From NCBI RefSeq assembly GCF_018977255.1, contig NW_024704742.1, positions 64,420,001 to 64,484,000 of the forward strand: a stretch of 64,000 nt of DNA, given 5' to 3'. Both the position numbers and the translations under genes were made by a program. Below the pieces are notes generated by a model. The model worked only from the letters and a program-made list of their open reading frames with translations, was not told where the DNA came from and did not search any database. This document shows positions 1 through 64,000 of this stretch, piece after piece (positions within the stretch are counted from its first letter, which is position 1; each line of letters opens with the position of its first letter). The stretch comes from Callorhinchus milii (lineage: Eukaryota).

Positions 1-790
1 TGCATTCCTGGTCCTCAGCCTCCTCTTGTTAGGTGGGGTTCCAGAGGCACTGCTTGTCCTCTGATACCTCACTCAAGTAACCATTGTTTCTGTGTAAGCC
101 TTGGCAGTGATTGTCCACAGTCTATTTAACTGACATTGGTCACAGACACGCAATAACCCTCCCTCCCCATCAGACACACAATCAGTAGAGGGTGCTCTAG
201 ATAATAATAATTATAATAATAATCCTTCCATCTGATATAGCGCCTAATCACGTTGTTGAGACGTATCAAAGCACTTCACAGAATATACTGTAAAGTGAAT
301 TGACTGTATATTTTAAGGGTGAAACCGAGCAGCCAATTGCTCACAGCAGTGTCCCACAAACAGTCGTGGATTTTTGGGGGAAGGATTATTATTCCTGGAA
401 AGTGATCCACCAAACAACTAACAACCAGGTTTTGTACTTACTGCTAGGTAAACAGAAGCATATGAAGTAAGGAAATTTACTTTAATAATTTATTACTTTA
501 ATAATAATCATTTTATTTATTAAATAATTTAATAACAATAATAAATTGGTCATTTTCAATCTACGACTGTTTGTGGGACATTGCTGTGCGCAATTGGCTG
601 CCGCGTTCGCCCACAAGTATACAGTCAATTCGCTTTACAGTGTTTTCTGTGAAGCGCTTTGGGACGTCCTCCCGACGTGAAAAGCGTTATATCAAATGCA
701 AGGATTATTATTATTATGAACTTACTTTAGTAATTCATTACTTTAATAATAATAATTTGAAGCACTGCTTGATGCTGGTCATATACATAC

Positions 791-1013
791 ATTGAATGGA
801 AGCAATGGGCAACAGTGAGCACCCAGCAAGGCTGGATAAGAATTCCAACGCAGAAAATATCCCCGTGATATATTGCTGCTAACGAGGGGAAGAAGCCAGA
901 CAAGTCCTCTGACTCTGAAATAATACCCTGACGATTATTTGGTAGTGGTTTTTCATTTCTTCTCCATTTTGAAAGCAGTTGCAAAGGTCTTTCATTATTT
1001 GTGTCGAATAATG
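791..1013 (-). CDS. HGFAC-like exon: linker, degenerate activation site and start of trypsin-like domain ([74 protein letters not shown])
   Basis: Acceptor ttgtgcttcag, donor gtatgt, 223 nt, phase 1-2; His57-motif VAHC with His codon at 805-807. Confidence 0.92.
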
Positions 1014-4000
1014 CTGAAGCACAACAGAAAAATGTAGTTATCTTGAGATAAAACTGAACTTAATAATAAGAATAATCCTTACATTTAATATAGAGCCTTA
1101 TCACGTCTTCAAGACGTCTCAAAGCTCTTCACAGAATGTACTGTAAAATGAAATGATTGTGGGAAACTTGGCAGTCAATTTTTTGCGCAGCAATGTCCCA
1201 CAAACATTAGAAGATTGTGTGACCAAATGTTTTTTTTAAAAGGGATTATTACCCTCAGAAAAGCGATCTGCCAATCGAATAACAACCGGGTTCCTACTTA
1301 CTGCTAGGTAAACAAAGGCATGTGGAGTAAGGAAACTTACACCTAACAATTCGCCCAGCCCGGGAATCAAACTTTTTTTGATGGTAACATAATTTTCCCA
1401 ACTTCACACATTGCATTGAAAATACTGAATATTTGGTATTTGCTTTTGGCTGCTGTACAAAGTTTCTATTTGCTTCATGTCTTACAGTTCTGAATTGTAT
1501 GTTTACATATTTTCAAAGCAACTTTACTAAAAAAAACTTTGTTAAATAAACTAATGTTTAATGGTCATTCTCGACTAACGTTGTCCATCTTACATCTGAG
1601 ACTAACTTCATTTTTTACTGCTGGAATCTTCTGGTTAAGTTAACTCCAGTTAAGTTAACTGGAGTCCTGTAGTTCAGTGGTTAGAGCACTCGCCTTGCAA
1701 GCAAGACACCTGGGTTCAATTCCAGGCAGAGCGAAACCTTGGGCAAGTTTCCTTACTCCACACAGAGCCTAATAATAATCCCTCCAAAAACAAAAAACAA
1801 TAATAAATTGGTCACTTTCAATCCACGACTGTTTGTGGGACACTGCTGTGCGAAATTGACTGCCACGTTTCGCCCACAAATATATGTTCAATTCACTTTA
1901 CAGCATATTCTGTAAAGCGCTTTGAGACGTCCTCCCGACGTGAAAAGCGCTATATCAAATGCAAGGATTATAATTATAATCTAGAAGACGTGAAAAGCGC
2001 TATATCAAATGCAAGGATTATTATTATTGTATATTATAAACCAAGGTCCTCTCGCGAGTGCTCTAATCAATACACTACAGGACTCCACACCAAACTTCCC
2101 ACCAAAATGTGCAACGATAACAATGGCCTGAGCTTGTGGTTGGGATCAGGAGGGGTGGAGGGCAGGGTAGGTAGAGATAGGGGGGTGACCAAAGGTACAG
2201 TTGAAGAGGGTCTTGAGATGGATCTTGAAGGAAGTGAAGGAAGAGGCGATGAAATGAATGGACTGTGGGATGAGGGTGGGGGGCAGAAAGGCTGAAGGCC
2301 CAAGTTTACAGCAACCAAGTGGGAAGAATCCGTGCCCCCTCCTCATGACCGTCTGCCCCTCCGAGTCTTACCATCAACACAAACTGACTGGTGAGTCATT
2401 CATCTGCAGAGCCCTGGGGACTGGGAACTTGCTGTGGCTCAGGAAGTGTCTAACAAGGCTCCGACCCATCATCTCGTCTGATCCAACATCTTGTGACCCA
2501 ATAATGTACAAGTCAACAACAACAACTTGTATTTATAGTGTGCCCTTCATGCGAGAGAGCGCTTAACCATTACATAGTTTAACGTCAAACCGCAGCTAAA
2601 GGGGAGGTGACAGTAGGGACAGTCGAAGAAGAAAATCTTCAGGTGTGATCTGAAGGGGGACAAGATGGAGAGATTGAGGCAGTGAGTTCCAGGTTAGGGG
2701 TTTTCATGGAGGAATCCACTGTTTAAGTCAGCAGCGCTTTTATCAGGGCTTACACCACTTGGCCATTTTCCCTCCCCAATTCAATCCACCTTGGAATATC
2801 CCAATATAGGTTTGACTGAAAGTTCTAAGAAAATAGTCAAGTGGTGTAACCCTTTTTAAAAGCGCTGCTGATGAGAGCAGAAAGAAAAATACACAACACA
2901 AGGGAAGAAATTAATAAAATGATAATTTGTACTGGTTGCACAGAGACATTAAACTTTTCTGGATCTCTCCTGTTCTGTAATAATAATAATCCTTGCATTT
3001 CATATAGTGCTTTTCACATCTTCGAGACACCTCAAAACGCTTCACAGAATATATTGTAAAGTGAATTGACTGTATATTTGTGAACAAAACGCAGCAGCCA
3101 ATTGCACACAGCAGTGTCCCACAAACAGTCATGGATTGAGTGACCAAATTTTTTTTTTTAAGCATTATTATCCCCGGAAAAGCGATCCGTCAATCGACTA
3201 ACAAACAAGTTCCTACTTACTACCAGGTAAACAGAGGCATGTGGAGTAAGGAAACTTGGCCAACATGTCACCCTGCTGAAATGTTATAAATATTATTTAT
3301 AAAATAATATTATTTTATTATATTATTTATAAAATAATATTATTTTATTATATTATCACCCGTAATAATATAATAAAATATTAGAACACTTACCATCAAC
3401 ACCACACTGAGGGATATGGCAATAATTCCAGGACACCTGCCCATTCAGTAGAGTGTAACACCACGGCTGTTCACTGTTGTCAGGGTTTCTACATCAGGGA
3501 GGAAAAAAAAATTCTATACGGAATTTTTCATTCAACAATAAATACAGTACAAGATAATTTACACTTACAGTACTTTTCGTGTCAGGAAGACATTCCAGCT
3601 AGGCACCAGAGTTGAGAGTAAGAATTGAGGAGGATGAGGAGGGGTACAACGACCAAAAGCGTGGTCAGAGAGATACCTTTTGAAATCAATACAACTCCAT
3701 ATGTATTCATTAATTCTTTGTTAAATTATGATATTAAATTGGCCATTCTGGTCCCCACACCCCTTCTTTTGAATTCCAGCTGTCCCTCTGAATTGCTTGC
3801 TCACTCCCTCCCTCCCCAGCCAACACTGGGAAGCACTTTAAAATTTCCTCCCAGCACTTTTAAATTTCTTGTATTGTATTTATTGTTGAATGAAATCAAT
3901 CTAAATATAAATGGTATTGTATTGCAGAATTATTAGTGAGACATATCTTCAAGTCAGAGACATTCAGAAGAATTACTTCAGCTGCCACCAACTTAATCAA

Positions 4001-7000
4001 AGGTGATGGTTCTGATGGTAACTTCTCTACATTGGACAACTTGAATATCCTGGTTCAGTCCATTATTCTTACTCATCCTTCTCTGGTGCTGCTTTGATGC
4101 CAAATCCTGTTGCTTATGAACTACACAAAGTACAAGTGGTGGTCAGAAGTGCACCAGTCCTCCAAATAAGTGAAGCAAGTGAAACAATATAAAAAGTGCA
4201 AAGAAATGGGATTAGGGTAAATTGCTCCAATGGAGGAGTTAGCACCATTATAGGTTTGATAGGCTAAATGGTTTCACAATGCCCCATAATTCCTATTATT
4301 TGCGAAATGTCAACTTATTTTGCCGTTATATATGTTACGAGATGCAAGGTAATTTGTCTTGCCACCTAATATTTCCATCATTTATGAGTGATTCATAATC
4401 ATAGTGTTTATGCCTATTTAGCATAAATATGTTCCATTGGATGGGGCGTCTATAACTAGGGGACACAAGTATAAGATAGTGACTAGGAGATCTAAAAGAT
4501 TTTAAGAAGAACTACTTCACATAGAGGGTAGTGAGATTGTGGAACTTGCTGCCTGAAACGATGGTTGAATCAGATATTATAGATGCATTCAAGAGGAAGC
4601 AAGACCTTCACATGAGGGAAAGCGGAACGGAAGCGTATGGGAGGGAGTAAGGAATGGAGTATAAACACTGGTATGGACTGGTTGGGCTGAGTGACTAGTT
4701 TCCATGCTGTACATTCTTTGTGATTCTTTGTAAAATTGCAATGTTTCCCAACATCAGAGTAAATTATCGCCCACTAGGTGGCAGTGCATTTCATCAGGTC
4801 AATATTTTGTTTTTCTTTATGAAATCCCAGTGACCACCATTTATTTTTATTATGAGGCAAGCGTTTTTTGTTTCGGAAATTTTTGGTCGCCAAGTTTTTT
4901 TATTGTGTAAAACATGTATTTCCTGCATTGGTATGTTAAGGTCAGGTGGAATCCACACACTCCACAGCAAAATATGAATGTTTTACTGACTGATTGGATG
5001 GCTCATAAAAACAATACAGGTATAATAATAATCCTTACATTTGGTATAGTGTCTTTTGTGTTGAGAGAATGACTCAAAGGGCTTAACTGTAAAAATTATA
5101 TATAAACAGAAGTGTAGACTAATGCAAGGCCAATTCGAACTTGGCAATGTCCCACAAACAGCCAAGAAGTGGCTGAGCACAAGATTTCTGGCTCATTTTC
5201 ATTGAAATGGTGGTGGGGAGTGGGGAGTATTGACATGGGTACTTCAAGTAATGCCACTTACATCAAAGATCTGGATTCTTCCACTCAGAGAAAGGCAGCT
5301 CCATTTATAGATAGCACCAAGCTGTAGATAACACTAAGATAGGGGGAAACTATGGCATGAGAGAAAGCAAACAGGATCAGATGTTAGCACTCCCGTTTCT
5401 GAGTCAGAAAGTTGTGGAGCTCCAGCTTCCCCAACACTACATTGAAATGTCAGAGTAGAATGGCCCAAGCTTCATATTGGGACTTTCTAGGCTGACATTC
5501 CAATGTTATTATTATTATTAGTGAGGGGGAGGGGGTCTGTATTGTCAGAGGTGCTATCCTTCGGGTGTGATGTTAAACCAAGGTCCCATCTTCCTGTTCA
5601 AGTCAACAATAAAGATCCCGTACCACTGCTCAAAAAGAGAGGGGTGTTTCTCTTGATGTCCTGGCCAGCAATCCCTCAAATACAAGTAATCAATCACTTC
5701 AAAGCTGTTTGTGGGACATTGCTGTGTGCAAATTGGCTGCAGCATTCACCTACATTACAAAATACGCATGGTAAAATCATTTCAAGCAATTTGAGCATTT
5801 TGATACTGTGATAAGGGGCTGTATCAAAATACAAGGATAATTATTATTATGTATGTCTTTTCACAGAGAGTAATCAACAGTTGGATTGGGTTACCAGAAA
5901 GGGTGGTCGGGAAACTGACTGATAATTTGAGTGAAACCCGGTCAGGGCATTATTTCAATAACAAACACAAATATTGCCCAGCAATGACATCATGAGTTAA
6001 GGTAACTCAGTAGAATATTCACATACAGGGGAAGCCTCTGTGGGAATGTAAAAGGACTAAAACACATAAACTACAGAGTGTCTCGACAATGATAAGATTC
6101 GAGTTGTTTTTGAACAACAGCTGTAAATAATTAGAGCAGAACTAGTGTCCTTGTACTGTCTGCAAATGTATAATGAAGCTTGTGATGATTGAATGCTTGT
6201 CAATCAACAGCAAGAATTGTTTGAGACACGAGTTAAGCATGAGGTGATTGCAAATAATCATGTATATAAACTAATGGGACTGCCCCGTTGTTAGAGGGAG
6301 AGTACCGACTCTTCTGAGAGAGTGCTATTGTACTGCCTCTCGCTTTCCCTCTCCTTGCTGCAAGTATTTGAATAAACTATATTTCTGAGCTAACTCTGTT
6401 TGTGAGTGTTCGTTTAATCCTAGCTATAGCGACATCATCCTGGGTTCGACAGGACACATTAAGCCGGACACATTGGGGTTGGTCGTTTTGTCCAATTTAC
6501 AGTTCGGGGTTAACTGGCATCCAGCTAAAGTGGTTTCCACTGTATTCGTCTCTGTAATTCTAGAGTTTCCTACCTGCAGAAGGAGTGATCACCTAAACCA
6601 AACTGAAGAAGATCATCTGAAGAAGAGATGTTGAACTTAAGTTTCATAAACGGCAGATTCCATTTCATGCAGTAATCGTCTGAAGCAGTCTTGTCTTCAG
6701 TACCTTTATAGCCAACTCCATTATTTTCATAACATTTAGTTAAAACATCTAGATATAAAAACAAATAGTTAGTTCATGGCACACAGCTGTTATCACTAAT
6801 AGTAGTAACAGCAATTCATTACATGCTGGATCCATTCAAATTTTCAAGACTGAGGTTAATAGATATTTGTTAGGTGAGGGTATCAAGGGATATGGGGCAA
6901 AGGTGGGTATCTGGAGTTGAGGTACAGATCAGCCATGATCTTATAGAATAGTGGAACTGGCTAGAGGGGCTGAGTGTCCTAACCTGTTCCTATGTTCTGA

Positions 7001-10000
7001 TATCCGATGATATATGCTATATAGACTGGATAAGTTAGGCCTTTTTTCTCTAGAGAAGAGACATTTAAGAGGAGACCTAATAGAGGAGTTCAAAATTATA
7101 AAAGTATTTAACAAGGTTGTCATAAGTAGGCAGTTTATCACTTGTGGGGGAGTCGATAACCAGGGGACACAAGTATAAGAAAATCTAATGAGAAGTGAGA
7201 ATGTGAAACTCACTGGCCAAAGTGGTGTTTGAATCAGATAGTATAATAATAATCCTTGCATTTGATATAGTGTCATATCGTGTCTTCAAGACATCTCAAG
7301 ACGCTTCACAGAATATTCTGTAAAGTGAATTGACTATATATTTTGAGAGTAAAACATGGCAGCCAATTGCATACAGCCGTGTCCCACAAACAGTCATGGA
7401 TTGAATGATCAATTTATTATTAATTTTTTTTGAAGGAATCTTTACCCCGGGAAAAGCGATCCACCAATCAACCATCAACCAGGTTCCTACTTACTGCTAG
7501 GTAAATAGAGGAGTGTGGAGTAAGGAAACTTTCCCAACATTTCACCCTGCTGAGAATCAAACCAGTTTCTCGCTTGCAAGGCGAGTTCTATAACCGTTGA
7601 GCTACAGGACACCGCAAAAGTATAGATGCATTTAAGAGGAAGCTTAATAGACTTATGAGGAAGAAAAAATAGAAGGCTATGGGGGGGAATAAGGAGAAGT
7701 AGAACTAACATGTAAACATACCTATTTCACAATATTGACCTGCAAAGCCCGCGGCACATTGACAAATAATCTCATTCTTCATTTGGATTATTCTACATTT
7801 CCCACCTTTGAGACATAGATTGATTAGGCATTCTGGAAGTTACAAAAGAGAGAAGGGAAACAAATAATAAAGTCAAATAATCATCTTTCCTTAATCCTTA
7901 CATTTGTCTGACACATGTAGAAACCCATCACCATGTTTAAGAATATCCAAACCAGACTAAAACAACAACAACAACAACAAGATTCCATTTATAGAGCGCC
8001 TTTCACGTCAGGAGGACGTCCCAAGGCGCTGCACAGTTGGGTCATGACCCGAGCAGGGGGGAAATGGTCAGGGTGAGGGGAGGGAAGGGAGGGAGAGAGG
8101 AGGGGGGAAATGGTCAGGGTGAGGGGAGGGAAGGGAGGGAGCGAGGAGGAGGAAGAGAGTCGAGAGGGGAGCTGAAGGCACGGTCAAAGAGAAAGGTTTT
8201 GAGACCGGCCTTGAAGGAGGAAAGGGAGGAAGCGGCGAAGGCACTGGGGGATGGAGTTCCAGAGCCTCGGGGCTGAGAGGCTGAAGGCCCGACCACCGAT
8301 AGTAGGGCGGTTGGGGCGGGGGACGTGGAGCAGACCGGAGCCAGAGGAACGGAGGGTACGGGCAGGTAGGTAAGGGGATAGTAGGTTGGAGAGGTAGGAG
8401 GGAGCAAGGCCGTGAATGGCCTTGTAGGTGAGGATGAGGATCTTGAAATCAATCCTCTGGGGGATGGGGAGCCAGTGGAGGCGAGCGAGGGTAGGAGTGA
8501 TGTGGTCCCGAAGCCTGGTGCGGGACAGTACACGAGCTGCAGAGTTCTGAATGACCTGCAGCTTGTGGAGGGAGGTGCCGGGAAGGCCGGCGAGGAGAGA
8601 GTTCCCATAGTCCAGCCTTGAGGTGACAAAGGCGTGAACCAGGGTTTCAGCAGCGTGAGGGGTGAGGTAGTGCCGTAATCTGGTGATATTCCGGAGGTGA
8701 TGGAAGGCGGTGCCAGTTGTGGTGCGGATGTGAGGGAGAAAGGACAGCTCAGGGTCCATGGATGTATTCCACTTGGACAAGGACATTTCCCTAAATCTGA
8801 AAGGGAGTACACATTCTCTCCCAGGAGGTACATGTCCTGCTTACCTAATTCCGGAGTATTAGACGTAGGTTGGCAAGAGACAAGGTTTGGGGATCCCAGA
8901 ATGTGTGTTGTGATAGTGCTGCAGTTTAACCTCATAGCTTGCCATTGAAAGCCCTGTCTGATAAGCTTCTCTCTGCATGTCCAGCTAGAACCAAACTACA
9001 TATTTATTACCTTTGGCTTGCAGGATTAACAGGAGCAAAGCGGGAAGAATTCCTAACCCCAATGAGTGGTCTGGCTCTCCAAGTGCTAGAGCCATGAGCC
9101 AGTCTGGCTAGCTTGTCGTCATCAATGTGCAGGAATACTGTGGAGCCATCTAGCTCAGGAACTGGACTACCACAGAGGGTTGCCTTGACTCCAAGCATTC
9201 TGTTGCCAAGCATGGCACCTCAGAACCAGCTCAGCTCCATGGAGACCCAGCTTGCCTCCGCTCCTCCAAGGAGAATAGTGGCAAGAGTTTTTACTAATAC
9301 CTTTGGACTTTACAGTTTGACAAGAAGACACGCTTTTAGTGCACTGGCAACTTTCAACATCATTCCCATTCATTCGGATCCAGGATTCTCCTTCAATGAA
9401 GAACCGGTATATTGATTTGTCAAAGCAGGTTTCTGGAAAACGCAATAGAAGAACAAGCTGCTTTTAGGGTATATACTGAAATCAAATTTTCAGCTCCGGT
9501 AATCACAGTACAGTGTAATCCCAAAGTATAATCTCCCAACCACATCACCCACATCAGACCTGAACGAAAGGCTTCTCTGGCGAGAAATTTTGGGCACTTC
9601 CCTGTCAATTAAATAATTTGAAAGTAAGGAAGAAAACGTAAGACATATTTCATTAAAATACTTGAACCCCTAAATTCTGCAGGGTTTTCTTTGGGATGGA
9701 ATTTGGACCTCCGTCACTACATCTCCCCTTGGGCCAATGAAACAATTATAAAATACTTGCGGAACTATCTCTTCCCTCAGACTGCTGAGACTCTCATCTA
9801 TGCATTCATTATGTCAAGGCTTGACTACGATAACTCCCCGTTATCCAGACTTACCAACTTTTTCCTCCACAAAGCTGTAGATCATTCAGAATTCTGCAGC
9901 TTGTATCCTCTCCCGCACTAAGCTTCATGAGTTGATCATCCTTGTCCGGCTTCACTGGTTTCCCCAACTCCCAGACAATCGAGTTCAAGATCCCTGTCCT

Positions 10001-13000
10001 CACTTTCAAACCCATCCATTGGCACTGGCCTGCTCCATGTCCACACCAGTGGAGGTCAGGCCTTCAATCTTTCTGCTCTCACCCTCTGGAACTCTATCCT
10101 GGAGCCCCTCCACCTCTCCCCCTCCCTTGCCTCCTTCAAGGCCAGTCTCAAGACCTTCCTCTTCGTCCGTGCCTTTGGTCATCTTTCCCACCCCCAACCC
10201 CATTGCTCTACATCCCTCCTGATTCCAATCTCTTCACTGTCCAGCACATTGGGACGTTCTCCCAATGAGAAAAATAATAATAATAATCCTTGCATTTGAC
10301 ATAGCACTTTTCACGTCTTCAGGTCGTCTCAAAGCGCTTCACAGCATATACTGTAAAGTGAATTGACTCTATATTTGTGGGAGAAACATGGCAGCCAATT
10401 GCGCACAGCAGTGTCCCACAAACAGTCGTGAATTGAGTGATCAAATAATTATTTTTTTCTTGAGTGGGGGGTGGTGGGGGGGTGATGGGGATGGATTCAG
10501 GTAACGAGTACCAGAGGTTCGGGGCCAAGTTGCCGAAAGCTCAGCCATTGATGGTGGTGCAGAATGGTCGGAAAACACACCTGTGCTATCTGAGCGAAAG
10601 GGACAGCAGAGGAGTGGGGTATGAGCAGGTTCAGTCAGGGAGCTGGAAATCCAGCTAGAGACATTCACAGCAATAAAGCATGGTGAGGGTGCCAGCATGT
10701 TTGGCAAAGAGAGCAATCTGCCTGGCCAGGGTGCCAGACTGTGTGGTGAAGGTGGCAGTGTGTGTGGCGGTGGTGGCAGTGTGTGTGGCGGTGGTGGCAG
10801 TGTGTGTGGCGGTGGTGGCAGTGTGTGTGGCGGTGGTGGCAGTGTGTGTGGCGGTGGTGGCAGTGTGTGTGGCGGTGGTGGCAGTGTGTGTGGCGGTGGT
10901 GGCAGTGTGTGTGGCGGTGGTGGCAGTGTGTGTGGCGGTGGTGGCAGTGTGTGTGGCGGTGGTGGCAGTGTGTGTGTGGGGGAGGTGCCTTTGTTATAAA
11001 TAGAACAAAAATAATTTTCCACACAGTAGTAAAAGCTATCTACCGATGGGCATTGACCAAACAAACGAAAATAGTCTTATTGATCGCTTTGACGAGTAAG
11101 TCAAATTGATCAGTGAGCGAGTATTAATTTTCTTTTCTTTTTATTACAATTTTTGCTTTTTTGTTTACTCCTTTTTTTTTTACTAATTCCTAATGATTAA
11201 ACATTTTTTAAATCAAAAAACTGTGAAATCCGAAGCGGAGCTTTACTCCCATACCTTCCTCACAGTGACTTCCTGTAAATTCTGGCCTACATATGCAATG
11301 GTAATTGTTTGCAGTTTCAAGTTTCATGCAGGTGCCTTCGTTTTTACATGGCTGGTAATAGCAGGGGTCTGTGCAGAAAAAACAAAGTTAAATGTCATTG
11401 CTGTGCATTCTATTTCCATTAACTCATATCCCACATATTTAATGATCCACTCGTAACCCTTTTACCAAACACATGTCATAGTTACTGCAAATGTTACTCC
11501 TCTGTACAAAAAGGGGCAAAAGGATAAACCCGGGAACTACAGGCCAGTCAGCCTAACGTCAGTAGTGTGTAAACTTCTAGAAACTATAATCCCGGACAAA
11601 ATAAATTGTCACTTAGAATAATATGAGTTAATAAAGGACAGCCAACACAGATTTGTTAAAGGTAAATCATGTCTAACGAACCTGATAGCAGTCTAACAAA
11701 CCTGATGAGTTTTTTGATGAAGTAATGGAGAGTGTGGATGAAGGTAGTGCAGTTGATGTAGTTTATATGGATTTTCAAAACAACAACAACAACTTGGATT
11801 TATATAGCGCCCTCCACGCCGGACGGTGTCCCAGAGCACTTTACAGTAACGGATCCCGGGGCCGAGCCAGGGGCAAAGAGAAGAAGGTGACCAAGGCGCG
11901 GTCAAAAAGAAAGGTCTTCAGCAGAGACCTGAAAATGGGGAGGGAGCGAGACGAAAAAAGTGAGGAAGGCAGTTCCAGAGCCTCGGGGCACAGTGGCTGA
12001 AGGCACAGCCGCCGAGGGTGGAGTGGAGGACTCGGGGGACGAGGAGGAGACCAGACCCGGAGGAACGAAGGCAGCAGGTACTGTTTTGAGGAGAGAGGAA
12101 GTCAGAGAGGTAAGGGGTTGCAGAGGAGTGCAGGGACTTGAATACAAGGGTGAGGACCTTGAAATCGATCCTCTCTGGGATAGGCAGCCAGTGCAGTCTG
12201 GCACGGACTGGGGTGATTGGGGAGCGGAGTTTTGTGCGGGTGAGAATGCGGGCGGCAGAGTTTTGAATCAAAAGGCGTTTGATAAAGTGCCACATAAGAG
12301 ACTTGTAAGCAAAATAGAAGCCCACAATATTAAAAGGACAGTGGCAGCATGGATACAGAACTGCCTGGGAGACAGAAAGCAGAGAGTGGTGGTGAACGTT
12401 ATTTTTCTGACTGGAGGGAAGTGTGCAGTGGTGTCACCCCAGGGGTCGGTATTAGGACCACTGCTGTTTTTGATCTATATAAATGACCTGGACTTGGGTA
12501 TAGGGAATACAATTTCCAAGTTTGCAGATGATACTAAGCTAGGAAAAGTCGTAAATCGTGAAGAGGATAGTAGCAGATTGCAAAAGGACATGGACAGACT
12601 GGTAAAATGGGCAGACAGGTGGCAGATGAAGTTTAAAGTGGAGAAATGCGAAATGATGCATTTTGGGAGGAAGAATGAGGAGAGGCAATATAAGCTGATG
12701 GTACAATCTTAAAGGGGGTGAAGGAACAGAAAGACCTGGGAGTTCATATAAGTAAATCTTTGAAGGTGGCAGGACAGGCAGATAAAGCTGTTAAAAAAGC
12801 ATATGGGATACTGGGCTTTATAAATAGGGGTATAAATTGCAAAAGTCAGGAAGTTATGGCCTCAGCTAGAGTATTGTGTTCAGTTCTGGGCTCCACACTT
12901 TAGGAAGGATGTCAAGGCATTGGAGAGGGTGCAAAGGAGATTTACCAGGATGGTACCAGGAATGACGGGCTTCAGTTATCAGGAGAGGCGAGAGAGGCTA

Positions 13001-16000
13001 GGATTATTCTCCTTGGAGCAGAGAAGGTTAAGAGGAGACTTAATAGAATTTTTCAAAATTATGATGGAGATTCTATAGGGTGAACAAGAAGAAACTATTT
13101 CCACTGGCGGGTGGGTCGGTAACCCGGGGACACCGATTTAAAATAGTTGTGAAAGAAACAGAGGGGAGATGAGGAGAAATTTTTTTTACACAGCAAGTTG
13201 TTCAGATCAGGAATTCATTGTCTGAAATGGTGGTGGAAGCCGATTTGATAACAGTTTTTAAGAGAGAAGTAGATAATTATTTGGGGAGGACAAGTTTACA
13301 GGGTTATGGGGAGAGAGCGGGGGAGTTTGATTGAATTGGATAGCTCTTTTCAAAGAGCCGGCACAGACATGATGGGCCGAATGGCCTCCTTCTGTGCTGT
13401 ATAATTCTATGATTCTATGATCCTGGCAAGCACTCTCATGGTTAGGACATGTCGCGATTAGTAAATTCCGGCAGCAGAGTTACTATGTTAACTTTTCTAT
13501 ATTGTAACATGTACTAATACTAAAGCGTATCCTTGGGAAATCAACTGGTGACTATCCTCGGGGGAGTTTTTGGGATCTTCTTGGTGCTTAGCTGGCTCCA
13601 AAGTGACATGCTTAACAACAGAATGTGGGAATCAAGTGAATCCACTATAGCAGTGTCAAAAGTCCAATGGTCCAGTTCCTGAGCCAGGCGGGCCTCGGTA
13701 CTCCAGCTCACTGTGATGACAGACCAGCCAGCCTGACTCACTGTCAGGATTGGAGGGGCAGACCAGTCACTAAGAACAGGGATTACCACTCAGCTCCTAT
13801 TAATCCCGCAAGCGAGAACTCTAACAGGTCGGCTAGTCCTAACTTGACAAACAGCGGGAAGCTTGCCAGATAGTGCTCTCAATGGCACGGTATGGGTTTT
13901 AGCTGGTAAAATTCCACGTAAAACCCATAGTTTGCATGAGAGAGAAGTGGGTGTCCTAGGACAATTAGTACTCTGATCCATATATCCGTAATCTATGTTT
14001 ATGTAGATTGATGGCTGTTTTGTTAACTTTATTACATAAAACAATACTTAAATAAAGAACTTGCACTTCACAGCAATGACTTTTCCAAGTCAAACACAAC
14101 AGCTGTTTGTTGCATGTTGCAGCAACATCCTACAAACACACATGACGTGAATGATTAATTTAACTGTTGGATTTTTGGCCACAATGCCAGGACAAACTCC
14201 CTGTAAATCAAGAACAAAGGATTTTTAACATCTACCTAAGGAATAGGGAGATCTTATCTGCTGGTCAGCCCTTCTAACTATGCATTCTCCAGAGTGTCAG
14301 TCGTCTATGAATTCAAATAATAATAATCGTTGCATTTGATATAGCGCCTTATCACGTTGTTGAGATGTCTCAAAATTCTTCACAGAATATACTGTAAAGT
14401 GGCAGCCAATTGCGCACAACACTGTCCCATAAACCGCTGTGGATTGAGCCCAATTTTTTTTTCAGTGATTATTACCCCCGAAAAGCGATCCTCTAATCGA
14501 CTAACAACCGGTTTCCTACTTACTGCTAGGTAAGCAGAGACGTGTGGAGTAAGGAAACTTGCCTAATGTTTCGCCCTGACCGGGAATTGAGCCCGGTCCT
14601 CTCGCTTGCGAGGTGAGCGCACTAACCAATACGCTACCGGACTCCACAGCCGGGACTGTGTCAAACTGAATACATCATAAGGTGTACAGGAGAGGAAAGA
14701 GACTGATCCTTAGAGTTGGAGGGATGAGCTCTCAGGAACTCACTCGCTGGGTGAGGAATCACATGCTCTAACCTACAATCTGCCAGCTCATATGAACCTC
14801 CATATCTATACAGGAACCCACTTCACACATTACCAGCTGTGACTCTTCACGATCCACAATGGCACTACTGTATTTTGTGCACACTAAACACTGGTATCTG
14901 TGTGAGGGAGGGACTGAAAATCTGTGCAAAGGCATCTGACAATGAACCTCTGTGCCATATAAATCCACGTTATCAGCTGCGGCGGCCCTAAAGAAAAGGT
15001 TTCTGTTCTGCACGTGGCTTCTCTGCATCACAAGACACTTAGTGAATGCTGTGGAGTTCAAAGAAGTACCCACGTCACTGTGATTATCAGAAAAATGCTC
15101 GTGGATGTTTTGCTTTGAGCAGCAACAGCAGCATCCCAGTAGCGATCTCAGTTAAGACAGCACATCTCGGAAGATTTCACTCAATGTCTCAGAAGATTAA
15201 AGGTAGTTACATTTATTCTTAACAATGTGTTCAAGTCACTGTATCTGTTACTGCACATGGCACCACTCAACCACTCAATAATAATTATTTGGTCATTCAA
15301 TCCACGACTGTTTGTGGGACACCGCTGAGCGCAATTGGCTGCCGCGTTTCGCCCATAGAAATATACGGTGAATTCACTTCACAAAATATTCTTTGAAGGG
15401 CTTTGAGACGTCTCAATGCTGTGAGATAAGGCGATATTCAAATGCAAGAATTATTATTATAACTTATTAAAGCCTCCTCCACATCATTTTAGTTTATGGA
15501 CTTTTTATAAATTTATAAATTTTCTCCATGCATACAATGCCCCTACTTTCACAAGTTATGTATCTATCCATAGATCTATAATAATAATTCTTGCATTTGA
15601 TTTAGCACCTTTCACATTCGGAGGACGTCTCAAATCGCTTCACAGGATGTACTGCAAAATGTAATGTGGTGTATTTTGTAGGTGAACCCAGCAGCCAACT
15701 TGAGCACAGCAATGTTCCAGAAACAGCCAGGAAGTGAATGTCCAATGCTACAATCATAATAATAATCCTTGCACTTGATATAACACTTTATCACATCATT
15801 GAGATGTCTCAAGGCGCTTCACAGAATATACTGTGAAGTGAATTTACTGTGTATTTTGTGGGCAAAACAACACACATCAGTTATCTGGCGCACAGTCAGT
15901 TCATTCACAGTTAGAGTGTCATGGGATCTTTAACATCCACCTAAACAGAGAGGCAGGACCTTGTTTTAATATCTCATCTGAAGGACAGCACCTCAATAAT

Positions 16001-16389
16001 GCAGGACACTTCAAGTACTTTAATGCAGTGTCAGTGTGAATTCAAAATCCCGATGTGGGGCTTGAACCCACAAACTCTGACTCAGAAGCAAGAGTGCTAC
16101 CAACTGAGCCAAGCTGACACCTGACACGAGATGTAGATTCATATGAATACCATGGTACTATTTGAAAAGAGAAAGGAGATTCCTTTCTCCTAAACCCCTA
16201 AATAGAATTGATCATTCACTTCATAAATAAATTGGTCATTTTCAATCTACGACTGTTTGTGGGACATTGCTGTGCGCAATTGGCTGCCGCGTTCGCCCAC
16301 AAATATACAGCCAATTCACTTTACAGTGTGTTCTGTGAAGCGCTTTGGGACGTCCTCCCGACGTGAAAAGCGCTATATCAAATGCAAGG

Positions 16390-16421
<32 letters not shown>

Positions 16422-19400
16422 TGTCTGTGCTTGGGACATTGCTCTGTGCAATTGGGCTGCCACAAGCACCTACAAATACAGTCACTACACTTCCCAGTAA
16501 ATCCTGTAAAGTGCTTTATAATGCAAGCACCATCCATCCATCCACATTTTATCTTATTTCTCTTATTTTATAAATATCCTCTACTTATATATCTTATCTT
16601 TGAATCCATCTGTCTAAAGATCTTTAATCACATATATCAACCAACCAATCTAAACCTAGTCATTGTTGATCTATCTCTAACCTATCTATCCATTTATAGT
16701 GTATCTATCTCTGGTCTAGCAATCTATCTCTAGTCCAGCTATACTTAGGTTTCTCAGTTATTTGTTTAACTTTGAAGCCAGAAACCAGATTAGTTTATTC
16801 AGATTACATTTTATTTATTTATGAATGTAACCATTATTCTTTTATGTCTTTTAGTTTGTTTGTGGAGTCATTCCATGTGGCTTAAAGTATCAGCATAGAC
16901 TCAATGGACAAAAGACCTGTTTCAGTGCAGTATTATTGGATGATTCTATGATTTCTTTAAGAGACAAATAAGTTTGATTAATACTTTAAAACTGGATTAA
17001 AAAAACTGTTACAGACAATTTAATTCTGTTTTCTTCACTGACTGTAATGCATCTGTTAATATGTGGTTAGGGTGGTATTTGCTATTACAATTATACATTG
17101 GAAGATTCACTATGCCTATACCTCTTCTATATTTAGTGATCCGGAGAAATGTTTCACTCATATCAAAGGTGATTGGTGTGAGCTGAACGTGTAACAAAAC
17201 AGAGAACAGACATTACAATATCACAAGAGTGATTCAGATGAAGAAGGCCCTTTAGCCCATTCTTCCAAAATACCTACACACCCTTCCCATCACAGATCCG
17301 ATTTTTTTTTAAAAAAAAACATAAGTTTAGGTTGATCTGTGACAGAATCCTGGCAATCAGTTCCAGTTGTTTTTCACCCTGGGTAAAAAAAAAATCCTGG
17401 TCTCATCCTGAAATTGCTCTTTGTAACTCTGAACCTATGTCCTCTTTTGCTACTGTCTTGGAGCATCCTAAAGTGTTGATCTGGGTTTACTTTTTTAATC
17501 CCATTCAAAATGTTACTCACCTCTATAAGGTCCTTTCTGTAACTCTTGTATGTTGCGTTGACCAGAACTGTACGCAGTAGTCTAGCCGTGGCATAACTAC
17601 AGCACTAAATAGCTTGAGCTTGACGTTGGGAAATCTAGATTTCCCAATTGATCTCATCCTTCCAGAATGTTTCCAGATGTCCTGAAATTGTCATTTGCAG
17701 CCCTAAACCTATGTCCTCTTATTCTGCTGTCTTAGTTCACCTAACATAATTGGATTTGGTTTACTTTCTCAATTCCATTTGACTCAGAAGGTCTGTTCTA
17801 ATACGTCTCCTTTGTATCCTGAGAGTTGGAGCTTGTCTAATTGTTGCTCATAGCTCATTCCTCTAATACTAAGGATCATCCTCATTGTTCTCCACTGCAC
17901 TGTCTCTAGGACATCCTGTTTGCTCTGCTTATTGCTGCCTCACACTGTTTTGAGCAAATGGTGAGTGACAGGTCACCTTAAACCCCAAGATCTCTTTCAA
18001 ATTCCCCCTTCAGTAATTCTATCCCTTCCAATGAAATACATGTGTTTCCTATTTGTACTTCCTATGTGCAGTGCCTTACACATATCTGTATTGAACTTCA
18101 TTTGCCAGTCATCAGCAAACTCGAAAATGATTAAAAGATACACATCTCAGCATTTCACACTTTTGGAAACGAAAATGCAACAACATATAGCTCCTTTCAC
18201 AGAAGAGAATGTCTTGAAGAACTTTATATGGACAGTAACAACAACAAGATTACATTTGTATAGCGCCTTTCATGTCAGGAGGATGTCCCAAGGGGTTGGA
18301 CAGTGTACAGCATTTCAGACCCGAGCTGGGATTCGGGGAGTAAGGGAGGGAGGGGAAGGGGGGTGACTGATGGCATGGTCGAAGAGGAGGGTCTTGAGGC
18401 GGGACTTGAAGGAGGCTAAGGAGGGGGTGAGGCAGAGTGACTGGGGATGGAGTTCCAGAGGTTGGAGGCAGAGTAGCTGAAGGCTCTCCTGCCAATGGTG
18501 GGGCGGGTGGGTCGGGGGACATGGAGCAGGCCAGAGCCGGCTGAGCGGAGGGAACAGGTGTGTTGGTAGGGGGTTAGGAGGTCGCAGAGGTAGGGTGGGA
18601 TGAGGTCATGGAGGGTTTTGTATGTGAGGACCAGGATCTTGAACTGGATCCTCTGAAGGATAGGGACCCAGTGGAGTCGGGCGAGAGTGGGGGAGATGGG
18701 GTCACAGAGTTTGGTGCGGGAGAGGACACATACATACATTCAATGTATCAAACATAGAACAAAGTGGGAAGGAGGGAGGTGTAGGAAGTAGGTAGAACCA
18801 AGAAGCATAAAGATTTACAGAACAGAAGAAGGTAATTTGGCCCATCGTGTCTGTGCAGGCTCCCTCATGAACAATCCTTTCAGCCCCATCAACTGCCCTA
18901 TCCCCATAGCTCTGTAGCTAAATCTTTTTAAGGCATTTGTTTGGTTCCCTCTTAAAGACCAATGTGGATTCTGGTTTAACTTCAGGTGACTAAAAGCAGA
19001 CATAACAAGGTAGGTTTCGAAACAGATATTTTTGGAAGCCAATGAGAGGAGGGATTTGGGAGGGATTTCCAGAGAATGGGGGTCTAGTTTATGAAAGCTT
19101 TGCACCACTCCGCTATGATCAAAGAATTCTACTGAATTTCTTAACGTGAGATTTATTCCTTCAGTGAGAAAGTCATTACTGAAAATGAAATGTTCAATTC
19201 ACTCACCATACATTGGGCAAGGCGAAAGTTTACAGTAATCCCAAGAGGTACGATTATTCTGCCGAATATAACACCAGGGCTTTATATCATTGTCTGGGTT
19301 TCTGCAAGAATGAAAAGACAATTGCTTATTAGGGAATTCCCTCAAACGTAGTCCCCTATCCCACAGAACTTTACAGTTACCCATGTCAGCCAGCGTTCAG

Positions 19401-22400
19401 AGGTGCCATTACCAGTGGAGTCCTATAGCTCAGTGGTTAGAGCATTTGCTTTGCAAGCGAGAGACCTGAGTTCAATTCCAGGCAGAGGGCGAAACCTTGG
19501 GCAAGTTTCCTTACTCCACACACCTAATAATAATCCCTCCAAAACCCAAAACAATAATAAATCGGTCATTTTCAATCTACTGTTTGTGGGACATTGCTGT
19601 GCGTAATTGGCTGCCGCGTTCGCCCACAAATATACAGTCAATTCACTTTACAGTGTGTTCTGTAAAGCGCTTTGGGACGTCCTCCCAACGTGAAAAGCGC
19701 TATATCAAATGCAAGGATTATTATTAATTATTATTATTATCACCACCATCACCACAACAACAAAATGACATTTGTATAGCGCCTTTCATGTCAGGAGGAT
19801 GTCCCAAGACACTGGACAGTCAGTGTTTCGGACCTGAGCTGGGGGTCAGGATTGTGGAGGGTAGTGGGAGAAGCAGGGTGATCGAAAGCACGGTCCAAGA
19901 GGAGCGTCTTGAAATGGGTCTTGAAGGAGGCAAGGGACGGGGTGAGGCGGAGGGACTGCAAGATGGTGGGTGCAGAGTGGCTGAAGGCCCACCCGCCAAT
20001 ATTGGGGCAGGCGAGGCGGGGGACGTGAAGCAGGCCATAGCCCAGGATAGTAGGAACTTAGGAGGTCGCAGAGGTAGGGAGGAGCAAGACCACGGAGGGT
20101 TTTGAAAGTGAGGACTAGGATCTTGAACTATATCCTCTGTGTGATGGGAAGCCAGTGGAGTCAGGCGAGGATGGGGGTGATAGGGTCACGGTGCCTGGTG
20201 CGGGAGAGAACACAGACTGCAGAGTTCTGGACGATCTGCAGCCTATGGAGGGAGGAGTTGGGGAGGCCGACAAGCAGGGAGTTTGCATAGTTAAACCTGG
20301 ATGTTATGAATGCATGTATGAGGGTTCTGGCAGCTTGCGGTGTGAGACAGTGGCGGAGCTGGGCAATGTTGCGGAGGTGCGGGAAGGCGGAGCGGGTCAT
20401 GGCGCATATGTGGTGTAGAAAGGATAATTAAGGGTCAAACAAGATGCCAAGGTTTCGGACTGGCTTAGTGAGGTGGAATGTGCAACCATGGATGGTGACG
20501 CTGTCAGCGCCTGAGGTGTGGAGGCGCTGACGGGAGCCAATCAGGAGAGCCTCAATCGTGTTGATGTTCATCTGAAGAAAGTTAAGAATATTTGGTGATA
20601 ACATATCTGGCTATATAGCAATCCTTGAATTTTGATATAGCCTTTCATCAAGATCTCGAAGTGCTCTCCGCAATAAAATGAAAAGTGGTGAGACTATATA
20701 CATTTTGTGGTGAACCAGCAGCCAAATTGCACACAACAATGAACCTCAAACAACCATGAAATGAGTGACCAATTTTATTTGGGGTATTGTTGGCCAGGAC
20801 ACCCAGAGAAATTCCCTATAAATATTTCAGGTCTGTAGACCTGAAACGTTAACTCATTTTCCACTCTCCATAGATGCTGCCTGACCTGCTGCATGTTCCC
20901 AGCAACTTCTGTTTTCATTTCAGATTTCCAGCAGCTATAGTATTTTGCTTTTTGTAGATAGCTATTTGTTAGGTCGGGGTATTAATGGATACAGGGCAAG
21001 GGTGGGTAACTGGACTTGAGGTACAGATCAGCTATGATCTTCTAAAATGGTGGAACAGGCTCAAGGGGCTGAATCGCCTGCTCCTGTTTCTATGTTTCTA
21101 TGTCTCAAAGACATGATAAGGAGCTATATCAAATGCAAGGATTATTGTGTTTCGAAGCATGAGGGCAGAAAACTATTTTGAAAAACATTGAATTACTCTG
21201 AATGCCACTTAATAAACTCACAGATGACCACTATGTATATTTATATTTGCTTCCCACCTGCAGAAAGAATGACCCCCAAGCCCGAGTTTCTCCGCTTCCT
21301 CCACGTCGGTGATATTGTGCATGTGGCTCAAAAATTCAAATGTTAAAGACAGGCAGTCATGGCCTAATTCTGTTTTTGATAGAATCCCTCTGTATAATGT
21401 ACCTTGCTTTTCATAACACTGATCAATTACATCTGCAAAATAAATAGTAAATATTGGGTACCAGAACACTAAGCACACTAAGATGTGCTTACAACATAGC
21501 AGATTTGTGTCTACGGGGCCAGGCATTGTTGGAGGCAGAGCTTTGAGGTAAATCATTAGCAGTGGACATACAGTGTGCAACGTGCAGACCAGACCAATCC
21601 TTACTTATTGATAGGTCAGAGTATGAACTGTATACACACACCAATCCATTAACATCCCCAACTCAACCCACCCACGACCCACATCCCAACCAGCCCACCC
21701 ACTGCACACTCCCATTCACCTCACCTGCCAAGCACTAATGACACACTCCACACACACACGTGCACCTTTTAAATCACCCCACCACACACGCTCGCACCCC
21801 CTAACTCACACAACCCACAGGTGCACATATCCCCAACCTTCCCCATCAGCGTGCCCCAAAATACGAGCAAAGCATCTTGCTTGAATGTAAAGGTGCATTG
21901 TTTGTTGTAGCCATACCTAATTCACAATATTTTCCAATAAAACCTTTCTGGCAATCACACGCAAAGTACTTTCTCATGAGTACCGAGTGGCACTTTCCTC
22001 GATGAAAACACATTTTTGGGTTGCAAGCTGGAAGAGACACATACAATGGAAATACACAATTAATGAACAATAATATGAGGCTTACTTCTAGCCAGTATTG
22101 ACATTTACTGCAATTTTAAACCTGATCAATTTTATGAATTTTAAATATTTAATGCCATTAAATATCACTAATAATATCATACTTTTATTTGAGATAACAC
22201 AGATTTACATATATTGTACAATACAGAAACAGGCCGTTTGGCCCAATCAATCCACATTGGTGTTTATACTCCACATATGTCTCCATCCATTCTCCTCCCA
22301 TACCCTTCTTTTCCCTTCTCCCTTATTTTATTTTGTTCCGTCGGGTGTCTAACACGTGCGGAATACCCATGACTATCCTTTAGGTGTATATATATCTTCC

Positions 22401-25400
22401 TCTTACATAACAACAATAATAAAATTACATTTGTAAAGCACCTTTCACGTTGGGAGGACGTCCCAAGGTGCTGAACAGTCAGGGATCAAGATCCGAGTGT
22501 GGGGGCAGGGTTGGGATGAGGGAGGGCAGTGGGGGTAGGAGGGTGACTGAAGGCACAGTCAAAAAGGAGGGTCGTAAGTTGTGCCTTGAAGGAGGCAAGG
22601 GAGGGAACAAGGGATTGTAGGGTGGCGCTGCAAAGAGTGGGGACAGAGAGACTGAAAAGCCCGGCCGCTGATGGTAGGGTGGGTCAGGTGGGAGACATGG
22701 AGCAGGCCGGAGCTTGCTGAGCGTAGGGAGTGGACAGGTTGATAGTGGGTCAGCAGGTCAGAGATGTAGGAGGGGTCAAGGCCGTGGAGGGTCTTGAAAG
22801 TGAGGACGAGGATTTTTAATTCTGTCCTCTGAGGGATGGGGAGCCAGTGGAGCCGGGCGAGGGTGGGGGTGATGGGGTCATGGAGGCTGGTGCAGGAGAG
22901 GACACGAGCTGCAGAGTCCTGGATAATCTGCAGCTTGTGAAGGGAGAGTTGGGGAGGCCGACAAGGAGGGCATTTCCGTAGTCGAGCCTTGAGATAACAA
23001 ATGAATGAGGGTTTCAGCAGCCTGAGGGGTCAAACCTTGGCTCTTGCCAACCTGCGCCTAATACTTTCTGGAATTAGGTAAACAGGATGTGTTCCTCCAG
23101 GGAGAGAGTGCGCATTTCATTCCAACAATCTATCTCTGGGATTTCCAAGTGTTTGTGGGATGCAGGGAAACTCAGCTTGGTTAATTTATTTTCATGACAC
23201 TGCGGTGAAGTAAGGACTGACACAAATGTTTAATATCGTTTAGAAACTAAGCATTGGTGTAATTTGTTAGGTTATATTTAGTGAGTTGGAGATTGATTGT
23301 TGGTGTATACTGATGGGATGGAGTTAATTATACTGAGACATCGCAGTTATACCAGTCAGCAAATAATATGTCCTGTATAAGTGGACATATTATCAGATAG
23401 TGTCTGATCCCATTTCATGGCTAATAATCATAGGGACCTTCATTTACTTCATTAGCGCCATCCTCTGCTTTCTTATTTACTTGTTTATTGACAAGAAAAG
23501 ATGTGTTGGAGAGGCAGAAGTCAAAGTGACAGAACTTGAACTTCAGAATGCCCTAACCGGAGAAGGAAGAAATTGGAATTTGGAGTCACGAACCATATTC
23601 GAGCTTCTAAAGAAAGAAGATCAAGACGACGATTTAAACAACACTAAATGTACAATAACACCTTGATATCTTTGGGTGATATCAAACTGGAAACCGTACA
23701 ACAATAATTGGATACCTTTTGAGGACCATATTTGGATTCAAATGGGACATTAAATTGGACATTGCTCATGTGTCAGACACCCGCCTAACCAAAAAAAATC
23801 AATATTATAAAGGTAATATTTCTACAGGCAGCAGATTACCAGGGGGCTAAGTGTGCACAGCACTGTAATATTTGTAGAGTTACCTTCAGATATTAAGGTT
23901 TGATAAACAATCCCGGTATTAGTGCAGATGCTTCTTTGAGCCTTGCCATTATAAATCCGTGTCCACGTTTCTCCTATCCGGTAGTGTTTCAGGTGCTTTA
24001 GTTCAAAACACTTTTCTAAGAAGAAAAAGCAATTATTGAATAAATTGAAGCACAAAACGTGATGCAATGGTAATATGATCATAACATTTCTCATTTAATT
24101 TCTGAAGATTTCATTTTATCAAAGAATATGGCCTACTCCTGCTCCTAATTCTTCTTCTTATATCAATGGCTGTTTGTAGGAGACTGCTGTATACAAATTG
24201 GCTGCTATGTTTGCCTACAAATACCTTGGAACTGAAGTAAAGTCCTGCGAAGTACTGTGTGATGCCTCGACAGGATGATAAGGTACTATGCCAAAATGCA
24301 AGAAGTATCAATATTAAACAACAGCACAGAAAACTATGTTACAAACTGTATCCGCACAGGTAACAATGCTGTTTTAAATATTACACTGGAAATTAATTTG
24401 ATTCAGTTGATCGATATTTGATTTGATGATTCATCGATATTTGAATAATAATAATCCTACAATTCTTGCCTTTGATGTAGCGCCTCATCACATCAAATAA
24501 TCTCAAAGTGTTTCACAGGAATTACTATAAATTGTAGTGATTGCATGACTCCATGTTGTTTTCTTGTACAGCTGAGATTCGGAGACACTGCATCGATGTA
24601 GATTGTTCACCCAATAGGGGTGAATGCTGCGCACAGATTACAGCATAAGGGGTTAAATAAATAAAACTCGTGCATGTTGAGTCCTGTAACTCAGTGGTTA
24701 GAGCAAGCAAGTGCATCTGAGTTTGATTCCCAGCAGGGCGAAACGTTGGGCAAGTTTCCTTATTCCACAAGCCTCTGTTTATCTATCAGTAAGTAGGAAC
24801 CCAGTCGTTAGTCAATTGGCGGATCGCTTTTCTGGGTATAATAATCCCTTTGAAAAAATGTGATCACTCAACCCATGACTGTTTGTGGGACACTACTGTG
24901 TACAATTGGCTGCCGCATTTCACCCACAAAATATACAATCAATTCACTTTACAGTATATTCTGTGAAGCGCTTTGAGACATCTCAATGATGTGATAAGGC
25001 GCTATACCAAATGCAAGGATTATTATTATTTACAGGTGAATGCAGCAACCGATTTTTACACAGCAATGTCCAACAAGGTCCTACCAATTTCATACAGCAA
25101 TACAACACTCCTGACAATATAGAACCCACTCCCCCACCCCCACCAGTACTCTGGTGGAGTGCTGGGGGAGTTTCCGCAACATCGGAGGTGCTGTCCTTCA
25201 GATGAGATGTTAAACCAAAGTCTCGTCTGTCTGTTCAAGTGAACGTTAAAGATCCCAAGGCACTATTCAAAAAGAGAAGAGAGTTTCTCTCAGTGTCCAG
25301 GCCCAATATCATCCAAATAAAATTGATTACTCACTCACTCCACTCCGTGGAGTCCTGTAGCTCAGTGGTTAGAGCACTCACTTTGCAAGTGAGAGACCTG

Positions 25401-28400
25401 GGTTCAATTCCAGGCAGACAGGGCGAAACCTTGGGCAAGTTTCCTTACTCCACACAGAGCCTAATAATAATCCCTCCAAAACCCAAAACAATAATAAATT
25501 GGTCATTTTCAATCTACGACTGTTTGTGGGACATTGATGTGCGCAATTGGCTGCCGCGTTCGCCCACAAATATACAGTCAATTCACTTTACAGTGTGTTC
25601 TGTGAAGCGCTTTGGGACGTCCTCCCGACGTGAAAAGCGCTATATCAAATGCAAGGATTATTATTATTGCTGTTTGTGAGACATTGCTATGCTCAAATTG
25701 GTTGCTACATCCACCAACGAAATAGACACTGTTACATCACTTTACTGTAAATCCTAAGTTTAGAGATGTCTCGACAATGTAATAAGGTGCTATATCAAAT
25801 GCAAGGATTATTATTATTACAAACAGCCAGGAGGTGATTGATCAATTTAACTGGAGGATTGTTGACCGGGACTTTGGGAAAAATTCTCCTCCCCTTTCCA
25901 ATAATGTCATGGATTTTTTAACATTCATCTGAACAGGTGGGACCTCAATTTCATATTGCAGAGTTACTTATCAATTTGTGGAAGCACACCTCTAAGGTTG
26001 GATCTATTGAGTAAGAAAACTAAACAATATTGTTGATTGGAAACTAGCTGTTGAATCAAGTAAAGGAAAATATCCATTTACATCACATCCATTTGAATTT
26101 GCCGTTAAAAACGTTTAATTTTAAACAGGACATTTTTATAATAATAATCCGTGCATTTGATATAGCACCTTATCACATCATTCCGATATCTCAAAGTGCT
26201 TTACAAGATGTACTGTAAAGTGTCCAACAATTCTGTGTATTTTGTGGGTGAAACGTGGCAGCCAATTGCACACAGCAGTGTCCCACAAACAGTCGTGGAT
26301 TGATATACCACCCAAAACTTTTGAGGGATTATTAATGGAAAATGATCCTCCAATCGACTAGCAACCGAGTTCCTGTTTACTGCTAGGTAAACAGGCGTGC
26401 GGAGTAAGGAAACTTGCCTAAGGTTTCGCTCTGCCCGGCAATTAAAACTAGGTCCTCTTGCTTGCGAGGTGAGCACGCCAACTACTACACTACAGGACTC
26501 CGTCATAAGATAATGACATGTAGGATTATTGGGATAGGCTTGAAAAATTACATCTGTTTCAATGGGCACAGAGGTGTTTCAGAGGAGATCAAATGGAGAT
26601 CTTCAAAACTCTGAACCATTTCGAGAGCATTTCAGTTTGAAAAGAGAAACAAAATATAGTTCATAAAAAGAACTATAGAAAAACAGCTTCTAAAGTAGGA
26701 CGGAATTTAAAAATCTTGCAAACTTTCACACAACTTGAGTATTTAAGAATACAGCCTTTAGGCTGAGACTGCAAGAAATTTCAGGCCTCGGATTCCAGGA
26801 CACATTTCTCAGAAGAGGACTCGCTGAAACGAAAATTGTTAGGTGTTTTCATTGACTGTTTCTTTTTGTAGCATTCAGTATGGTATTTGACTGTTCCAGA
26901 CAAAAACTAAACATCGTTGCTTTCTCAAGATGCATGTTTGTTACTTACCAGTCTCACAGTGTAGGCCTTCATACTTCTCTGAACAGATACATCTGTAGGT
27001 GTCCTGTCCAGGAAAATCAATACAGAATCCATTGTTTTCACAGATAACGTTTTCACAAAATTCTGAAAAAAAATTGCCAAATGAATACAGTCTCCTTTAA
27101 AAAGTTGAGGGTTTAAGCCCCTTGTTGGGACTTTGAATTCACATAGTATAAAGTATTTAAACTGTCCTTGTCTCTTACAATCCTAAATCGGATGACCCTC
27201 CAGTGTAGCTCTGGGGTGTGCTGTATTGTTGGATGTGCCATCCTTCAAATTGGACATTAAACCGAGGTCCTGTCTGTGCCTGTCCCATGACACTTCTCAA
27301 AAGGAGAAGAGAGTTTCTCCTGGTATCCTGGCAATCAATCCTCCAAATAAAGTTGGTCATTCATTTCATGCCTGCTTGTGGGACACTGCTGTGTGCAAAT
27401 TGGCTGCCGTGTTCATCCAAAAAATTCACACAGTGGATATACACAAGTATATCCTGTAAAGCACTTTGAGATGTCTCAACCACATGATAAGGCACTAGTG
27501 TATATCAACTGCAAATGATACTCAATTACTATTGTGAAGATTGTCTCAATAACATATCCTGCTGCTGATGAAATCTTTAAACCACTCAAACAGGCAGACA
27601 GAACCTTTGTTTTCATATCCAAAGGGCTGCAGCCCCAACTATGCAGTGCTCCCTCAGCATTATAGTGTTAATCTAGACTGTATGAGTTCTGAAGTCCTAA
27701 CATGGGGCTTGAACCCACACCTTTCTGAGGTGAGAGTGCCACCAACTGAGCCAGGCTGACGCACGACAGCCAATTTTGTAATTGTCTTAAATTCAAAGTG
27801 GAATTTCAAGCCCCAGGAAACAAATTACACATTCAGCCAAATATCAAATGCAAGGATTATTATTTTATTATTATAAATGTCTGACTGAAGATACTGGAAC
27901 TGAAACGTTTTACCTGTTGATATCAGCACTGAGTCTTTGCAAAAGCCCCTCAAAAGATCAGCATCAAAGTCAGGTGTAGTGGCACACCTGAAATAGAGAG
28001 CAACAGATTGGGCTTCTCATGCTTCCAGAACCCCACCCTACCATCTCCCCAGTCACATCAAGCTACTTATTAAATGAATCCCAGTGCCCTCTCCTCTACA
28101 ACTTTTCCTGGCAGCCTGTTTGAGTCATTGATTATGCTAAGCAAACCTTCCTGGTTTCTGTCCTGAGATTGCGCTTTACAACTCAAAACTGATGTTCTCT
28201 TGTTCTTCTCTCTTGTCGCATCTTAAATTGATCTGGGTTTATTTTCCCAATTCCATTTACAATTTTGTACATCTTTATGAGATCCCCACTGTCTGTTCTC
28301 AAGACCGAAGAGCCTTAGCTTGTCTCGCCATTGCTCATAGCTTATAGCTCATTCCTTTAACACCAAGGATCATCCTCATTGCTCTACTCTACAGGAGCAA

Positions 28401-31400
28401 TTTCTCACCATTAGAAACTATCTGAGCCAGATACGCAGGTATGTATAAAAGTGAAATAAACTGTGCTAGCAATGGAGACAACACTGACAGCTAACTGGAA
28501 ATGTATTTTTTGACTTTTGGATAGCCAAGAAAGCAGAGGAGAGAGATTTTTTTTAACACAATACCAGTGTAAAGAGTATTAGAAATTGAGCAAAAAGCAT
28601 ACAATTAATTGCTACACATCTCAGAGGGGGTATTTGTCCTCATTGAGATGTGGGAAGAGATATATTTCTAAGAGAAAATGTTTAATAACTTTTTAGGAAG
28701 CTATGCATATGCTTACCATGTTTCACCAATGTACTTGTCCATTATACACTTGTGGTGTAGCTTCCCATCATAACGGAAAGGAAACACACAGTGGTAGCCC
28801 TCTTTTGTCAAGACTGAATAAATAAGATACATATAATTTGTAATATTCAACTGCAGGGCAACATATCCCTTAATTGCAGAAAATGCTTAATCCACACATG
28901 CAATCTCTCCCAATGATTAGCATCTCTGCTTCACCAGTTAGATATCTCAAATTATACAGTAATAATAAATAATATTCACATTTAGTATAAAGTAATATCT
29001 AGGTTGCACTTTGTTGCCATACCCACTTGTTTGGGACCTCCTAAATTCTTTACCTTGTAGTAAGCAGACAAAGGTCTTGTTCATTCCATCATTCCATCAT
29101 TCACCACGAGGTGAAACTGAGTTAGAAATTCCCACATCCTCCCGAGTCTAGATTCACTCCATTTTATGTAACATTTTAGAGAGTCCAAAATGCAGCAATT
29201 TGTTGAATTCAGCTTTAAAGTTGAAGTTGGTTTTCTGCATGGCTTGACTCAGTTGATAGCACTCTCGCCTATGAGTCAGATGGTTGTGCATTCAAGCCTT
29301 GAACTTGCAGTCTAAGGTGACACTTCGATGCAATGCTCAGGGTGTGTTGCATTATCAGAGGTGCTGTCCTTCGGATGAGACATTAAACTAAAGTCCCGTC
29401 AGCCAGATTGGGTGGATGTTAAAGATCCCAAGGCACTACTAGAAAAATGAATGGTAGTTTCTCCTGGTGTCCTGGCCATTAATCACTTAAAAGAAAAAAT
29501 TGGTCATTTGTTTCTTGGCTGTTCGTCGAACATTGTTGTCAGCAATTGGGCTGTCTACAAATACACAGTCACTCCACTTCATAGTAAATCTGTGAAGCAC
29601 TTTGAGATGTACTCTCCAACCTCCCTTTCCTTTCCAAGGTCTTGGAATGAGTCGTTGCTTCGCTCTTTCCTCTCCCGCCCCGCCCTGCACGAACCCCTCC
29701 AATCGGTTTTCCGTGACGCCCACAGCACAGAAACAGCCCTGGTCAAAGTGCCAAATGACATTCTGTCCATCTGCAACCAGGGCTCCCTCTGCCTTCTCGC
29801 CCTCCTTGACCTCTCTGCTGCCTCCAATACCATCGGTCACTCTATTCACCTCCACCGTCTCTCCTCTCACCTCAACCTTCAAGGCTCTATCCTTGACTGG
29901 TTCAGATCGTACCTCTCACACCGCCTCCACTTCATCTCCACAAATGGCTTCTCCTCTTGTCCTCGCACTGTCTCGTGTGGCGTTCCTCAGGGCTCTGTCC
30001 TTGGTCCCCTCCTCTTCAATATCTATATGCTCCCTCTCGGTGACATCATCCGCAGACATGGGGTCAACTTCCACAGGTATGCGGATGACACCCAACTCTA
30101 CCTCTCTGCCTTCACCCTTGACTCCAGAACCACTGCTGTCCTGACAGAATGTCTGTCAGACATCAAGTCCCGGATGAGAGCTAATTTTCCTTAGTTGAAC
30201 GACCGAAGCTCTCCTGATTGGCTCCCATCAGTACCTCCACACCTCAGGTACTGACAGCATCACCATCCATGGTTGCACACTCCACCTCACTAAGACAGTC
30301 TGGAACCTTTGCATCTTGTTTGACCCTCAATTATCCTTTCTACTCCACATCCATGCCATGACCCACTCTGCCTTCCCCCACCTCCGCAACGTCGCCCGGA
30401 TCCACCACTGTCTCACACCGCAGGCCTCCGAAACCCTCATACACATTCATAACATCCTGGCTTGACTATGCAAACTCCCTGCTTGTTGGCCTCCCCAACT
30501 CCTCCCTCCATAGGCTGCAAATCATCCAGAACTCTGCAGCCCGTGTCCTCTCCAGCAACAGACTCCACGACCCTATCACCCCCATCCTCGCCCGACTCCA
30601 CTGGCCTCCCATCACACAGAGCAAACAGTTCAAGATCCTGGTTCTCACCTTCAAAGCCCTCCATGGTCTTGCTCCCCCCTACCTCTGCGACCTCCTAAAT
30701 GCCTAACAACCTGCCTTCTCTCCACTCAGCAGGCGCCGACCTGCTTCATGTGCTCCGCCTCGCTCGCCCCACTCTGCCACTCTGCCCCCAACCTCTGGAA
30801 CTCCATCCTGCAGTCCCACCACCTCGCCCCCTCCCTTGCCTCCTTCAAGACCCGTCTGAAGACCCTGCTCTTCGATTGTATAAATGACATAATACGAAAA
30901 ACACATGTAATATATGGAATAATCAAATATGTAAAACATTCTGATTAGCATTACTTACGTTGCCTTTGGCAATGTTGACCTTTAATGGGATTTCCCAAAG
31001 TGCTATGTGTAACATTGAGAGGAATTTTTGTCTGGTACAGTAGTATGCAATCTCCTACCTTTGATATTGTAAGTATTATCATATTCATTTGGATCTTCTA
31101 TATTTTCCTGATATTTTGTTTGAAAGTACTTATCACTCGATGCTGGGTTTACCTTAATAAAAAGTACAAACAAAGGTTAAAATGCAATAAGGAATCCACT
31201 GTAACAGGTATTTTAACACGGGAACTCTGCTCTGGAATTAGTTTGTCTCAGAATGGGGTTCCCATGTGTTAACACGACGTGCTTCCTGGAAGGAGTTCCC
31301 ATTTACCCAATTTATATTGTAAAGTACTGTAGCTCAGTGGTTAGAGCACTCGCTTCGCAAGCGAGAGTTTGATTCCCGGTAGAGGGAAATGTTGGCAAAG

Positions 31401-33057
31401 TTTCCTTACTCTACACGCCTCTGTTTACCTAGCAGTAAGTAGGAACCAGGTTGTTAATTGATTGGTGGATCACTTTCCCGGGGGTAATAATTCATTCAAA
31501 AAAATAATAGAATAATAAATTGGTCATTCAATCCACAACTGTTTGTGGGACAATGCTGTGCGCAATTGGCTGCCACGTTTCCCCCACAAAATATACAGTC
31601 AATTCACTTTACAGTATATTCTGTGAAGCGCTTTGAGACGTCTCACAGACGTTAATAAGCTGCTATATCAAAAGCAAGGATTATTATTATTATTCCTTGT
31701 GGAGTCCTGTAGCTCAGTGGTTAGAGCACTCGCTTTGCAAGTGCTCTAATAATCCCTCCAAAACCAAAAACAATAATAAATTGGTCATTTTCAATCTAAG
31801 ACTGTTTGTGGGACATTGCTGTGCGCAATTGGCTGCCGCGTTCGCCCACAAATTTACAGTCAATTCACTTTACAGTGTGTTCTGTGAAGTGCTTTGGGAC
31901 GTCCTTCCAACGTGAAAAGCGCTATATCAAATGCAAGGATTATTATTATTATTATTGCTAAAGAACCCTCTAAAGAAATTATGCAAATCAGACAGCACTG
32001 TTTCATACTTGTGATGTCAGGCATTTTATATGTTTAGAAATAATTATACTTCTTAAAAACTTGAATACATTCTTATAAATTGGTCTGACTAGGGATAAAT
32101 CAAGTGTTATTTAACATTTCCAAACAAAGGCTTTGGCAATTATAATTGAAACACAAAATATTATCATTGCTGTATAGAAACTAAAGTCAGAGCTGGTATG
32201 TTACTTTGAAGCCAGTGATAGTGCTACTGTCAATTCAATGTTGATATTACTGTTGGTCCAGTGCTGATACAATATTACTCTCAGGCTGATGTTGCTGTCA
32301 GGAAGATGTTACTAAGACTTTGTCAATGAAGTGTTGCAGATTACCACTAGCTCATCGACGTTAATTGTTACCCTAGTAACAATTTGACTTTCACAAACAC
32401 TGATCCATGAAAATCTTTGAATATTGAACGTACTGCAGCCCCTGTACCCGACTTATCCAATGCAAAAAAAATTTTTTACGAACAGGTTAGCAATAGCCAA
32501 AGTTTGCAAACACTGCCAAGTTACCCGTTGCAAGGCGGAGGTATTGAGGCAGAGACTTTTGGTTTACTTTTGTTTACCAGGAGTCTTTCCCCCGCTCTAT
32601 CTTTAAATGCTGCATAAAAACCTAGTTCTTTGATTACACATACTATCACCTCTCCCCTCCTGCTTTACTCAATACCTGTCTCCATCTTGTGAAATGCTCT
32701 GAGACCCATTATCCTTGTGAGAAATACGGATATCACACTGAGAAAAGCAGCATATTAGGCCACTTTGTCTCCTGTTCTGGATCCCGCTTACCAGAGGGAA
32801 GGATCATTCCCTATCTAATTTGTGAATTCTCTTATTTATTTTAAGCACCTCAGAAAATCACCCCTTAATCTCATCAATACTAGGCAGTATAATCCAAGTT
32901 TACCATCATAACTAATTTCCACAACTAATTTCCAGATATGGTAGAAATGCCAGACACCGTATAAAAAGATAGGAAAAGATTTGTCGAAAAATACCAAAAA
33001 TAATGTTACCTTGTTTGCAAAATAAAATGCAAGTAAAACTAGCTTGTGTGGATGCAT
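791..33057 (-). CDS. HGFAC: HGF activator (HGFAC)/factor XII-family gene, partial (3' protease exons lie beyond the left edge); FN2-EGF-FN1-EGF-kringle-EGF-FN1-EGF-kringle-protease
   Basis: 13 core exons with AG/GT boundaries and compatible phases splice into one open frame, plus 2 tentative 5' exons. Motifs match HGFAC (LAAIYxGDxFCxGxLxxx[27 protein letters not shown]). Lies downstream of RGS12 on the same strand, as in mammals. Symbol denotes the family/locus; may be a paralog. Confidence 0.85.
2110..2720. mobile_element. Cluster of short L2 3'-end fragments
   Basis: Similar to the purine-rich L2 3' regions elsewhere; caacaacaacttgtatttatagtg tail at about 2514-2540. Confidence 0.55.
3291..3380. 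repeat. AT-only 30-bp tandem duplication with adjacent 16-bp inverted repeat
   Basis: tattatttataaaataatattattttatta twice (3291-3350); tattttattatattat (3341-3356) is the reverse complement of 3365-3380. Confidence 0.85.
3394..3488 (-). CDS. HGFAC-like exon: kringle 2 second half ([31 protein letters not shown])
   Basis: Polypyrimidine tract + tag acceptor, gtaagt donor, 95 nt; NPD/PWCY/W.YC kringle motifs. Confidence 0.95.
5903..6451 (+). mobile_element. Possible solo LTR
   Basis: About 550 bp, interrupts a CR1-like fragment; TATAAA near 6265, AATAAA at 6371, ends ...ttcgaCA. The 5' TG end and TSD are not clean. Confidence 0.35.
6574..6748 (-). CDS. HGFAC-like exon: kringle 2 first half ([59 protein letters not shown])
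   Basis: 175 nt, phase 1-2; CY..NG..Y.G, C..W and GLG.H.FCR motifs. Confidence 0.95.
7722..7832 (-). CDS. HGFAC-like exon: EGF domain 4 ([37 protein letters not shown])
   Basis: ttccag acceptor, gtatgt donor, 111 nt, phase 1-1; six-Cys EGF spacing. Not in the supplied ORF track. Confidence 0.93.
7961..8770 (-). mobile_element. L2 LINE 3' fragment, relatively young
   Basis: ORF 8184-8786: [32 protein letters not shown]; (ttg)n tail at 7961-7980. Confidence 0.92.
9301..9432 (-). CDS. HGFAC-like exon: fibronectin type I domain 2 ([44 protein letters not shown])
   Basis: 132 nt, phase 1-1; CFD...GESW.R...CxC....C with all four Cys. Confidence 0.93.
9700..10270 (+). mobile_element. Degenerate L2 3' fragment
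   Basis: [12 protein letters not shown] and LHWFP motifs. Confidence 0.8.
10751..10976 (+). repeat. 21-bp minisatellite (ggtggcagtgtgtgtggcggt), about 11 perfect copies
   Basis: Direct inspection; source of the low-complexity PPPPHTL/GGGGSVC ORFs. Confidence 0.97.
11255..11368 (-). CDS. HGFAC-like exon: EGF domain 3 ([38 protein letters not shown])
   Basis: 114 nt, phase 1-1, cag/gtatgg boundaries; canonical EGF Cys pattern. Confidence 0.94.
11480..13420 (+). mobile_element. 5'-truncated CR1 LINE RT region interrupted by an L2 fragment
   Basis: DVVYMDFQ | [11 protein letters not shown] split by the insertion; [26 protein letters not shown]; attctatgattctatga tail. Confidence 0.92.
11778..12270 (-). 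mobile_element. L2 LINE 3' fragment nested in CR1
   Basis: [26 protein letters not shown] motif; (ttg)n tail; tcaaaa flanks both junctions. Confidence 0.88.
18235..18730 (-). mobile_element. L2 3' fragment
   Basis: [35 protein letters not shown]; ttg tail. Confidence 0.88.
19207..19301 (-). CDS. HGFAC-like exon: kringle 1 second half ([31 protein letters not shown])
   Basis: 95 nt, ttgcag acceptor, gtgagt donor; kringle motifs. Confidence 0.95.
19750..20585 (-). mobile_element. L2 3' fragment
   Basis: [25 protein letters not shown] motifs; ttg tail. Confidence 0.85.
21258..21432 (-). CDS. HGFAC-like exon: kringle 1 first half ([59 protein letters not shown])
   Basis: 175 nt, phase 1-2; CY...G..YRG and LGLG.H.FCR motifs. 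Confidence 0.94.
21917..22027 (-). CDS. HGFAC-like exon: EGF domain 2 ([37 protein letters not shown])
   Basis: 111 nt, phase 1-1, ttccag/gtatgg; six Cys. Confidence 0.93.
22325..23800. mobile_element. Non-autonomous TIR (MITE-like) element with nested L2 and a unique internal insert
   Basis: Inverted ends cgggtgtctaacacgtg (22342-22358) and catgtgtcagacacccg (23767-23783); related arms at about 7900-7958 plus 8775-8900, 34070-34420, 38400-38560, 50730-50895 and 62333-62498. Confidence 0.6.
22410..23030 (-). mobile_element. L2 3' fragment nested in a TIR element
   Basis: Same sequence family as 7961-8770, with L2 tail at the left end. Confidence 0.85.
23884..24015 (-). CDS. HGFAC-like exon: fibronectin type I domain 1 ([44 protein letters not shown])
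   Basis: 132 nt, phase 1-1; EKCF...GETW.R motif; only 2 of 4 Cys. Confidence 0.9.
25347..25668 (+). mobile_element. Full-length young tRNA-derived Deu-domain SINE with L2-like tail (representative copy)
   Basis: Head with A box tagctcagtggttagagc and B box ggttcaattcc; core tgtttgtgggacattg.tgtgcgcaattggctgccgcg; tail aagcgctatatcaaatgcaagg(att)n. Other near-complete copies: 1659-2027(+), 19414-19740(+), 31699-31956(+), 45535-45850(+), 55945-56277(+), 37425-37743(-), 48797-49111(-), 60150-60467(-). Confidence 0.93.
26949..27062 (-). CDS. HGFAC-like exon: EGF domain 1 ([38 protein letters not shown])
   Basis: 114 nt, tttttcag acceptor, gtaagt donor; six Cys. Confidence 0.93.
27914..27987 (-). 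CDS. HGFAC-like exon: fibronectin type II domain second half ([25 protein letters not shown])
   Basis: 74 nt, phase 2-1; WCATT..FD.D...GFC motif. Confidence 0.92.
28717..28813 (-). CDS. HGFAC-like exon: fibronectin type II domain first half ([32 protein letters not shown])
   Basis: 97 nt, phase 1-2, attcag/gtaagc; C.FPF.Y.G....C motif. Confidence 0.93.
29240..29610 (+). mobile_element. Older full-Deu-domain SINE (AmnSINE1/SacSINE1-like; representative copy)
   Basis: ggtgctgtccttcggatgagacattaaac...aaagatcccaaggcact...ggtgtcctggcca core. Also at about 5370-5850(+), 15740-16120(-), 27200-27510(+), 33440-33780, 42160-42520(-), 43965-44360(-). Confidence 0.75.
29620..30880 (+). mobile_element. 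L2 RT fragment
   Basis: [41 protein letters not shown]. Confidence 0.92.
30959..31031 (-). CDS. Tentative exon 2 of the HGFAC-like gene ([24 protein letters not shown])
   Basis: Strong gtaagt donor, cag acceptor, 73 nt, phase 0-1, which links tentative exon 1 to the FN2 exon in frame; no recognisable motif. Confidence 0.4.
31325..31695 (+). mobile_element. Longer subfamily of the same SINE (representative copy)
   Basis: Carries an extra internal block gcctctgtttacctagcagtaagtaggaacc...gattggtggatc. Also at about 200-480(-), 1060-1370(-), 2980-3275(-), 7243-7610(-), 14318-14647(-), 24680-25030(+), 26140-26500(-), 41590-41900(+), 50170-50390(-). Confidence 0.88.
33010..33057 (-). CDS. Tentative first coding exon, signal-peptide-like ([16 protein letters not shown])
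   Basis: ATG in acaccATG context, short hydrophobic core, phase-0 gtaaca donor. Confidence 0.4.
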
Positions 33058-35599
33058 GGTGTCCAAATTGCCTTAATCCAACTGCTTTGGGATTTTTTTA
33101 AACTTCAATTGCTTTTATAAGTTCTCATCTGAAGCTTTGCAGATTGCCATTGGCTCATCAATCCTGGCCGGTAGTTAATGTGAACAGGTTTACCCTCATT
33201 CAGTCTGACGTTTTTACCTATTGGTGTTGTTGAATATAACATTTGCCCGTTTCTTTCATCCAGTTGATAAGTGATGAAGCTACAGGAAAAAAAAGCAATT
33301 GTAAGTGAATCATTGTAAGTTTATTTGGATTTGTTCAATGTTTCATCTTCAAGAAGCAACAGTTATGATAGGGAAGAAATTACTTGAGCAACTCACAGTG
33401 GCTGGTTAACAATTCCCTAAGAAAGATTTGTTATCATTATCTTAGCCGTCGTAGTCCACTTCAAGACTGTTTCTGGGGCATTGCTGTGACAAATGGCTGC
33501 CAAGTTCACCTACAAAATACATAGTCACTACACTTTAGAGTAAGCACTCCCTTCTTTTCCCTGCCATCGGATCTTTAATGTTCACCTGGACAGACACATG
33601 GGATCTTGGTTTAAAGTATCATCCGAAGAACGTCACCTACAACAATGCACCACTATAGCATTGTATTGAAAGATCAACCAAGACTGTATGGGTTCCAAAT
33701 CACCAATTATAGGTTTGAACCCATACCCTTCTGACTCAGAGGCAAGAGTGATTCCATCTGAGCGAAGCTGACTTCAGCTCTGCATTTCCAACTGTTGCCA
33801 CAATGGAGAGATGTGTGTCTTGAGTTACAGACAGTGCTCTTATGCATTTCATCCTGAGTTGTGCTGCACTGAGTGTGAGGGAGTTCCTCATACCAACCAT
33901 CCACCTAATAAGGATTTAAACTTGCGCTTGTTGCATGTCTTGGATGTCAAACAAAGGACTAATGACTAACCTTCTTGATGGGGTGTGGGGGGGTTGGTGG
34001 GCCCTCCTTAGGACTGAATTGGTTCCAAGGTTTTATGCTGGGCAATGGAATGTTCAAATTAATGTAAACTCTGGGATCCCCAAGTCTCGTATCTCCACCT
34101 ACCTCCACCCTAATACTTTCCAGAATTGGATAAGCAGAATTTATCCCTCCATGGAGGGATTCCATTCCAGACACAGAGAAATTTTCATGCATAAGTGACA
34201 TGCATATGTAGAACACTCAGTCTGATTTTTAATTGTAATTTGAATGTAAATAAAATGATTTCTTGCCTCCTTCAAGGCCTTTCTCAAGACCTTCCTTTTT
34301 CGTCCTGCTCACATAAAGGCGCTACATAAATGAAATTTGTTGTTATTGGTTTGGATATTTCTAAGCGTGGTAATGGGCTTCCCCGTCTGTCAGATACCCA
34401 GCTGACAAAATAAAAATTGCAAGACAGGTGCTTTCACATCACTATTTTCTGTTCAGTTTAATATCAGTCAATATTTATTGTCTTATCCTGCAAATTCTTA
34501 TTGATTTCATTGTTTGTGTGGCAGAGTATGTTATAATGTCGAGAAACACATTTTAAATTTTTTAAAAAAGAAGCCTTAAAAGGTTGTTGAAATGGGTAGG
34601 AATAATTTCAGTGTAAAATAAAATGTTAATACAAAGTTGTGAAATTGAATAAACAGAATCCCAGTGGCTTTTACAACAATGTGCCATAGAGAAATAACTA
34701 CTTTGATCACTTTACTTTAGTTAATCTTGTAGTGCTCTTATAAGATGCAAAAATGCTATTTGTTTTAAAACTTTCATTCCTCTTTAATAAAATTTAATTT
34801 AATTAAAACTTTAATTCGTCATAAATTATTTTAGTTTGAATGAAATTAGAGTAATTTGCGTTAAAATTTCCATAAGTTAAAAATGGTTAAATAAAAATAT
34901 CACTCCAAAAATTTCCCTTGCTGTGTTGGGAATGCCACTGTTTCCACGCTGGCAACATTGACTTTGTTTATCCTCATATGGGAGAAGTGAACTGGCGGAA
35001 GGAAGTCAGCGAGCTTCTCTCATGGTTCAGTTGACATAAAACACTACAAGAGTTGAGGGCTTCCAATTTGCTCTTTGTTCACTTGTTTTCTGGTGAAGAA
35101 CAAACCCAGAGTCGAAAGAGCGGAGGCCATAGTCTTTGTGATAGATGTGGTTTCCAGCGCTATCAACATCACTGTTTAGCACAGAGGGAAAATTCAGCTC
35201 TGGGTTGCCTGCAGTAACAAGGAGTAAGGAATGTGAGATAGCGACCAACAGGTCCAACAGAGAGTTCATTAGGAACTCCTTTTTGCAGAAAGTGATGGGA
35301 ATGTGGAACTTGCTGCTGGAAGCTGTGGTTGAAACAAAAAGCAGCAATGTATTTAAGAGGAAACAATGCACACAAGGGAGAAAGGAATAGCGGGGATGAG
35401 TTGGAGGGGAGGCTTGTGTGGAACATAAACGGCAGCATTGAATAGTTGAGCCTAATGGCCTGTTTCTGTACTATAACTCGCTGTGTAATTAAAAATCAGC
35501 TGTCATATTGTGCAAGTCTGTGCACTATTAGAATAAAACACTCCTTTGGAAGATGTTCAATAGCAGAGGGAGTCAAGCTTCTAATGCAGTACAACACAA

Positions 35600-36022
35600 G
35601 TTACATTTGTATAGTGCCAGGCACTGGGGGGTCAGGATCAGGGAGGGTGGAGGGCAGGGAGAATAGGAGGGTGGCCGGACGCTCGGTCAAAGAGGAGGGT
35701 TTTGAGATGTGCCGTGATGGAGGCAAGGGAGGGAGCGAAGTGGGATGGAGTTCCATAGGGTACGGGGAGAAAGGCTGAAGGCCTGGCCGCTGATAGTGGA
35801 GCGGGCCTGGCGGGGACATGGAGCAGGTCGGAGCCTGTTGAGCAGTGGGAGCGGGCACTTGATATGAGATCAGCAGGTCGCAGAGGTAGGGAGGGGCAAG
35901 GCTGTGGAGGGCTTTGAAGGCGAGGACGAGGATTTTGAACTCTATCCTCCGGGGGATGGAGAGCCAGTGGAGCCGGGCGAGGGTGGGGGTGATTGGGTCA
36001 CGTAGCCTGGTGCGGGAGAGGA
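35600..36022 (-). mobile_element. L2 3' fragment
   Basis: LARLHWLSIPRRIEFKIL motif. Confidence 0.85.
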
Positions 36023-36274
36023 ATGCAAATGGCACTTAATAAACTGATGATATAATTTACACTGATGAATCACTTTCTCGTATCCATCATTTCATGTGAA
36101 GGACATGATCATTGATTTCACTGATTTTGGTTCATTCTGTTGCATTCCTGCAAAAATATGAGCAACTGTTTCCTGTGAACAGCAGTGTTCTGCTGTATTT
36201 CTTAAGGAAATGTGAATGAAAAACCATTCTTCGGGAAAACCACAGCATAATTGGAGTCTCCTCGCCAGAAAAAG

Positions 36275-36440
36275 AATACTTTGGAACATAAAATTCATCT
36301 CCTCCAAGGAGATGTGTCATCCACAACTGCCCCTAACAGATCTCAGAGTCTGTCCGCAACATCATAAATAAAATGAGGTTCAACTTGCAACTTGGAAGTA
36401 AAAAAATACTTTGGAACATAAAATTCATCTCCTCCAAGGA
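36275..36440 (+). repeat. 36-bp direct repeats flanking an ~88-bp copy of 36961-37049
   Basis: aatactttggaacataaaattcatctcctccaagga at 36275-36310 and 36405-36440; interior tgtgtcatccacaactgcccc...cttggaagtaa matches 36961-37049. Confidence 0.9.
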
Positions 36441-38899
36441 ACTTCATGTACATCACACCGACCCATGAGACGTTGGCTCCAACTCGCAATGTCCTCGGAG
36501 CCAAGATCTTGCAGTTGGTTTAACAAATATGGAGTGAGAAGCCTGCAGGAGACACACTCCATGCCCAAGGCATGGAGTTCTGTTTACGCTGTCACTTTCC
36601 AGGCAACCACGTTCTCAAACCATTGTTCTGTTTTTTGTTTGTCATGGCTTGGCACATTTTGTTAATCTCCTCTGCTGTTTAAACCCTTCTTTTAGCTTCA
36701 TTGTTTGTCCATTTAATTTATTAATTAGTTTATTTTTTTATTTGACAATATTCTAGCCTGTTCAATATTATATTGAACAAATGGTATAATTTCACAAACC
36801 TTTGAGCAAATAATTATGTATTTAATTCCCTCATTGGAGCAAAGTTCCACATTCTGCCAGAAAGGTGAGGTAGCTTGGGTTTGGGATCTCTCCCTGGGAT
36901 CAAGCTGATTGGTAATACATTTACTTCTGCAGTGGCTGAGGAAACAGTAGTGAAAGTGTCTGTGTCATCCACAACTGCCCCTAACAGATCTCAGAGTCTG
37001 TCCGCAACATCATAAATAAAATAAGGTTCAACTTGCAACTTGGAAGTAAGTCAGAAGTAAGAAGTCGCATCAACATCTGATGATGTAAAAGCAATTCATA
37101 TACAGGGTGACCAAAAGTCTTATTTTTCAGTTACCCTATTATCTAAAAAAAATTCTTCAAGGCTTATTAGACATTGTAATAGTATCACAACTTTTTGGTC
37201 ACGCTGTAGAACCTGTGACTTTCACACACCAACCCAGGTGATTTGACTCCAACCCAGGATCTCCTTATTCTTATAAAGAATACAACTGGGAATAATAGAT
37301 ATGATGTTGAAATGTTAAGGCCAGAAAGAATGGCATGCTTTGTCTGAGAATGAATCTGTGTTAGGAGTTGCAGAACACGGAAGATAAAAGGTAGAACACG
37401 CATGAGTTAGCAAGTTACTACTATAATAATAATAATAACAATCATTATCCTTGCAGTTGATCTAGAGCTTTTCACATCTTCTCGACGTCTCAAAACGTTT
37501 CACAAATATACTGTAAAGTGACTGTATATTTGTGGGTGAAACGTGGCAGCCAATTGCGCACAGCAATGTCCCACAAACAGTCTGGATTGAAAATGACCAA
37601 TTTATTATTGTTGTTTTTCTTGAGGGATTATTATCAGGCGTGTGGAGTAAGGAAACTTGCCCATGGTTTTGCTCTGCCGGGAATCAAACCCAGGCCTCTC
37701 GCTTGTGAGAATAATGCTCTAACCACTGAGCTACAGGACTCCACCAGGACTGACTGCATAGATTAAGCCTTTTTTCACTAGAAACGACATTTAAGAGGCA
37801 ACCCAGTGGAGGTGTTTAAAATTATAAAAGCGTTTCATAAGGTTAGCATAAATAAGCTGTTCTCACTTGTTGGAGAATCCATACCAGGAGACTCATGTAT
37901 AAGATAGTAACTACGTGATCTAAAAGAGTATTTAGGAACTACTTCACAGGATAGTGAGAAGGTAGTCCTAACTAAGTGGTGGTTGAAGCAGCCAGCTAAG
38001 ACGCATTTAAGAAGAAGCTAGATATTCGCATGAGGGAGAAGGGAATAGAAGGGTATGGGAGGGAGTAAGCTGGAGACCCACATGGGTCCAAATGGTCTGT
38101 TTCCGTCCTGTACAATCTATGTAGATCTAAGTAATTGTTTACCAATGGTTCATGAATAATTCTAAACACATTGGAAAAAAGTAAACTGTATTTGGCTTTT
38201 CTTAATAGGTTACTTAACCATCTGTAGGTATGTTGTAACATGTTATGACAGTACCCACAGTACAACTCTTACTTATCAGGAAGCATTGAGCTAGAAGTCA
38301 GAAGATATTAAAAAACCATGGTAGAAATATGACACCATTACTAACATTGTGCAATCATTGTCCCTTGGCTCTGGTCAATCTGTTTGTATTAGCAGAAAAT
38401 AGATAAGCCGGGTGCATCCCTCTAGGGAGAGAGTGCACAATCCATTCCAGACACAGAAATTCTCATTGCATAGGTGGCATAAATAGAACTCTCAATCTGG
38501 TCTGGATACTTCAATCATGGTGATGGGTTTCCACGTATGTACCAGACACCTGGATGACCACAACAAATAGTACATAAGCACAGTTCGACCTCCCAGTAAA
38601 AAGCTAACAATTTTAAGGTCTGAAAGGAATTGTTTTCTTATTCCTCCTCTCTGCCCTCCCCCAGTCAAACAAAAATGAGGTTTTAACTTGCAACCTGTGA
38701 GTCAGAAGTTGCATCTATATCTGATAATGTAAAAGCAATTCATATAGAACCTGTGAGACTTTCACACACCAACCCACAATCTCCTTATTCTTATAATCAC
38801 TTTTCAGGTTTACAGTCCTCCAGGGTTCTCACTGATACACAATTCGTTTCAAACGGAAATAATTTTTGAGGATTCTCACTATTCAATAACACAAGATAA

Positions 38900-40211
38900 C
38901 AATACTATAGTATTAAATCACTGATTAATGTTTTGCTGGGAATAATAGTATACATATAATACACCAGTATACAGAGATTTCTATGAATTACCTAATTCGA
39001 TAGTTGATCAAAAACATTAAAAATATGTTTTGATCATGTTTCCAGCACAGTAATACAGTTTTATGTGCTTGTTACAGCAGAACATTTTGTTTACATAAAA
39101 GATAGAAAGATGGAAAATTCTGTGTAGCTATTGTTTCCTCTGTCTACATATTTATATTGCAATGCAACAAGACCCTTGTACATTCAGCCAAATCAACTAT
39201 ATATAAATTGCAGAGATAAGATAAATTTCATCTTCATTTTGCTCTGAATTTTTTTAATGTAATTCTTTGGGTTACTGTATTTTTAACATAATAATCAGTC
39301 GTGATTTATACAATAATAACCTACAAAATAAAACAGTTAAGGGAAGAGTATATTCTACTTCTTTCAAGCCAGAGCTATAAAGAGAGATGTCAACAACTCC
39401 ACTGCAGAGTGTCATGTCTATTTATTAGTATGTTGAGCAGCATGGGATCAGACATTTTGGGAACATTCTCCTTTGAGTGAGTTGAATTCTGTACTAGTGG
39501 CTGTTGGTGCTATTCATGTTATCACTGAGATGCATCATATATAAAAGTAGAATTATGTACAATATATCATGCAACATCTAACCAAGTTATAAAAAACAGT
39601 ATAGAACCACTGAGGCACCAGGACAATCCTTCTAAAATTTAGAATGGGGTAATTTGATAGAATTACTTTTCCTTAGCAAAACATTATATATTCTAATGAA
39701 CATTAAGATACTTATTGTAATTTGATTAACCCTGTTCGAGAACATATTTCTACATGTATTTTGAAATAGGCACAGAGACCTAAATTAATAGATCCTTATA
39801 TTCACACAAGCTTCACCCACTTTACATTTTACCTTGTGTTCAATCAAAGCTATCCCATCATAATCTATTTGGGATGGATTACTATAAATACTGGATAAAA
39901 TATATTTCTAATATTTTATTTTGTTGCAGTATCTACTAGAATCTTGTACATATAATGAATACAAGATTTTTTGATTAGTCCAATATTATCTGCTTCAATT
40001 TTTAAAAGTTTATATTTTGTCCAAAAAAGGACACTTTGGATAATTTTTGTTCTATGTTTCCAATTATCGCTGGGGGTGACTAAATACAGTGTTATAATAA
40101 TTGCTGATGCTGACAATTACAGTAATTCCTATATATACATCTACATTTTCCAAAGATTAGTAGCATCACACTCTTTGTATTATTTATTTAAAATGTCTGT
40201 TTGATGCAGGT
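38900..40211 (-). other. RGS12: Probable RGS12 3' UTR
   Basis: Repeat-free AT-rich tract after the stop; minus-strand AATAAA at 39915-39920 and 39421-39426. Left end approximate. Confidence 0.5.
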
Positions 40212-40582
40212 TCAGACAAAGGTAGCTTTATGCGGAGATTCTGAGGTATTTTTCCTCTCACTCTTTACTGTGATCAGAGATGGCAAATCTGACATACGAT
40301 AAACTCCTGTGCGCATCCGTCCCTTAGAACATTTCAATTCAGAAATATATCCTTCAAAACTCAGATTTCCATCTGGCTCTTCATTTCTAACAATTGTATC
40401 TTCTAACATCACTCCATCAATGTCAATAATCTTGTTTACAGGAAGTGTTGCAACATCACACCGGAAATGGGTGGGGCTCACTGCAAAAGTTTCACAGTTT
40501 ATGCTCGTCTGTGTCTTGCCAGAATTCTGCACAAAGCGAGTAGGTGTATTCCACGAAATCTTCCTGGTTTCATTAGTTGAAC
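40212..40582 (-). CDS. RGS12: RGS12 terminal coding exon, ending in PDZ-ligand-type ...SPHKATFV*
   Basis: Phase-1 acceptor catttaaag, open to TGA at 40212-40214; C-terminal ATFV as in mammalian long RGS12; frame-compatible with the GoLoco exon. Confidence 0.85.
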
Positions 40583-43500
40583 CTTTAAATGGACAGTAAA
40601 AAGAGTTGTGTTACGGAAAATGTAATTAGTTTCTAACGTTTAGAATGTAAAAACAACAGCTTGCATTTATACAGCACCCCTCATGCAATGTAGTGTCCCA
40701 CAAAAATATTTCATTTGAAACTTTAATGAAATGTAAAAAGTTTCTAACTTTTATCCTCAATAGTATAATTTCTTTAATACCAGCATTATCAGTCAGAACT
40801 ACTGTAAATTTAAATACACCTGATAATTCAGTGAAATTTCACCAAAACATCCTAATCTTAAGAGACCGCTCGCTCCTAGTATTTGGAAATTGAAATCATG
40901 GTCAACATGCAATTCATTATATAAGTGCTGTGAATAACTGGATGCATTTTCTTCTGAGTTCAAAATACTGCTTATTATAATTTGTACATTGTATAGGGAC
41001 GACCATAAATTAAATAACAGCAACAAATTACATTTGTAAAGCGCCCTTCACGTCGGGAGGACACTCCAAGGCACTGGACAGTCAGGAATTCTTCATTGCT
41101 TTAATCATACACTTTCTAAATCACTGCTTTCAGAAAGACTAACATTATCAAAATCATTAACATCTTACGATGAAATTCTCTTACTGCTTTTTGTAGCAGT
41201 TAGCTGGCACATATAGGTTAAAAAAAAAGAAAATAAAAACGCAAGAATTCAGATTCACAAGACTCAATACTAGTCGCCACTAAAGGCCACTAAATAATAA
41301 TAATAATAATAATAATAATCGTTGCATTTGATATAGCGCTTTTCACGTCGGGAGGACGTCCCAAAGCGCTTCACAGAACACACTGTAAAGTGAATTGACT
41401 GTATATTTGTGGGCGAACGCGGCAGCCAATTGCGCACAGCAATGTCCCACAAACAGTCGTAGATTGAAAATGACCAATTTATTATTGTTTTTGGTTTTGG
41501 AGGGATTATCATTAGGCTCTGTGTGGAGTAAGGAAACTTGCAAGCAGGGTCCATGGCATCTCATTGTTAGATAATTGTCCTTTATTTCTGTAGCTCAGGT
41601 TAGAGCAGACTCTGCGAAATGGTGGGCAAGTTTCCTTACTCCACACGCCTCTGTTTACCTGCAGTAAATAGGAACTCGGTTGTCAATCGAATGGCGGATC
41701 GCTTTTCCGGGGTTAATAATTCTTTCAAAAAAAATAATAAATTGGTCACTTCAATCACCAACTGCTGTGCACAATTGGCTGCCGGGTTTCGCCCACAAAA
41801 TATACAGTCAATTCACTTTACAGTATATTCTGTGAAACGCTTTGTGATGCCTCAAAGATGTGATAAGCCGCTATATCAAATGTAAGGATTATTATTACTA
41901 CAGTATTAGTATTAAAGAAATATATCTTTCCCACATCTTTTCTTCCCAGAAAAGCTCTGGTTAACCTCCCAAGCAAGTTCCTAACAGGAAGAGTAATTCT
42001 AATAAAACAAGCAGTGAAAAGCTTGATATATTAGTAATCAAATCAGAGATTTCCTTACTCACAGTTGAAGGACAGTGGAACTCATTTCCATCATTGCAAA
42101 ATTGGTGGGAATGTTTAAGAGGTAAGCAGCTAAACACTTAAAAAAATAATAATCCTATTAATCCTTGCATTTAGTATAGCATATTTCAGGTCAGGAGGGC
42201 ATCCTAAAGCACTTCACAGGACACACTGTGAGGCAAAGTGACTGTGTGTTTTCTGGGCGAACACAGCAGCCAAAGTTGCACACAGCAATATCCCACCAAC
42301 AGCCATGGAGTTATTGGCCAATATTTATTTGAGGGATTGTCGGCCGGAACACTTGAACAGGCAGACGGGGACTCGGTTTAATATCTCATTTGAACAACAT
42401 AGCATAACCCCAGCACTGCATTGGAGTATCAGCTTAGACTATATGAGTTCCAAGACGTGGCACTTGAATCTCCTGACTCAGAAGCCAGAGTGGTACTAAC
42501 TGACCTGTACTGACACACCAACAATATTAAGACCGTTTGAGGGTAAGGAAAGGCAAATGCTACTGAGACGCCGTCCGGCGTAGAGGGTGCTATATAAATC
42601 CAAGTTGTTGTTGTTGAGTTACACATTGGCCATAATCTAAGAAATGGCGGAGCAGAGTTGACGGGCTGAATCGTGCACAGCAGTGTCCCACAACCAGTTA
42701 TGGAGTGAGTGAACAATTTTATTTGGGGAATTGTTAGCCAGGACACCCAGAGGGAGAAACTCCCTTCTATTTTCGAATGGCAATCAATCATGGCAATTTC
42801 CTCCATAATCTATGCAAAACTACCTTAACATGGACTTCGTACAGCCCACAAAACTCTGCACAGAATTCCTGAATTCTAATGTCCGTCAAGAAAAAAAGCC
42901 TCAGCCAAACCACCATGTCCCATTATTCAAAGCTCACCTACATCTCTCCAAATGCTAGGTTGCCTTCCTCCAATAGCCTCTAATTCTGCGCCCAGCATGT
43001 CAAATGGTCTTCTTGAACCTTTCCTTATTTATTTCTCTCAGTTTATAACACGCTTGTTTGAAGACTGAGGGAGAACACTGGCAATGCAGTCAGTAGGATA
43101 TCCTCAATAAAACCAGTGATTAAAATTACTTTAGCACAATTCTGATCCCAGCAGTAAGAAATAGGTTTCCTGCAGATGCCAAACAGGATCCAGTGTTCCA
43201 TCGGTTGGAGGTTACGTTATGGAACACTGAGTTGCTGACGATGATAATATATCTGCTTGCATCTTCCAGTATAGATTGGCCAAGCAGCTAAAAGTAACTG
43301 AATTTTAATTTTTTAAAAATGGCAGTTGACATCTTTCCCAGCTATTAATAGGGTCTAATAATCCCCTCCCCCACCGTCTTCAGCACCGCTTGGGTGCCCA
43401 GCTAGCTGAGTAAAGCTCTTTGAGATGTCCTCCCTACATAAAAAGGAATTATAAATCATATTGTATTATGAACCAGGTGTAAACATGTGCAGACAGTCAG

Positions 43501-46500
43501 ACAGTCCAAAGTAGTTACATTTGCAGACATCACCAAATTAGGGGGAACTGTGAATTCAGAAAGCAACCAAGATCTTGCTACTAATTGAGTATGAACCCGG
43601 CATCTGAGATATTGGATCCAGACCGCCATGCTATTACCCTGTATTGCGAAGATTAACGGTAATAATACAGTTTTGCGGAAACTCCACCATTTATATCTCT
43701 CTATTCTAGGAAACATCCATTTAGCCCTTCTCTCTGATTTGTGTCCTTTCTATCCATGCTACCATGTTCATACTTATTTTTTTTCAACAACAACAAATTG
43801 CATTTATATAGAGCCTTTCACGTCTATATAGTACCTTATGTGGGCCTTCTGGAGATTTATATACACAACCACTATATGTCCTTCAATAGTACACTCAGAT
43901 ACTTTCTCAAAGAACTCTATTAAATTTGTGAAGCAAGACTTCCCTTTTACAAATCCATGTTGGCTGTAATAATAATGCTTACATTTGTTATAGCGCCTTA
44001 TCAGGTCGTCGAGATTTCTCAAATCATTTCACAGGATATACTGTAAAGTTGTGTGGCTGTGTGTATTTTTGTGGGTGAACACAGCAGTCAATTTGCGCAC
44101 AGCAATGTCCCACAAACAGACATGGTGTTTGGATGACCAATTTTATTTGGGGGATTGTTGGCCAGGACACCGGGAGAATCTCCTTTCTCTTTTCGAATAG
44201 TGAAATGGGATTTTTAACATCCACCTCAAGAGGCAGATGCAACATCCATTTAACATCTCATCCGAACGATGGCACCACCAACAATGTAGCACACTACATG
44301 GAACTTGAAACCATAACCTGACTCAGAGGCGAGCATGCTATCAACTAACCAAAGCTGTCATTAATCAATCCTCTCCAAGTCACTGTCAATAGGCACGTAT
44401 TTAGGAATGTAAAGGATTACTGTATTACAACGACACTTAAAACATATATTCAATAGCTACCTTTCAATAACTTACCAAAATTAGTGACATTAATCACATA
44501 GACATTGGAAGTATATTTAGCCTAAAAATATATTAAAATCAATGTATTTAAATATGAAGTGAAAGATACAATTCAGAAATATATTTTGCTCTTGTTGATT
44601 AAAAGTGACATGAATGAATTTTTGGTGAGCTGCTTGTCACATTCCTGCCAACTGAGTGTTGTCATTCCCTGCTTCCCCGTGAAGCACAAAATCAGTCTAT
44701 CATTTCATGGATGTTTGTGGAACATTGCTGTGCGCTACACCAAATGCAAGGATTACTATTAATTTGGAAGCTCGTTTTCTGTAATTCCTATAATAACTTG
44801 TGGAAAAAAGCTTAATAATTAGACAATATATAAACTAGCTAAATTTTACATGCTCTGATTTTTTTGCTTAAAGGCCTAATTTAGAACGAGATGGAATTTC
44901 TGCCTCACACTTTCAATGCTGCACCACCAACCCTCTCAACAAAAACAACTTGCATTTATATAGCACCCTTCACGCAGGGTAGCATCCCAGAGTGCTCTCA
45001 AATACAACCCCCATCTTGGGTGCAAAATCCTCAACTGTCCAGCACCTTGGGATATCTTCCGGACGTAATTGGTACTAAATAAATGCATACTCTGTGGTCC
45101 AACAGAGTATGGGGCTTTTAACTCTTGTTGCAGAGTAAATTACCAGTATAATAATAATAATCCTTACATTTGATATAGCGCCTTATCGAGTCTTTGCGAT
45201 GTCTCAAAGCACATCACAGAATATGCTGTAGAGTGACTTAACTGTATATTTTGTGGGCAAAACGCGCAGCCAACTGCAGTTGGACTGAGTGACCAAATTA
45301 TTATTATCATTCTTTTTTTTATATATACAGTACCCCTCACACAGGGTAGCATAATGTTTTTGGATTGATGTCATATGTGGTGGCAATCCTAAAATGTAGA
45401 AGTTTATGCTTATTAGTAATTGACTTATCTGATTCCCCCAATTTTTTGGATAAAGCACTCTGATCTTATCAAGAAACTAACCTATTTTAGCTGAGGCAAT
45501 GAGATCAATAGGTTACTTGATCAATATGTTTCTAGGAGTCCTGTAGCTCAGTGGTTAGAGCATTCCCCTCACAAGTAAGAGACCTGGGTTCGATTCCTGG
45601 CAGGGCAAAAACTTAGGCAACTTTCCTTACTTTACAAGCCTGATAATAATCCCCTCAAAAAGAAGAAAAAATAATTTGGTCACTTCAATCCACGACTGTT
45701 CATGGAACACTGTTGTGCGCAATTGGCTGCCGCATTTCACCCACAAAATATAGTCAATTCACTTTACAGTATATTCTGTAAAGCGCTTTGAGACGTCTAG
45801 ATAATGTGAAAAGCGCTATATCAAATGCAAGGAATATTATTATTATTACTTCAGGTCATTGTAGATGAGTCTTCCTGTTTATATTACAATACCTGCGCAA
45901 GAGTTCATCGGGAAAGCGTGTTTGGCCGCATGATTAGTTTCACATTACTGTTAGTTTCAAGTTACTATTTTTAGGCCAATCAATGATCTAAAAAGTGATG
46001 ATCTCTTTGCTGATCCCCTCTCTTCATAGAGTAGTTAATTCCTCAGCTGAAAGTCAAGCAGGAACTGAATCATTGCAGAGCAGGACATTACTCCGAGGAA
46101 TATAGCATGTATCATGGACAAAACCAAGACAAAAACTTCTGAGAAAGATGTTGGCTGTACACTTCATAGTGAAAAATCTAAATAGCTTGGTCAGCATTGC
46201 TCTTCCACCCGGACTGACAGCAACTCAGTGTTCTATAAAGTGTCCTCCAAGTGATAGAACACTGCGATCCTTTTTTTTGTCACTGCAGAGAAATACATTT
46301 CTTATTGCTGAAGTCAGTATTGTTCTAAGTCATGTTCAACAACAACTTGCATTTATACAGCGTCCCGGAGCACTTACCATAACTTACTGCATGACAGAGT
46401 TCTCCCTCTTCAACATTGAAACTCTGCGGCTACACACTCCAACCTCTGTAAGTTTATGGCTGGAATCTGGAGTTACCGAGTATCTGATTGCTGTAGCACC

Positions 46501-47659
46501 ACTTTATAATTTTGTCACTTCAAATGTGTGTTCAAATGTGAAACGTTCTGCTCTGATTGCACTGTCTCTGAAGCATTGTTGCAGATAACATTATTACCTG
46601 GTATTATAGCATTATATCTATTGTATATAGCATTTAAATGTAGATTTATCACTTGAGCCAGGGTTGCTGCAGCATTGAAAGTGAGGAGCATTCTTTTAAA
46701 AAGCCTGGTTTAGAACAAGAAGCTTTTTTAAAAAGTTTCAGAGCATTAAAATGTAGCTAATTTTTATATTGTCCAATATTGAAGCTGTTTTTCCACAGGT
46801 TATTTTAGGAACTACAGAAAACTGGGCCGGGTGGGGGGAAGATGACCAAATGTACGGTCAAAGAGGAAGGTCCTCAGACGGACCTTGAAGAAGGCACAAT
46901 AATGAGACTAAAGCCAGGTAATGTGTAAAGAAACATCCTGTCTGCTTGAGATGGCAAGCAAGGAGGTTTCTACGACAAAAGGAATTCTGACTTCCTGTAA
47001 GTTTGGGGCAGGACATTAAAAATTCAAAACAGTTTTGTTAATAAAAATAATAAAGGTAAAATGAAGAATCGTAAGCAAATCAATAAAATAAATCACAGAG
47101 CCAAGATGTCAACAAAACTAAAAGTAGCCAGACACCATGCAAGACAATCTGCCGCTCTATGCAAAACTGCAGCGTGTCAATAGCTTATAAGAGATGAATT
47201 TACCTTAAAAGGCCTGTGACATTAGCACACAGCACTCACTGCAGCCGCGCCCATCTCAATTTCACCAGTCAAGCATTCAAAAAAAATTGCTTCTCCCACA
47301 AATCTACTGCCGAAGCAGTCTCTGCTCCAGGCAGCTGCCTAGTTTGTCTATAGCTAGAGCAGCCCCTATAAGCAGCTGCAATATTAATTAAACTGATATA
47401 ACAATGCACAGTAATATTTTTTAATATTATATTGTTAGTATTACGATCAGTAGGATGGCTGTTCTGGAGGGAAGAGATACGATGGGCCAAAGGGCCTTAT
47501 TCATCCAGACCAATCTTGTAAACCAGGTACAACAACAACAACAAGATTACAGCGCCTTTCACATCAGGCGGACGTCCCAAGGCACTGAACAGAGTACAAC
47601 ATTTCACTAAGCATAAAATAAACTAGCGATTAAAATATGTGAAGGTTAATACTCCAAGT

Positions 47660-48730
47660 TAACAACAACAACTTGCCTTTATATAGCACTCTTCACGCAG
47701 GGTAGCGTCCCAGAGCGCTTGACAGTGGCAGAGTCTGACCCCGAGAGAGGTGGAGAAGGAGGTGACCGTAAGCACGATCTTTAGGTGAAAGACAGAAGGT
47801 CTTTAGGCAGGATTTGAAAGTTGGGAGGAAGAAGGCAAGGCGGATGGATTGAGGGAGAGAGTTCCATAGTTTTGGGGTGTAGTGGCTAAAGGCACGGCCA
47901 CCGATAGAGGAAGGGACGAGGGACAGCCGATCGGAGGCAGCGGGTGGGGGAGTGGGGGCAGCAGGTGGTGGAGTGGTGGGGTAAGCACGTCAGATATGTA
48001 GAGAGGTGTGAGGGCATAAAGGAATTTGAAAACGAGTGAGAGGATCTTGAAATCAATCCATTCAGTAATTGGGAGCCAGTGGAGCCTGGCTAGTGTCATG
48101 AGGGTACGGAGATTTGTGCGGCTGAGAATCCAGGCAGTGGAGTTTTGAATTAGTTGTGTTTTGTGTATTGTGGAGTTGGGGAGACCAGTCAAGAGGGCAC
48201 TGGAATAATCCAGCCGGAAAGTGCTGAAGGCTTGGACAAGGGATTTGGCTCGTTGGTTGTGAGGTACGGGCAGTGATGGGCAATGTGACGGAGGTGGGAA
48301 AAAACATTCCTGATCAGGGAACAGATGTGGGGTAGAAAGAAAGGAAAGGTGGGGATCGAACCCAACACCTAAGTTGGGCAGAGGTTCAGTAAGTCTGAGG
48401 GAGAGCCCGGGAAGGTTAAGGAGCTCAGACCCGCAGGAGAGAAAACCTTGATGGGTACCAATGAGTATGGCTTCCATCTTCCCAACATTCAGCTGCAGGA
48501 AATTTGTGGTCATCCAGGCCTTAATGTCCGTCAAACAAGCTGACAGGACATCAGTGGACTGGGAGTCGCAGCTGGAAGAGAAGTAGATTTGAGTGTCATC
48601 CTCCTAAATGTGGAAGTTGACCCGATGTCTGTGGATGACATCACCGAGAGGGAGCATGTAGATAAGGAACAGAAAGGGGCCAAGGATGGAGCCTTGGGGT
48701 ACCCTATAGGTGACTGGGTGGGGCAGGAAG
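47660..48730 (-). mobile_element. L2 RT C-terminal fragment with tail
   Basis: DIKAWMTTNFLQLNVGKME, RLDYSSALL, LHWLPITEWIDFK. Confidence 0.88.
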
Positions 48731-50659
48731 TTAACATTGTCACGTATTATCAATGTAAGCAGAGAAAAAATACTTCAATTAAGGAGGGATATGTCAATAA
48801 TAATAATCCTTGCATTTGATACAGCGCTTTTCACGTCTTCTCGACGTCCCAAAGCGTTTCACGGAATATACTGTAAAGTGAATTGACTGTATATTTGTGG
48901 GCAAACGCAGCAGCCAATTGCGCACAGCAATGTCCCACAAACAGTGGTAGATTGAAAATGACCAATTTATTATTGTTTTTTGTTTTTGGAGGGATTATTA
49001 TTAGGAGTGTGGAGTAAGGAAACTTGCCCAAGGTTTCACGCTGCCTGGAATTGAACTCAGGTCTCTTGCTTGCAAAGCGAATGCTCTAACCACTGAGCTA
49101 CAGGACTCCACAATATGGAGTGAAGGCGCCTTTATATGCATCAGAGTTTCTTCTTCCTGCATCATGAGATTCTGTCAGATCCGATGAGTGTTGGGATAAG
49201 TCCACTTGTGATGGCTGAGTCCTGCTAGCTGACTATCCTTATTTGGGGTTCAAATTGTGGTCTGGTGTCACCAGGCATATTTGGAGTGAAGGGGGGTGGG
49301 GAGAGGGGGGTGCGGGAGAAATGGAATAGCGGTTGTATGCCTGAAGATAATCTCAGGCCTTCACTTTTGAGAGGAATGGAGCTAGGATATCACTTTCCAG
49401 TATTTTTAGCCGTGCCATATACAACATATTATATTTTATACCCACCTTTCTTAGGGCTCCTTTGACATTATTCAAAATGTGGTCTGGAGAGCTCAAGATA
49501 GAGGTTACAAACATGCAAATATTATTATTGTTCCAGAATGTCAAGCATATTTTTGATCATTTCACCAGCCATGATTATCAAGATTTCCAATTTTAGTGGC
49601 CAATTCCTGCTTTTCGTTGTGTAACCCGCGAGTAAAGATTTTGGAGATGTGGGCATGCTTTTCTATAAAGTGGCTCTCCAGAGAAGATCTTTTGTTGGTA
49701 CCTTCCAGGCACAAGACATATTTTCGGAAGGTTTGATCAGTGGTTTCTGATGCATTAGCCAAGTAATAATAATATTGCATTTCGTATGTTGTGGGCCTGT
49801 GGGGAGATCCAAGTCATCAATAGGATATGGCTGAATACTTCTTGAGAATGGAGACAGATGGTCAGTTTTCCCTGCAATGGTCTCCCCTGGGGAGATGGTC
49901 ATGGCACTCACTGGCTGTTGCAAGCAATTAGTCTGGGAAGTATTGGCGCTATCCTGTATTGCTGGGAGTTGATGTTGCAATTAATATTTGTTAATAGATA
50001 GAAAATGGTGCCAATTTAGAAATGAAAGGAACATTTAAAATTCACCTGGTGCCAAGTGACTTATTGGTGAACAATCAATTTGTTAAAAAGCATAGAATTC
50101 ATCCATGTGATTGTTGGAGTTTGGGGATCAATAAAACTAACTTTCTTTTTGTGCCATAAACTTCTTTAAACAAACAATTATGGATTGAGTGATCAATATA
50201 ATATATTTATTACCCCCAGTAAAGTGATCCACCAATCGACTAACAACCAGGTTCCTACTTGCTGCTAGGCAAACAGGCGTGTGGAGTAAGGAAACTTGCC
50301 TAATGCTGCCGCTGCCGATGCCCTGCCTGGAAATTGAACCCAGGTCTCTCACTTGTGAGGCAAGTGCTCTAACCACTAAGCCAGAGGATTCTATAGGTAA
50401 GTCATCCAAGAATCTAATTTTTCTCAATCTCATTCAATGTTCTGTTTCAGATCAAAGGCAGATTCAAGACAAACTACACAAGTCATAACATACGTTCTCT
50501 ACATGATTCATCTTATCCTAGGATGACATAGCAAACCTGTATCCTGCTTTGTGGTCGTGTACATCAGTTGATAAGGTTTCAAATAAACCCTTTTCTGATC
50601 TGAGACCATCCATAATTCCTATACTTCTATCTGGGCTATTTTGTGTTTAAAATGTGGTA

Positions 50660-52397
50660 ATGAGAACAAGATTGCAAATAATTTCATTCAAGGAAACATT
50701 ATATTTTGCTTTGGTCAAGCGGATTATTTAATACATGTGAAAACACATCACTATGCTTAAGAGTATCCAAAGCAAACTACTTAAGAGTTCCAATGAAATT
50801 TGTCTAGAATGGTATGCGGATTCTCTCCTGAAGATGTGCACACTGCTCACCTAATCCCAGAAAACTATAGGCATGGGTTGGCAAGAGCCAACAACTTTGT
50901 GAGTTTTCACGTGCATTTTCTTTCAAATATAATTTTTCAGAAAAGTTATCCAGTCCTCGACTGTAAAGTCCTTCAAGTGAAGAGCGCTCTATAAGTCAAG
51001 TTGTTGTTGGTCCACCACATTACTATAGTCCCAGATGAAAGTCGATTTACCAAAGATGGTTATACTGTGTATTTGTAGTCGAATGGTGAATAGTACAGAT
51101 TGAACTTTAGGAATAATAGGCCAAAAGACTTCATACTGTGTTATGCATGTCTATGGTTCTATGATAAGAAGAGGTATAGGACTTGAATGAAGCATTATAG
51201 GCTATCTACTTGTCGAGCCAAACACCAGCGCGAGTCACTACCTTGAGAAGGATAGAAAAGTTGGGTCCAAAATAAAGGCATATAAATCAACTGTCAAGCT
51301 AAAAATTATGGAAGCAAGCTCAAACATATATTATATATGGCAGTTATTTTAAAATACATTTCTAATTATATAAATCAATTAAGAAATCATGCAAAATCAA
51401 TTGTAATATCTCAATTCACATCATATCCTTAATAATATTCATTTCTAAATGAAAACTCAATCCTGCAATCTTGTAAATTTTAAATACATGATCAGGAAAA
51501 CTATTTTGCAATGCTGAATGTAAAGGGCAGTTAAGGGAACATATTCAGTTTAACTTGCTTTTGCTGTCTAGCTATTGCTTCCTCATGATACAATACAAAA
51601 TAATCCCTGAAGAAAAAAACCCAATAATAAATCGGTCACTTCAATCCACGACTGTTTGTGGGACATTGCTGTGTGCAATTGGCTGCCGCGTTTTGCCCAC
51701 AAATATACAGTCAATTCACTTTACAGTATATTCTGTGAAGCGCTTTGGGACATCTAGAAGATGTGAAAAGCACTATATCAAATACAAGGATTATTGTGTT
51801 ATAAAATACAACACAAAATTACATTTGTATAGATCCTTTCACGTCGGGAGGACGTCCTAAGGCGCTGGGACAGTAATACTCAAAGCACTGTTTGTAAATT
51901 AGGTCATAAGTGAGGACTCTGATGTAGTACTGCTACCAATGTTACAACTTGATTTTCAGTCCCAATGGTCACAAGCGCAATAGATAAAATATTTATTTAT
52001 ATGCGCTGTATATGGTTCCCAGCTAATTGAATTCCCAGTGAATAGCAGCATAATAATCAGCAAACCAATCTCTGTTTTAGAGTTCTTTGTCAATCATTAG
52101 ATATTATTCTATTTTATTTATAATAGCATAAATAAAATATCCTTATTCCCAAAGTGTAATGATGATGGTGAATTGTATAAAAGGGAGTTGATTATAGAGA
52201 GGTAATTAGAACAAGAAGCTAGTAAAATTAAAATAATTTAAGTGTTAAACAATAAAGTTTGAGAAAAGATACAGTCTCTTTAGAGACTTTAATACAAAAA
52301 ATGGAAAGATAGCAATACATTTGTGAAAACATCTACAACAGGTATCTACGAAGTACAGATAAATCATAAGAAAGCAAAAAAAAGTTTTTAATTCTAG
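50660..52397 (+). repeat. Segmental direct repeat, copy 1 (copy 2 at 62263-64000)
   Basis: Same sequence at constant offset 11603; identical ORF pairs 50800/62403 and 51555/63158. Confidence 0.97.
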
Positions 52398-53486
52398 GAT
52401 GAATCATGGCAGTAAAACAATCTAAATTAGTGTACAGAATTATACAAACAAGATAGTAAAATTTACAAATAGCCAAGAACAATGCTTTTAATCAAAAAAG
52501 TAATGATTTCTTGGGTTAAATTTCATGCAACAAACTTTTCATAGAGGATTTTCCAGTTATAATTATTTGCTGAAAACAGAACAAACATCTGGTAACCTGA
52601 TATCACATCCCCTTCAGGGATAATGTTGCAATTAATTTTTGACAGCCAGGTTACAAAATGAACATTGTTCAATGTAAGCCTGTTGGTTTTCAATTATTGT
52701 TTAATTATAAAATTATAATTTGTTAAAAATTTTCTCAAAGAGCCTACTAACATTCATGAAAAGTAAAATACTAAATGAAGGCACTTAGAGTATAGGCAAT
52801 TGCTTCAATCATCTAGCTCTTCAAAAGTATCTTTGGTCTCAAACCTATCATCAAAGTATTAGTTATCATTTACATTACATGAACTTAAATCATTCTGCAA
52901 TTAAATTTGCGCAATGCTGCATGATATAAAAACAAATATTTCAACTGAGTTTAAACTAAAACTTCAGTACCACCTAAAATGTGCACTCTGACAATGAGAT
53001 GATCAGGGAGATTAGAATGAGTTACTGTTGTTTGTCAAACAATGTAAAAACTGATTTGTGAAAAAGTGTTAATCATATTTAAAAATTATGTGTGGTCCTT
53101 GGATCTGTCTTGTGATAATTTCTCAATCACCAGTGCAGTGACATAATGTTTAATAAAACATTGCAGGAATTATTCTAGAAAGTGCAACGGGCCCAACAAA
53201 ATATCCTCAAACACAGTTAAAATTAATTACATAAAAATAATTTGTATGATACACATTGAAGTTCACCTTTTCTAGTGTCCCAATCCAGAGTTTTTTGTAT
53301 TCTCTACAGTACTATGAACAGTTAGATACTGCAGAAAACATATGTGAACTGATAAATTAGTGCATTATGTATGCTTTGCAAGTCCTTTTCCAGTTTTAAA
53401 AATATTACTTTCAATACAATCAACAACACATTTAAAAATTGTTATGAATTATCCAGTCAACAAATGGACACACCCAATTTAAATAC

Positions 53487-54167
53487 CTGAAGCGGATCTG
53501 TGGTGTGAAGAGTTCTTCTGATCATCAGAGCAGGGGGTTGGTGGAGTATAGTTAGCTACATCCAGTTTACTGATACTGGATGATGGTGTTAGTGAGGGAG
53601 GTAACAATGTACTGTTGGGGCTACTGATATCACCTTCTGCCACTAGAGTCAGATCAGATACATTCTCATCTTCACAAGGCTGTATTATTTCAGACTGCCT
53701 ATCTCCAGAATGTCCTTCCCACCTCTGGTCATTCACATGTAGAATTGGAGAGACTGGTGCATGAAAGGGGACATCATGTAACTGCTGAATATCTGGTTTT
53801 ACAAGATGGGATGGCACTGAAACAGGCCAATGCCGGCTGTCTTGTTGATGCATTGGCTTGCCTTTTAGATTGTTGGGATTTTCATTAAAATTCAGCGTAG
53901 ACGGATTAGTTGGGCTGGAGTCTATAAACTCTAATTTATCAGACTGTTGTGCTGAGATGAAAGCTTTGTTCACAGAAGTATCTGTTTGGCTTTTGTCCTC
54001 ACGTTTCTTGCCATTCACTTTATTTGCTACAGGTGTGGAGGAGCTAGGCTCAGGCATGGGAACCTTGAGGCGTAGAAAATCTGGTAGAACGAGGTCTTCT
54101 TTCTTCAAAAGTCCACGTTGATCATCGACCCGATTGCGTTGAGCTTTTGTCAAAAGATTAAATAACT
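53487..54167 (-). CDS. RGS12: RGS12 GoLoco-motif exon (ELFNLLTKAQRNRVDDQRGLLKKEDLVLPDFLRL...DLTLVAEGDISSPNSTLLPP...)
   Basis: 681 nt, phase 1-1, ttggcag/gtattt; GoLoco DQR triad and the RGS12-typical EGDISSPNSTLLPP block. Confidence 0.95.
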
Positions 54168-54819
54168 CTGCCAAAATGAAAATATCAATCCGGAAATTAA
54201 TACATCAGAGAAAAGCAAATGTAAGTTCTTAAGAAAAAATAAAACAACTCTCCTACCATAATAGTAAATCAACTCTTCGTTGGGTTTTGTTATCTGTCAA
54301 ACATGGAAAAACTTCAATACGGGACTCTAACATGACTATAATTGCCTAAGAAGGCGAAATTCAGCCATCATTTGCATTTCCGAATAATATCCAGTGAAAA
54401 ATATTGAACAGTGTGTAAATACCCATTGATAAGGATCAGGCTCAGCGGTCATGTACCAACAGTCGAACAGCAATCTAACACTAACTATGTGGATAGGGCA
54501 TTTTGGGTGAGGTGCTTGAAGATGGTCAGTGCCAGTGGAACTGGACTTCAGCATGAGTCAGTACTTTCAGGATGTGGAAGGAGAAAATTGGAGCAATCCA
54601 AAAAAAAAACAGGATAGAAAGATAGTCAGGCCAAAAACAATAGGGGGAAAGAAAGGAGACAATTAAGTTGAATGGAAAGAGAAGGAAACATTACAGGTTT
54701 TAATAGGGCATAAGTCATAGTGTAGCAAGAGAGTTTTGTAATATGGTTATTTCACTTTAAACATCTTTCACACAACCCTACGTATTTCTCCCACTAATTT
54801 TCTCTTTTTCCTCAACAGT

Positions 54820-57800
54820 TAGGGGAATAGATAGCATCCTCTGTAGCCAAGAACGAGAGTCCTAAGGGTGTGTTGCCTACCTGGTGCCAGGGTAAGTGAT
54901 ATCTCGAGGCAGCTGGAGAGGAATTTGGAAAGGGAGGGGGCAGATCCAGTTGTGGTTCATGTTGGGACAAACGACATAGGTAAGAACAGGGAGGAGGTGC
55001 TGCAGAGGGAGTTTCAGGAGTTAGGAGCTAAGTTAAAAGATAGGACCTCAAGGGTAATAATCTCTGGATTATTACCTGAGCCACATGCAAATTGGAGTAG
55101 GGGAAGACAGATTAGGAAAGTTAACACATGGCTAAAGAATTGTTGTGGGAAAGAAGGGTTCCATTTCATGGGACACTGGCACCAGTACTGGGACAGGAAG
55201 GAGATGTACCGATGGGATGGGCTCCACATGAATCAGAATGGGACCAGTGTCCTAGGGAAAGGGTAAATAGGGCTGTGGCAAAGGCTTTAAACTAGTAAAA
55301 TCGGGGGAGAGATCAGAAAGAAATGTCATAAACCCAAATATAAAGGAAACACGAGATGAGAGTATAGGTGAGACAAAACTAAGGAATAAGGAGAACATAA
55401 ATGGTCAGAGAATTAAAAATAAAGTGAGAGGAACAACTAATAAAAATGATTTGAACTGTCTTTACAGCAATGTACACAGCATCCGAAACAAAAAAGAACT
55501 GGGGGCAATAATTCGTAGTGAAGAACCAGATATAGTAGGGATTACTGAAACATGGCTACGGAAAGTACAGGACTGGAAATTAAACATTGCAGTGTATAAC
55601 ATATTTAGAAAGGATAGAGACAGGAGAAAGAGCTGTAGAGTAGCTGTACTTATTAGGGACAACATCATGGCAGTAGAAACAAGGGACATAGCCATTAGTA
55701 AGATAGAAACAGAATTTGTGTGGATAGACATAAAAGATGAGAAGGGATCAATCACACAAATACGGGTACTCTACAGACCACCTAATAGTGGAAGGGAGGT
55801 AGAGGAAAAAATATGCAAGCAAATTAGGGAAATGAGTAACAGACATACTGTAATAATCATTGGGGATTTCAACCACCCCCAAATAAATTGGCTTGAAGAG
55901 GTAGGTAAAGGGGATAAGGGAATGGAATTCCTTCAATGTGTACAGGACTCCTGTAGCTCAGTGGTTAGAGCATTCGCTTTGTAAGCGAGAGACCTGAGTT
56001 CAATTCCAGGCAGTTCAGGGCGAAACCTTGGGCAAGTTTCCTTTCTCCACACAGAGCCTAATAATAATCCCTCCAAAAAACAAAAACAATAATAAATTGG
56101 TCATTTTCAATCTACGACTGTTTGTGGGACATTGCTGTGCGCAATTGGTTGCCGCATTCGCCCACAAATATACAGTCAATTCACTTTACAGTATATTCTG
56201 TGAAGCGCTTTGGGACCTCCTCCCGACGTGAAAAGTGCTGTATCAAATGCAAGGATTATTATTATTATTATTATTACCCAGAGGCCCAACAAGGGAGGAA
56301 TCACTGCTGGATGTAGTAATGGGAAATGAACCCAAGCAGATAAGAGAAGTAAGAGTAGGGGAACATCTAGGCAATAGCGATTATAACTTAATAAGGTTTA
56401 AGATAAAGATTGAGTATGACAAAGACCAGGGTAATAGATTGGAAAAAAAGCTGATTTTGAGGGGATGAAAATGGAACTTGGGAAAGTAAACTGGAAAACA
56501 ATATTGGCAAACAAAGAGATAGAGCAGCAGTGGGAAACATTTAATATGGTGATCGATAAGATTCCAGGAGAAATATATTCCGCTAAAAAACAAGATAAAG
56601 CTAAACAATAGTGAAACGCCGTGGATGAATAAAGACATAAGAGCAAAGTTGAGACTGAGGAAAGAGGCGTTCACTGAGTACATAAACAACAAGGGAGATC
56701 ATGACAAAAAAGAATACGAAGAGGTTAGTCAAAACAACAATTAGGAAGGCAAAGAGGAACTATGAAACTAAATTATCAAGGAATATAAAAGACATAGTAA
56801 AATATTCTACAGACATAAATAACAAAAGAAAAATCAAAATAAGAATAAGGCCACTAAGGGATGGACAAGATAAGTTCACAGACAGCGACAGCAAAATGGC
56901 AGAGATATTGAACAATTACTTTGCCTCAGTTTTTAACAGGAAGATGGATCAGGTGGATATGACAGTAAAAAAAATCAAAAATTATATAAATACATTTAAG
57001 ATAAAAAGGGGGCGATAACCAATAAACTAACCAAACTCAGAGAGGATAAAACCCCTGGTCCGGATGGATTGCATCCGCGTTCATTAAAGGGATAGCAGAG
57101 ACACTATTACATATATATAATTCATCAGAAAAGGGAGTAGTGCCAGAGGACTGGGGGATAGCTAATGTTATACCTATATTTAAAAAGGGAGATAGAACAA
57201 GCCCAAGGAACTATATATCTGTCAGCTTAAAAGTGGTGGCAGGAAAGATAATGGAATCTTTACTGAAAAGGGTAATAGAAAACTTCTAGAAACCGAAAAT
57301 ATAATACAGCAACAAAATTACATTTGTAAAGTGCATTTCACGTCACGAGGACGTCCAAAGGCCCTGAAGAATAGTCTGCAACAAATAATAAAAACTGCAA
57401 CAAATAATAAAGAAGTCAGTATGGATTTCAAAAAGGAAGGTCATGCTTGACCAATCTCATTGAATTCTTTGAAGAGGCAACAGAAAGAATACACAAGGGT
57501 AATGCAGTAGGTGTAATATATTTGGATTTCCAAAACACATTCGATAAGATACCACATAATAGACTAACGAATAAGGTCAGAGCATGTGGAGTCAGCCATT
57601 CTTATTTATTATTTATTTATTATTCTTCATTAGCTTTCAGCCACTCTGCCCCCAACCTCTGGGATTCCATCCCCCCAATCACTCCGCCTCACCCCTTCTT
57701 AGCCTCCTTCAAGTCCCGCCTCAAAACCCTCCTCTTCGAGCATGCCCTCGGTCACCCCCACTTCCCCTTCCCTCCCTTCCCCCTCCCTGACCCCAGCTCG

Positions 57801-58960
57801 GGTTTGAAAAGCTGATCATTTCTTTTTGAAATGCTGTATGACGTGAAAGGCGCTATACAAATGTAATCTTGTTGTTGTTGTCAGGCGAAAAGTAGCAGAA
57901 TGGATAACAAGCTTGGCTACAAGATAGAAAACAGAGACTAGGGGTAAGGGGTAGCTAAGCTACTCAGACTGGCAGAGGGTGGGAAGTATTGTTCCACAAG
58001 GATCGGTATTAGGATCACTGTTCTTCACAATTTACATTAATGATTTAGACTCGGGGATTGAAAGTACAATTTAAAAAATTGCGGATGACACCAAATTGGG
58101 GGGAGTAGTTAATATTGAGGAGGACTGCAACAAATTACAAGACATTCATAAACTTGCTGAATGGGCATTTAATTGGCAAATGAATTTCAATATAGATAAG
58201 TGTGAGGTGGTACATTTTGGTAGGAGGACTAAGGAGGTCACATACTGCATGGAAAATAAGAATCTAAATGGGGTAGAGGTGAAAAAACATCTAGGGGTAG
58301 ACACACAAATCACTAAAAGTAGCTATGCAGGTTACTAAGACCATAAAAAAAGCAAACCAAGCATTGGGATTCATTTCTAGAGGGATAGAAATAAAAAGCA
58401 GGGAAGTTATGCTAAACTTATATCGAACATTGGTTAGACACACGGAGTACTGTGTACAGTTCTGGTCCCCATATTATAGAAAAGATATAGAGACACTGCA
58501 GAAGGTGCAAAGGAGATTTACAAGGATGATACCAGAACTGCAAGGTTATACCTATCAGGAAAGGCTGAACAAGCTTGGACTCTTTTTTTCTTGAAAAGAG
58601 AAGGTATTATAGGATAGACATGGAGAAGATGTTTCCACTTGTGGGGAGACCAAAACCAGGGGCCATAGATATAAAATAGTCACCAATAAATCAATCAGGG
58701 AAGTCAGAAGAAACTTCTTTACCCAGAAAGTGGTGGGAATGTGAAACTCGTTACCACAAGGAGTAGTTTAGGCGAATAGCATAGATGCATTTAAGAGGAA
58801 GCTAGATAAGTACATGAGAGAGAAAGGAATAGAAGGTTCTGCTGATAGGCTTAGTTGAGGATGGGCAAGAGGAGGCTCATGTGGAGCATAAATGCCAACA
58901 TAGACCAGTTGGGCCAAATGCCCTGTTTCTGTGCTGTATATTCTATGTAATTCTATGTCT
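54820..58960 (+). mobile_element. Near full-length degenerate CR1 LINE (ORF1 SGNH-esterase part, APE endonuclease, RT), with nested SINE and L2 insertions
   Basis: ORF1 motifs CCLPGARVSDI, VVHVGTNDI, DGLH; endonuclease GITETWL, YRPPN, GDFNHP; RT YLDFQNTFDKIPH, ADDTKLGG, EYCVQFWSP; (attctatg)n-like tail near 58940-58960. Confidence 0.92.
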
Positions 58961-59580
58961 GTATTGCCATCCCATTTCCAACCTACCTTTCCTTGCCAAA
59001 GTCCTGGAATGCATTGTTGCAGATCAACGTCAGTCACACCCCTCCCTCCACTCCCTCCTTGAGTTTCTGCAGTCTGGTTTTCGCCCTGCTCACAGCACAG
59101 AGACAGCACTTATCAAAGTCACAAACAATGTCCTCTCTATCTGTGACCAGGGCTCCCTCTGCCTCCTTGTCGTCCTGGTTCTCTCTGCTGTGTTCGACAC
59201 AGTCGACCATGCCATCCTTCTCCACTGCCTCGCCCCCCTTATCCACCTTAGTGGGACTGCACACAAATGGTCGAATCCTACTTAACCAACCGCCTCCACT
59301 TCATCTCGGCAAATGGTTTCTCCTCCCACCCCTGCCCATTCACCCTCGGGGTACCCCAGGGCTCCATCCTTGGCCCCCTTCTTTTCCTCATCTATATGCT
59401 CACTCTTGGCGATATCATCCTCAGACACGGGGGTAAACTTCCACATATATGCAGTTGATGCACAATTCCAGCTCATTCAGAACTCTGCTGCCCGCATACC
59501 GACCCTGGAACAAACTTCGTACCCACATCTCATCAGTTCTGGCCAGGTTCTACTGGCTCCCCATCACTGAACGGATCGAC
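58960..59580 (+). mobile_element. L2 RT fragment with internal deletion
   Basis: [40 protein letters not shown]. Confidence 0.88.
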
Positions 59581-60837
59581 TTTGTTTTTGAGGGATTATT
59601 ATTAGGCTCTGTGTGGAGTAAGGAAACTTGCCCAAGGTTTCGCCCTCTGCCTGGAATTGAACTCAGGTCTCTCACTTGCAAAATACTTAATGTTTAAACT
59701 GTGGTAAATATTGCTCCTTTTATTTTTATTGATCATGCGAGAGACACCCTAGTGGCAATCAACCAGTTGGAGACCCCTGGTCTAATCTGACACTCCAATG
59801 CAGTGCTGAGGTTGTGTTTCATTGTCAGGGGTGCCAACCTTTGGATGAGATGTTCAAACCGAGGTCCCATCTCCCCTCAAGCTGCTGAAACAAACCCTCC
59901 TCCCTAATTTTATTATGTCCAGGCTTGATTATACTAACTCCCTGCTTGCCGGACTTCCCAACTCTTCCCTCCACAAACTGTGGATTATTCAGACTCTGCA
60001 GCTCATGTCCCTTCCCACACTATGGGAATAGGAAACTAATAAAGCCTGGCAAGGATGAATGTGATGATCTCATTTCAATTGTTAGGTAGCATGCTGCTAT
60101 TTCAATTGTTAGGTAGCATAAGGTAGCCTTATGTTCTTGTAAAATAATAAAATAATAATCCTTGCATTTGATATAGTGCTTTTCACGTCTTCTAGACGTC
60201 CCAAAGCGCTTCACAGAATATACTGTAAAGTGAATTGACTGTATATTTGTGGGCGAACGTGGCAGCCAATTGCGCACAGCAGTGTCCCACAAACAGTCAT
60301 GGATTGAAAATGACCAATTTATTATTGTTTTGTTTTTTGGAGGGATTATTATTAGGTGTGTGGAGTAAGGAAACTTGCCCAAGGTTTCGCCCTGACCTGC
60401 CTGGAATTGAATTCAAGTCTCTCACTTGCAAAGCGAGTGCTCTAACCACTGAGCTACAGGAACTCCACAGTTTGGGGCATGATATGTCATGCGACTGCCA
60501 GAAAGATAGAAGGCAAATTGGGTTTGCAAAAGAAGTCCTTGATCTTCTTTCGCCTAGCAAATTCTTATGTTGGTAGAATTTCCTAAGGGTGGGTTTAAGA
60601 TGCATTTTTGGGTCAGGGTGTAGGAAGTTTTACCATTCAAAAAATAAAGATAGAAGAAGGTAACAATGATCTGAATATCTTAAGGATTCACCTGGGTGAT
60701 GGGGGAGAGATACATGGACCATATTTCCTTTTTTTATACTTGGTTTATGTCCTACAGTTCTGTGTAATGCTAATTCTTTATTTTTTACTTGTAATTAAGA
60801 TGAGAAATTAAGTTTATTCCTTATTTTTATTCTATAG

Positions 60838-60934
60838 AATGGAGAAGATGAAGTTTTAGATCTTGGCATTCCTATCTCTAATCTTGATGGAATGCGTGTT
60901 GTTCTGGATGTTGCAGAGCATAGTGCAGGAAAAG
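60838..60934 (+). CDS. RGS12: RGS12 exon, end of second Ras-binding domain (NGEDEVLDLGIPISNLDGMRVVLDVAEHSAGK), inverted relative to the 3' exons
   Basis: tctatag acceptor, gtaagc donor, 97 nt; resembles mammalian RGS12 LDLGAPISSLDGQRVVL (recalled sequence). Confidence 0.85.
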
Positions 60935-61936
60935 GTAAGCAAGATGTAGTTCATTTTATAGCTGGAGGTGATGATTTTTTCAGTGAGTACAAGTGTAGAG
61001 TGAGGATTCGTGCCAACCTGCACCTACTAACAATCTCTGGAATTAGGGAATCCCTCCAGGGAAAGAGTGAACATTCCATTCCAATACCCAGGAATTTCCA
61101 TGTGTAGCTGGGATGCAAGGAACTCTCCTAGGTTTGGTACTCTTAAGCATGATTATATGTGTCAGGCATCTTTCTGACCAACAATTTTTTTTGGATATAG
61201 TACATAGGTAGTTCAGGACATATGTGCTTGCGATCGCCAAGGAAGGTGGAAGGCGAACCAGAAGGCCCTTTGTCTTTTTTTGTTCAGCATTTCTTATGTT
61301 CTTAAGAACTATTGAGTTAGATTCTAAGACATTTTTAGCAGGAGCCTTGGGTGTGAGATTGTGTTACATGAAAATAAACTGGTCCATGCACTAAAATATT
61401 TGTTAAGTGGATGACACAGTCTGATAACTGAGTTTTAGCTCAAGCCCAGATAGATGAATTGAAAGTTTACTCTGTCAACTCTTTGAGTAGGACACTCTCT
61501 GTCTTGACTCATGAAATGAGTTTAGACAATTTCCACCCAATTAGCATCCTTCAGTATTTTCAGCACAGAATTAGGCCATTTGGCCCATCATACCTATGTT
61601 GGTTCTTTCTAACATTGGGACTATTTAGGCCCATTCCCCTGCCTTATCCCCCTATTATTTTATATTTTTCCTTTTCAGATGTTTGTCTCATTTCCCTTTA
61701 AACAAAAATAATTGCAAAAAATGCATCAGAATCCCCAATTTCTTTTGTGGAATTTTCATTCCTCTTAAAATTCATGCCAAATTTTGAATGTTTGTCATCC
61801 AAATTTCAATTTAAAAGCTGCTTAAGAGTCACTGTATTATTCATATGTTTATTTTAAGATCAGTCATTAGTAATGGTTCTTTAGAGTTGTAGAGCTATTG
61901 TAATAGAGTATCATCCATTACAATGTTTATTTACAG

Positions 61937-62004
61937 ATAAACAGAAGAGTGGAGGAGTGAAACCAGGTCCATCCACTTTGGGCACAAGAAATCATGATGT
62001 AACG
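61937..62004 (+). CDS. RGS12: RGS12 exon (DKQKSGGVKPGPSTLGTRNHDVT), inverted copy
   Basis: ttacag/gtaatc, 68 nt, phase 1-0, in frame with both flanking + strand exons; DKQK...RNH matches RGS12. Confidence 0.8.
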
Positions 62005-62189
62005 GTAATCATTTGAAACTTATTAAAGCTTATTTATGCAAAAGTAGCAAACACTGTTTTTGTCGTTATTGTGCTAGCAATTTGGTTTGACAAATAGTTT
62101 TCAATTCCAACATAATATGTCTTTTGATTTGTTCTTTTAAATTGGAATATTACAAACTAACGATTGGAACCTGTTTTAACTAATACTAG

Positions 62190-62264
62190 GAGAAAGAAGA
62201 AAGAAATTTAGGAAAACCATCTTCAGTTAAAGAAAAAGGAGATAATGGAAAATCTTCCAAAGAT
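62190..62264 (+). pseudogene. RGS12: Truncated RGS12 pre-GoLoco exon (EKEERNLGKPSSVKEKGDNGKSSKD) broken at a duplication junction
   Basis: tactag acceptor; resembles RGS12 EERTLGKSNSIKIKGENGK; from 62263 the sequence switches to a copy of 50660 onward, reading to TAA at 62361-62363. Confidence 0.75.
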
Positions 62265-64000
62265 GAGAACAAGATTGCAAATAATTTCATTCAAGGAAAC
62301 ATTATATTTTGCTTTGGTCAAGCGGATTATTTAATACATGTGAAAACACATCACTATGCTTAAGAGTATCCAAAGCAAACTACTTAAGAGTTCCAATGAA
62401 ATTTGTCTAGAATGGTATGCGGATTCTCTCCTGAAGATGTGCACACTGCTCACCTAATCCCAGAAAACTATAGGCATGGGTTGGCAAGAGCCAACAACTT
62501 TGTGAGTTTTCACGTGCATTTTCTTTCAAATATAATTTTTCAGAAAAGTTATCCAGTCCTCGACTGTAAAGTCCTTCAAGTGAAGAGCGCTCTATAAGTC
62601 AAGTTGTTGTTGGTCCACCACATTACTATAGTCCCAGATGAAAGTCGATTTACCAAAGATGGTTATACTGTGTATTTGTAGTCGAATGGTGAATAGTACA
62701 GATTGAACTTTAGGAATAATAGGCCAAAAGACTTCATACTGTGTTATGCATGTCTATGGTTCTATGATAAGAAGAGGTATAGGACTTGAATGAAGCATTA
62801 TAGGCTATCTACTTGTCGAGCCAAACACCAGCGCGAGTCACTACCTTGAGAAGGATAGAAAAGTTGGGTCCAAAATAAAGGCATATAAATCAACTGTCAA
62901 GCTAAAAATTATGGAAGCAAGCTCAAACATATATTATATATGGCAGTTATTTTAAAATACATTTCTAATTATATAAATCAATTAAGAAATCATGCAAAAT
63001 CAATTGTAATATCTCAATTCACATCATATCCTTAATAATATTCATTTCTAAATGAAAACTCAATCCTGCAATCTTGTAAATTTTAAATACATGATCAGGA
63101 AAACTATTTTGCAATGCTGAATGTAAAGGGCAGTTAAGGGAACATATTCAGTTTAACTTGCTTTTGCTGTCTAGCTATTGCTTCCTCATGATACAATACA
63201 AAATAATCCCTGAAGAAAAAAACCCAATAATAAATCGGTCACTTCAATCCACGACTGTTTGTGGGACATTGCTGTGTGCAATTGGCTGCCGCGTTTTGCC
63301 CACAAATATACAGTCAATTCACTTTACAGTATATTCTGTGAAGCGCTTTGGGACATCTAGAAGATGTGAAAAGCACTATATCAAATACAAGGATTATTGT
63401 GTTATAAAATACAACACAAAATTACATTTGTATAGATCCTTTCACGTCGGGAGGACGTCCTAAGGCGCTGGGACAGTAATACTCAAAGCACTGTTTGTAA
63501 ATTAGGTCATAAGTGAGGACTCTGATGTAGTACTGCTACCAATGTTACAACTTGATTTTCAGTCCCAATGGTCACAAGCGCAATAGATAAAATATTTATT
63601 TATATGCGCTGTATATGGTTCCCAGCTAATTGAATTCCCAGTGAATAGCAGCATAATAATCAGCAAACCAATCTCTGTTTTAGAGTTCTTTGTCAATCAT
63701 TAGATATTATTCTATTTTATTTATAATAGCATAAATAAAATATCCTTATTCCCAAAGTGTAATGATGATGGTGAATTGTATAAAAGGGAGTTGATTATAG
63801 AGAGGTAATTAGAACAAGAAGCTAGTAAAATTAAAATAATTTAAGTGTTAAACAATAAAGTTTGAGAAAAGATACAGTCTCTTTAGAGACTTTAATACAA
63901 AAAATGGAAAGATAGCAATACATTTGTGAAAACATCTACAACAGGTATCTACGAAGTACAGATAAATCATAAGAAAGCAAAAAAAAGTTTTTAATTCTAG
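62263..64000 (+). repeat. Segmental direct repeat, copy 2, running off the window edge
   Basis: Starts atgagaacaagattgcaaat and ends ttttaattctag, matching 50660-52397; no differences found on spot checks. Confidence 0.97.

What the first reader, a model, noticed from the sequence alone, without database searches (positions are those of the whole stretch)
905..970. Zymogen activation site and inter-chain cysteine are both lost: probable non-activatable or pseudo-protease
Seen: ...[36 protein letters not shown]. Established: HGFAC reads CGRRHKK...RPR|IIGG....GSHPWLAAIY; trypsin-family activation needs cleavage after the P1 Arg and insertion of an I-I/V-G-G N-terminus, and the CG cysteine tethers the chains. 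Here P1 is Gly (925-927), GG is SE, PW is PS, and the Cys codon is TGG/Trp (964-966), while His57 (805-807) and its disulfide partners remain. Inference: combined with doubled binding modules, this could be a ligand, decoy or cofactor, paralleling how HGF/MSP derive from a plasminogen-like protease. Alternatively it is cleaved atypically at R-QG or WRR, which without the linking Cys would release the protease domain.
Basis: partly seen in the sequence, partly recalled or inferred. Interest (0 to 1): 0.8.

Follow-up and report, generated by a model that had tools for sequence, protein, structure and literature searches.

The report
Catalytically dead, uncleavable HGF-activator gene
This cartilaginous-fish genome's only hepatocyte-growth-factor-activator gene is intact but has lost its cleavage site, chain-linking cysteines and catalytic serine, so it probably makes a protease-shaped protein that cannot cut.

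Summary
The exon at window 791-1013 (minus strand) opens a trypsin-like domain. It aligns with human HGFAC with Gly in place of the P1 Arg, IISE in place of IIGG, and no linker cysteine.

The four downstream exons lie 0.3-4 kb to the left of the window. They add Cys122->Arg (the partner of the lost linker Cys), Gly193->Val, Ser195->Ile and Gly226->Gln. Each of these places is invariant, or nearly so, in 120 HGFAC/F12 relatives.

The gene is not decayed. All 17 exons found have AG/GT borders and give one 749-codon frame. It keeps 56 of 59 conserved cysteines, and the three lost are the inter-chain pair and one unpaired Cys. One contig of an RNA-like run joins two exons.

It sits between an RGS12-like gene and LRPAP1, and no second HGFAC-like gene was found, so it is the HGFAC orthologue. 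The doubled modules are not special to it: elasmobranch HGFACs have them too, as published.

Best reading (0.6): a non-activatable, single-chain pseudo-protease kept for a non-catalytic role. Main rival (0.25): a young unitary pseudogene. The 5' exon(s) and signal peptide were not found, and no second chimaera sequence could be compared.

The parts
28717..28813 (-). Exon, first half of the FN2 module (most upstream exon found; enters in phase 1, so at least one coding exon lies further upstream and was not found)
   Evidence: Pfam fn2 E 5.6e-7; tblastn to shark HGFAC P0109 residues 54-88; AG/GT borders
27914..27987 (-). Exon, second half of the FN2 module
   Evidence: tblastn to P0109 residues 87-109; AG/GT borders and phase fit; 4 of 4 FN2 cysteines kept
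26949..27062 (-). Exon, EGF module 1
   Evidence: Pfam EGF E 4.8e-6; AG/GT; 6 of 6 Cys
23884..24015 (-). Exon, FN1 module 1 (two cysteines only)
   Evidence: Pfam fn1 E 8e-5, below the cut-off; tblastn 48% to P0109 residues 149-200; 2 of 3 Cys columns kept, and the lost one is the Cys that has no fourth partner in the 9 elasmobranch rows
21917..22027 (-). Exon, EGF module 2
   Evidence: Pfam EGF E 7.9e-6; AG/GT; 6 of 6 Cys
21258..21432 (-). Exon, kringle 1, first part
   Evidence: Pfam Kringle positions 1-52; AG/GT
19207..19301 (-). Exon, kringle 1, second part
   Evidence: Pfam Kringle E 3.7e-11; AG/GT; kringle 1 keeps 6 of 6 Cys
11255..11368 (-). Exon, EGF module 3 (start of the second module block)
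   Evidence: Pfam EGF E 2.5e-6; 49% to P0109 residues 320-358; AG/GT
9301..9432 (-). Exon, FN1 module 2
   Evidence: tblastn 47% to P0109 residues 360-408; genome-wide fn1 scan hit at C1:64429338-64429427; 4 of 4 Cys
7722..7832 (-). Exon, EGF module 4
   Evidence: tblastn 59% to P0109 residues 402-438; AG/GT; 6 of 6 Cys
6574..6748 (-). Exon, kringle 2, first part
   Evidence: Pfam Kringle positions 1-52; AG/GT
3394..3488 (-). Exon, kringle 2, second part
   Evidence: Pfam Kringle E 2.7e-10; AG/GT; 6 of 6 Cys
791..1013 (-). Exon P1: linker, degenerate activation site and the His57 region of the protease-like domain. The remaining four exons lie left of the window: P2 C1:64419534-64419673, P3 64419297-64419437, P4 64417581-64417720, P5 64415996-64416178 including the stop (L002 9534-9673, 9297-9437, 7581-7720, 5996-6178).
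   Evidence: HGFAC 1ybw_A E 1.3e-10 with printed alignment; Pfam Trypsin; borders and phases; covered without difference by contigs of X1, X2, X3, X5
964..966 (-). TGG (Trp), 14 residues before the P1 place, where HGFAC has the linker Cys; the model's whole linker holds no Cys
   Evidence: Sequence; exon P1 translation; the linker Cys column is C in 119 of 120 relatives (MAFFT put the neighbouring Lys in that column)
925..927 (-). GGT (Gly) at the P1 place of the activation site
   Evidence: Aligned to the P1 Arg of HGFAC; Arg in 120 of 120 relatives
913..918 (-). Ser-Glu in place of Gly18-Gly19
   Evidence: Gly in 117 of 120 and 119 of 120 relatives
805..807 (-). His57 codon, kept (AHC motif)
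   Evidence: His in 119 of 120 relatives, and in the model

Best explanation
The gene is this genome's single orthologue of hepatocyte growth factor activator (HGFAC). It has the doubled chondrichthyan layout FN2-EGF-FN1-EGF-kringle-EGF-FN1-EGF-kringle-protease. Its protease domain has become a pseudo-protease. It cannot be activated in the trypsin-family way: P1 Arg is Gly, and the new N-terminus would read IISE instead of IIGG. It cannot be held as a two-chain molecule, because both cysteines of the inter-chain bridge are gone. It cannot catalyse: Ser195 is Ile, oxyanion-hole Gly193 is Val, and Gly226 at the wall of the S1 pocket is Gln. The fold itself has been kept by selection: open frame, canonical splice sites, all intradomain disulfides, and most invariant core residues. 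Shown: the substitutions, the intact gene model from FN2 to the stop codon, the single-copy syntenic position, and one exon-exon contig in an RNA-like run. Inferred: the product is a secreted single-chain protein locked in a zymogen-like state. It would work, if at all, through its binding modules and the protease-shaped domain as a binder, decoy or cofactor, while pro-HGF activation in this lineage falls to other proteases.
For: Substitutions. P1 Arg->Gly and GG->SE come from the printed alignment to HGFAC 1ybw_A. Cys122->Arg: FVKTVRLV lies over FVQPICLP of HGFAC 2r0l_A. Ser195->Ile: DIGGPLVC lies over the D-x-GGPLVC of tPA, F12 and HGFAC chains, and LPQIYT lies over VPGVYT. In an alignment with all 120 relatives listed, the model alone departs at Arg15 (120 of 120 R), Cys122 (120 of 120 C), Gly193 (120 of 120), Ser195 (120 of 120), Gly226 (120 of 120), Gly19 (119 of 120), Gly18 (117 of 120) and the linker Cys (119 of 120). 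It keeps His57, Asp102, Asp189, Asp194 and the Ser214-Trp215-Gly216 motif.

Not decay. All 17 exons have AG acceptors, all 16 internal donors are GT, the phases fit, and there are 749 codons with one terminal stop. Of 59 Cys columns conserved in 9 elasmobranch HGFACs, 56 are kept; the three lost are the two partners of one disulfide and one unpaired Cys. Of 69 protease-domain columns that are at least 97% invariant in the 120 relatives, the model keeps 54. Of 163 variable columns, it agrees with the majority at only 50. Neutral substitution sufficient to change 22% of residues left no stop-free frame in 0 of 2000 simulations.

Transcript. Record 2 of X1 (188 letters) joins L036 294-375 to 1778-1883. 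That is the P5/P4 exon junction with the 1.4 kb intron removed, and it covers the Ile codon. Record 5 of X1 stops exactly at the P1 acceptor. X1 has depth 0-2 in unique intron bins where X2, X3 and X5 have 15-30.

Orthology. The top full-length matches are 11 elasmobranch HGFACs, colinear over about 750 residues at 39-45% identity. An RGS12-like GoLoco exon and RBD lie upstream on the same strand, and LRPAP1 family exons lie about 60 kb downstream. The only other FN1 hits in the genome are the fibronectin cluster and weak ones, one in a uPA-like gene on C7. No other split FN2 was seen. The best other matches to a shark HGFAC activation exon belong to unrelated proteases.
Against: No start codon, signal peptide or 5' exon was found, so secretion and completeness of the gene are not shown. 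The whole gene, not only the protease domain, is fast-evolving. The model-to-elasmobranch path is 2.2 times the shark-ray path for the N-terminal modules and 3.45 times for the protease domain. The protease end branch is 1.34 against a median of 0.12. This fits relaxed constraint as well as a new role. A recent death cannot be excluded: at a neutral divergence of 0.02, 11% of simulated frames are still stop-free, and indels were not simulated. Transcript evidence is three contigs of one run whose kind (RNA) is the tool's guess. No orthologue from a second holocephalan could be compared, so no dN/dS exists. No binding partner or activity is known.
Confidence: 0.6

Rival explanations
1. A young unitary pseudogene: HGFAC became dispensable in this lineage, constraint was relaxed, and the gene is still transcribed and by luck still open, on its way to being lost.
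For: All modules are accelerated, with path ratios of 2.2 for the N-terminal modules and 3.45 for the protease domain against the shark-ray path. 15 of 69 invariant protease columns are changed; among relatives the median is 0 and the maximum 8. The kringle-1 Trp that follows the second Cys in all 9 elasmobranch rows is Leu here. No 5' exon was found. No protein with this exon is in either protein library. A study of this gene family lists no hgfac for Callorhinchus milii (supplement 2 of PMC6337849). At d=0.02, 11% of simulated neutral frames stay open.
Against: The changes are many and sit on residues that are otherwise invariant, which needs time. Yet in that time no stop, no frameshift and no broken splice site arose in 17 exons, and 56 of 59 cysteines survived against about 13 losses expected at d=0.11. 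The two cysteines of one bridge were lost together. So even if the gene is dead now, a long phase as a selected non-catalytic protein is implied.
Confidence: 0.25
2. A lineage-specific paralogue, with the true canonical HGFAC missing from or misassembled in this assembly.
For: The assembly has 1762 contigs. The genome searches score only the best candidates and match exon by exon. In the protease tree the model does not group with the elasmobranchs, though the tool warns that its place is unsure.
Against: The gene sits in the RGS12-like / LRPAP1 neighbourhood expected of HGFAC; the human gene order is recalled, not from a call. It shares the doubled layout colinearly with elasmobranch HGFAC. 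All 35 fn1 and all 50 fn2 candidates were scored, and none forms a second HGFAC-like set. The candidate loci on C1311, C31, C11 and C7 are other proteases.
Confidence: 0.08
3. Still a working protease, activated in an unusual way, for example by a cut at WRR/N or NNR/QG, or active as a single chain.
For: His57, Asp102, Asp189 and Asp194 are kept. Basic sites lie in the linker. Single-chain tPA has activity (recalled, no call).
Against: There is no nucleophile (Ile at 195), Val replaces Gly193, and Gln at 226 would fill the S1 pocket (the structural roles are from general knowledge of chymotrypsin-fold proteases). No Ser or Cys stands at a neighbouring place in VDIGGP.
Confidence: 0.04
4. Artefact: sequencing or assembly errors, or a canonical alternative exon that is the one really used.
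For: None found.
Against: Four runs from two studies carry the same letters over exon P1, and no variant was listed in any of the five protease exons. Eight separate critical places are changed, in four different exons. Only one tblastn match per exon was found in the 74 kb searched.
Confidence: 0.02

Closest known systems
Elasmobranch HGFAC (e.g. XP_067885357.1 of Heterodontus francisci, P0109, 812 aa; name)
   Same: Same module order, with the doubled EGF-FN1-EGF-kringle block. Colinear over about 750 residues at 44% identity, 742 bits by phmmer. The first FN1 is already short of its fourth Cys in both.
   Different: The shark protein has CGKRGKKGPKPR/IVGG, SLCLP and GDSGGP. The window's gene has none of these. 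Its linker is 6 residues shorter and about 10% identical. The protease domain is 39-43% identical to elasmobranch HGFACs, where shark and ray are 62-71%.
Mammalian HGFAC and factor XII (solved protease domains 1ybw, 2r0l, 4xde and others)
   Same: Best solved-structure matches for exons P1 and P3. Same FN2-EGF-FN1-EGF-kringle-protease plan, and the same gene neighbourhood (with the human order recalled).
   Different: They have a single module block and are true zymogens activated at Arg-Ile/Val with a disulfide-tethered heavy chain. Here activation site, tether and nucleophile are all lost.
HGF and MSP/MST1, the kringle-bearing pseudo-proteases derived from a plasminogen-like ancestor (properties recalled, not from a call)
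   Same: A kringle-protease gene turned into a non-catalytic protein that acts by binding.
   Different: HGF and MSP still need the activation cleavage and keep the inter-chain disulfide. They changed His57 and Ser195, and they carry a PAN domain. Here His57 is kept, and cleavage site and disulfide are lost, so the product should stay single-chain.
Protein Z (vitamin-K-dependent pseudo-protease that serves as a serpin cofactor; recalled, not from a call)
   Same: A clotting-type modular protein whose trypsin-like domain lacks both catalytic competence and an activation cleavage, and which works as a cofactor.
   Different: Different modules (Gla-EGF-EGF), different parent family, and known partners (ZPI, factor Xa). 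No partner is known here.
[quoted passage not shown]
   Same: Loss of catalysis within the same kringle-protease superfamily, found by comparative genomics.
   Different: It is an extra copy beside a working one. Here the only copy is affected.

Membership tests
HGFAC orthologue group | Module order FN2-EGF-FN1-EGF-kringle-trypsin (doubled inner block in cartilaginous fishes) | tested here: met
   Pfam on exon translations; tblastn with P0109; full alignment with 9 of the 12 elasmobranch proteins
HGFAC orthologue group | Best matches are HGFACs | tested here: met
   The 11 best full-length hits among the stored proteins are elasmobranch HGFACs. The PDB best match for P1 and P3 is HGFAC. The reverse search of the genome with P0109 found no better HGFAC-like locus.
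HGFAC orthologue group | Conserved neighbourhood (RGS12 upstream, LRPAP1 downstream; human order recalled) | tested here: met
   GoLoco exon at window 53482-54204 and RBD at C1:64500940, same strand. Alpha-2-MRAP_C exons at C1:64354207-64355991. A DOK7-type IRS domain was not found nearby.
HGFAC orthologue group | Zymogen activation site Arg-Ile/Val-x-Gly-Gly | tested here: not met
   Gly-Ile-Ile-Ser-Glu here; Arg in 120 of 120 relatives
HGFAC orthologue group | Inter-chain disulfide (linker Cys to Cys122) | tested here: not met
   No Cys in the linker, and Arg at position 122; Cys in 119 of 120 and 120 of 120 relatives
Active chymotrypsin-fold (S1) serine peptidase | Catalytic triad His57-Asp102-Ser195 | tested here: not met
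   His and Asp are present; Ser195 is Ile, ATT
Active chymotrypsin-fold (S1) serine peptidase | Oxyanion hole Gly193 and an open S1 pocket (Gly216, Gly226) | tested here: not met
   Gly193 is Val and Gly226 is Gln; Gly216 is kept
Chymotrypsin fold (Pfam Trypsin PF00089), regardless of activity | Profile match and the conserved intradomain cysteines | tested here: met
   Exons P1, P4 and P5 match above the cut-off; P2 and P3 alone give no Pfam match. 10 of 11 conserved Cys columns are kept.
Functional pseudo-protease (as against a pseudogene) | Purifying selection after loss of catalysis; a protein product; a non-catalytic activity | tested here: inconclusive
   Indirect support from the open frame, cysteine retention and kept invariant columns, plus one exon-exon contig. 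There is no dN/dS, no protein evidence and no partner.

The most novel reading that the evidence does not exclude
In the chimaera lineage the sole HGFAC was converted, under continuing selection, from a zymogen into a permanently single-chain, non-enzymatic plasma protein. This would be a second, independent protease-to-binder transition in the kringle-protease family, after HGF/MSP. It went by the opposite route, because the activation site and tether were lost rather than kept. It would mean that pro-HGF/pro-MSP activation in this lineage runs wholly through other proteases, and that the protease-shaped domain plus nine binding modules now have a new partner.
Probability: 0.45. Interest if true: 0.7.

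Novelty: new variant of a known kind. Interest (0 to 1): 0.6.

Why it matters
HGFAC is the plasma activator of HGF and MSP and the parent of coagulation factor XII. It has been treated as a conserved working protease of all jawed vertebrates (PMC6337849, passage read). Here the only copy in a basal jawed-vertebrate lineage has lost every feature needed for activation and catalysis, yet remains a clean 17-exon gene. If it is a selected pseudo-enzyme, it offers a natural case of how a zymogen becomes a binder, and of which parts of the fold matter without catalysis. It also raises the question of who activates HGF in these fishes. If it is a dying gene, it dates a lineage-specific loss of HGFAC and explains why a family survey lists no hgfac for Callorhinchus milii. 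Either way it corrects the picture of the family's early history.

Tried and rejected
- Searches were translations in the wrong frame and show nothing.
- A word-based protein search with exon P1 (lengths 'longer') scored no hit.
- The full-library search with exon P1 gave 119 hits but no orthologue. The best full-domain identities were about 40-43%.
- No protein scoring between 1127 and 724 bits appears, where this gene's product (742 bits) would stand. So it is in neither library as a protein.
- No RNA holder listed. The kind of X1 is the tool's guess.
- The 5' exon and signal peptide were sought by tblastn with 12 elasmobranch N-termini and by a crude scan for ATG, hydrophobic core and donor. 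Nothing credible came up. The one strong hit is a repeat that also forms the odd N-terminus of P0148.
- A DOK7-type IRS domain was not found near the gene.
- Earlier findings of this scan: none near.
- Polymorphism: about 20 differences were listed in 10 kb and none in the coding exons. Too few, and much of the stretch is repeat, so no test was made.
- Structure prediction and complex prediction were not tried. The tools take only unaltered window or locus translations, and the domain is split over five exons.
- The idea that the doubling of modules goes with the loss of activity was rejected, because canonical elasmobranch enzymes share it.
- The degenerate look of the first FN1 (two Cys) was considered as a sign of decay. 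It was rejected because elasmobranchs already lack the fourth Cys there. The model has lost what, by the recalled C1-C3/C2-C4 pairing of FN1 modules, is the unpaired one.

Full report
**What is at the coordinates.** The window is G000:C1:64420001-64484000 of a 991.5 Mb assembly. My searches were out of frame and show nothing. The exon runs 791-1013, with an AG acceptor and a GT donor.

- Trp TGG at 964-966
- Gly GGT at 925-927
- His57 at 805-807

The best solved-structure match is human HGFAC (1ybw_A, E 1.3e-10). The printed alignment sets [24 protein letters not shown] under FLRPR/IIGGSSSLPGSHPWLAAIY. Pfam Trypsin matches at E 6.1e-7.

**The rest of the protease-like domain.** I fetched 40 kb to the left of the window and found four further exons in L002 (= C1:64410001-64420000): 9534-9673, 9297-9437, 7581-7720 and 5996-6178. 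With exon P1 they join in frame through canonical GT-AG introns to a stop codon.
- Asp102 is kept (EYDIGLIRL).
- Cys122 is Arg: FVKTVRLV lies under FVQPICLP of HGFAC 2r0l_A.
- The GDSGGP motif reads VDIGGP, so Gly193 is Val and Ser195 is Ile. PGVYT reads PQIYT, so Gly226 is Gln.

Residue numbers are chymotrypsin numbering from general knowledge. The alignments themselves come from the calls.

**How unusual this is.** I aligned the model with all 120 relatives listed (HGFACs and a few factor XIIs, last 310 residues of each). The model alone departs at eight places:

| Place | Relatives with the usual residue |
|---|---|
| Arg15 | 120 of 120 |
| Cys122 | 120 of 120 |
| Gly193 | 120 of 120 |
| Ser195 | 120 of 120 |
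| Gly226 | 120 of 120 |
| Gly19 | 119 of 120 |
| Gly18 | 117 of 120 |
| Linker Cys | 119 of 120 |

It keeps His57, Asp102, Asp189, Asp194, Ser214-Trp215-Gly216 and every intradomain Cys.

Of 69 columns that are at least 97% invariant in the relatives, the model departs at 15. The same leave-one-out count for the 120 relatives has a median of 0 and a maximum of 8. Of 163 variable columns it differs from the majority at 113. So it is far more deviant than any relative, yet invariant places are still much better kept (78%) than variable ones (31%).

**The whole gene.** The nearest named relative from the library search is XP_067885357.1, 'hepatocyte growth factor activator [Heterodontus francisci]', 812 aa (P0109). 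tblastn of P0109 on L002 plus the window found every module in order, including exons I had missed. Pfam on the exon translations gives fn2, EGF, fn1, EGF, Kringle, EGF, Kringle and Trypsin.

The model has 17 exons. All 17 acceptors are AG, all 16 internal donors are GT, the phases fit, and there are 749 codons and one terminal stop. The layout is FN2-EGF-FN1-EGF-K-EGF-FN1-EGF-K-protease. This is colinear with 9 elasmobranch HGFACs. Of the 12, I left out P0139, P0143 and P0148 for their odd or shortened N-termini.

The first exon found enters in phase 1, so at least one coding exon lies upstream. I could not find it or a signal peptide.

**Orthologue, not an extra copy.** The evidence falls into four groups.
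- Genome-wide fn1 scan: all 35 candidates were scored and 17 matched at E <= 1. They are the 12-module fibronectin cluster on C6, the two modules of this gene, and three weak hits, one of which lies in a uPA-like gene on C7.
- Genome-wide fn2 scan: all 50 candidates were scored, and it shows no other split FN2.
- Search with the shark HGFAC activation exon: the best hits are 40-52% identical. Those I opened (C1311, C31, C11, C7) are other proteases.
- Neighbours: LRPAP1-family exons lie at C1:64354207-64355991. A GoLoco exon (window 53482-54204) and an RBD (C1:64500940) of an RGS12-like gene lie upstream on the same strand. This matches the human order RGS12-HGFAC-DOK7-LRPAP1, which I recall and did not test. 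A DOK7-type domain was not seen.

The genome is probably Callorhinchus milii or a close relative. The C7 locus translates like the 'uPA-like_callorhinchus_milii' sequence in the supplement of PMC6337849, except at three residues by eye.

**Not an error.**
- Contigs of X2, X3 and X5 (one study, DNA-like even depth) cover L036 4894-5300 without any other letter.
- No difference was listed inside any of the five protease exons.
- The nearest difference, at L036 3723, is intronic (L036 position = window position + 4200).
- X1, from another study, covers window 863-1013 without difference.

**Transcript.**
- Record 2 of X1 (188 letters, depth 3) lies on L036 294-375 and then 1778-1883. This is the P5/P4 junction with the intron gone. 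The three-letter offset from my exon ends is an ambiguity, because exon P5 and the intron both begin with GTA. The record includes the Ile codon.
- Record 5 ends at the P1 acceptor with 27 letters that lie elsewhere.
- Record 1 runs from P5 into at least 375 letters of 3' flank.
- X1 has depth 0-2 in unique intron bins where the other runs have 15-30.
- That X1 is RNA is the tool's guess. Exon P1 has a single genomic copy, so a processed DNA copy is unlikely.

**Selection or decay.**
- Cysteine columns conserved in at least 8 of the 9 elasmobranch rows number 59, and the model keeps 56. The three lost are the linker Cys, Cys122, and the one Cys of FN1-1 that has no fourth partner in elasmobranchs.
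- Simulated neutral substitution (no indels) that changes 22% of residues, the share changed at invariant columns, needs about 0.11 changes per site. That left 0 of 2000 frames without a stop and lost about 13 of 56 cysteines. At 0.02, 11% of frames stay open.
- So the critical changes built up while the frame and the disulfides were under selection. A recent death after that phase cannot be excluded.

Against a quiet, conserved new role:
- The protease end branch is 1.34 changes per column, against a median of 0.12. The tool warns that the place of so long a row is unsure; I chose 25 of the 120 relatives for this tree.
- The model-to-elasmobranch path is 3.45 times the shark-ray path for the protease domain and 2.22 times for the N-terminal modules. 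By recalled divergence times, about 1.4-1.5 would be expected.
- The linker is about 10% identical.

**What it most likely is.** It is the lineage's HGFAC turned into a pseudo-protease.
- Steps shown: no P1 Arg, no Gly-Gly after the would-be N-terminus, no tether, no nucleophile, altered oxyanion hole and S1 wall, an intact gene from FN2 to the stop, and one spliced contig.
- Steps inferred: a secreted single-chain product held in a zymogen-like form, acting through its nine binding modules and the protease-shaped domain as a binder, decoy or cofactor, with HGF/MSP activation left to other proteases.
- I put this at 0.6, a young unitary pseudogene at 0.25, a paralogue with the true gene missing from the assembly at 0.08, residual activity by odd activation at 0.04, and artefact at 0.02.

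**Comparison with what is known.** The doubling of EGF, FN1 and kringle modules in elasmobranch HGFAC is in print (PMC6337849, passages read). That paper speaks of HGFAC in 'cartilaginous fish (elasmobranchs)'. Its supplement 2 lists habp2, hgf, mst1, plg, tPA and uPA for C. milii, but no hgfac.
- A search for 'HGFAC' with 'pseudoprotease' found one unrelated paper (search listing only).
- A search on HGFAC, cartilaginous fishes, factor XII and evolution gave nothing on a dead HGFAC in the listing.
- I read passages of two of its papers. The bioRxiv preprint 10.64898/2026.10.23.761479 uses the canonical horn-shark protein.
- I did not read other papers, and bioRxiv supplements are closed.

The nearest analogues in how it may work are HGF/MSP and protein Z (both recalled). 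It differs from HGF/MSP in losing, rather than keeping, the activation cut and the inter-chain bond.

**Verdict.** This is a real feature, correctly read by the first stage and strengthened here. It is a new variant of a known kind: a trypsin-fold pseudo-enzyme, here derived from the only HGFAC. Interest is moderate to high for protease and haemostasis evolution. The open points are the 5' end, protein evidence and a second holocephalan sequence.

Noticed in passing
window 50660-52397 and 62263-64000: A 1,738-base stretch is 100% identical between these two places, 11,603 bases apart, and the second copy runs off the window end. The GoLoco exon is likewise found twice, at C1:64474106 and C1:64485709, with equal scores. 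This is either a very recent tandem duplication that includes the last exon of the RGS12-like gene, or an assembly artefact.
   Followed up: partly
window 53482-54204 (-): A 241-residue open frame with a GoLoco motif. With an RBD at C1:64500940 on the same strand, it looks like the 3' end of an RGS12-like gene, the expected upstream neighbour of HGFAC.
   Followed up: partly
window 10690-11000: A long tandem repeat is open in all six frames (the PPPHTL, HTATTAT, VCGGGGS series). It lies in the intron between FN1-2 and EGF-3.
   Followed up: no
many places, e.g. window 640-760, 1950-2050, 16250-16420: Very numerous copies of a short interspersed repeat (ORF translations such as [21 protein letters not shown] recur throughout). 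Word depths reach 10^5-10^6 in the read runs over such stretches. Reverse-transcriptase-like frames at 11933-12712 (+) and 29451-30194 (+) also lie in the introns.
   Followed up: no
L036 58 (C1:64415858), 3' flank of the gene: All four runs laid read A where the assembly has C. This is an assembly error or a private variant of the assembled individual.
   Followed up: no
window 40341-40574 (-): The N-terminus of the database protein P0148 (Hemiscyllium ocellatum 'HGFAC-like') matches this intergenic repeat at 54% identity, E 5.6e-20. This suggests that P0148's annotated N-terminus is transposon-derived.
   Followed up: no
alignment, FN1 module 1: All 9 elasmobranch HGFACs aligned lack the fourth cysteine of the first FN1 module, which leaves an odd cysteine. 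The window's gene has also lost that odd one.
   Followed up: partly
G000:C7:10334503-10339839 (L042): A canonical uPA-like gene (FN1-EGF-kringle-protease with GDSGGP) that matches the published Callorhinchus milii uPA-like sequence except at three residues by eye.
   Followed up: partly

Follow-up and report, generated by a model that had tools for sequence, protein, structure and literature searches.

A gene in the 64,000-nt stretch of Callorhinchus milii DNA analyzed here, called the window (contig NW_024704742.1, positions 64,420,001 to 64,484,000), is the positional HGFAC orthologue of a holocephalan and is collinear with shark HGFA. The case is best explained, in our view with good probability, by a cassette duplication that preceded the split of the cartilaginous-fish lineages, the presence of both resulting units in one mRNA, and a protease domain that is now a pseudoprotease. 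The original prediction of one HGFAC-family gene with the order FN2-(EGF-FN1-EGF-kringle)x2-protease domain is borne out by Pfam, by splicing and by collinearity with shark HGFA.

Two five-exon units, each encoding EGF-FN1-EGF-kringle, lie on the minus strand where they had been predicted, and all ten exons were found again. Unit 1 comprises EGF1 (26949..27062; Pfam EGF E 2.2e-06), a finger (FN1, 23884..24015; Pfam fn1 E 1.4e-05), EGF2 (21917..22027; E 1.9e-06) and the first and second halves of kringle 1 (21258..21432, Pfam Kringle positions 1-51 of 79, E 2e-05; K1b, 19207..19301, positions 53-79, E 1.7e-07). Unit 2 comprises EGF3 (11255..11368; E 1.3e-06), a finger (9301..9432; E 5e-06), EGF4 (7722..7832; E 3.8e-06) and the halves of kringle 2 (K2a, 6574..6748, E 4.8e-06; K2b, 3394..3488, E 1.2e-08). 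As claimed, both units have exons of 114, 132, 111, 175 and 95 nt in that order, and the kringle second halves share 14 of 31 residues. Every exon is entered in phase 1, all ten have a GT donor and an AG acceptor preceded by pyrimidines, and the joined units are stop-free over 1254 nt (417 codons). The unit 1 finger has two cysteines versus the usual four, which the unit 2 finger retains; elasmobranch unit-1 fingers have three. A scan by exon length and splice sites gave 7, 6 and 3 candidates for 132, 111 and 175 nt in the unit-1 interval and 9, 13 and 4 in the unit-2 interval; one candidate per length class carries a domain and the others are chance matches.

The two units are strongly diverged copies of one another. 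Gapless alignment gives 327/627 identical nucleotides and 75/208 identical residues, with 20 cysteines in register out of 20 in one unit and 22 in the other. In-frame nucleotide identity is 325/624 versus 167 +/- 11 for codon shuffles, none of which (0/2000) reached the observed value. Between the units pS is 0.746 and pN 0.416; with synonymous sites thus saturated, the dN/dS comparison originally proposed carries no information.

Modules on either side of the units complete the gene, again on the minus strand. Upstream are two FN2 exons, the first at 28717..28813 (97 nt, AG/GT; Pfam fn2 E 2.6e-07, profile positions 1-19 of 42) and the second at 27914..27987 (74 nt; positions 27-42 of 42, E 0.031, alone below the cut-off), the latter in frame with both FN2 exon 1 and EGF1. 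The FN2 exon 1 acceptor at 28813 (phase 1) is our choice among in-frame acceptors that include 28850 and 28868, and it is uncertain because a lungfish match (E 2e-4) extends upstream of 28813. Downstream, a linker and first protease-like exon (P1) occupies 791..1013 (223 nt; Pfam Trypsin E 6.1e-07), and four further protease exons lie outside the window at 9673-9534, 9437-9297, 7720-7581 and 6178-5996 of the locus L009 (minus strand). Exon by exon, Pfam detects fn2, four EGF, two fn1, two Kringle and Trypsin, with Kringle matched in all four half-kringle exons; most single half-domain exons score under the whole-domain cut-off, and K2b scores above it. From FN2 to the stop codon the model has 17 exons, AG/GT borders at 17/17 and 749 codons without a stop.

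Evidence that the two units share a transcript comes from assembled run contigs. The predicted junction of kringle 1 to EGF3 is present in a spliced contig, X1 record 5 (239 nt), which joins 19207 directly to 11368 with no differing letters. Two further junctions, 11255 to 9432 and 9301 to 7832, are spliced in X2 record 10 (402 nt). Both records cover the EGF3 exon exactly, and X2 record 10 also covers EGF4. X1 record 1 covers 863-1013 without a differing letter and stops at the P1 acceptor. Contigs of the DNA-like run X4 continue unbroken through the exon borders that X1 and X2 splice. No run listed as matching is registered as RNA, and the label "RNA" for runs X1-X3 is a guess, these runs having shares of 0.14, 0.10 and 0.07 of L009:5000-10000. 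Two spliced contigs were seen, with depths of 5.1 and 3.7, and come from one study; no spliced piece was among the matches listed for run X3. Splicing is thus directly seen for K1b-EGF3-FN1-EGF4, and the internal junctions of unit 1 and those of EGF4-K2a-K2b-P1 are predicted from sequence. Interspersed repeats dominate some of the run-contig listings, and the junctions of the gene are not among the rows there; absence of contig cover over a part of the gene carries no weight.

Two separate genes, or mutually exclusive cassettes, would yield a single-cassette protein from mature mRNAs that never carry both units. The phase symmetry of the cassette is compatible with such an arrangement, since skipping one unit keeps the frame, and no single run record spans both units, nor does any among the run contigs examined span both units and the protease. 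However, X1 record 5 splices the final exon of unit 1 straight onto the opening exon of unit 2, and annotated elasmobranch proteins carry both units serially, with our model collinear with one of them. We regard this alternative as very improbable. Minor isoforms that skip a unit may be made alongside the two-unit transcript.

The identity of the gene is supported by its position and by its closest relatives. Upstream, at 53482-54204 on the minus strand, lies the terminal exon of RGS12, which carries a GoLoco motif and RGS12_usC (E 3e-30), so that the HGFAC-like gene sits directly downstream of RGS12 on a shared strand, presumably the arrangement in other vertebrates, including human. A full HMMER scan of protein collections recovered shark HGFA. 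The HGFA of the horn shark Heterodontus francisci (XP_067885357.1, 812 aa) has the same module order and two cassettes of exactly 209 aa, whose units correspond one-to-one to those of the window. BLASTP returns one collinear alignment, model residues 2-738 against 56-802, at an identity of only 45% (44.6%; 334/744). The first-half exon of kringle 2 shares 52% identity with the second kringle of the horn-shark protein. Exons FN1-1, FN2a and P1 each have themselves as sole match in the 991.5-Mb assembly.

Solved structures point the same way. Bony-vertebrate HGFAC has the same module types, and human HGFA (1ybw, 2r0l) is the best solved match for P1, P2 and P3 (for P1, 1ybw_A, E 1.3e-10); of the exons searched (P1, P2, P3 and P5), P5 has tPA as its best solved match with HGFA close behind. 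Human HGFA has one cassette and is an active, cleavage-activated, two-chain protease, whereas the window gene has two cassettes. The protease tree places the domain with HGFAC and not with FXII (SH-aLRT 99 for the split), its exact position being unsure.

Factor XII, sister to HGFAC, has the module types of the window gene in the order FN2-EGF-FN1-EGF-kringle-protease, and carries a proline-rich region between kringle and protease. The window gene differs from it in having a 29-residue linker with three prolines. Moreover, no FXII chain is among the matches listed for P2, and P3 matches FXII far more poorly than HGFA. With exons nearer HGFA and a tree that separates the domain from FXII, we rejected a factor XII identity. 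Tissue plasminogen activator also combines two kringles with finger and EGF modules, but its kringles are adjacent, its finger and EGF are each single and FN2 is absent; the kringles of the window gene are separated by EGF-FN1-EGF.

The original prediction did not recognize this architecture in any characterized plasma protease. That view does not hold, as the doubled form is already published and annotated for elasmobranch HGFA and is standard among annotated orthologues. A 2019 survey described the EGF, FN1 and kringle domains of elasmobranch HGFAC as doubled in number (PMC6337849), and a 2026 preprint repeats the statement. We found 12 annotated HGFA proteins from elasmobranchs, 765-869 aa long, with two full 209-aa cassettes in 10/12. 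The doubled cassette is therefore the norm in sharks and rays and was already known; what is added here is the doubled form in a holocephalan, which dates the duplication before the split of both living cartilaginous-fish lineages.

The further claim that the duplication is old and retained is upheld, since each unit pairs with the same-numbered elasmobranch unit. In a cassette tree with a tPA-like protein as outgroup, both window units group with their elasmobranch namesakes, at SH-aLRT 93 for unit 1 and 97 for unit 2. Similarly, unit 1 averages 42.4% identity to elasmobranch unit 1 versus 37.3% to unit 2, and unit 2 averages 49.7% to elasmobranch unit 2 versus 42.5% to unit 1. Because the units group with their elasmobranch counterparts, the duplication predates the chimaera/elasmobranch split. 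Bony HGFAC has a single cassette. Unit 1 and unit 2 cassettes cluster together (SH-aLRT 87) and are separated from bony HGFAC (83), with a weak root (65). Differential cassette loss in bony fishes was considered because by eye the zebrafish finger resembles unit 1 and the coelacanth finger unit 2; the tree lends it no support.

A plausible route begins with unequal recombination in the flanking introns. A duplicate cassette made in this way would stay in frame because the whole cassette is 627 nt long and phase-symmetric, with phase 1 at both ends. The event would have preceded the divergence of holocephalans and elasmobranchs, and units 1 and 2 would both be spliced into a single mRNA. The protease would have turned into a pseudoprotease, a change peculiar to the holocephalan lineage, with the canonical activation bond predicted to be uncleavable and the disulfide between heavy chain and protease absent.

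The original prediction overlooked the state of the protease, in which the activation site, Ser195, Gly193 and the interchain disulfide are lost. The linker Cys, Arg15, Gly19, Cys122, Gly193 and Ser195 are conserved in 120/120 HGFAC/FXII homologues and Gly18 in 118/120. The window gene has Lys for the linker Cys, Gly for Arg15, Ser for Gly18, Glu for Gly19, Arg for Cys122, Val for the oxyanion Gly193 and Ile for Ser195. His57 and Asp102 of the catalytic triad are kept. The activation site reads I-I-S-E for I-I-G-G with no canonical Arg15-Ile16 bond, both cysteines of the interchain disulfide are gone, and the S1 pocket is altered at Gly219, Lys224 and Gly226. In contrast, elasmobranch HGFA keeps the Arg-Ile/Val bond, the linker Cys, Cys122 and G-D-S-G-G-P, all of which the window gene has lost. 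Judged by these residues, the domain seems to be a non-catalytic S1 homologue with its fold kept, that is, a pseudoprotease.

Assembly or consensus errors could in principle mimic this pattern in a gene that encodes a normal, active HGFA, and the codons for Gly193 and Ser195, which belong to the final exon, beyond the window, are read from the assembly alone. However, the changes are spread over three exons, and those in P1 (linker Cys, Arg15, Gly18 and Gly19) are reproduced without difference in RNA-like X1 record 1. Moreover, the domain differs at 13/64 near-invariant columns and is 40% identical to the shark HGFA protease, far above sequencing error. Such errors are therefore a most improbable source of the dead-protease residues.

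A more substantial alternative is a transcribed unitary pseudogene, in which HGFAC function was lost in holocephalans and the open frame is the leftover of a decaying gene. Seven near-invariant functional residues are gone, and the terminal branches, several times longer than those of elasmobranch HGFA, measure 2.06 for the protease, 1.12 for unit 1 and 0.62 for unit 2 against a median of 0.12. Such very long branches also fit relaxed selection. Unit 1 lacks a kringle Trp that is otherwise universal, as well as a finger Cys, and the depths of the spliced contigs are low. The 5' exons are missing from our model: a scan for ATG, hydrophobic stretch and donor gave repeat-derived matches only, tblastn with the N-termini of 12 HGFAC proteins matched the FN2 exon alone, and neither search found a signal peptide exon. 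No holocephalan HGFAC protein is present in the public collections searched, and C. milii has no HGFAC entry in the 2019 survey (PMC6337849). The absent protein models could reflect annotators treating the gene as a pseudogene.

Several features nevertheless argue against decay. The frame is open over the 749 codons from FN2 to the stop codon, and the splice sites of the 17 exons are canonical. The cassette alignment has 39 columns that are conserved in 95% or more of 42 other cassettes; 37 of these are intact in unit 1 and all 39 in unit 2. The protease keeps 51/64 near-invariant columns and 10/11 conserved cysteines, the lost one being the interchain Cys; where cysteines are lost, either a pair has gone or an odd one. 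When the protease coding sequence was mutated at random, it stayed stop-free in 13/400 runs at 80% identity and in 1/400 at 62%, the latter simulating the excess divergence observed as if it were neutral. Lost invariant residues are clustered non-randomly in activation, catalysis and the S1 pocket. Taken together, these observations make a decaying pseudogene unlikely; the HGFAC copy seems to stay an intact, expressed gene.

Precedent for a functional, kringle-bearing S1 homologue without catalysis exists in HGF and MST1. In Squalus and Scyliorhinus HGF and MST1 sequences, Y-G-G-P replaces S-G-G-P. HGF and MST1 have a PAN domain and four kringles without FN2, EGF or finger, all three of which the window gene has. 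Both still undergo activation by cleavage and retain the interchain disulfide, unlike the window gene, which lacks the activation cleavage site as well as the disulfide. The product of the pseudoprotease gene would be non-catalytic and single-chain, able to fold and to act by way of its FN2, EGF, finger and kringle modules. That the only holocephalan HGFAC has become such a non-cleavable, non-catalytic protein, with its doubled binding modules still under selection, is a proposition to which we give roughly even chances.

The window orthologue differs at all seven activation, catalytic and disulfide positions checked in 120 relatives, and at three more near the substrate pocket. If the gene were merely decaying, this would be an ordinary lineage-specific loss. 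If its product works, the HGFA heavy chain would have a role of its own, in a natural separation from protease function, which bears on the current debate over fish HGFA acting like factor XII and raises the question of which factor activates pro-HGF in chimaeras. If the only HGFAC is non-catalytic, pro-HGF activation in these fishes would proceed without HGFA.

Two five-exon EGF-FN1-EGF-kringle cassettes lie on the minus strand of the window at 27062-19207 (unit 1) and 11368-3394 (unit 2), as described in the original prediction. Each of its four outer exons is bounded by a GT donor and by an AG acceptor that follows a pyrimidine tract, and a scan for open, AG/GT-bounded exons found interior exons of 132, 111, and 175 nt in both unit intervals. 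The scan contains chance rows too (for these lengths, 7, 6, and 3 in the unit-1 interval and 9, 13, and 4 in the unit-2 interval), with one domain-coding row per length class. Spliced together, the ten exons total 1254 nt and read through 417 codons free of stops. In a gap-free alignment the 627-nt units are identical at 327/627 nucleotides and 75/208 residues, and each of the 20 cysteines of unit 1 aligns with one of the 22 in unit 2. Their in-frame nucleotide identity (325/624) compares with 167 ± 11 in codon shuffles, none of 2000 reaching 325, and the second kringle halves have 14 of 31 residues in common, the count already reported. The two five-exon units are thus confirmed. The introns of the gene are filled with many short interspersed repeat copies, and the intron that separates the EGF3 exon from the second finger exon carries a 21-nt tandem repeat (10740-10976; 11.3 copies, 98% matches), which produces spurious long open frames on each strand.

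The gene extends beyond the units on the same strand. Upstream, two exons (28813-28717 and 27987-27914) jointly encode an FN2 domain; downstream, exon P1 (1013-791) encodes the linker and the first part of a trypsin-like domain, and four further protease exons (P2-P5) lie past the window start, in locus L009. The part of the gene that runs from FN2 to the stop codon covers 32.8 kb; its 17 exons all have AG/GT sites and together form 749 codons without a stop. Exon by exon, Pfam reports fn2, four EGF and two fn1 domains, Kringle in all four half-kringle exons, and Trypsin in three of the five protease exons. The start of the first FN2 exon is uncertain: 28813 was chosen, and the exon may instead begin at 28850 or 28868, because the frame is open across 28814-28868 (minus strand) and the N terminus of lungfish HGFAC aligns there (48% over 29 residues, E 2e-4). 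A search for one or more signal-peptide exons found none. Remains of LINE elements occur on the plus strand at 54847-59282 (a GDSL-esterase-like frame, then endonuclease and reverse-transcriptase frames) and, as a second reverse-transcriptase fragment, at 29451-30191, upstream of the first FN2 exon.

Several lines of evidence identify the gene as HGFAC. It lies directly downstream of RGS12 on the same strand, the last RGS12 coding exon (53482-54204, minus) encoding a GoLoco motif and the C-terminal region RGS12_usC (E 3e-30); HGFAC is generally placed this way in other vertebrates. The best solved relative of protease exons P1, P2, and P3 is human HGFA, and P5 matches tPA slightly better. A HMMER scan with K2a, the exon for the first half of kringle 2, found two matching stretches in an 812-aa protein that its sources list as horn-shark (Heterodontus francisci) hepatocyte growth factor activator (XP_067885357.1), and a single alignment joins residues 2-738 of the gene model to 56-802 of this protein at 44.6% identity. 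A separate FN1-EGF-kringle-protease gene with an intact G-D-S-G-G-P is found on contig C7 (10334500-10339818, minus strand; loci L011, L012, and L017), and translation of its pieces gives nearly the same sequence as the "uPA-like Callorhinchus milii" entry of PMC6337849, supplement 7, so the genome is that of C. milii or a very close relative. Its kringle matches window kringle 2 at 44%, or 42% over 60 residues; window kringles 1 and 2 match each other at only 35%.

Assembled reads from three RNA-like runs (RNA by guess) and one DNA-like run were mapped on window positions 700-20699. The junction from 19207 to 11368, proposed earlier as a check that the units form one gene, is present in run X1, where record 5 (239 nt, depth 5.1) covers 19303-19207 followed by 11368-11255 with no other letters. 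Two more junctions, 11255 to 9432 and 9301 to 7832, are present in record 10 of run X2 (402 nt, depth 3.7), and contigs of the DNA-like run X4 are continuous through the same exon borders. X1 record 1 spans 863-1013, ending at the predicted P1 acceptor, with 27 more letters unplaced. The matches listed for 700-20699, which are dominated by the short interspersed repeats, include two spliced contigs from a single study and no record that spans both units or the other junctions of the gene. A processed genomic copy is unlikely: for the five exons tested (K2a, the fingers FN1-1 and FN1-2, the first FN2 exon, and P1), the 991.5-Mb assembly holds no other close copy.

The architecture FN2-(EGF-FN1-EGF-K)2-protease had been put forward as unrecognized. 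That claim fails, because most of the annotated elasmobranch HGFA proteins found carry two full cassettes. The best 120 of 379 matches to horn-shark HGFA comprise 12 elasmobranch HGFA proteins of 765-869 aa and 108 bony-vertebrate proteins, mostly named HGFAC with a few factor XII or unnamed; no holocephalan protein is among them. Of the 12 elasmobranch proteins, 10 have two full 209-aa cassettes by a cassette profile, which detects one in each bony-vertebrate protein used. The Narcine (P0085, 765 aa) and Hemiscyllium (P0086, 770 aa) models each combine a full cassette with a partial one, which could reflect isoforms skipping phase-symmetric exons or model errors. HGFAC sequences from Squalus and Scyliorhinus are given in PMC6337849. 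The doubled cassette is therefore already known, and what is new here is a holocephalan copy whose protease domain is dead. Among the papers listed by full-text searches of non-subscription literature, we found no description of a holocephalan HGFAC or of its loss of catalytic residues. The unit-1 finger has three cysteines in the elasmobranchs looked at (P0005, P0082, and P0083) and two in the window gene (23884-24015, minus), against four in the unit-2 finger and in bony-fish fingers; one disulfide of the first finger was lost early in cartilaginous fishes.

In a quick maximum-likelihood tree built from 46 cassettes, excluding the two partial elasmobranch models and with two tPA-like rows as outgroup, window unit 1 groups with the ten elasmobranch unit-1 rows (SH-aLRT 93) and window unit 2 with the elasmobranch unit-2 rows (97). 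Mean identities agree: window unit 1 shares 42.4% with elasmobranch unit 1 versus 37.3% with unit 2, and window unit 2 shares 49.7% with elasmobranch unit 2 versus 42.5% with unit 1. Judged by these groupings and identities, the duplication is older than the holocephalan/elasmobranch split. Units 1 and 2 cluster together (87), separate from bony HGFAC (83), with a weak root (65). The probable time of origin is the stem of the cartilaginous fishes; an earlier duplication with subsequent loss in bony vertebrates is less likely. Unequal recombination in flanking introns would have duplicated the cassette with the frame kept, because the cassette measures 3 x 209 nt and is phase 1 at entry and exit.

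The original prediction counted a protease domain in the architecture and missed its state: to judge from its residues, it is dead. The last exon encodes V-D-I-G-G-P in place of the family's G-D-S-G-G-P. Relative to human HGFA, Gly replaces the activation Arg, I-I-S-E replaces I-I-G-G, and Arg replaces the cysteine of the P-I-C-L-P motif; Asp102 is kept. The linker Cys, Arg15, Gly19, Cys122, Gly193, and Ser195 are each kept in 120/120 HGFAC/FXII homologues and Gly18 in 118/120, and the window gene departs from them at all seven. The P1-exon changes are reproduced in X1 record 1, and those of the last exon are read from the assembly alone. Elasmobranch HGFA sequences retain all these protease features, so the loss is specific to the lineage of the window gene.

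A transcribed pseudogene, with HGFAC decaying in this lineage, would explain the long terminal branches of the window sequences (2.06 changes per site for the protease, 1.12 for unit 1, and 0.62 for unit 2, versus a median of 0.12), the unstable position of the protease domain inside HGFAC in the tree, and the loss of the universal kringle Trp in unit 1. Likewise, the best listed matches of the K2a HMMER scan and the horn-shark HGFA search include no public holocephalan HGFAC protein model, and HGFAC for C. milii is absent from the PMC6337849 list. However, all 749 codons are open and the 17 splice-site pairs are intact. Crude simulation of unconstrained point mutation left the protease coding sequence stop-free in 13/400 runs at 80% identity and 1/400 at 62%. 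Of cassette columns at least 95% conserved in 42 other cassettes, unit 1 keeps 37/39 and unit 2 39/39; of those invariant in ten elasmobranchs, 53/74 and 65/78. The protease keeps 51 of 64 columns that are at least 98% conserved in the 120 homologues, the 13 lost including the sites listed above and Pro124, Gly219, Lys224, and Gly226 around the S1 pocket. Cysteine losses are tidy: 10 of 11 conserved protease cysteines remain, the lost one being the interchain cysteine, the interchain bond has lost its two partners alike, and the cysteine missing from the unit-1 finger is the odd one in elasmobranch unit 1 (21 in all). Decay thus seems improbable. The open frame, kept columns, tidy cysteine losses, and mutation simulation favor a non-catalytic protein that still folds, which we consider the likely product of this gene, and its role would then fall to the heavy-chain modules.
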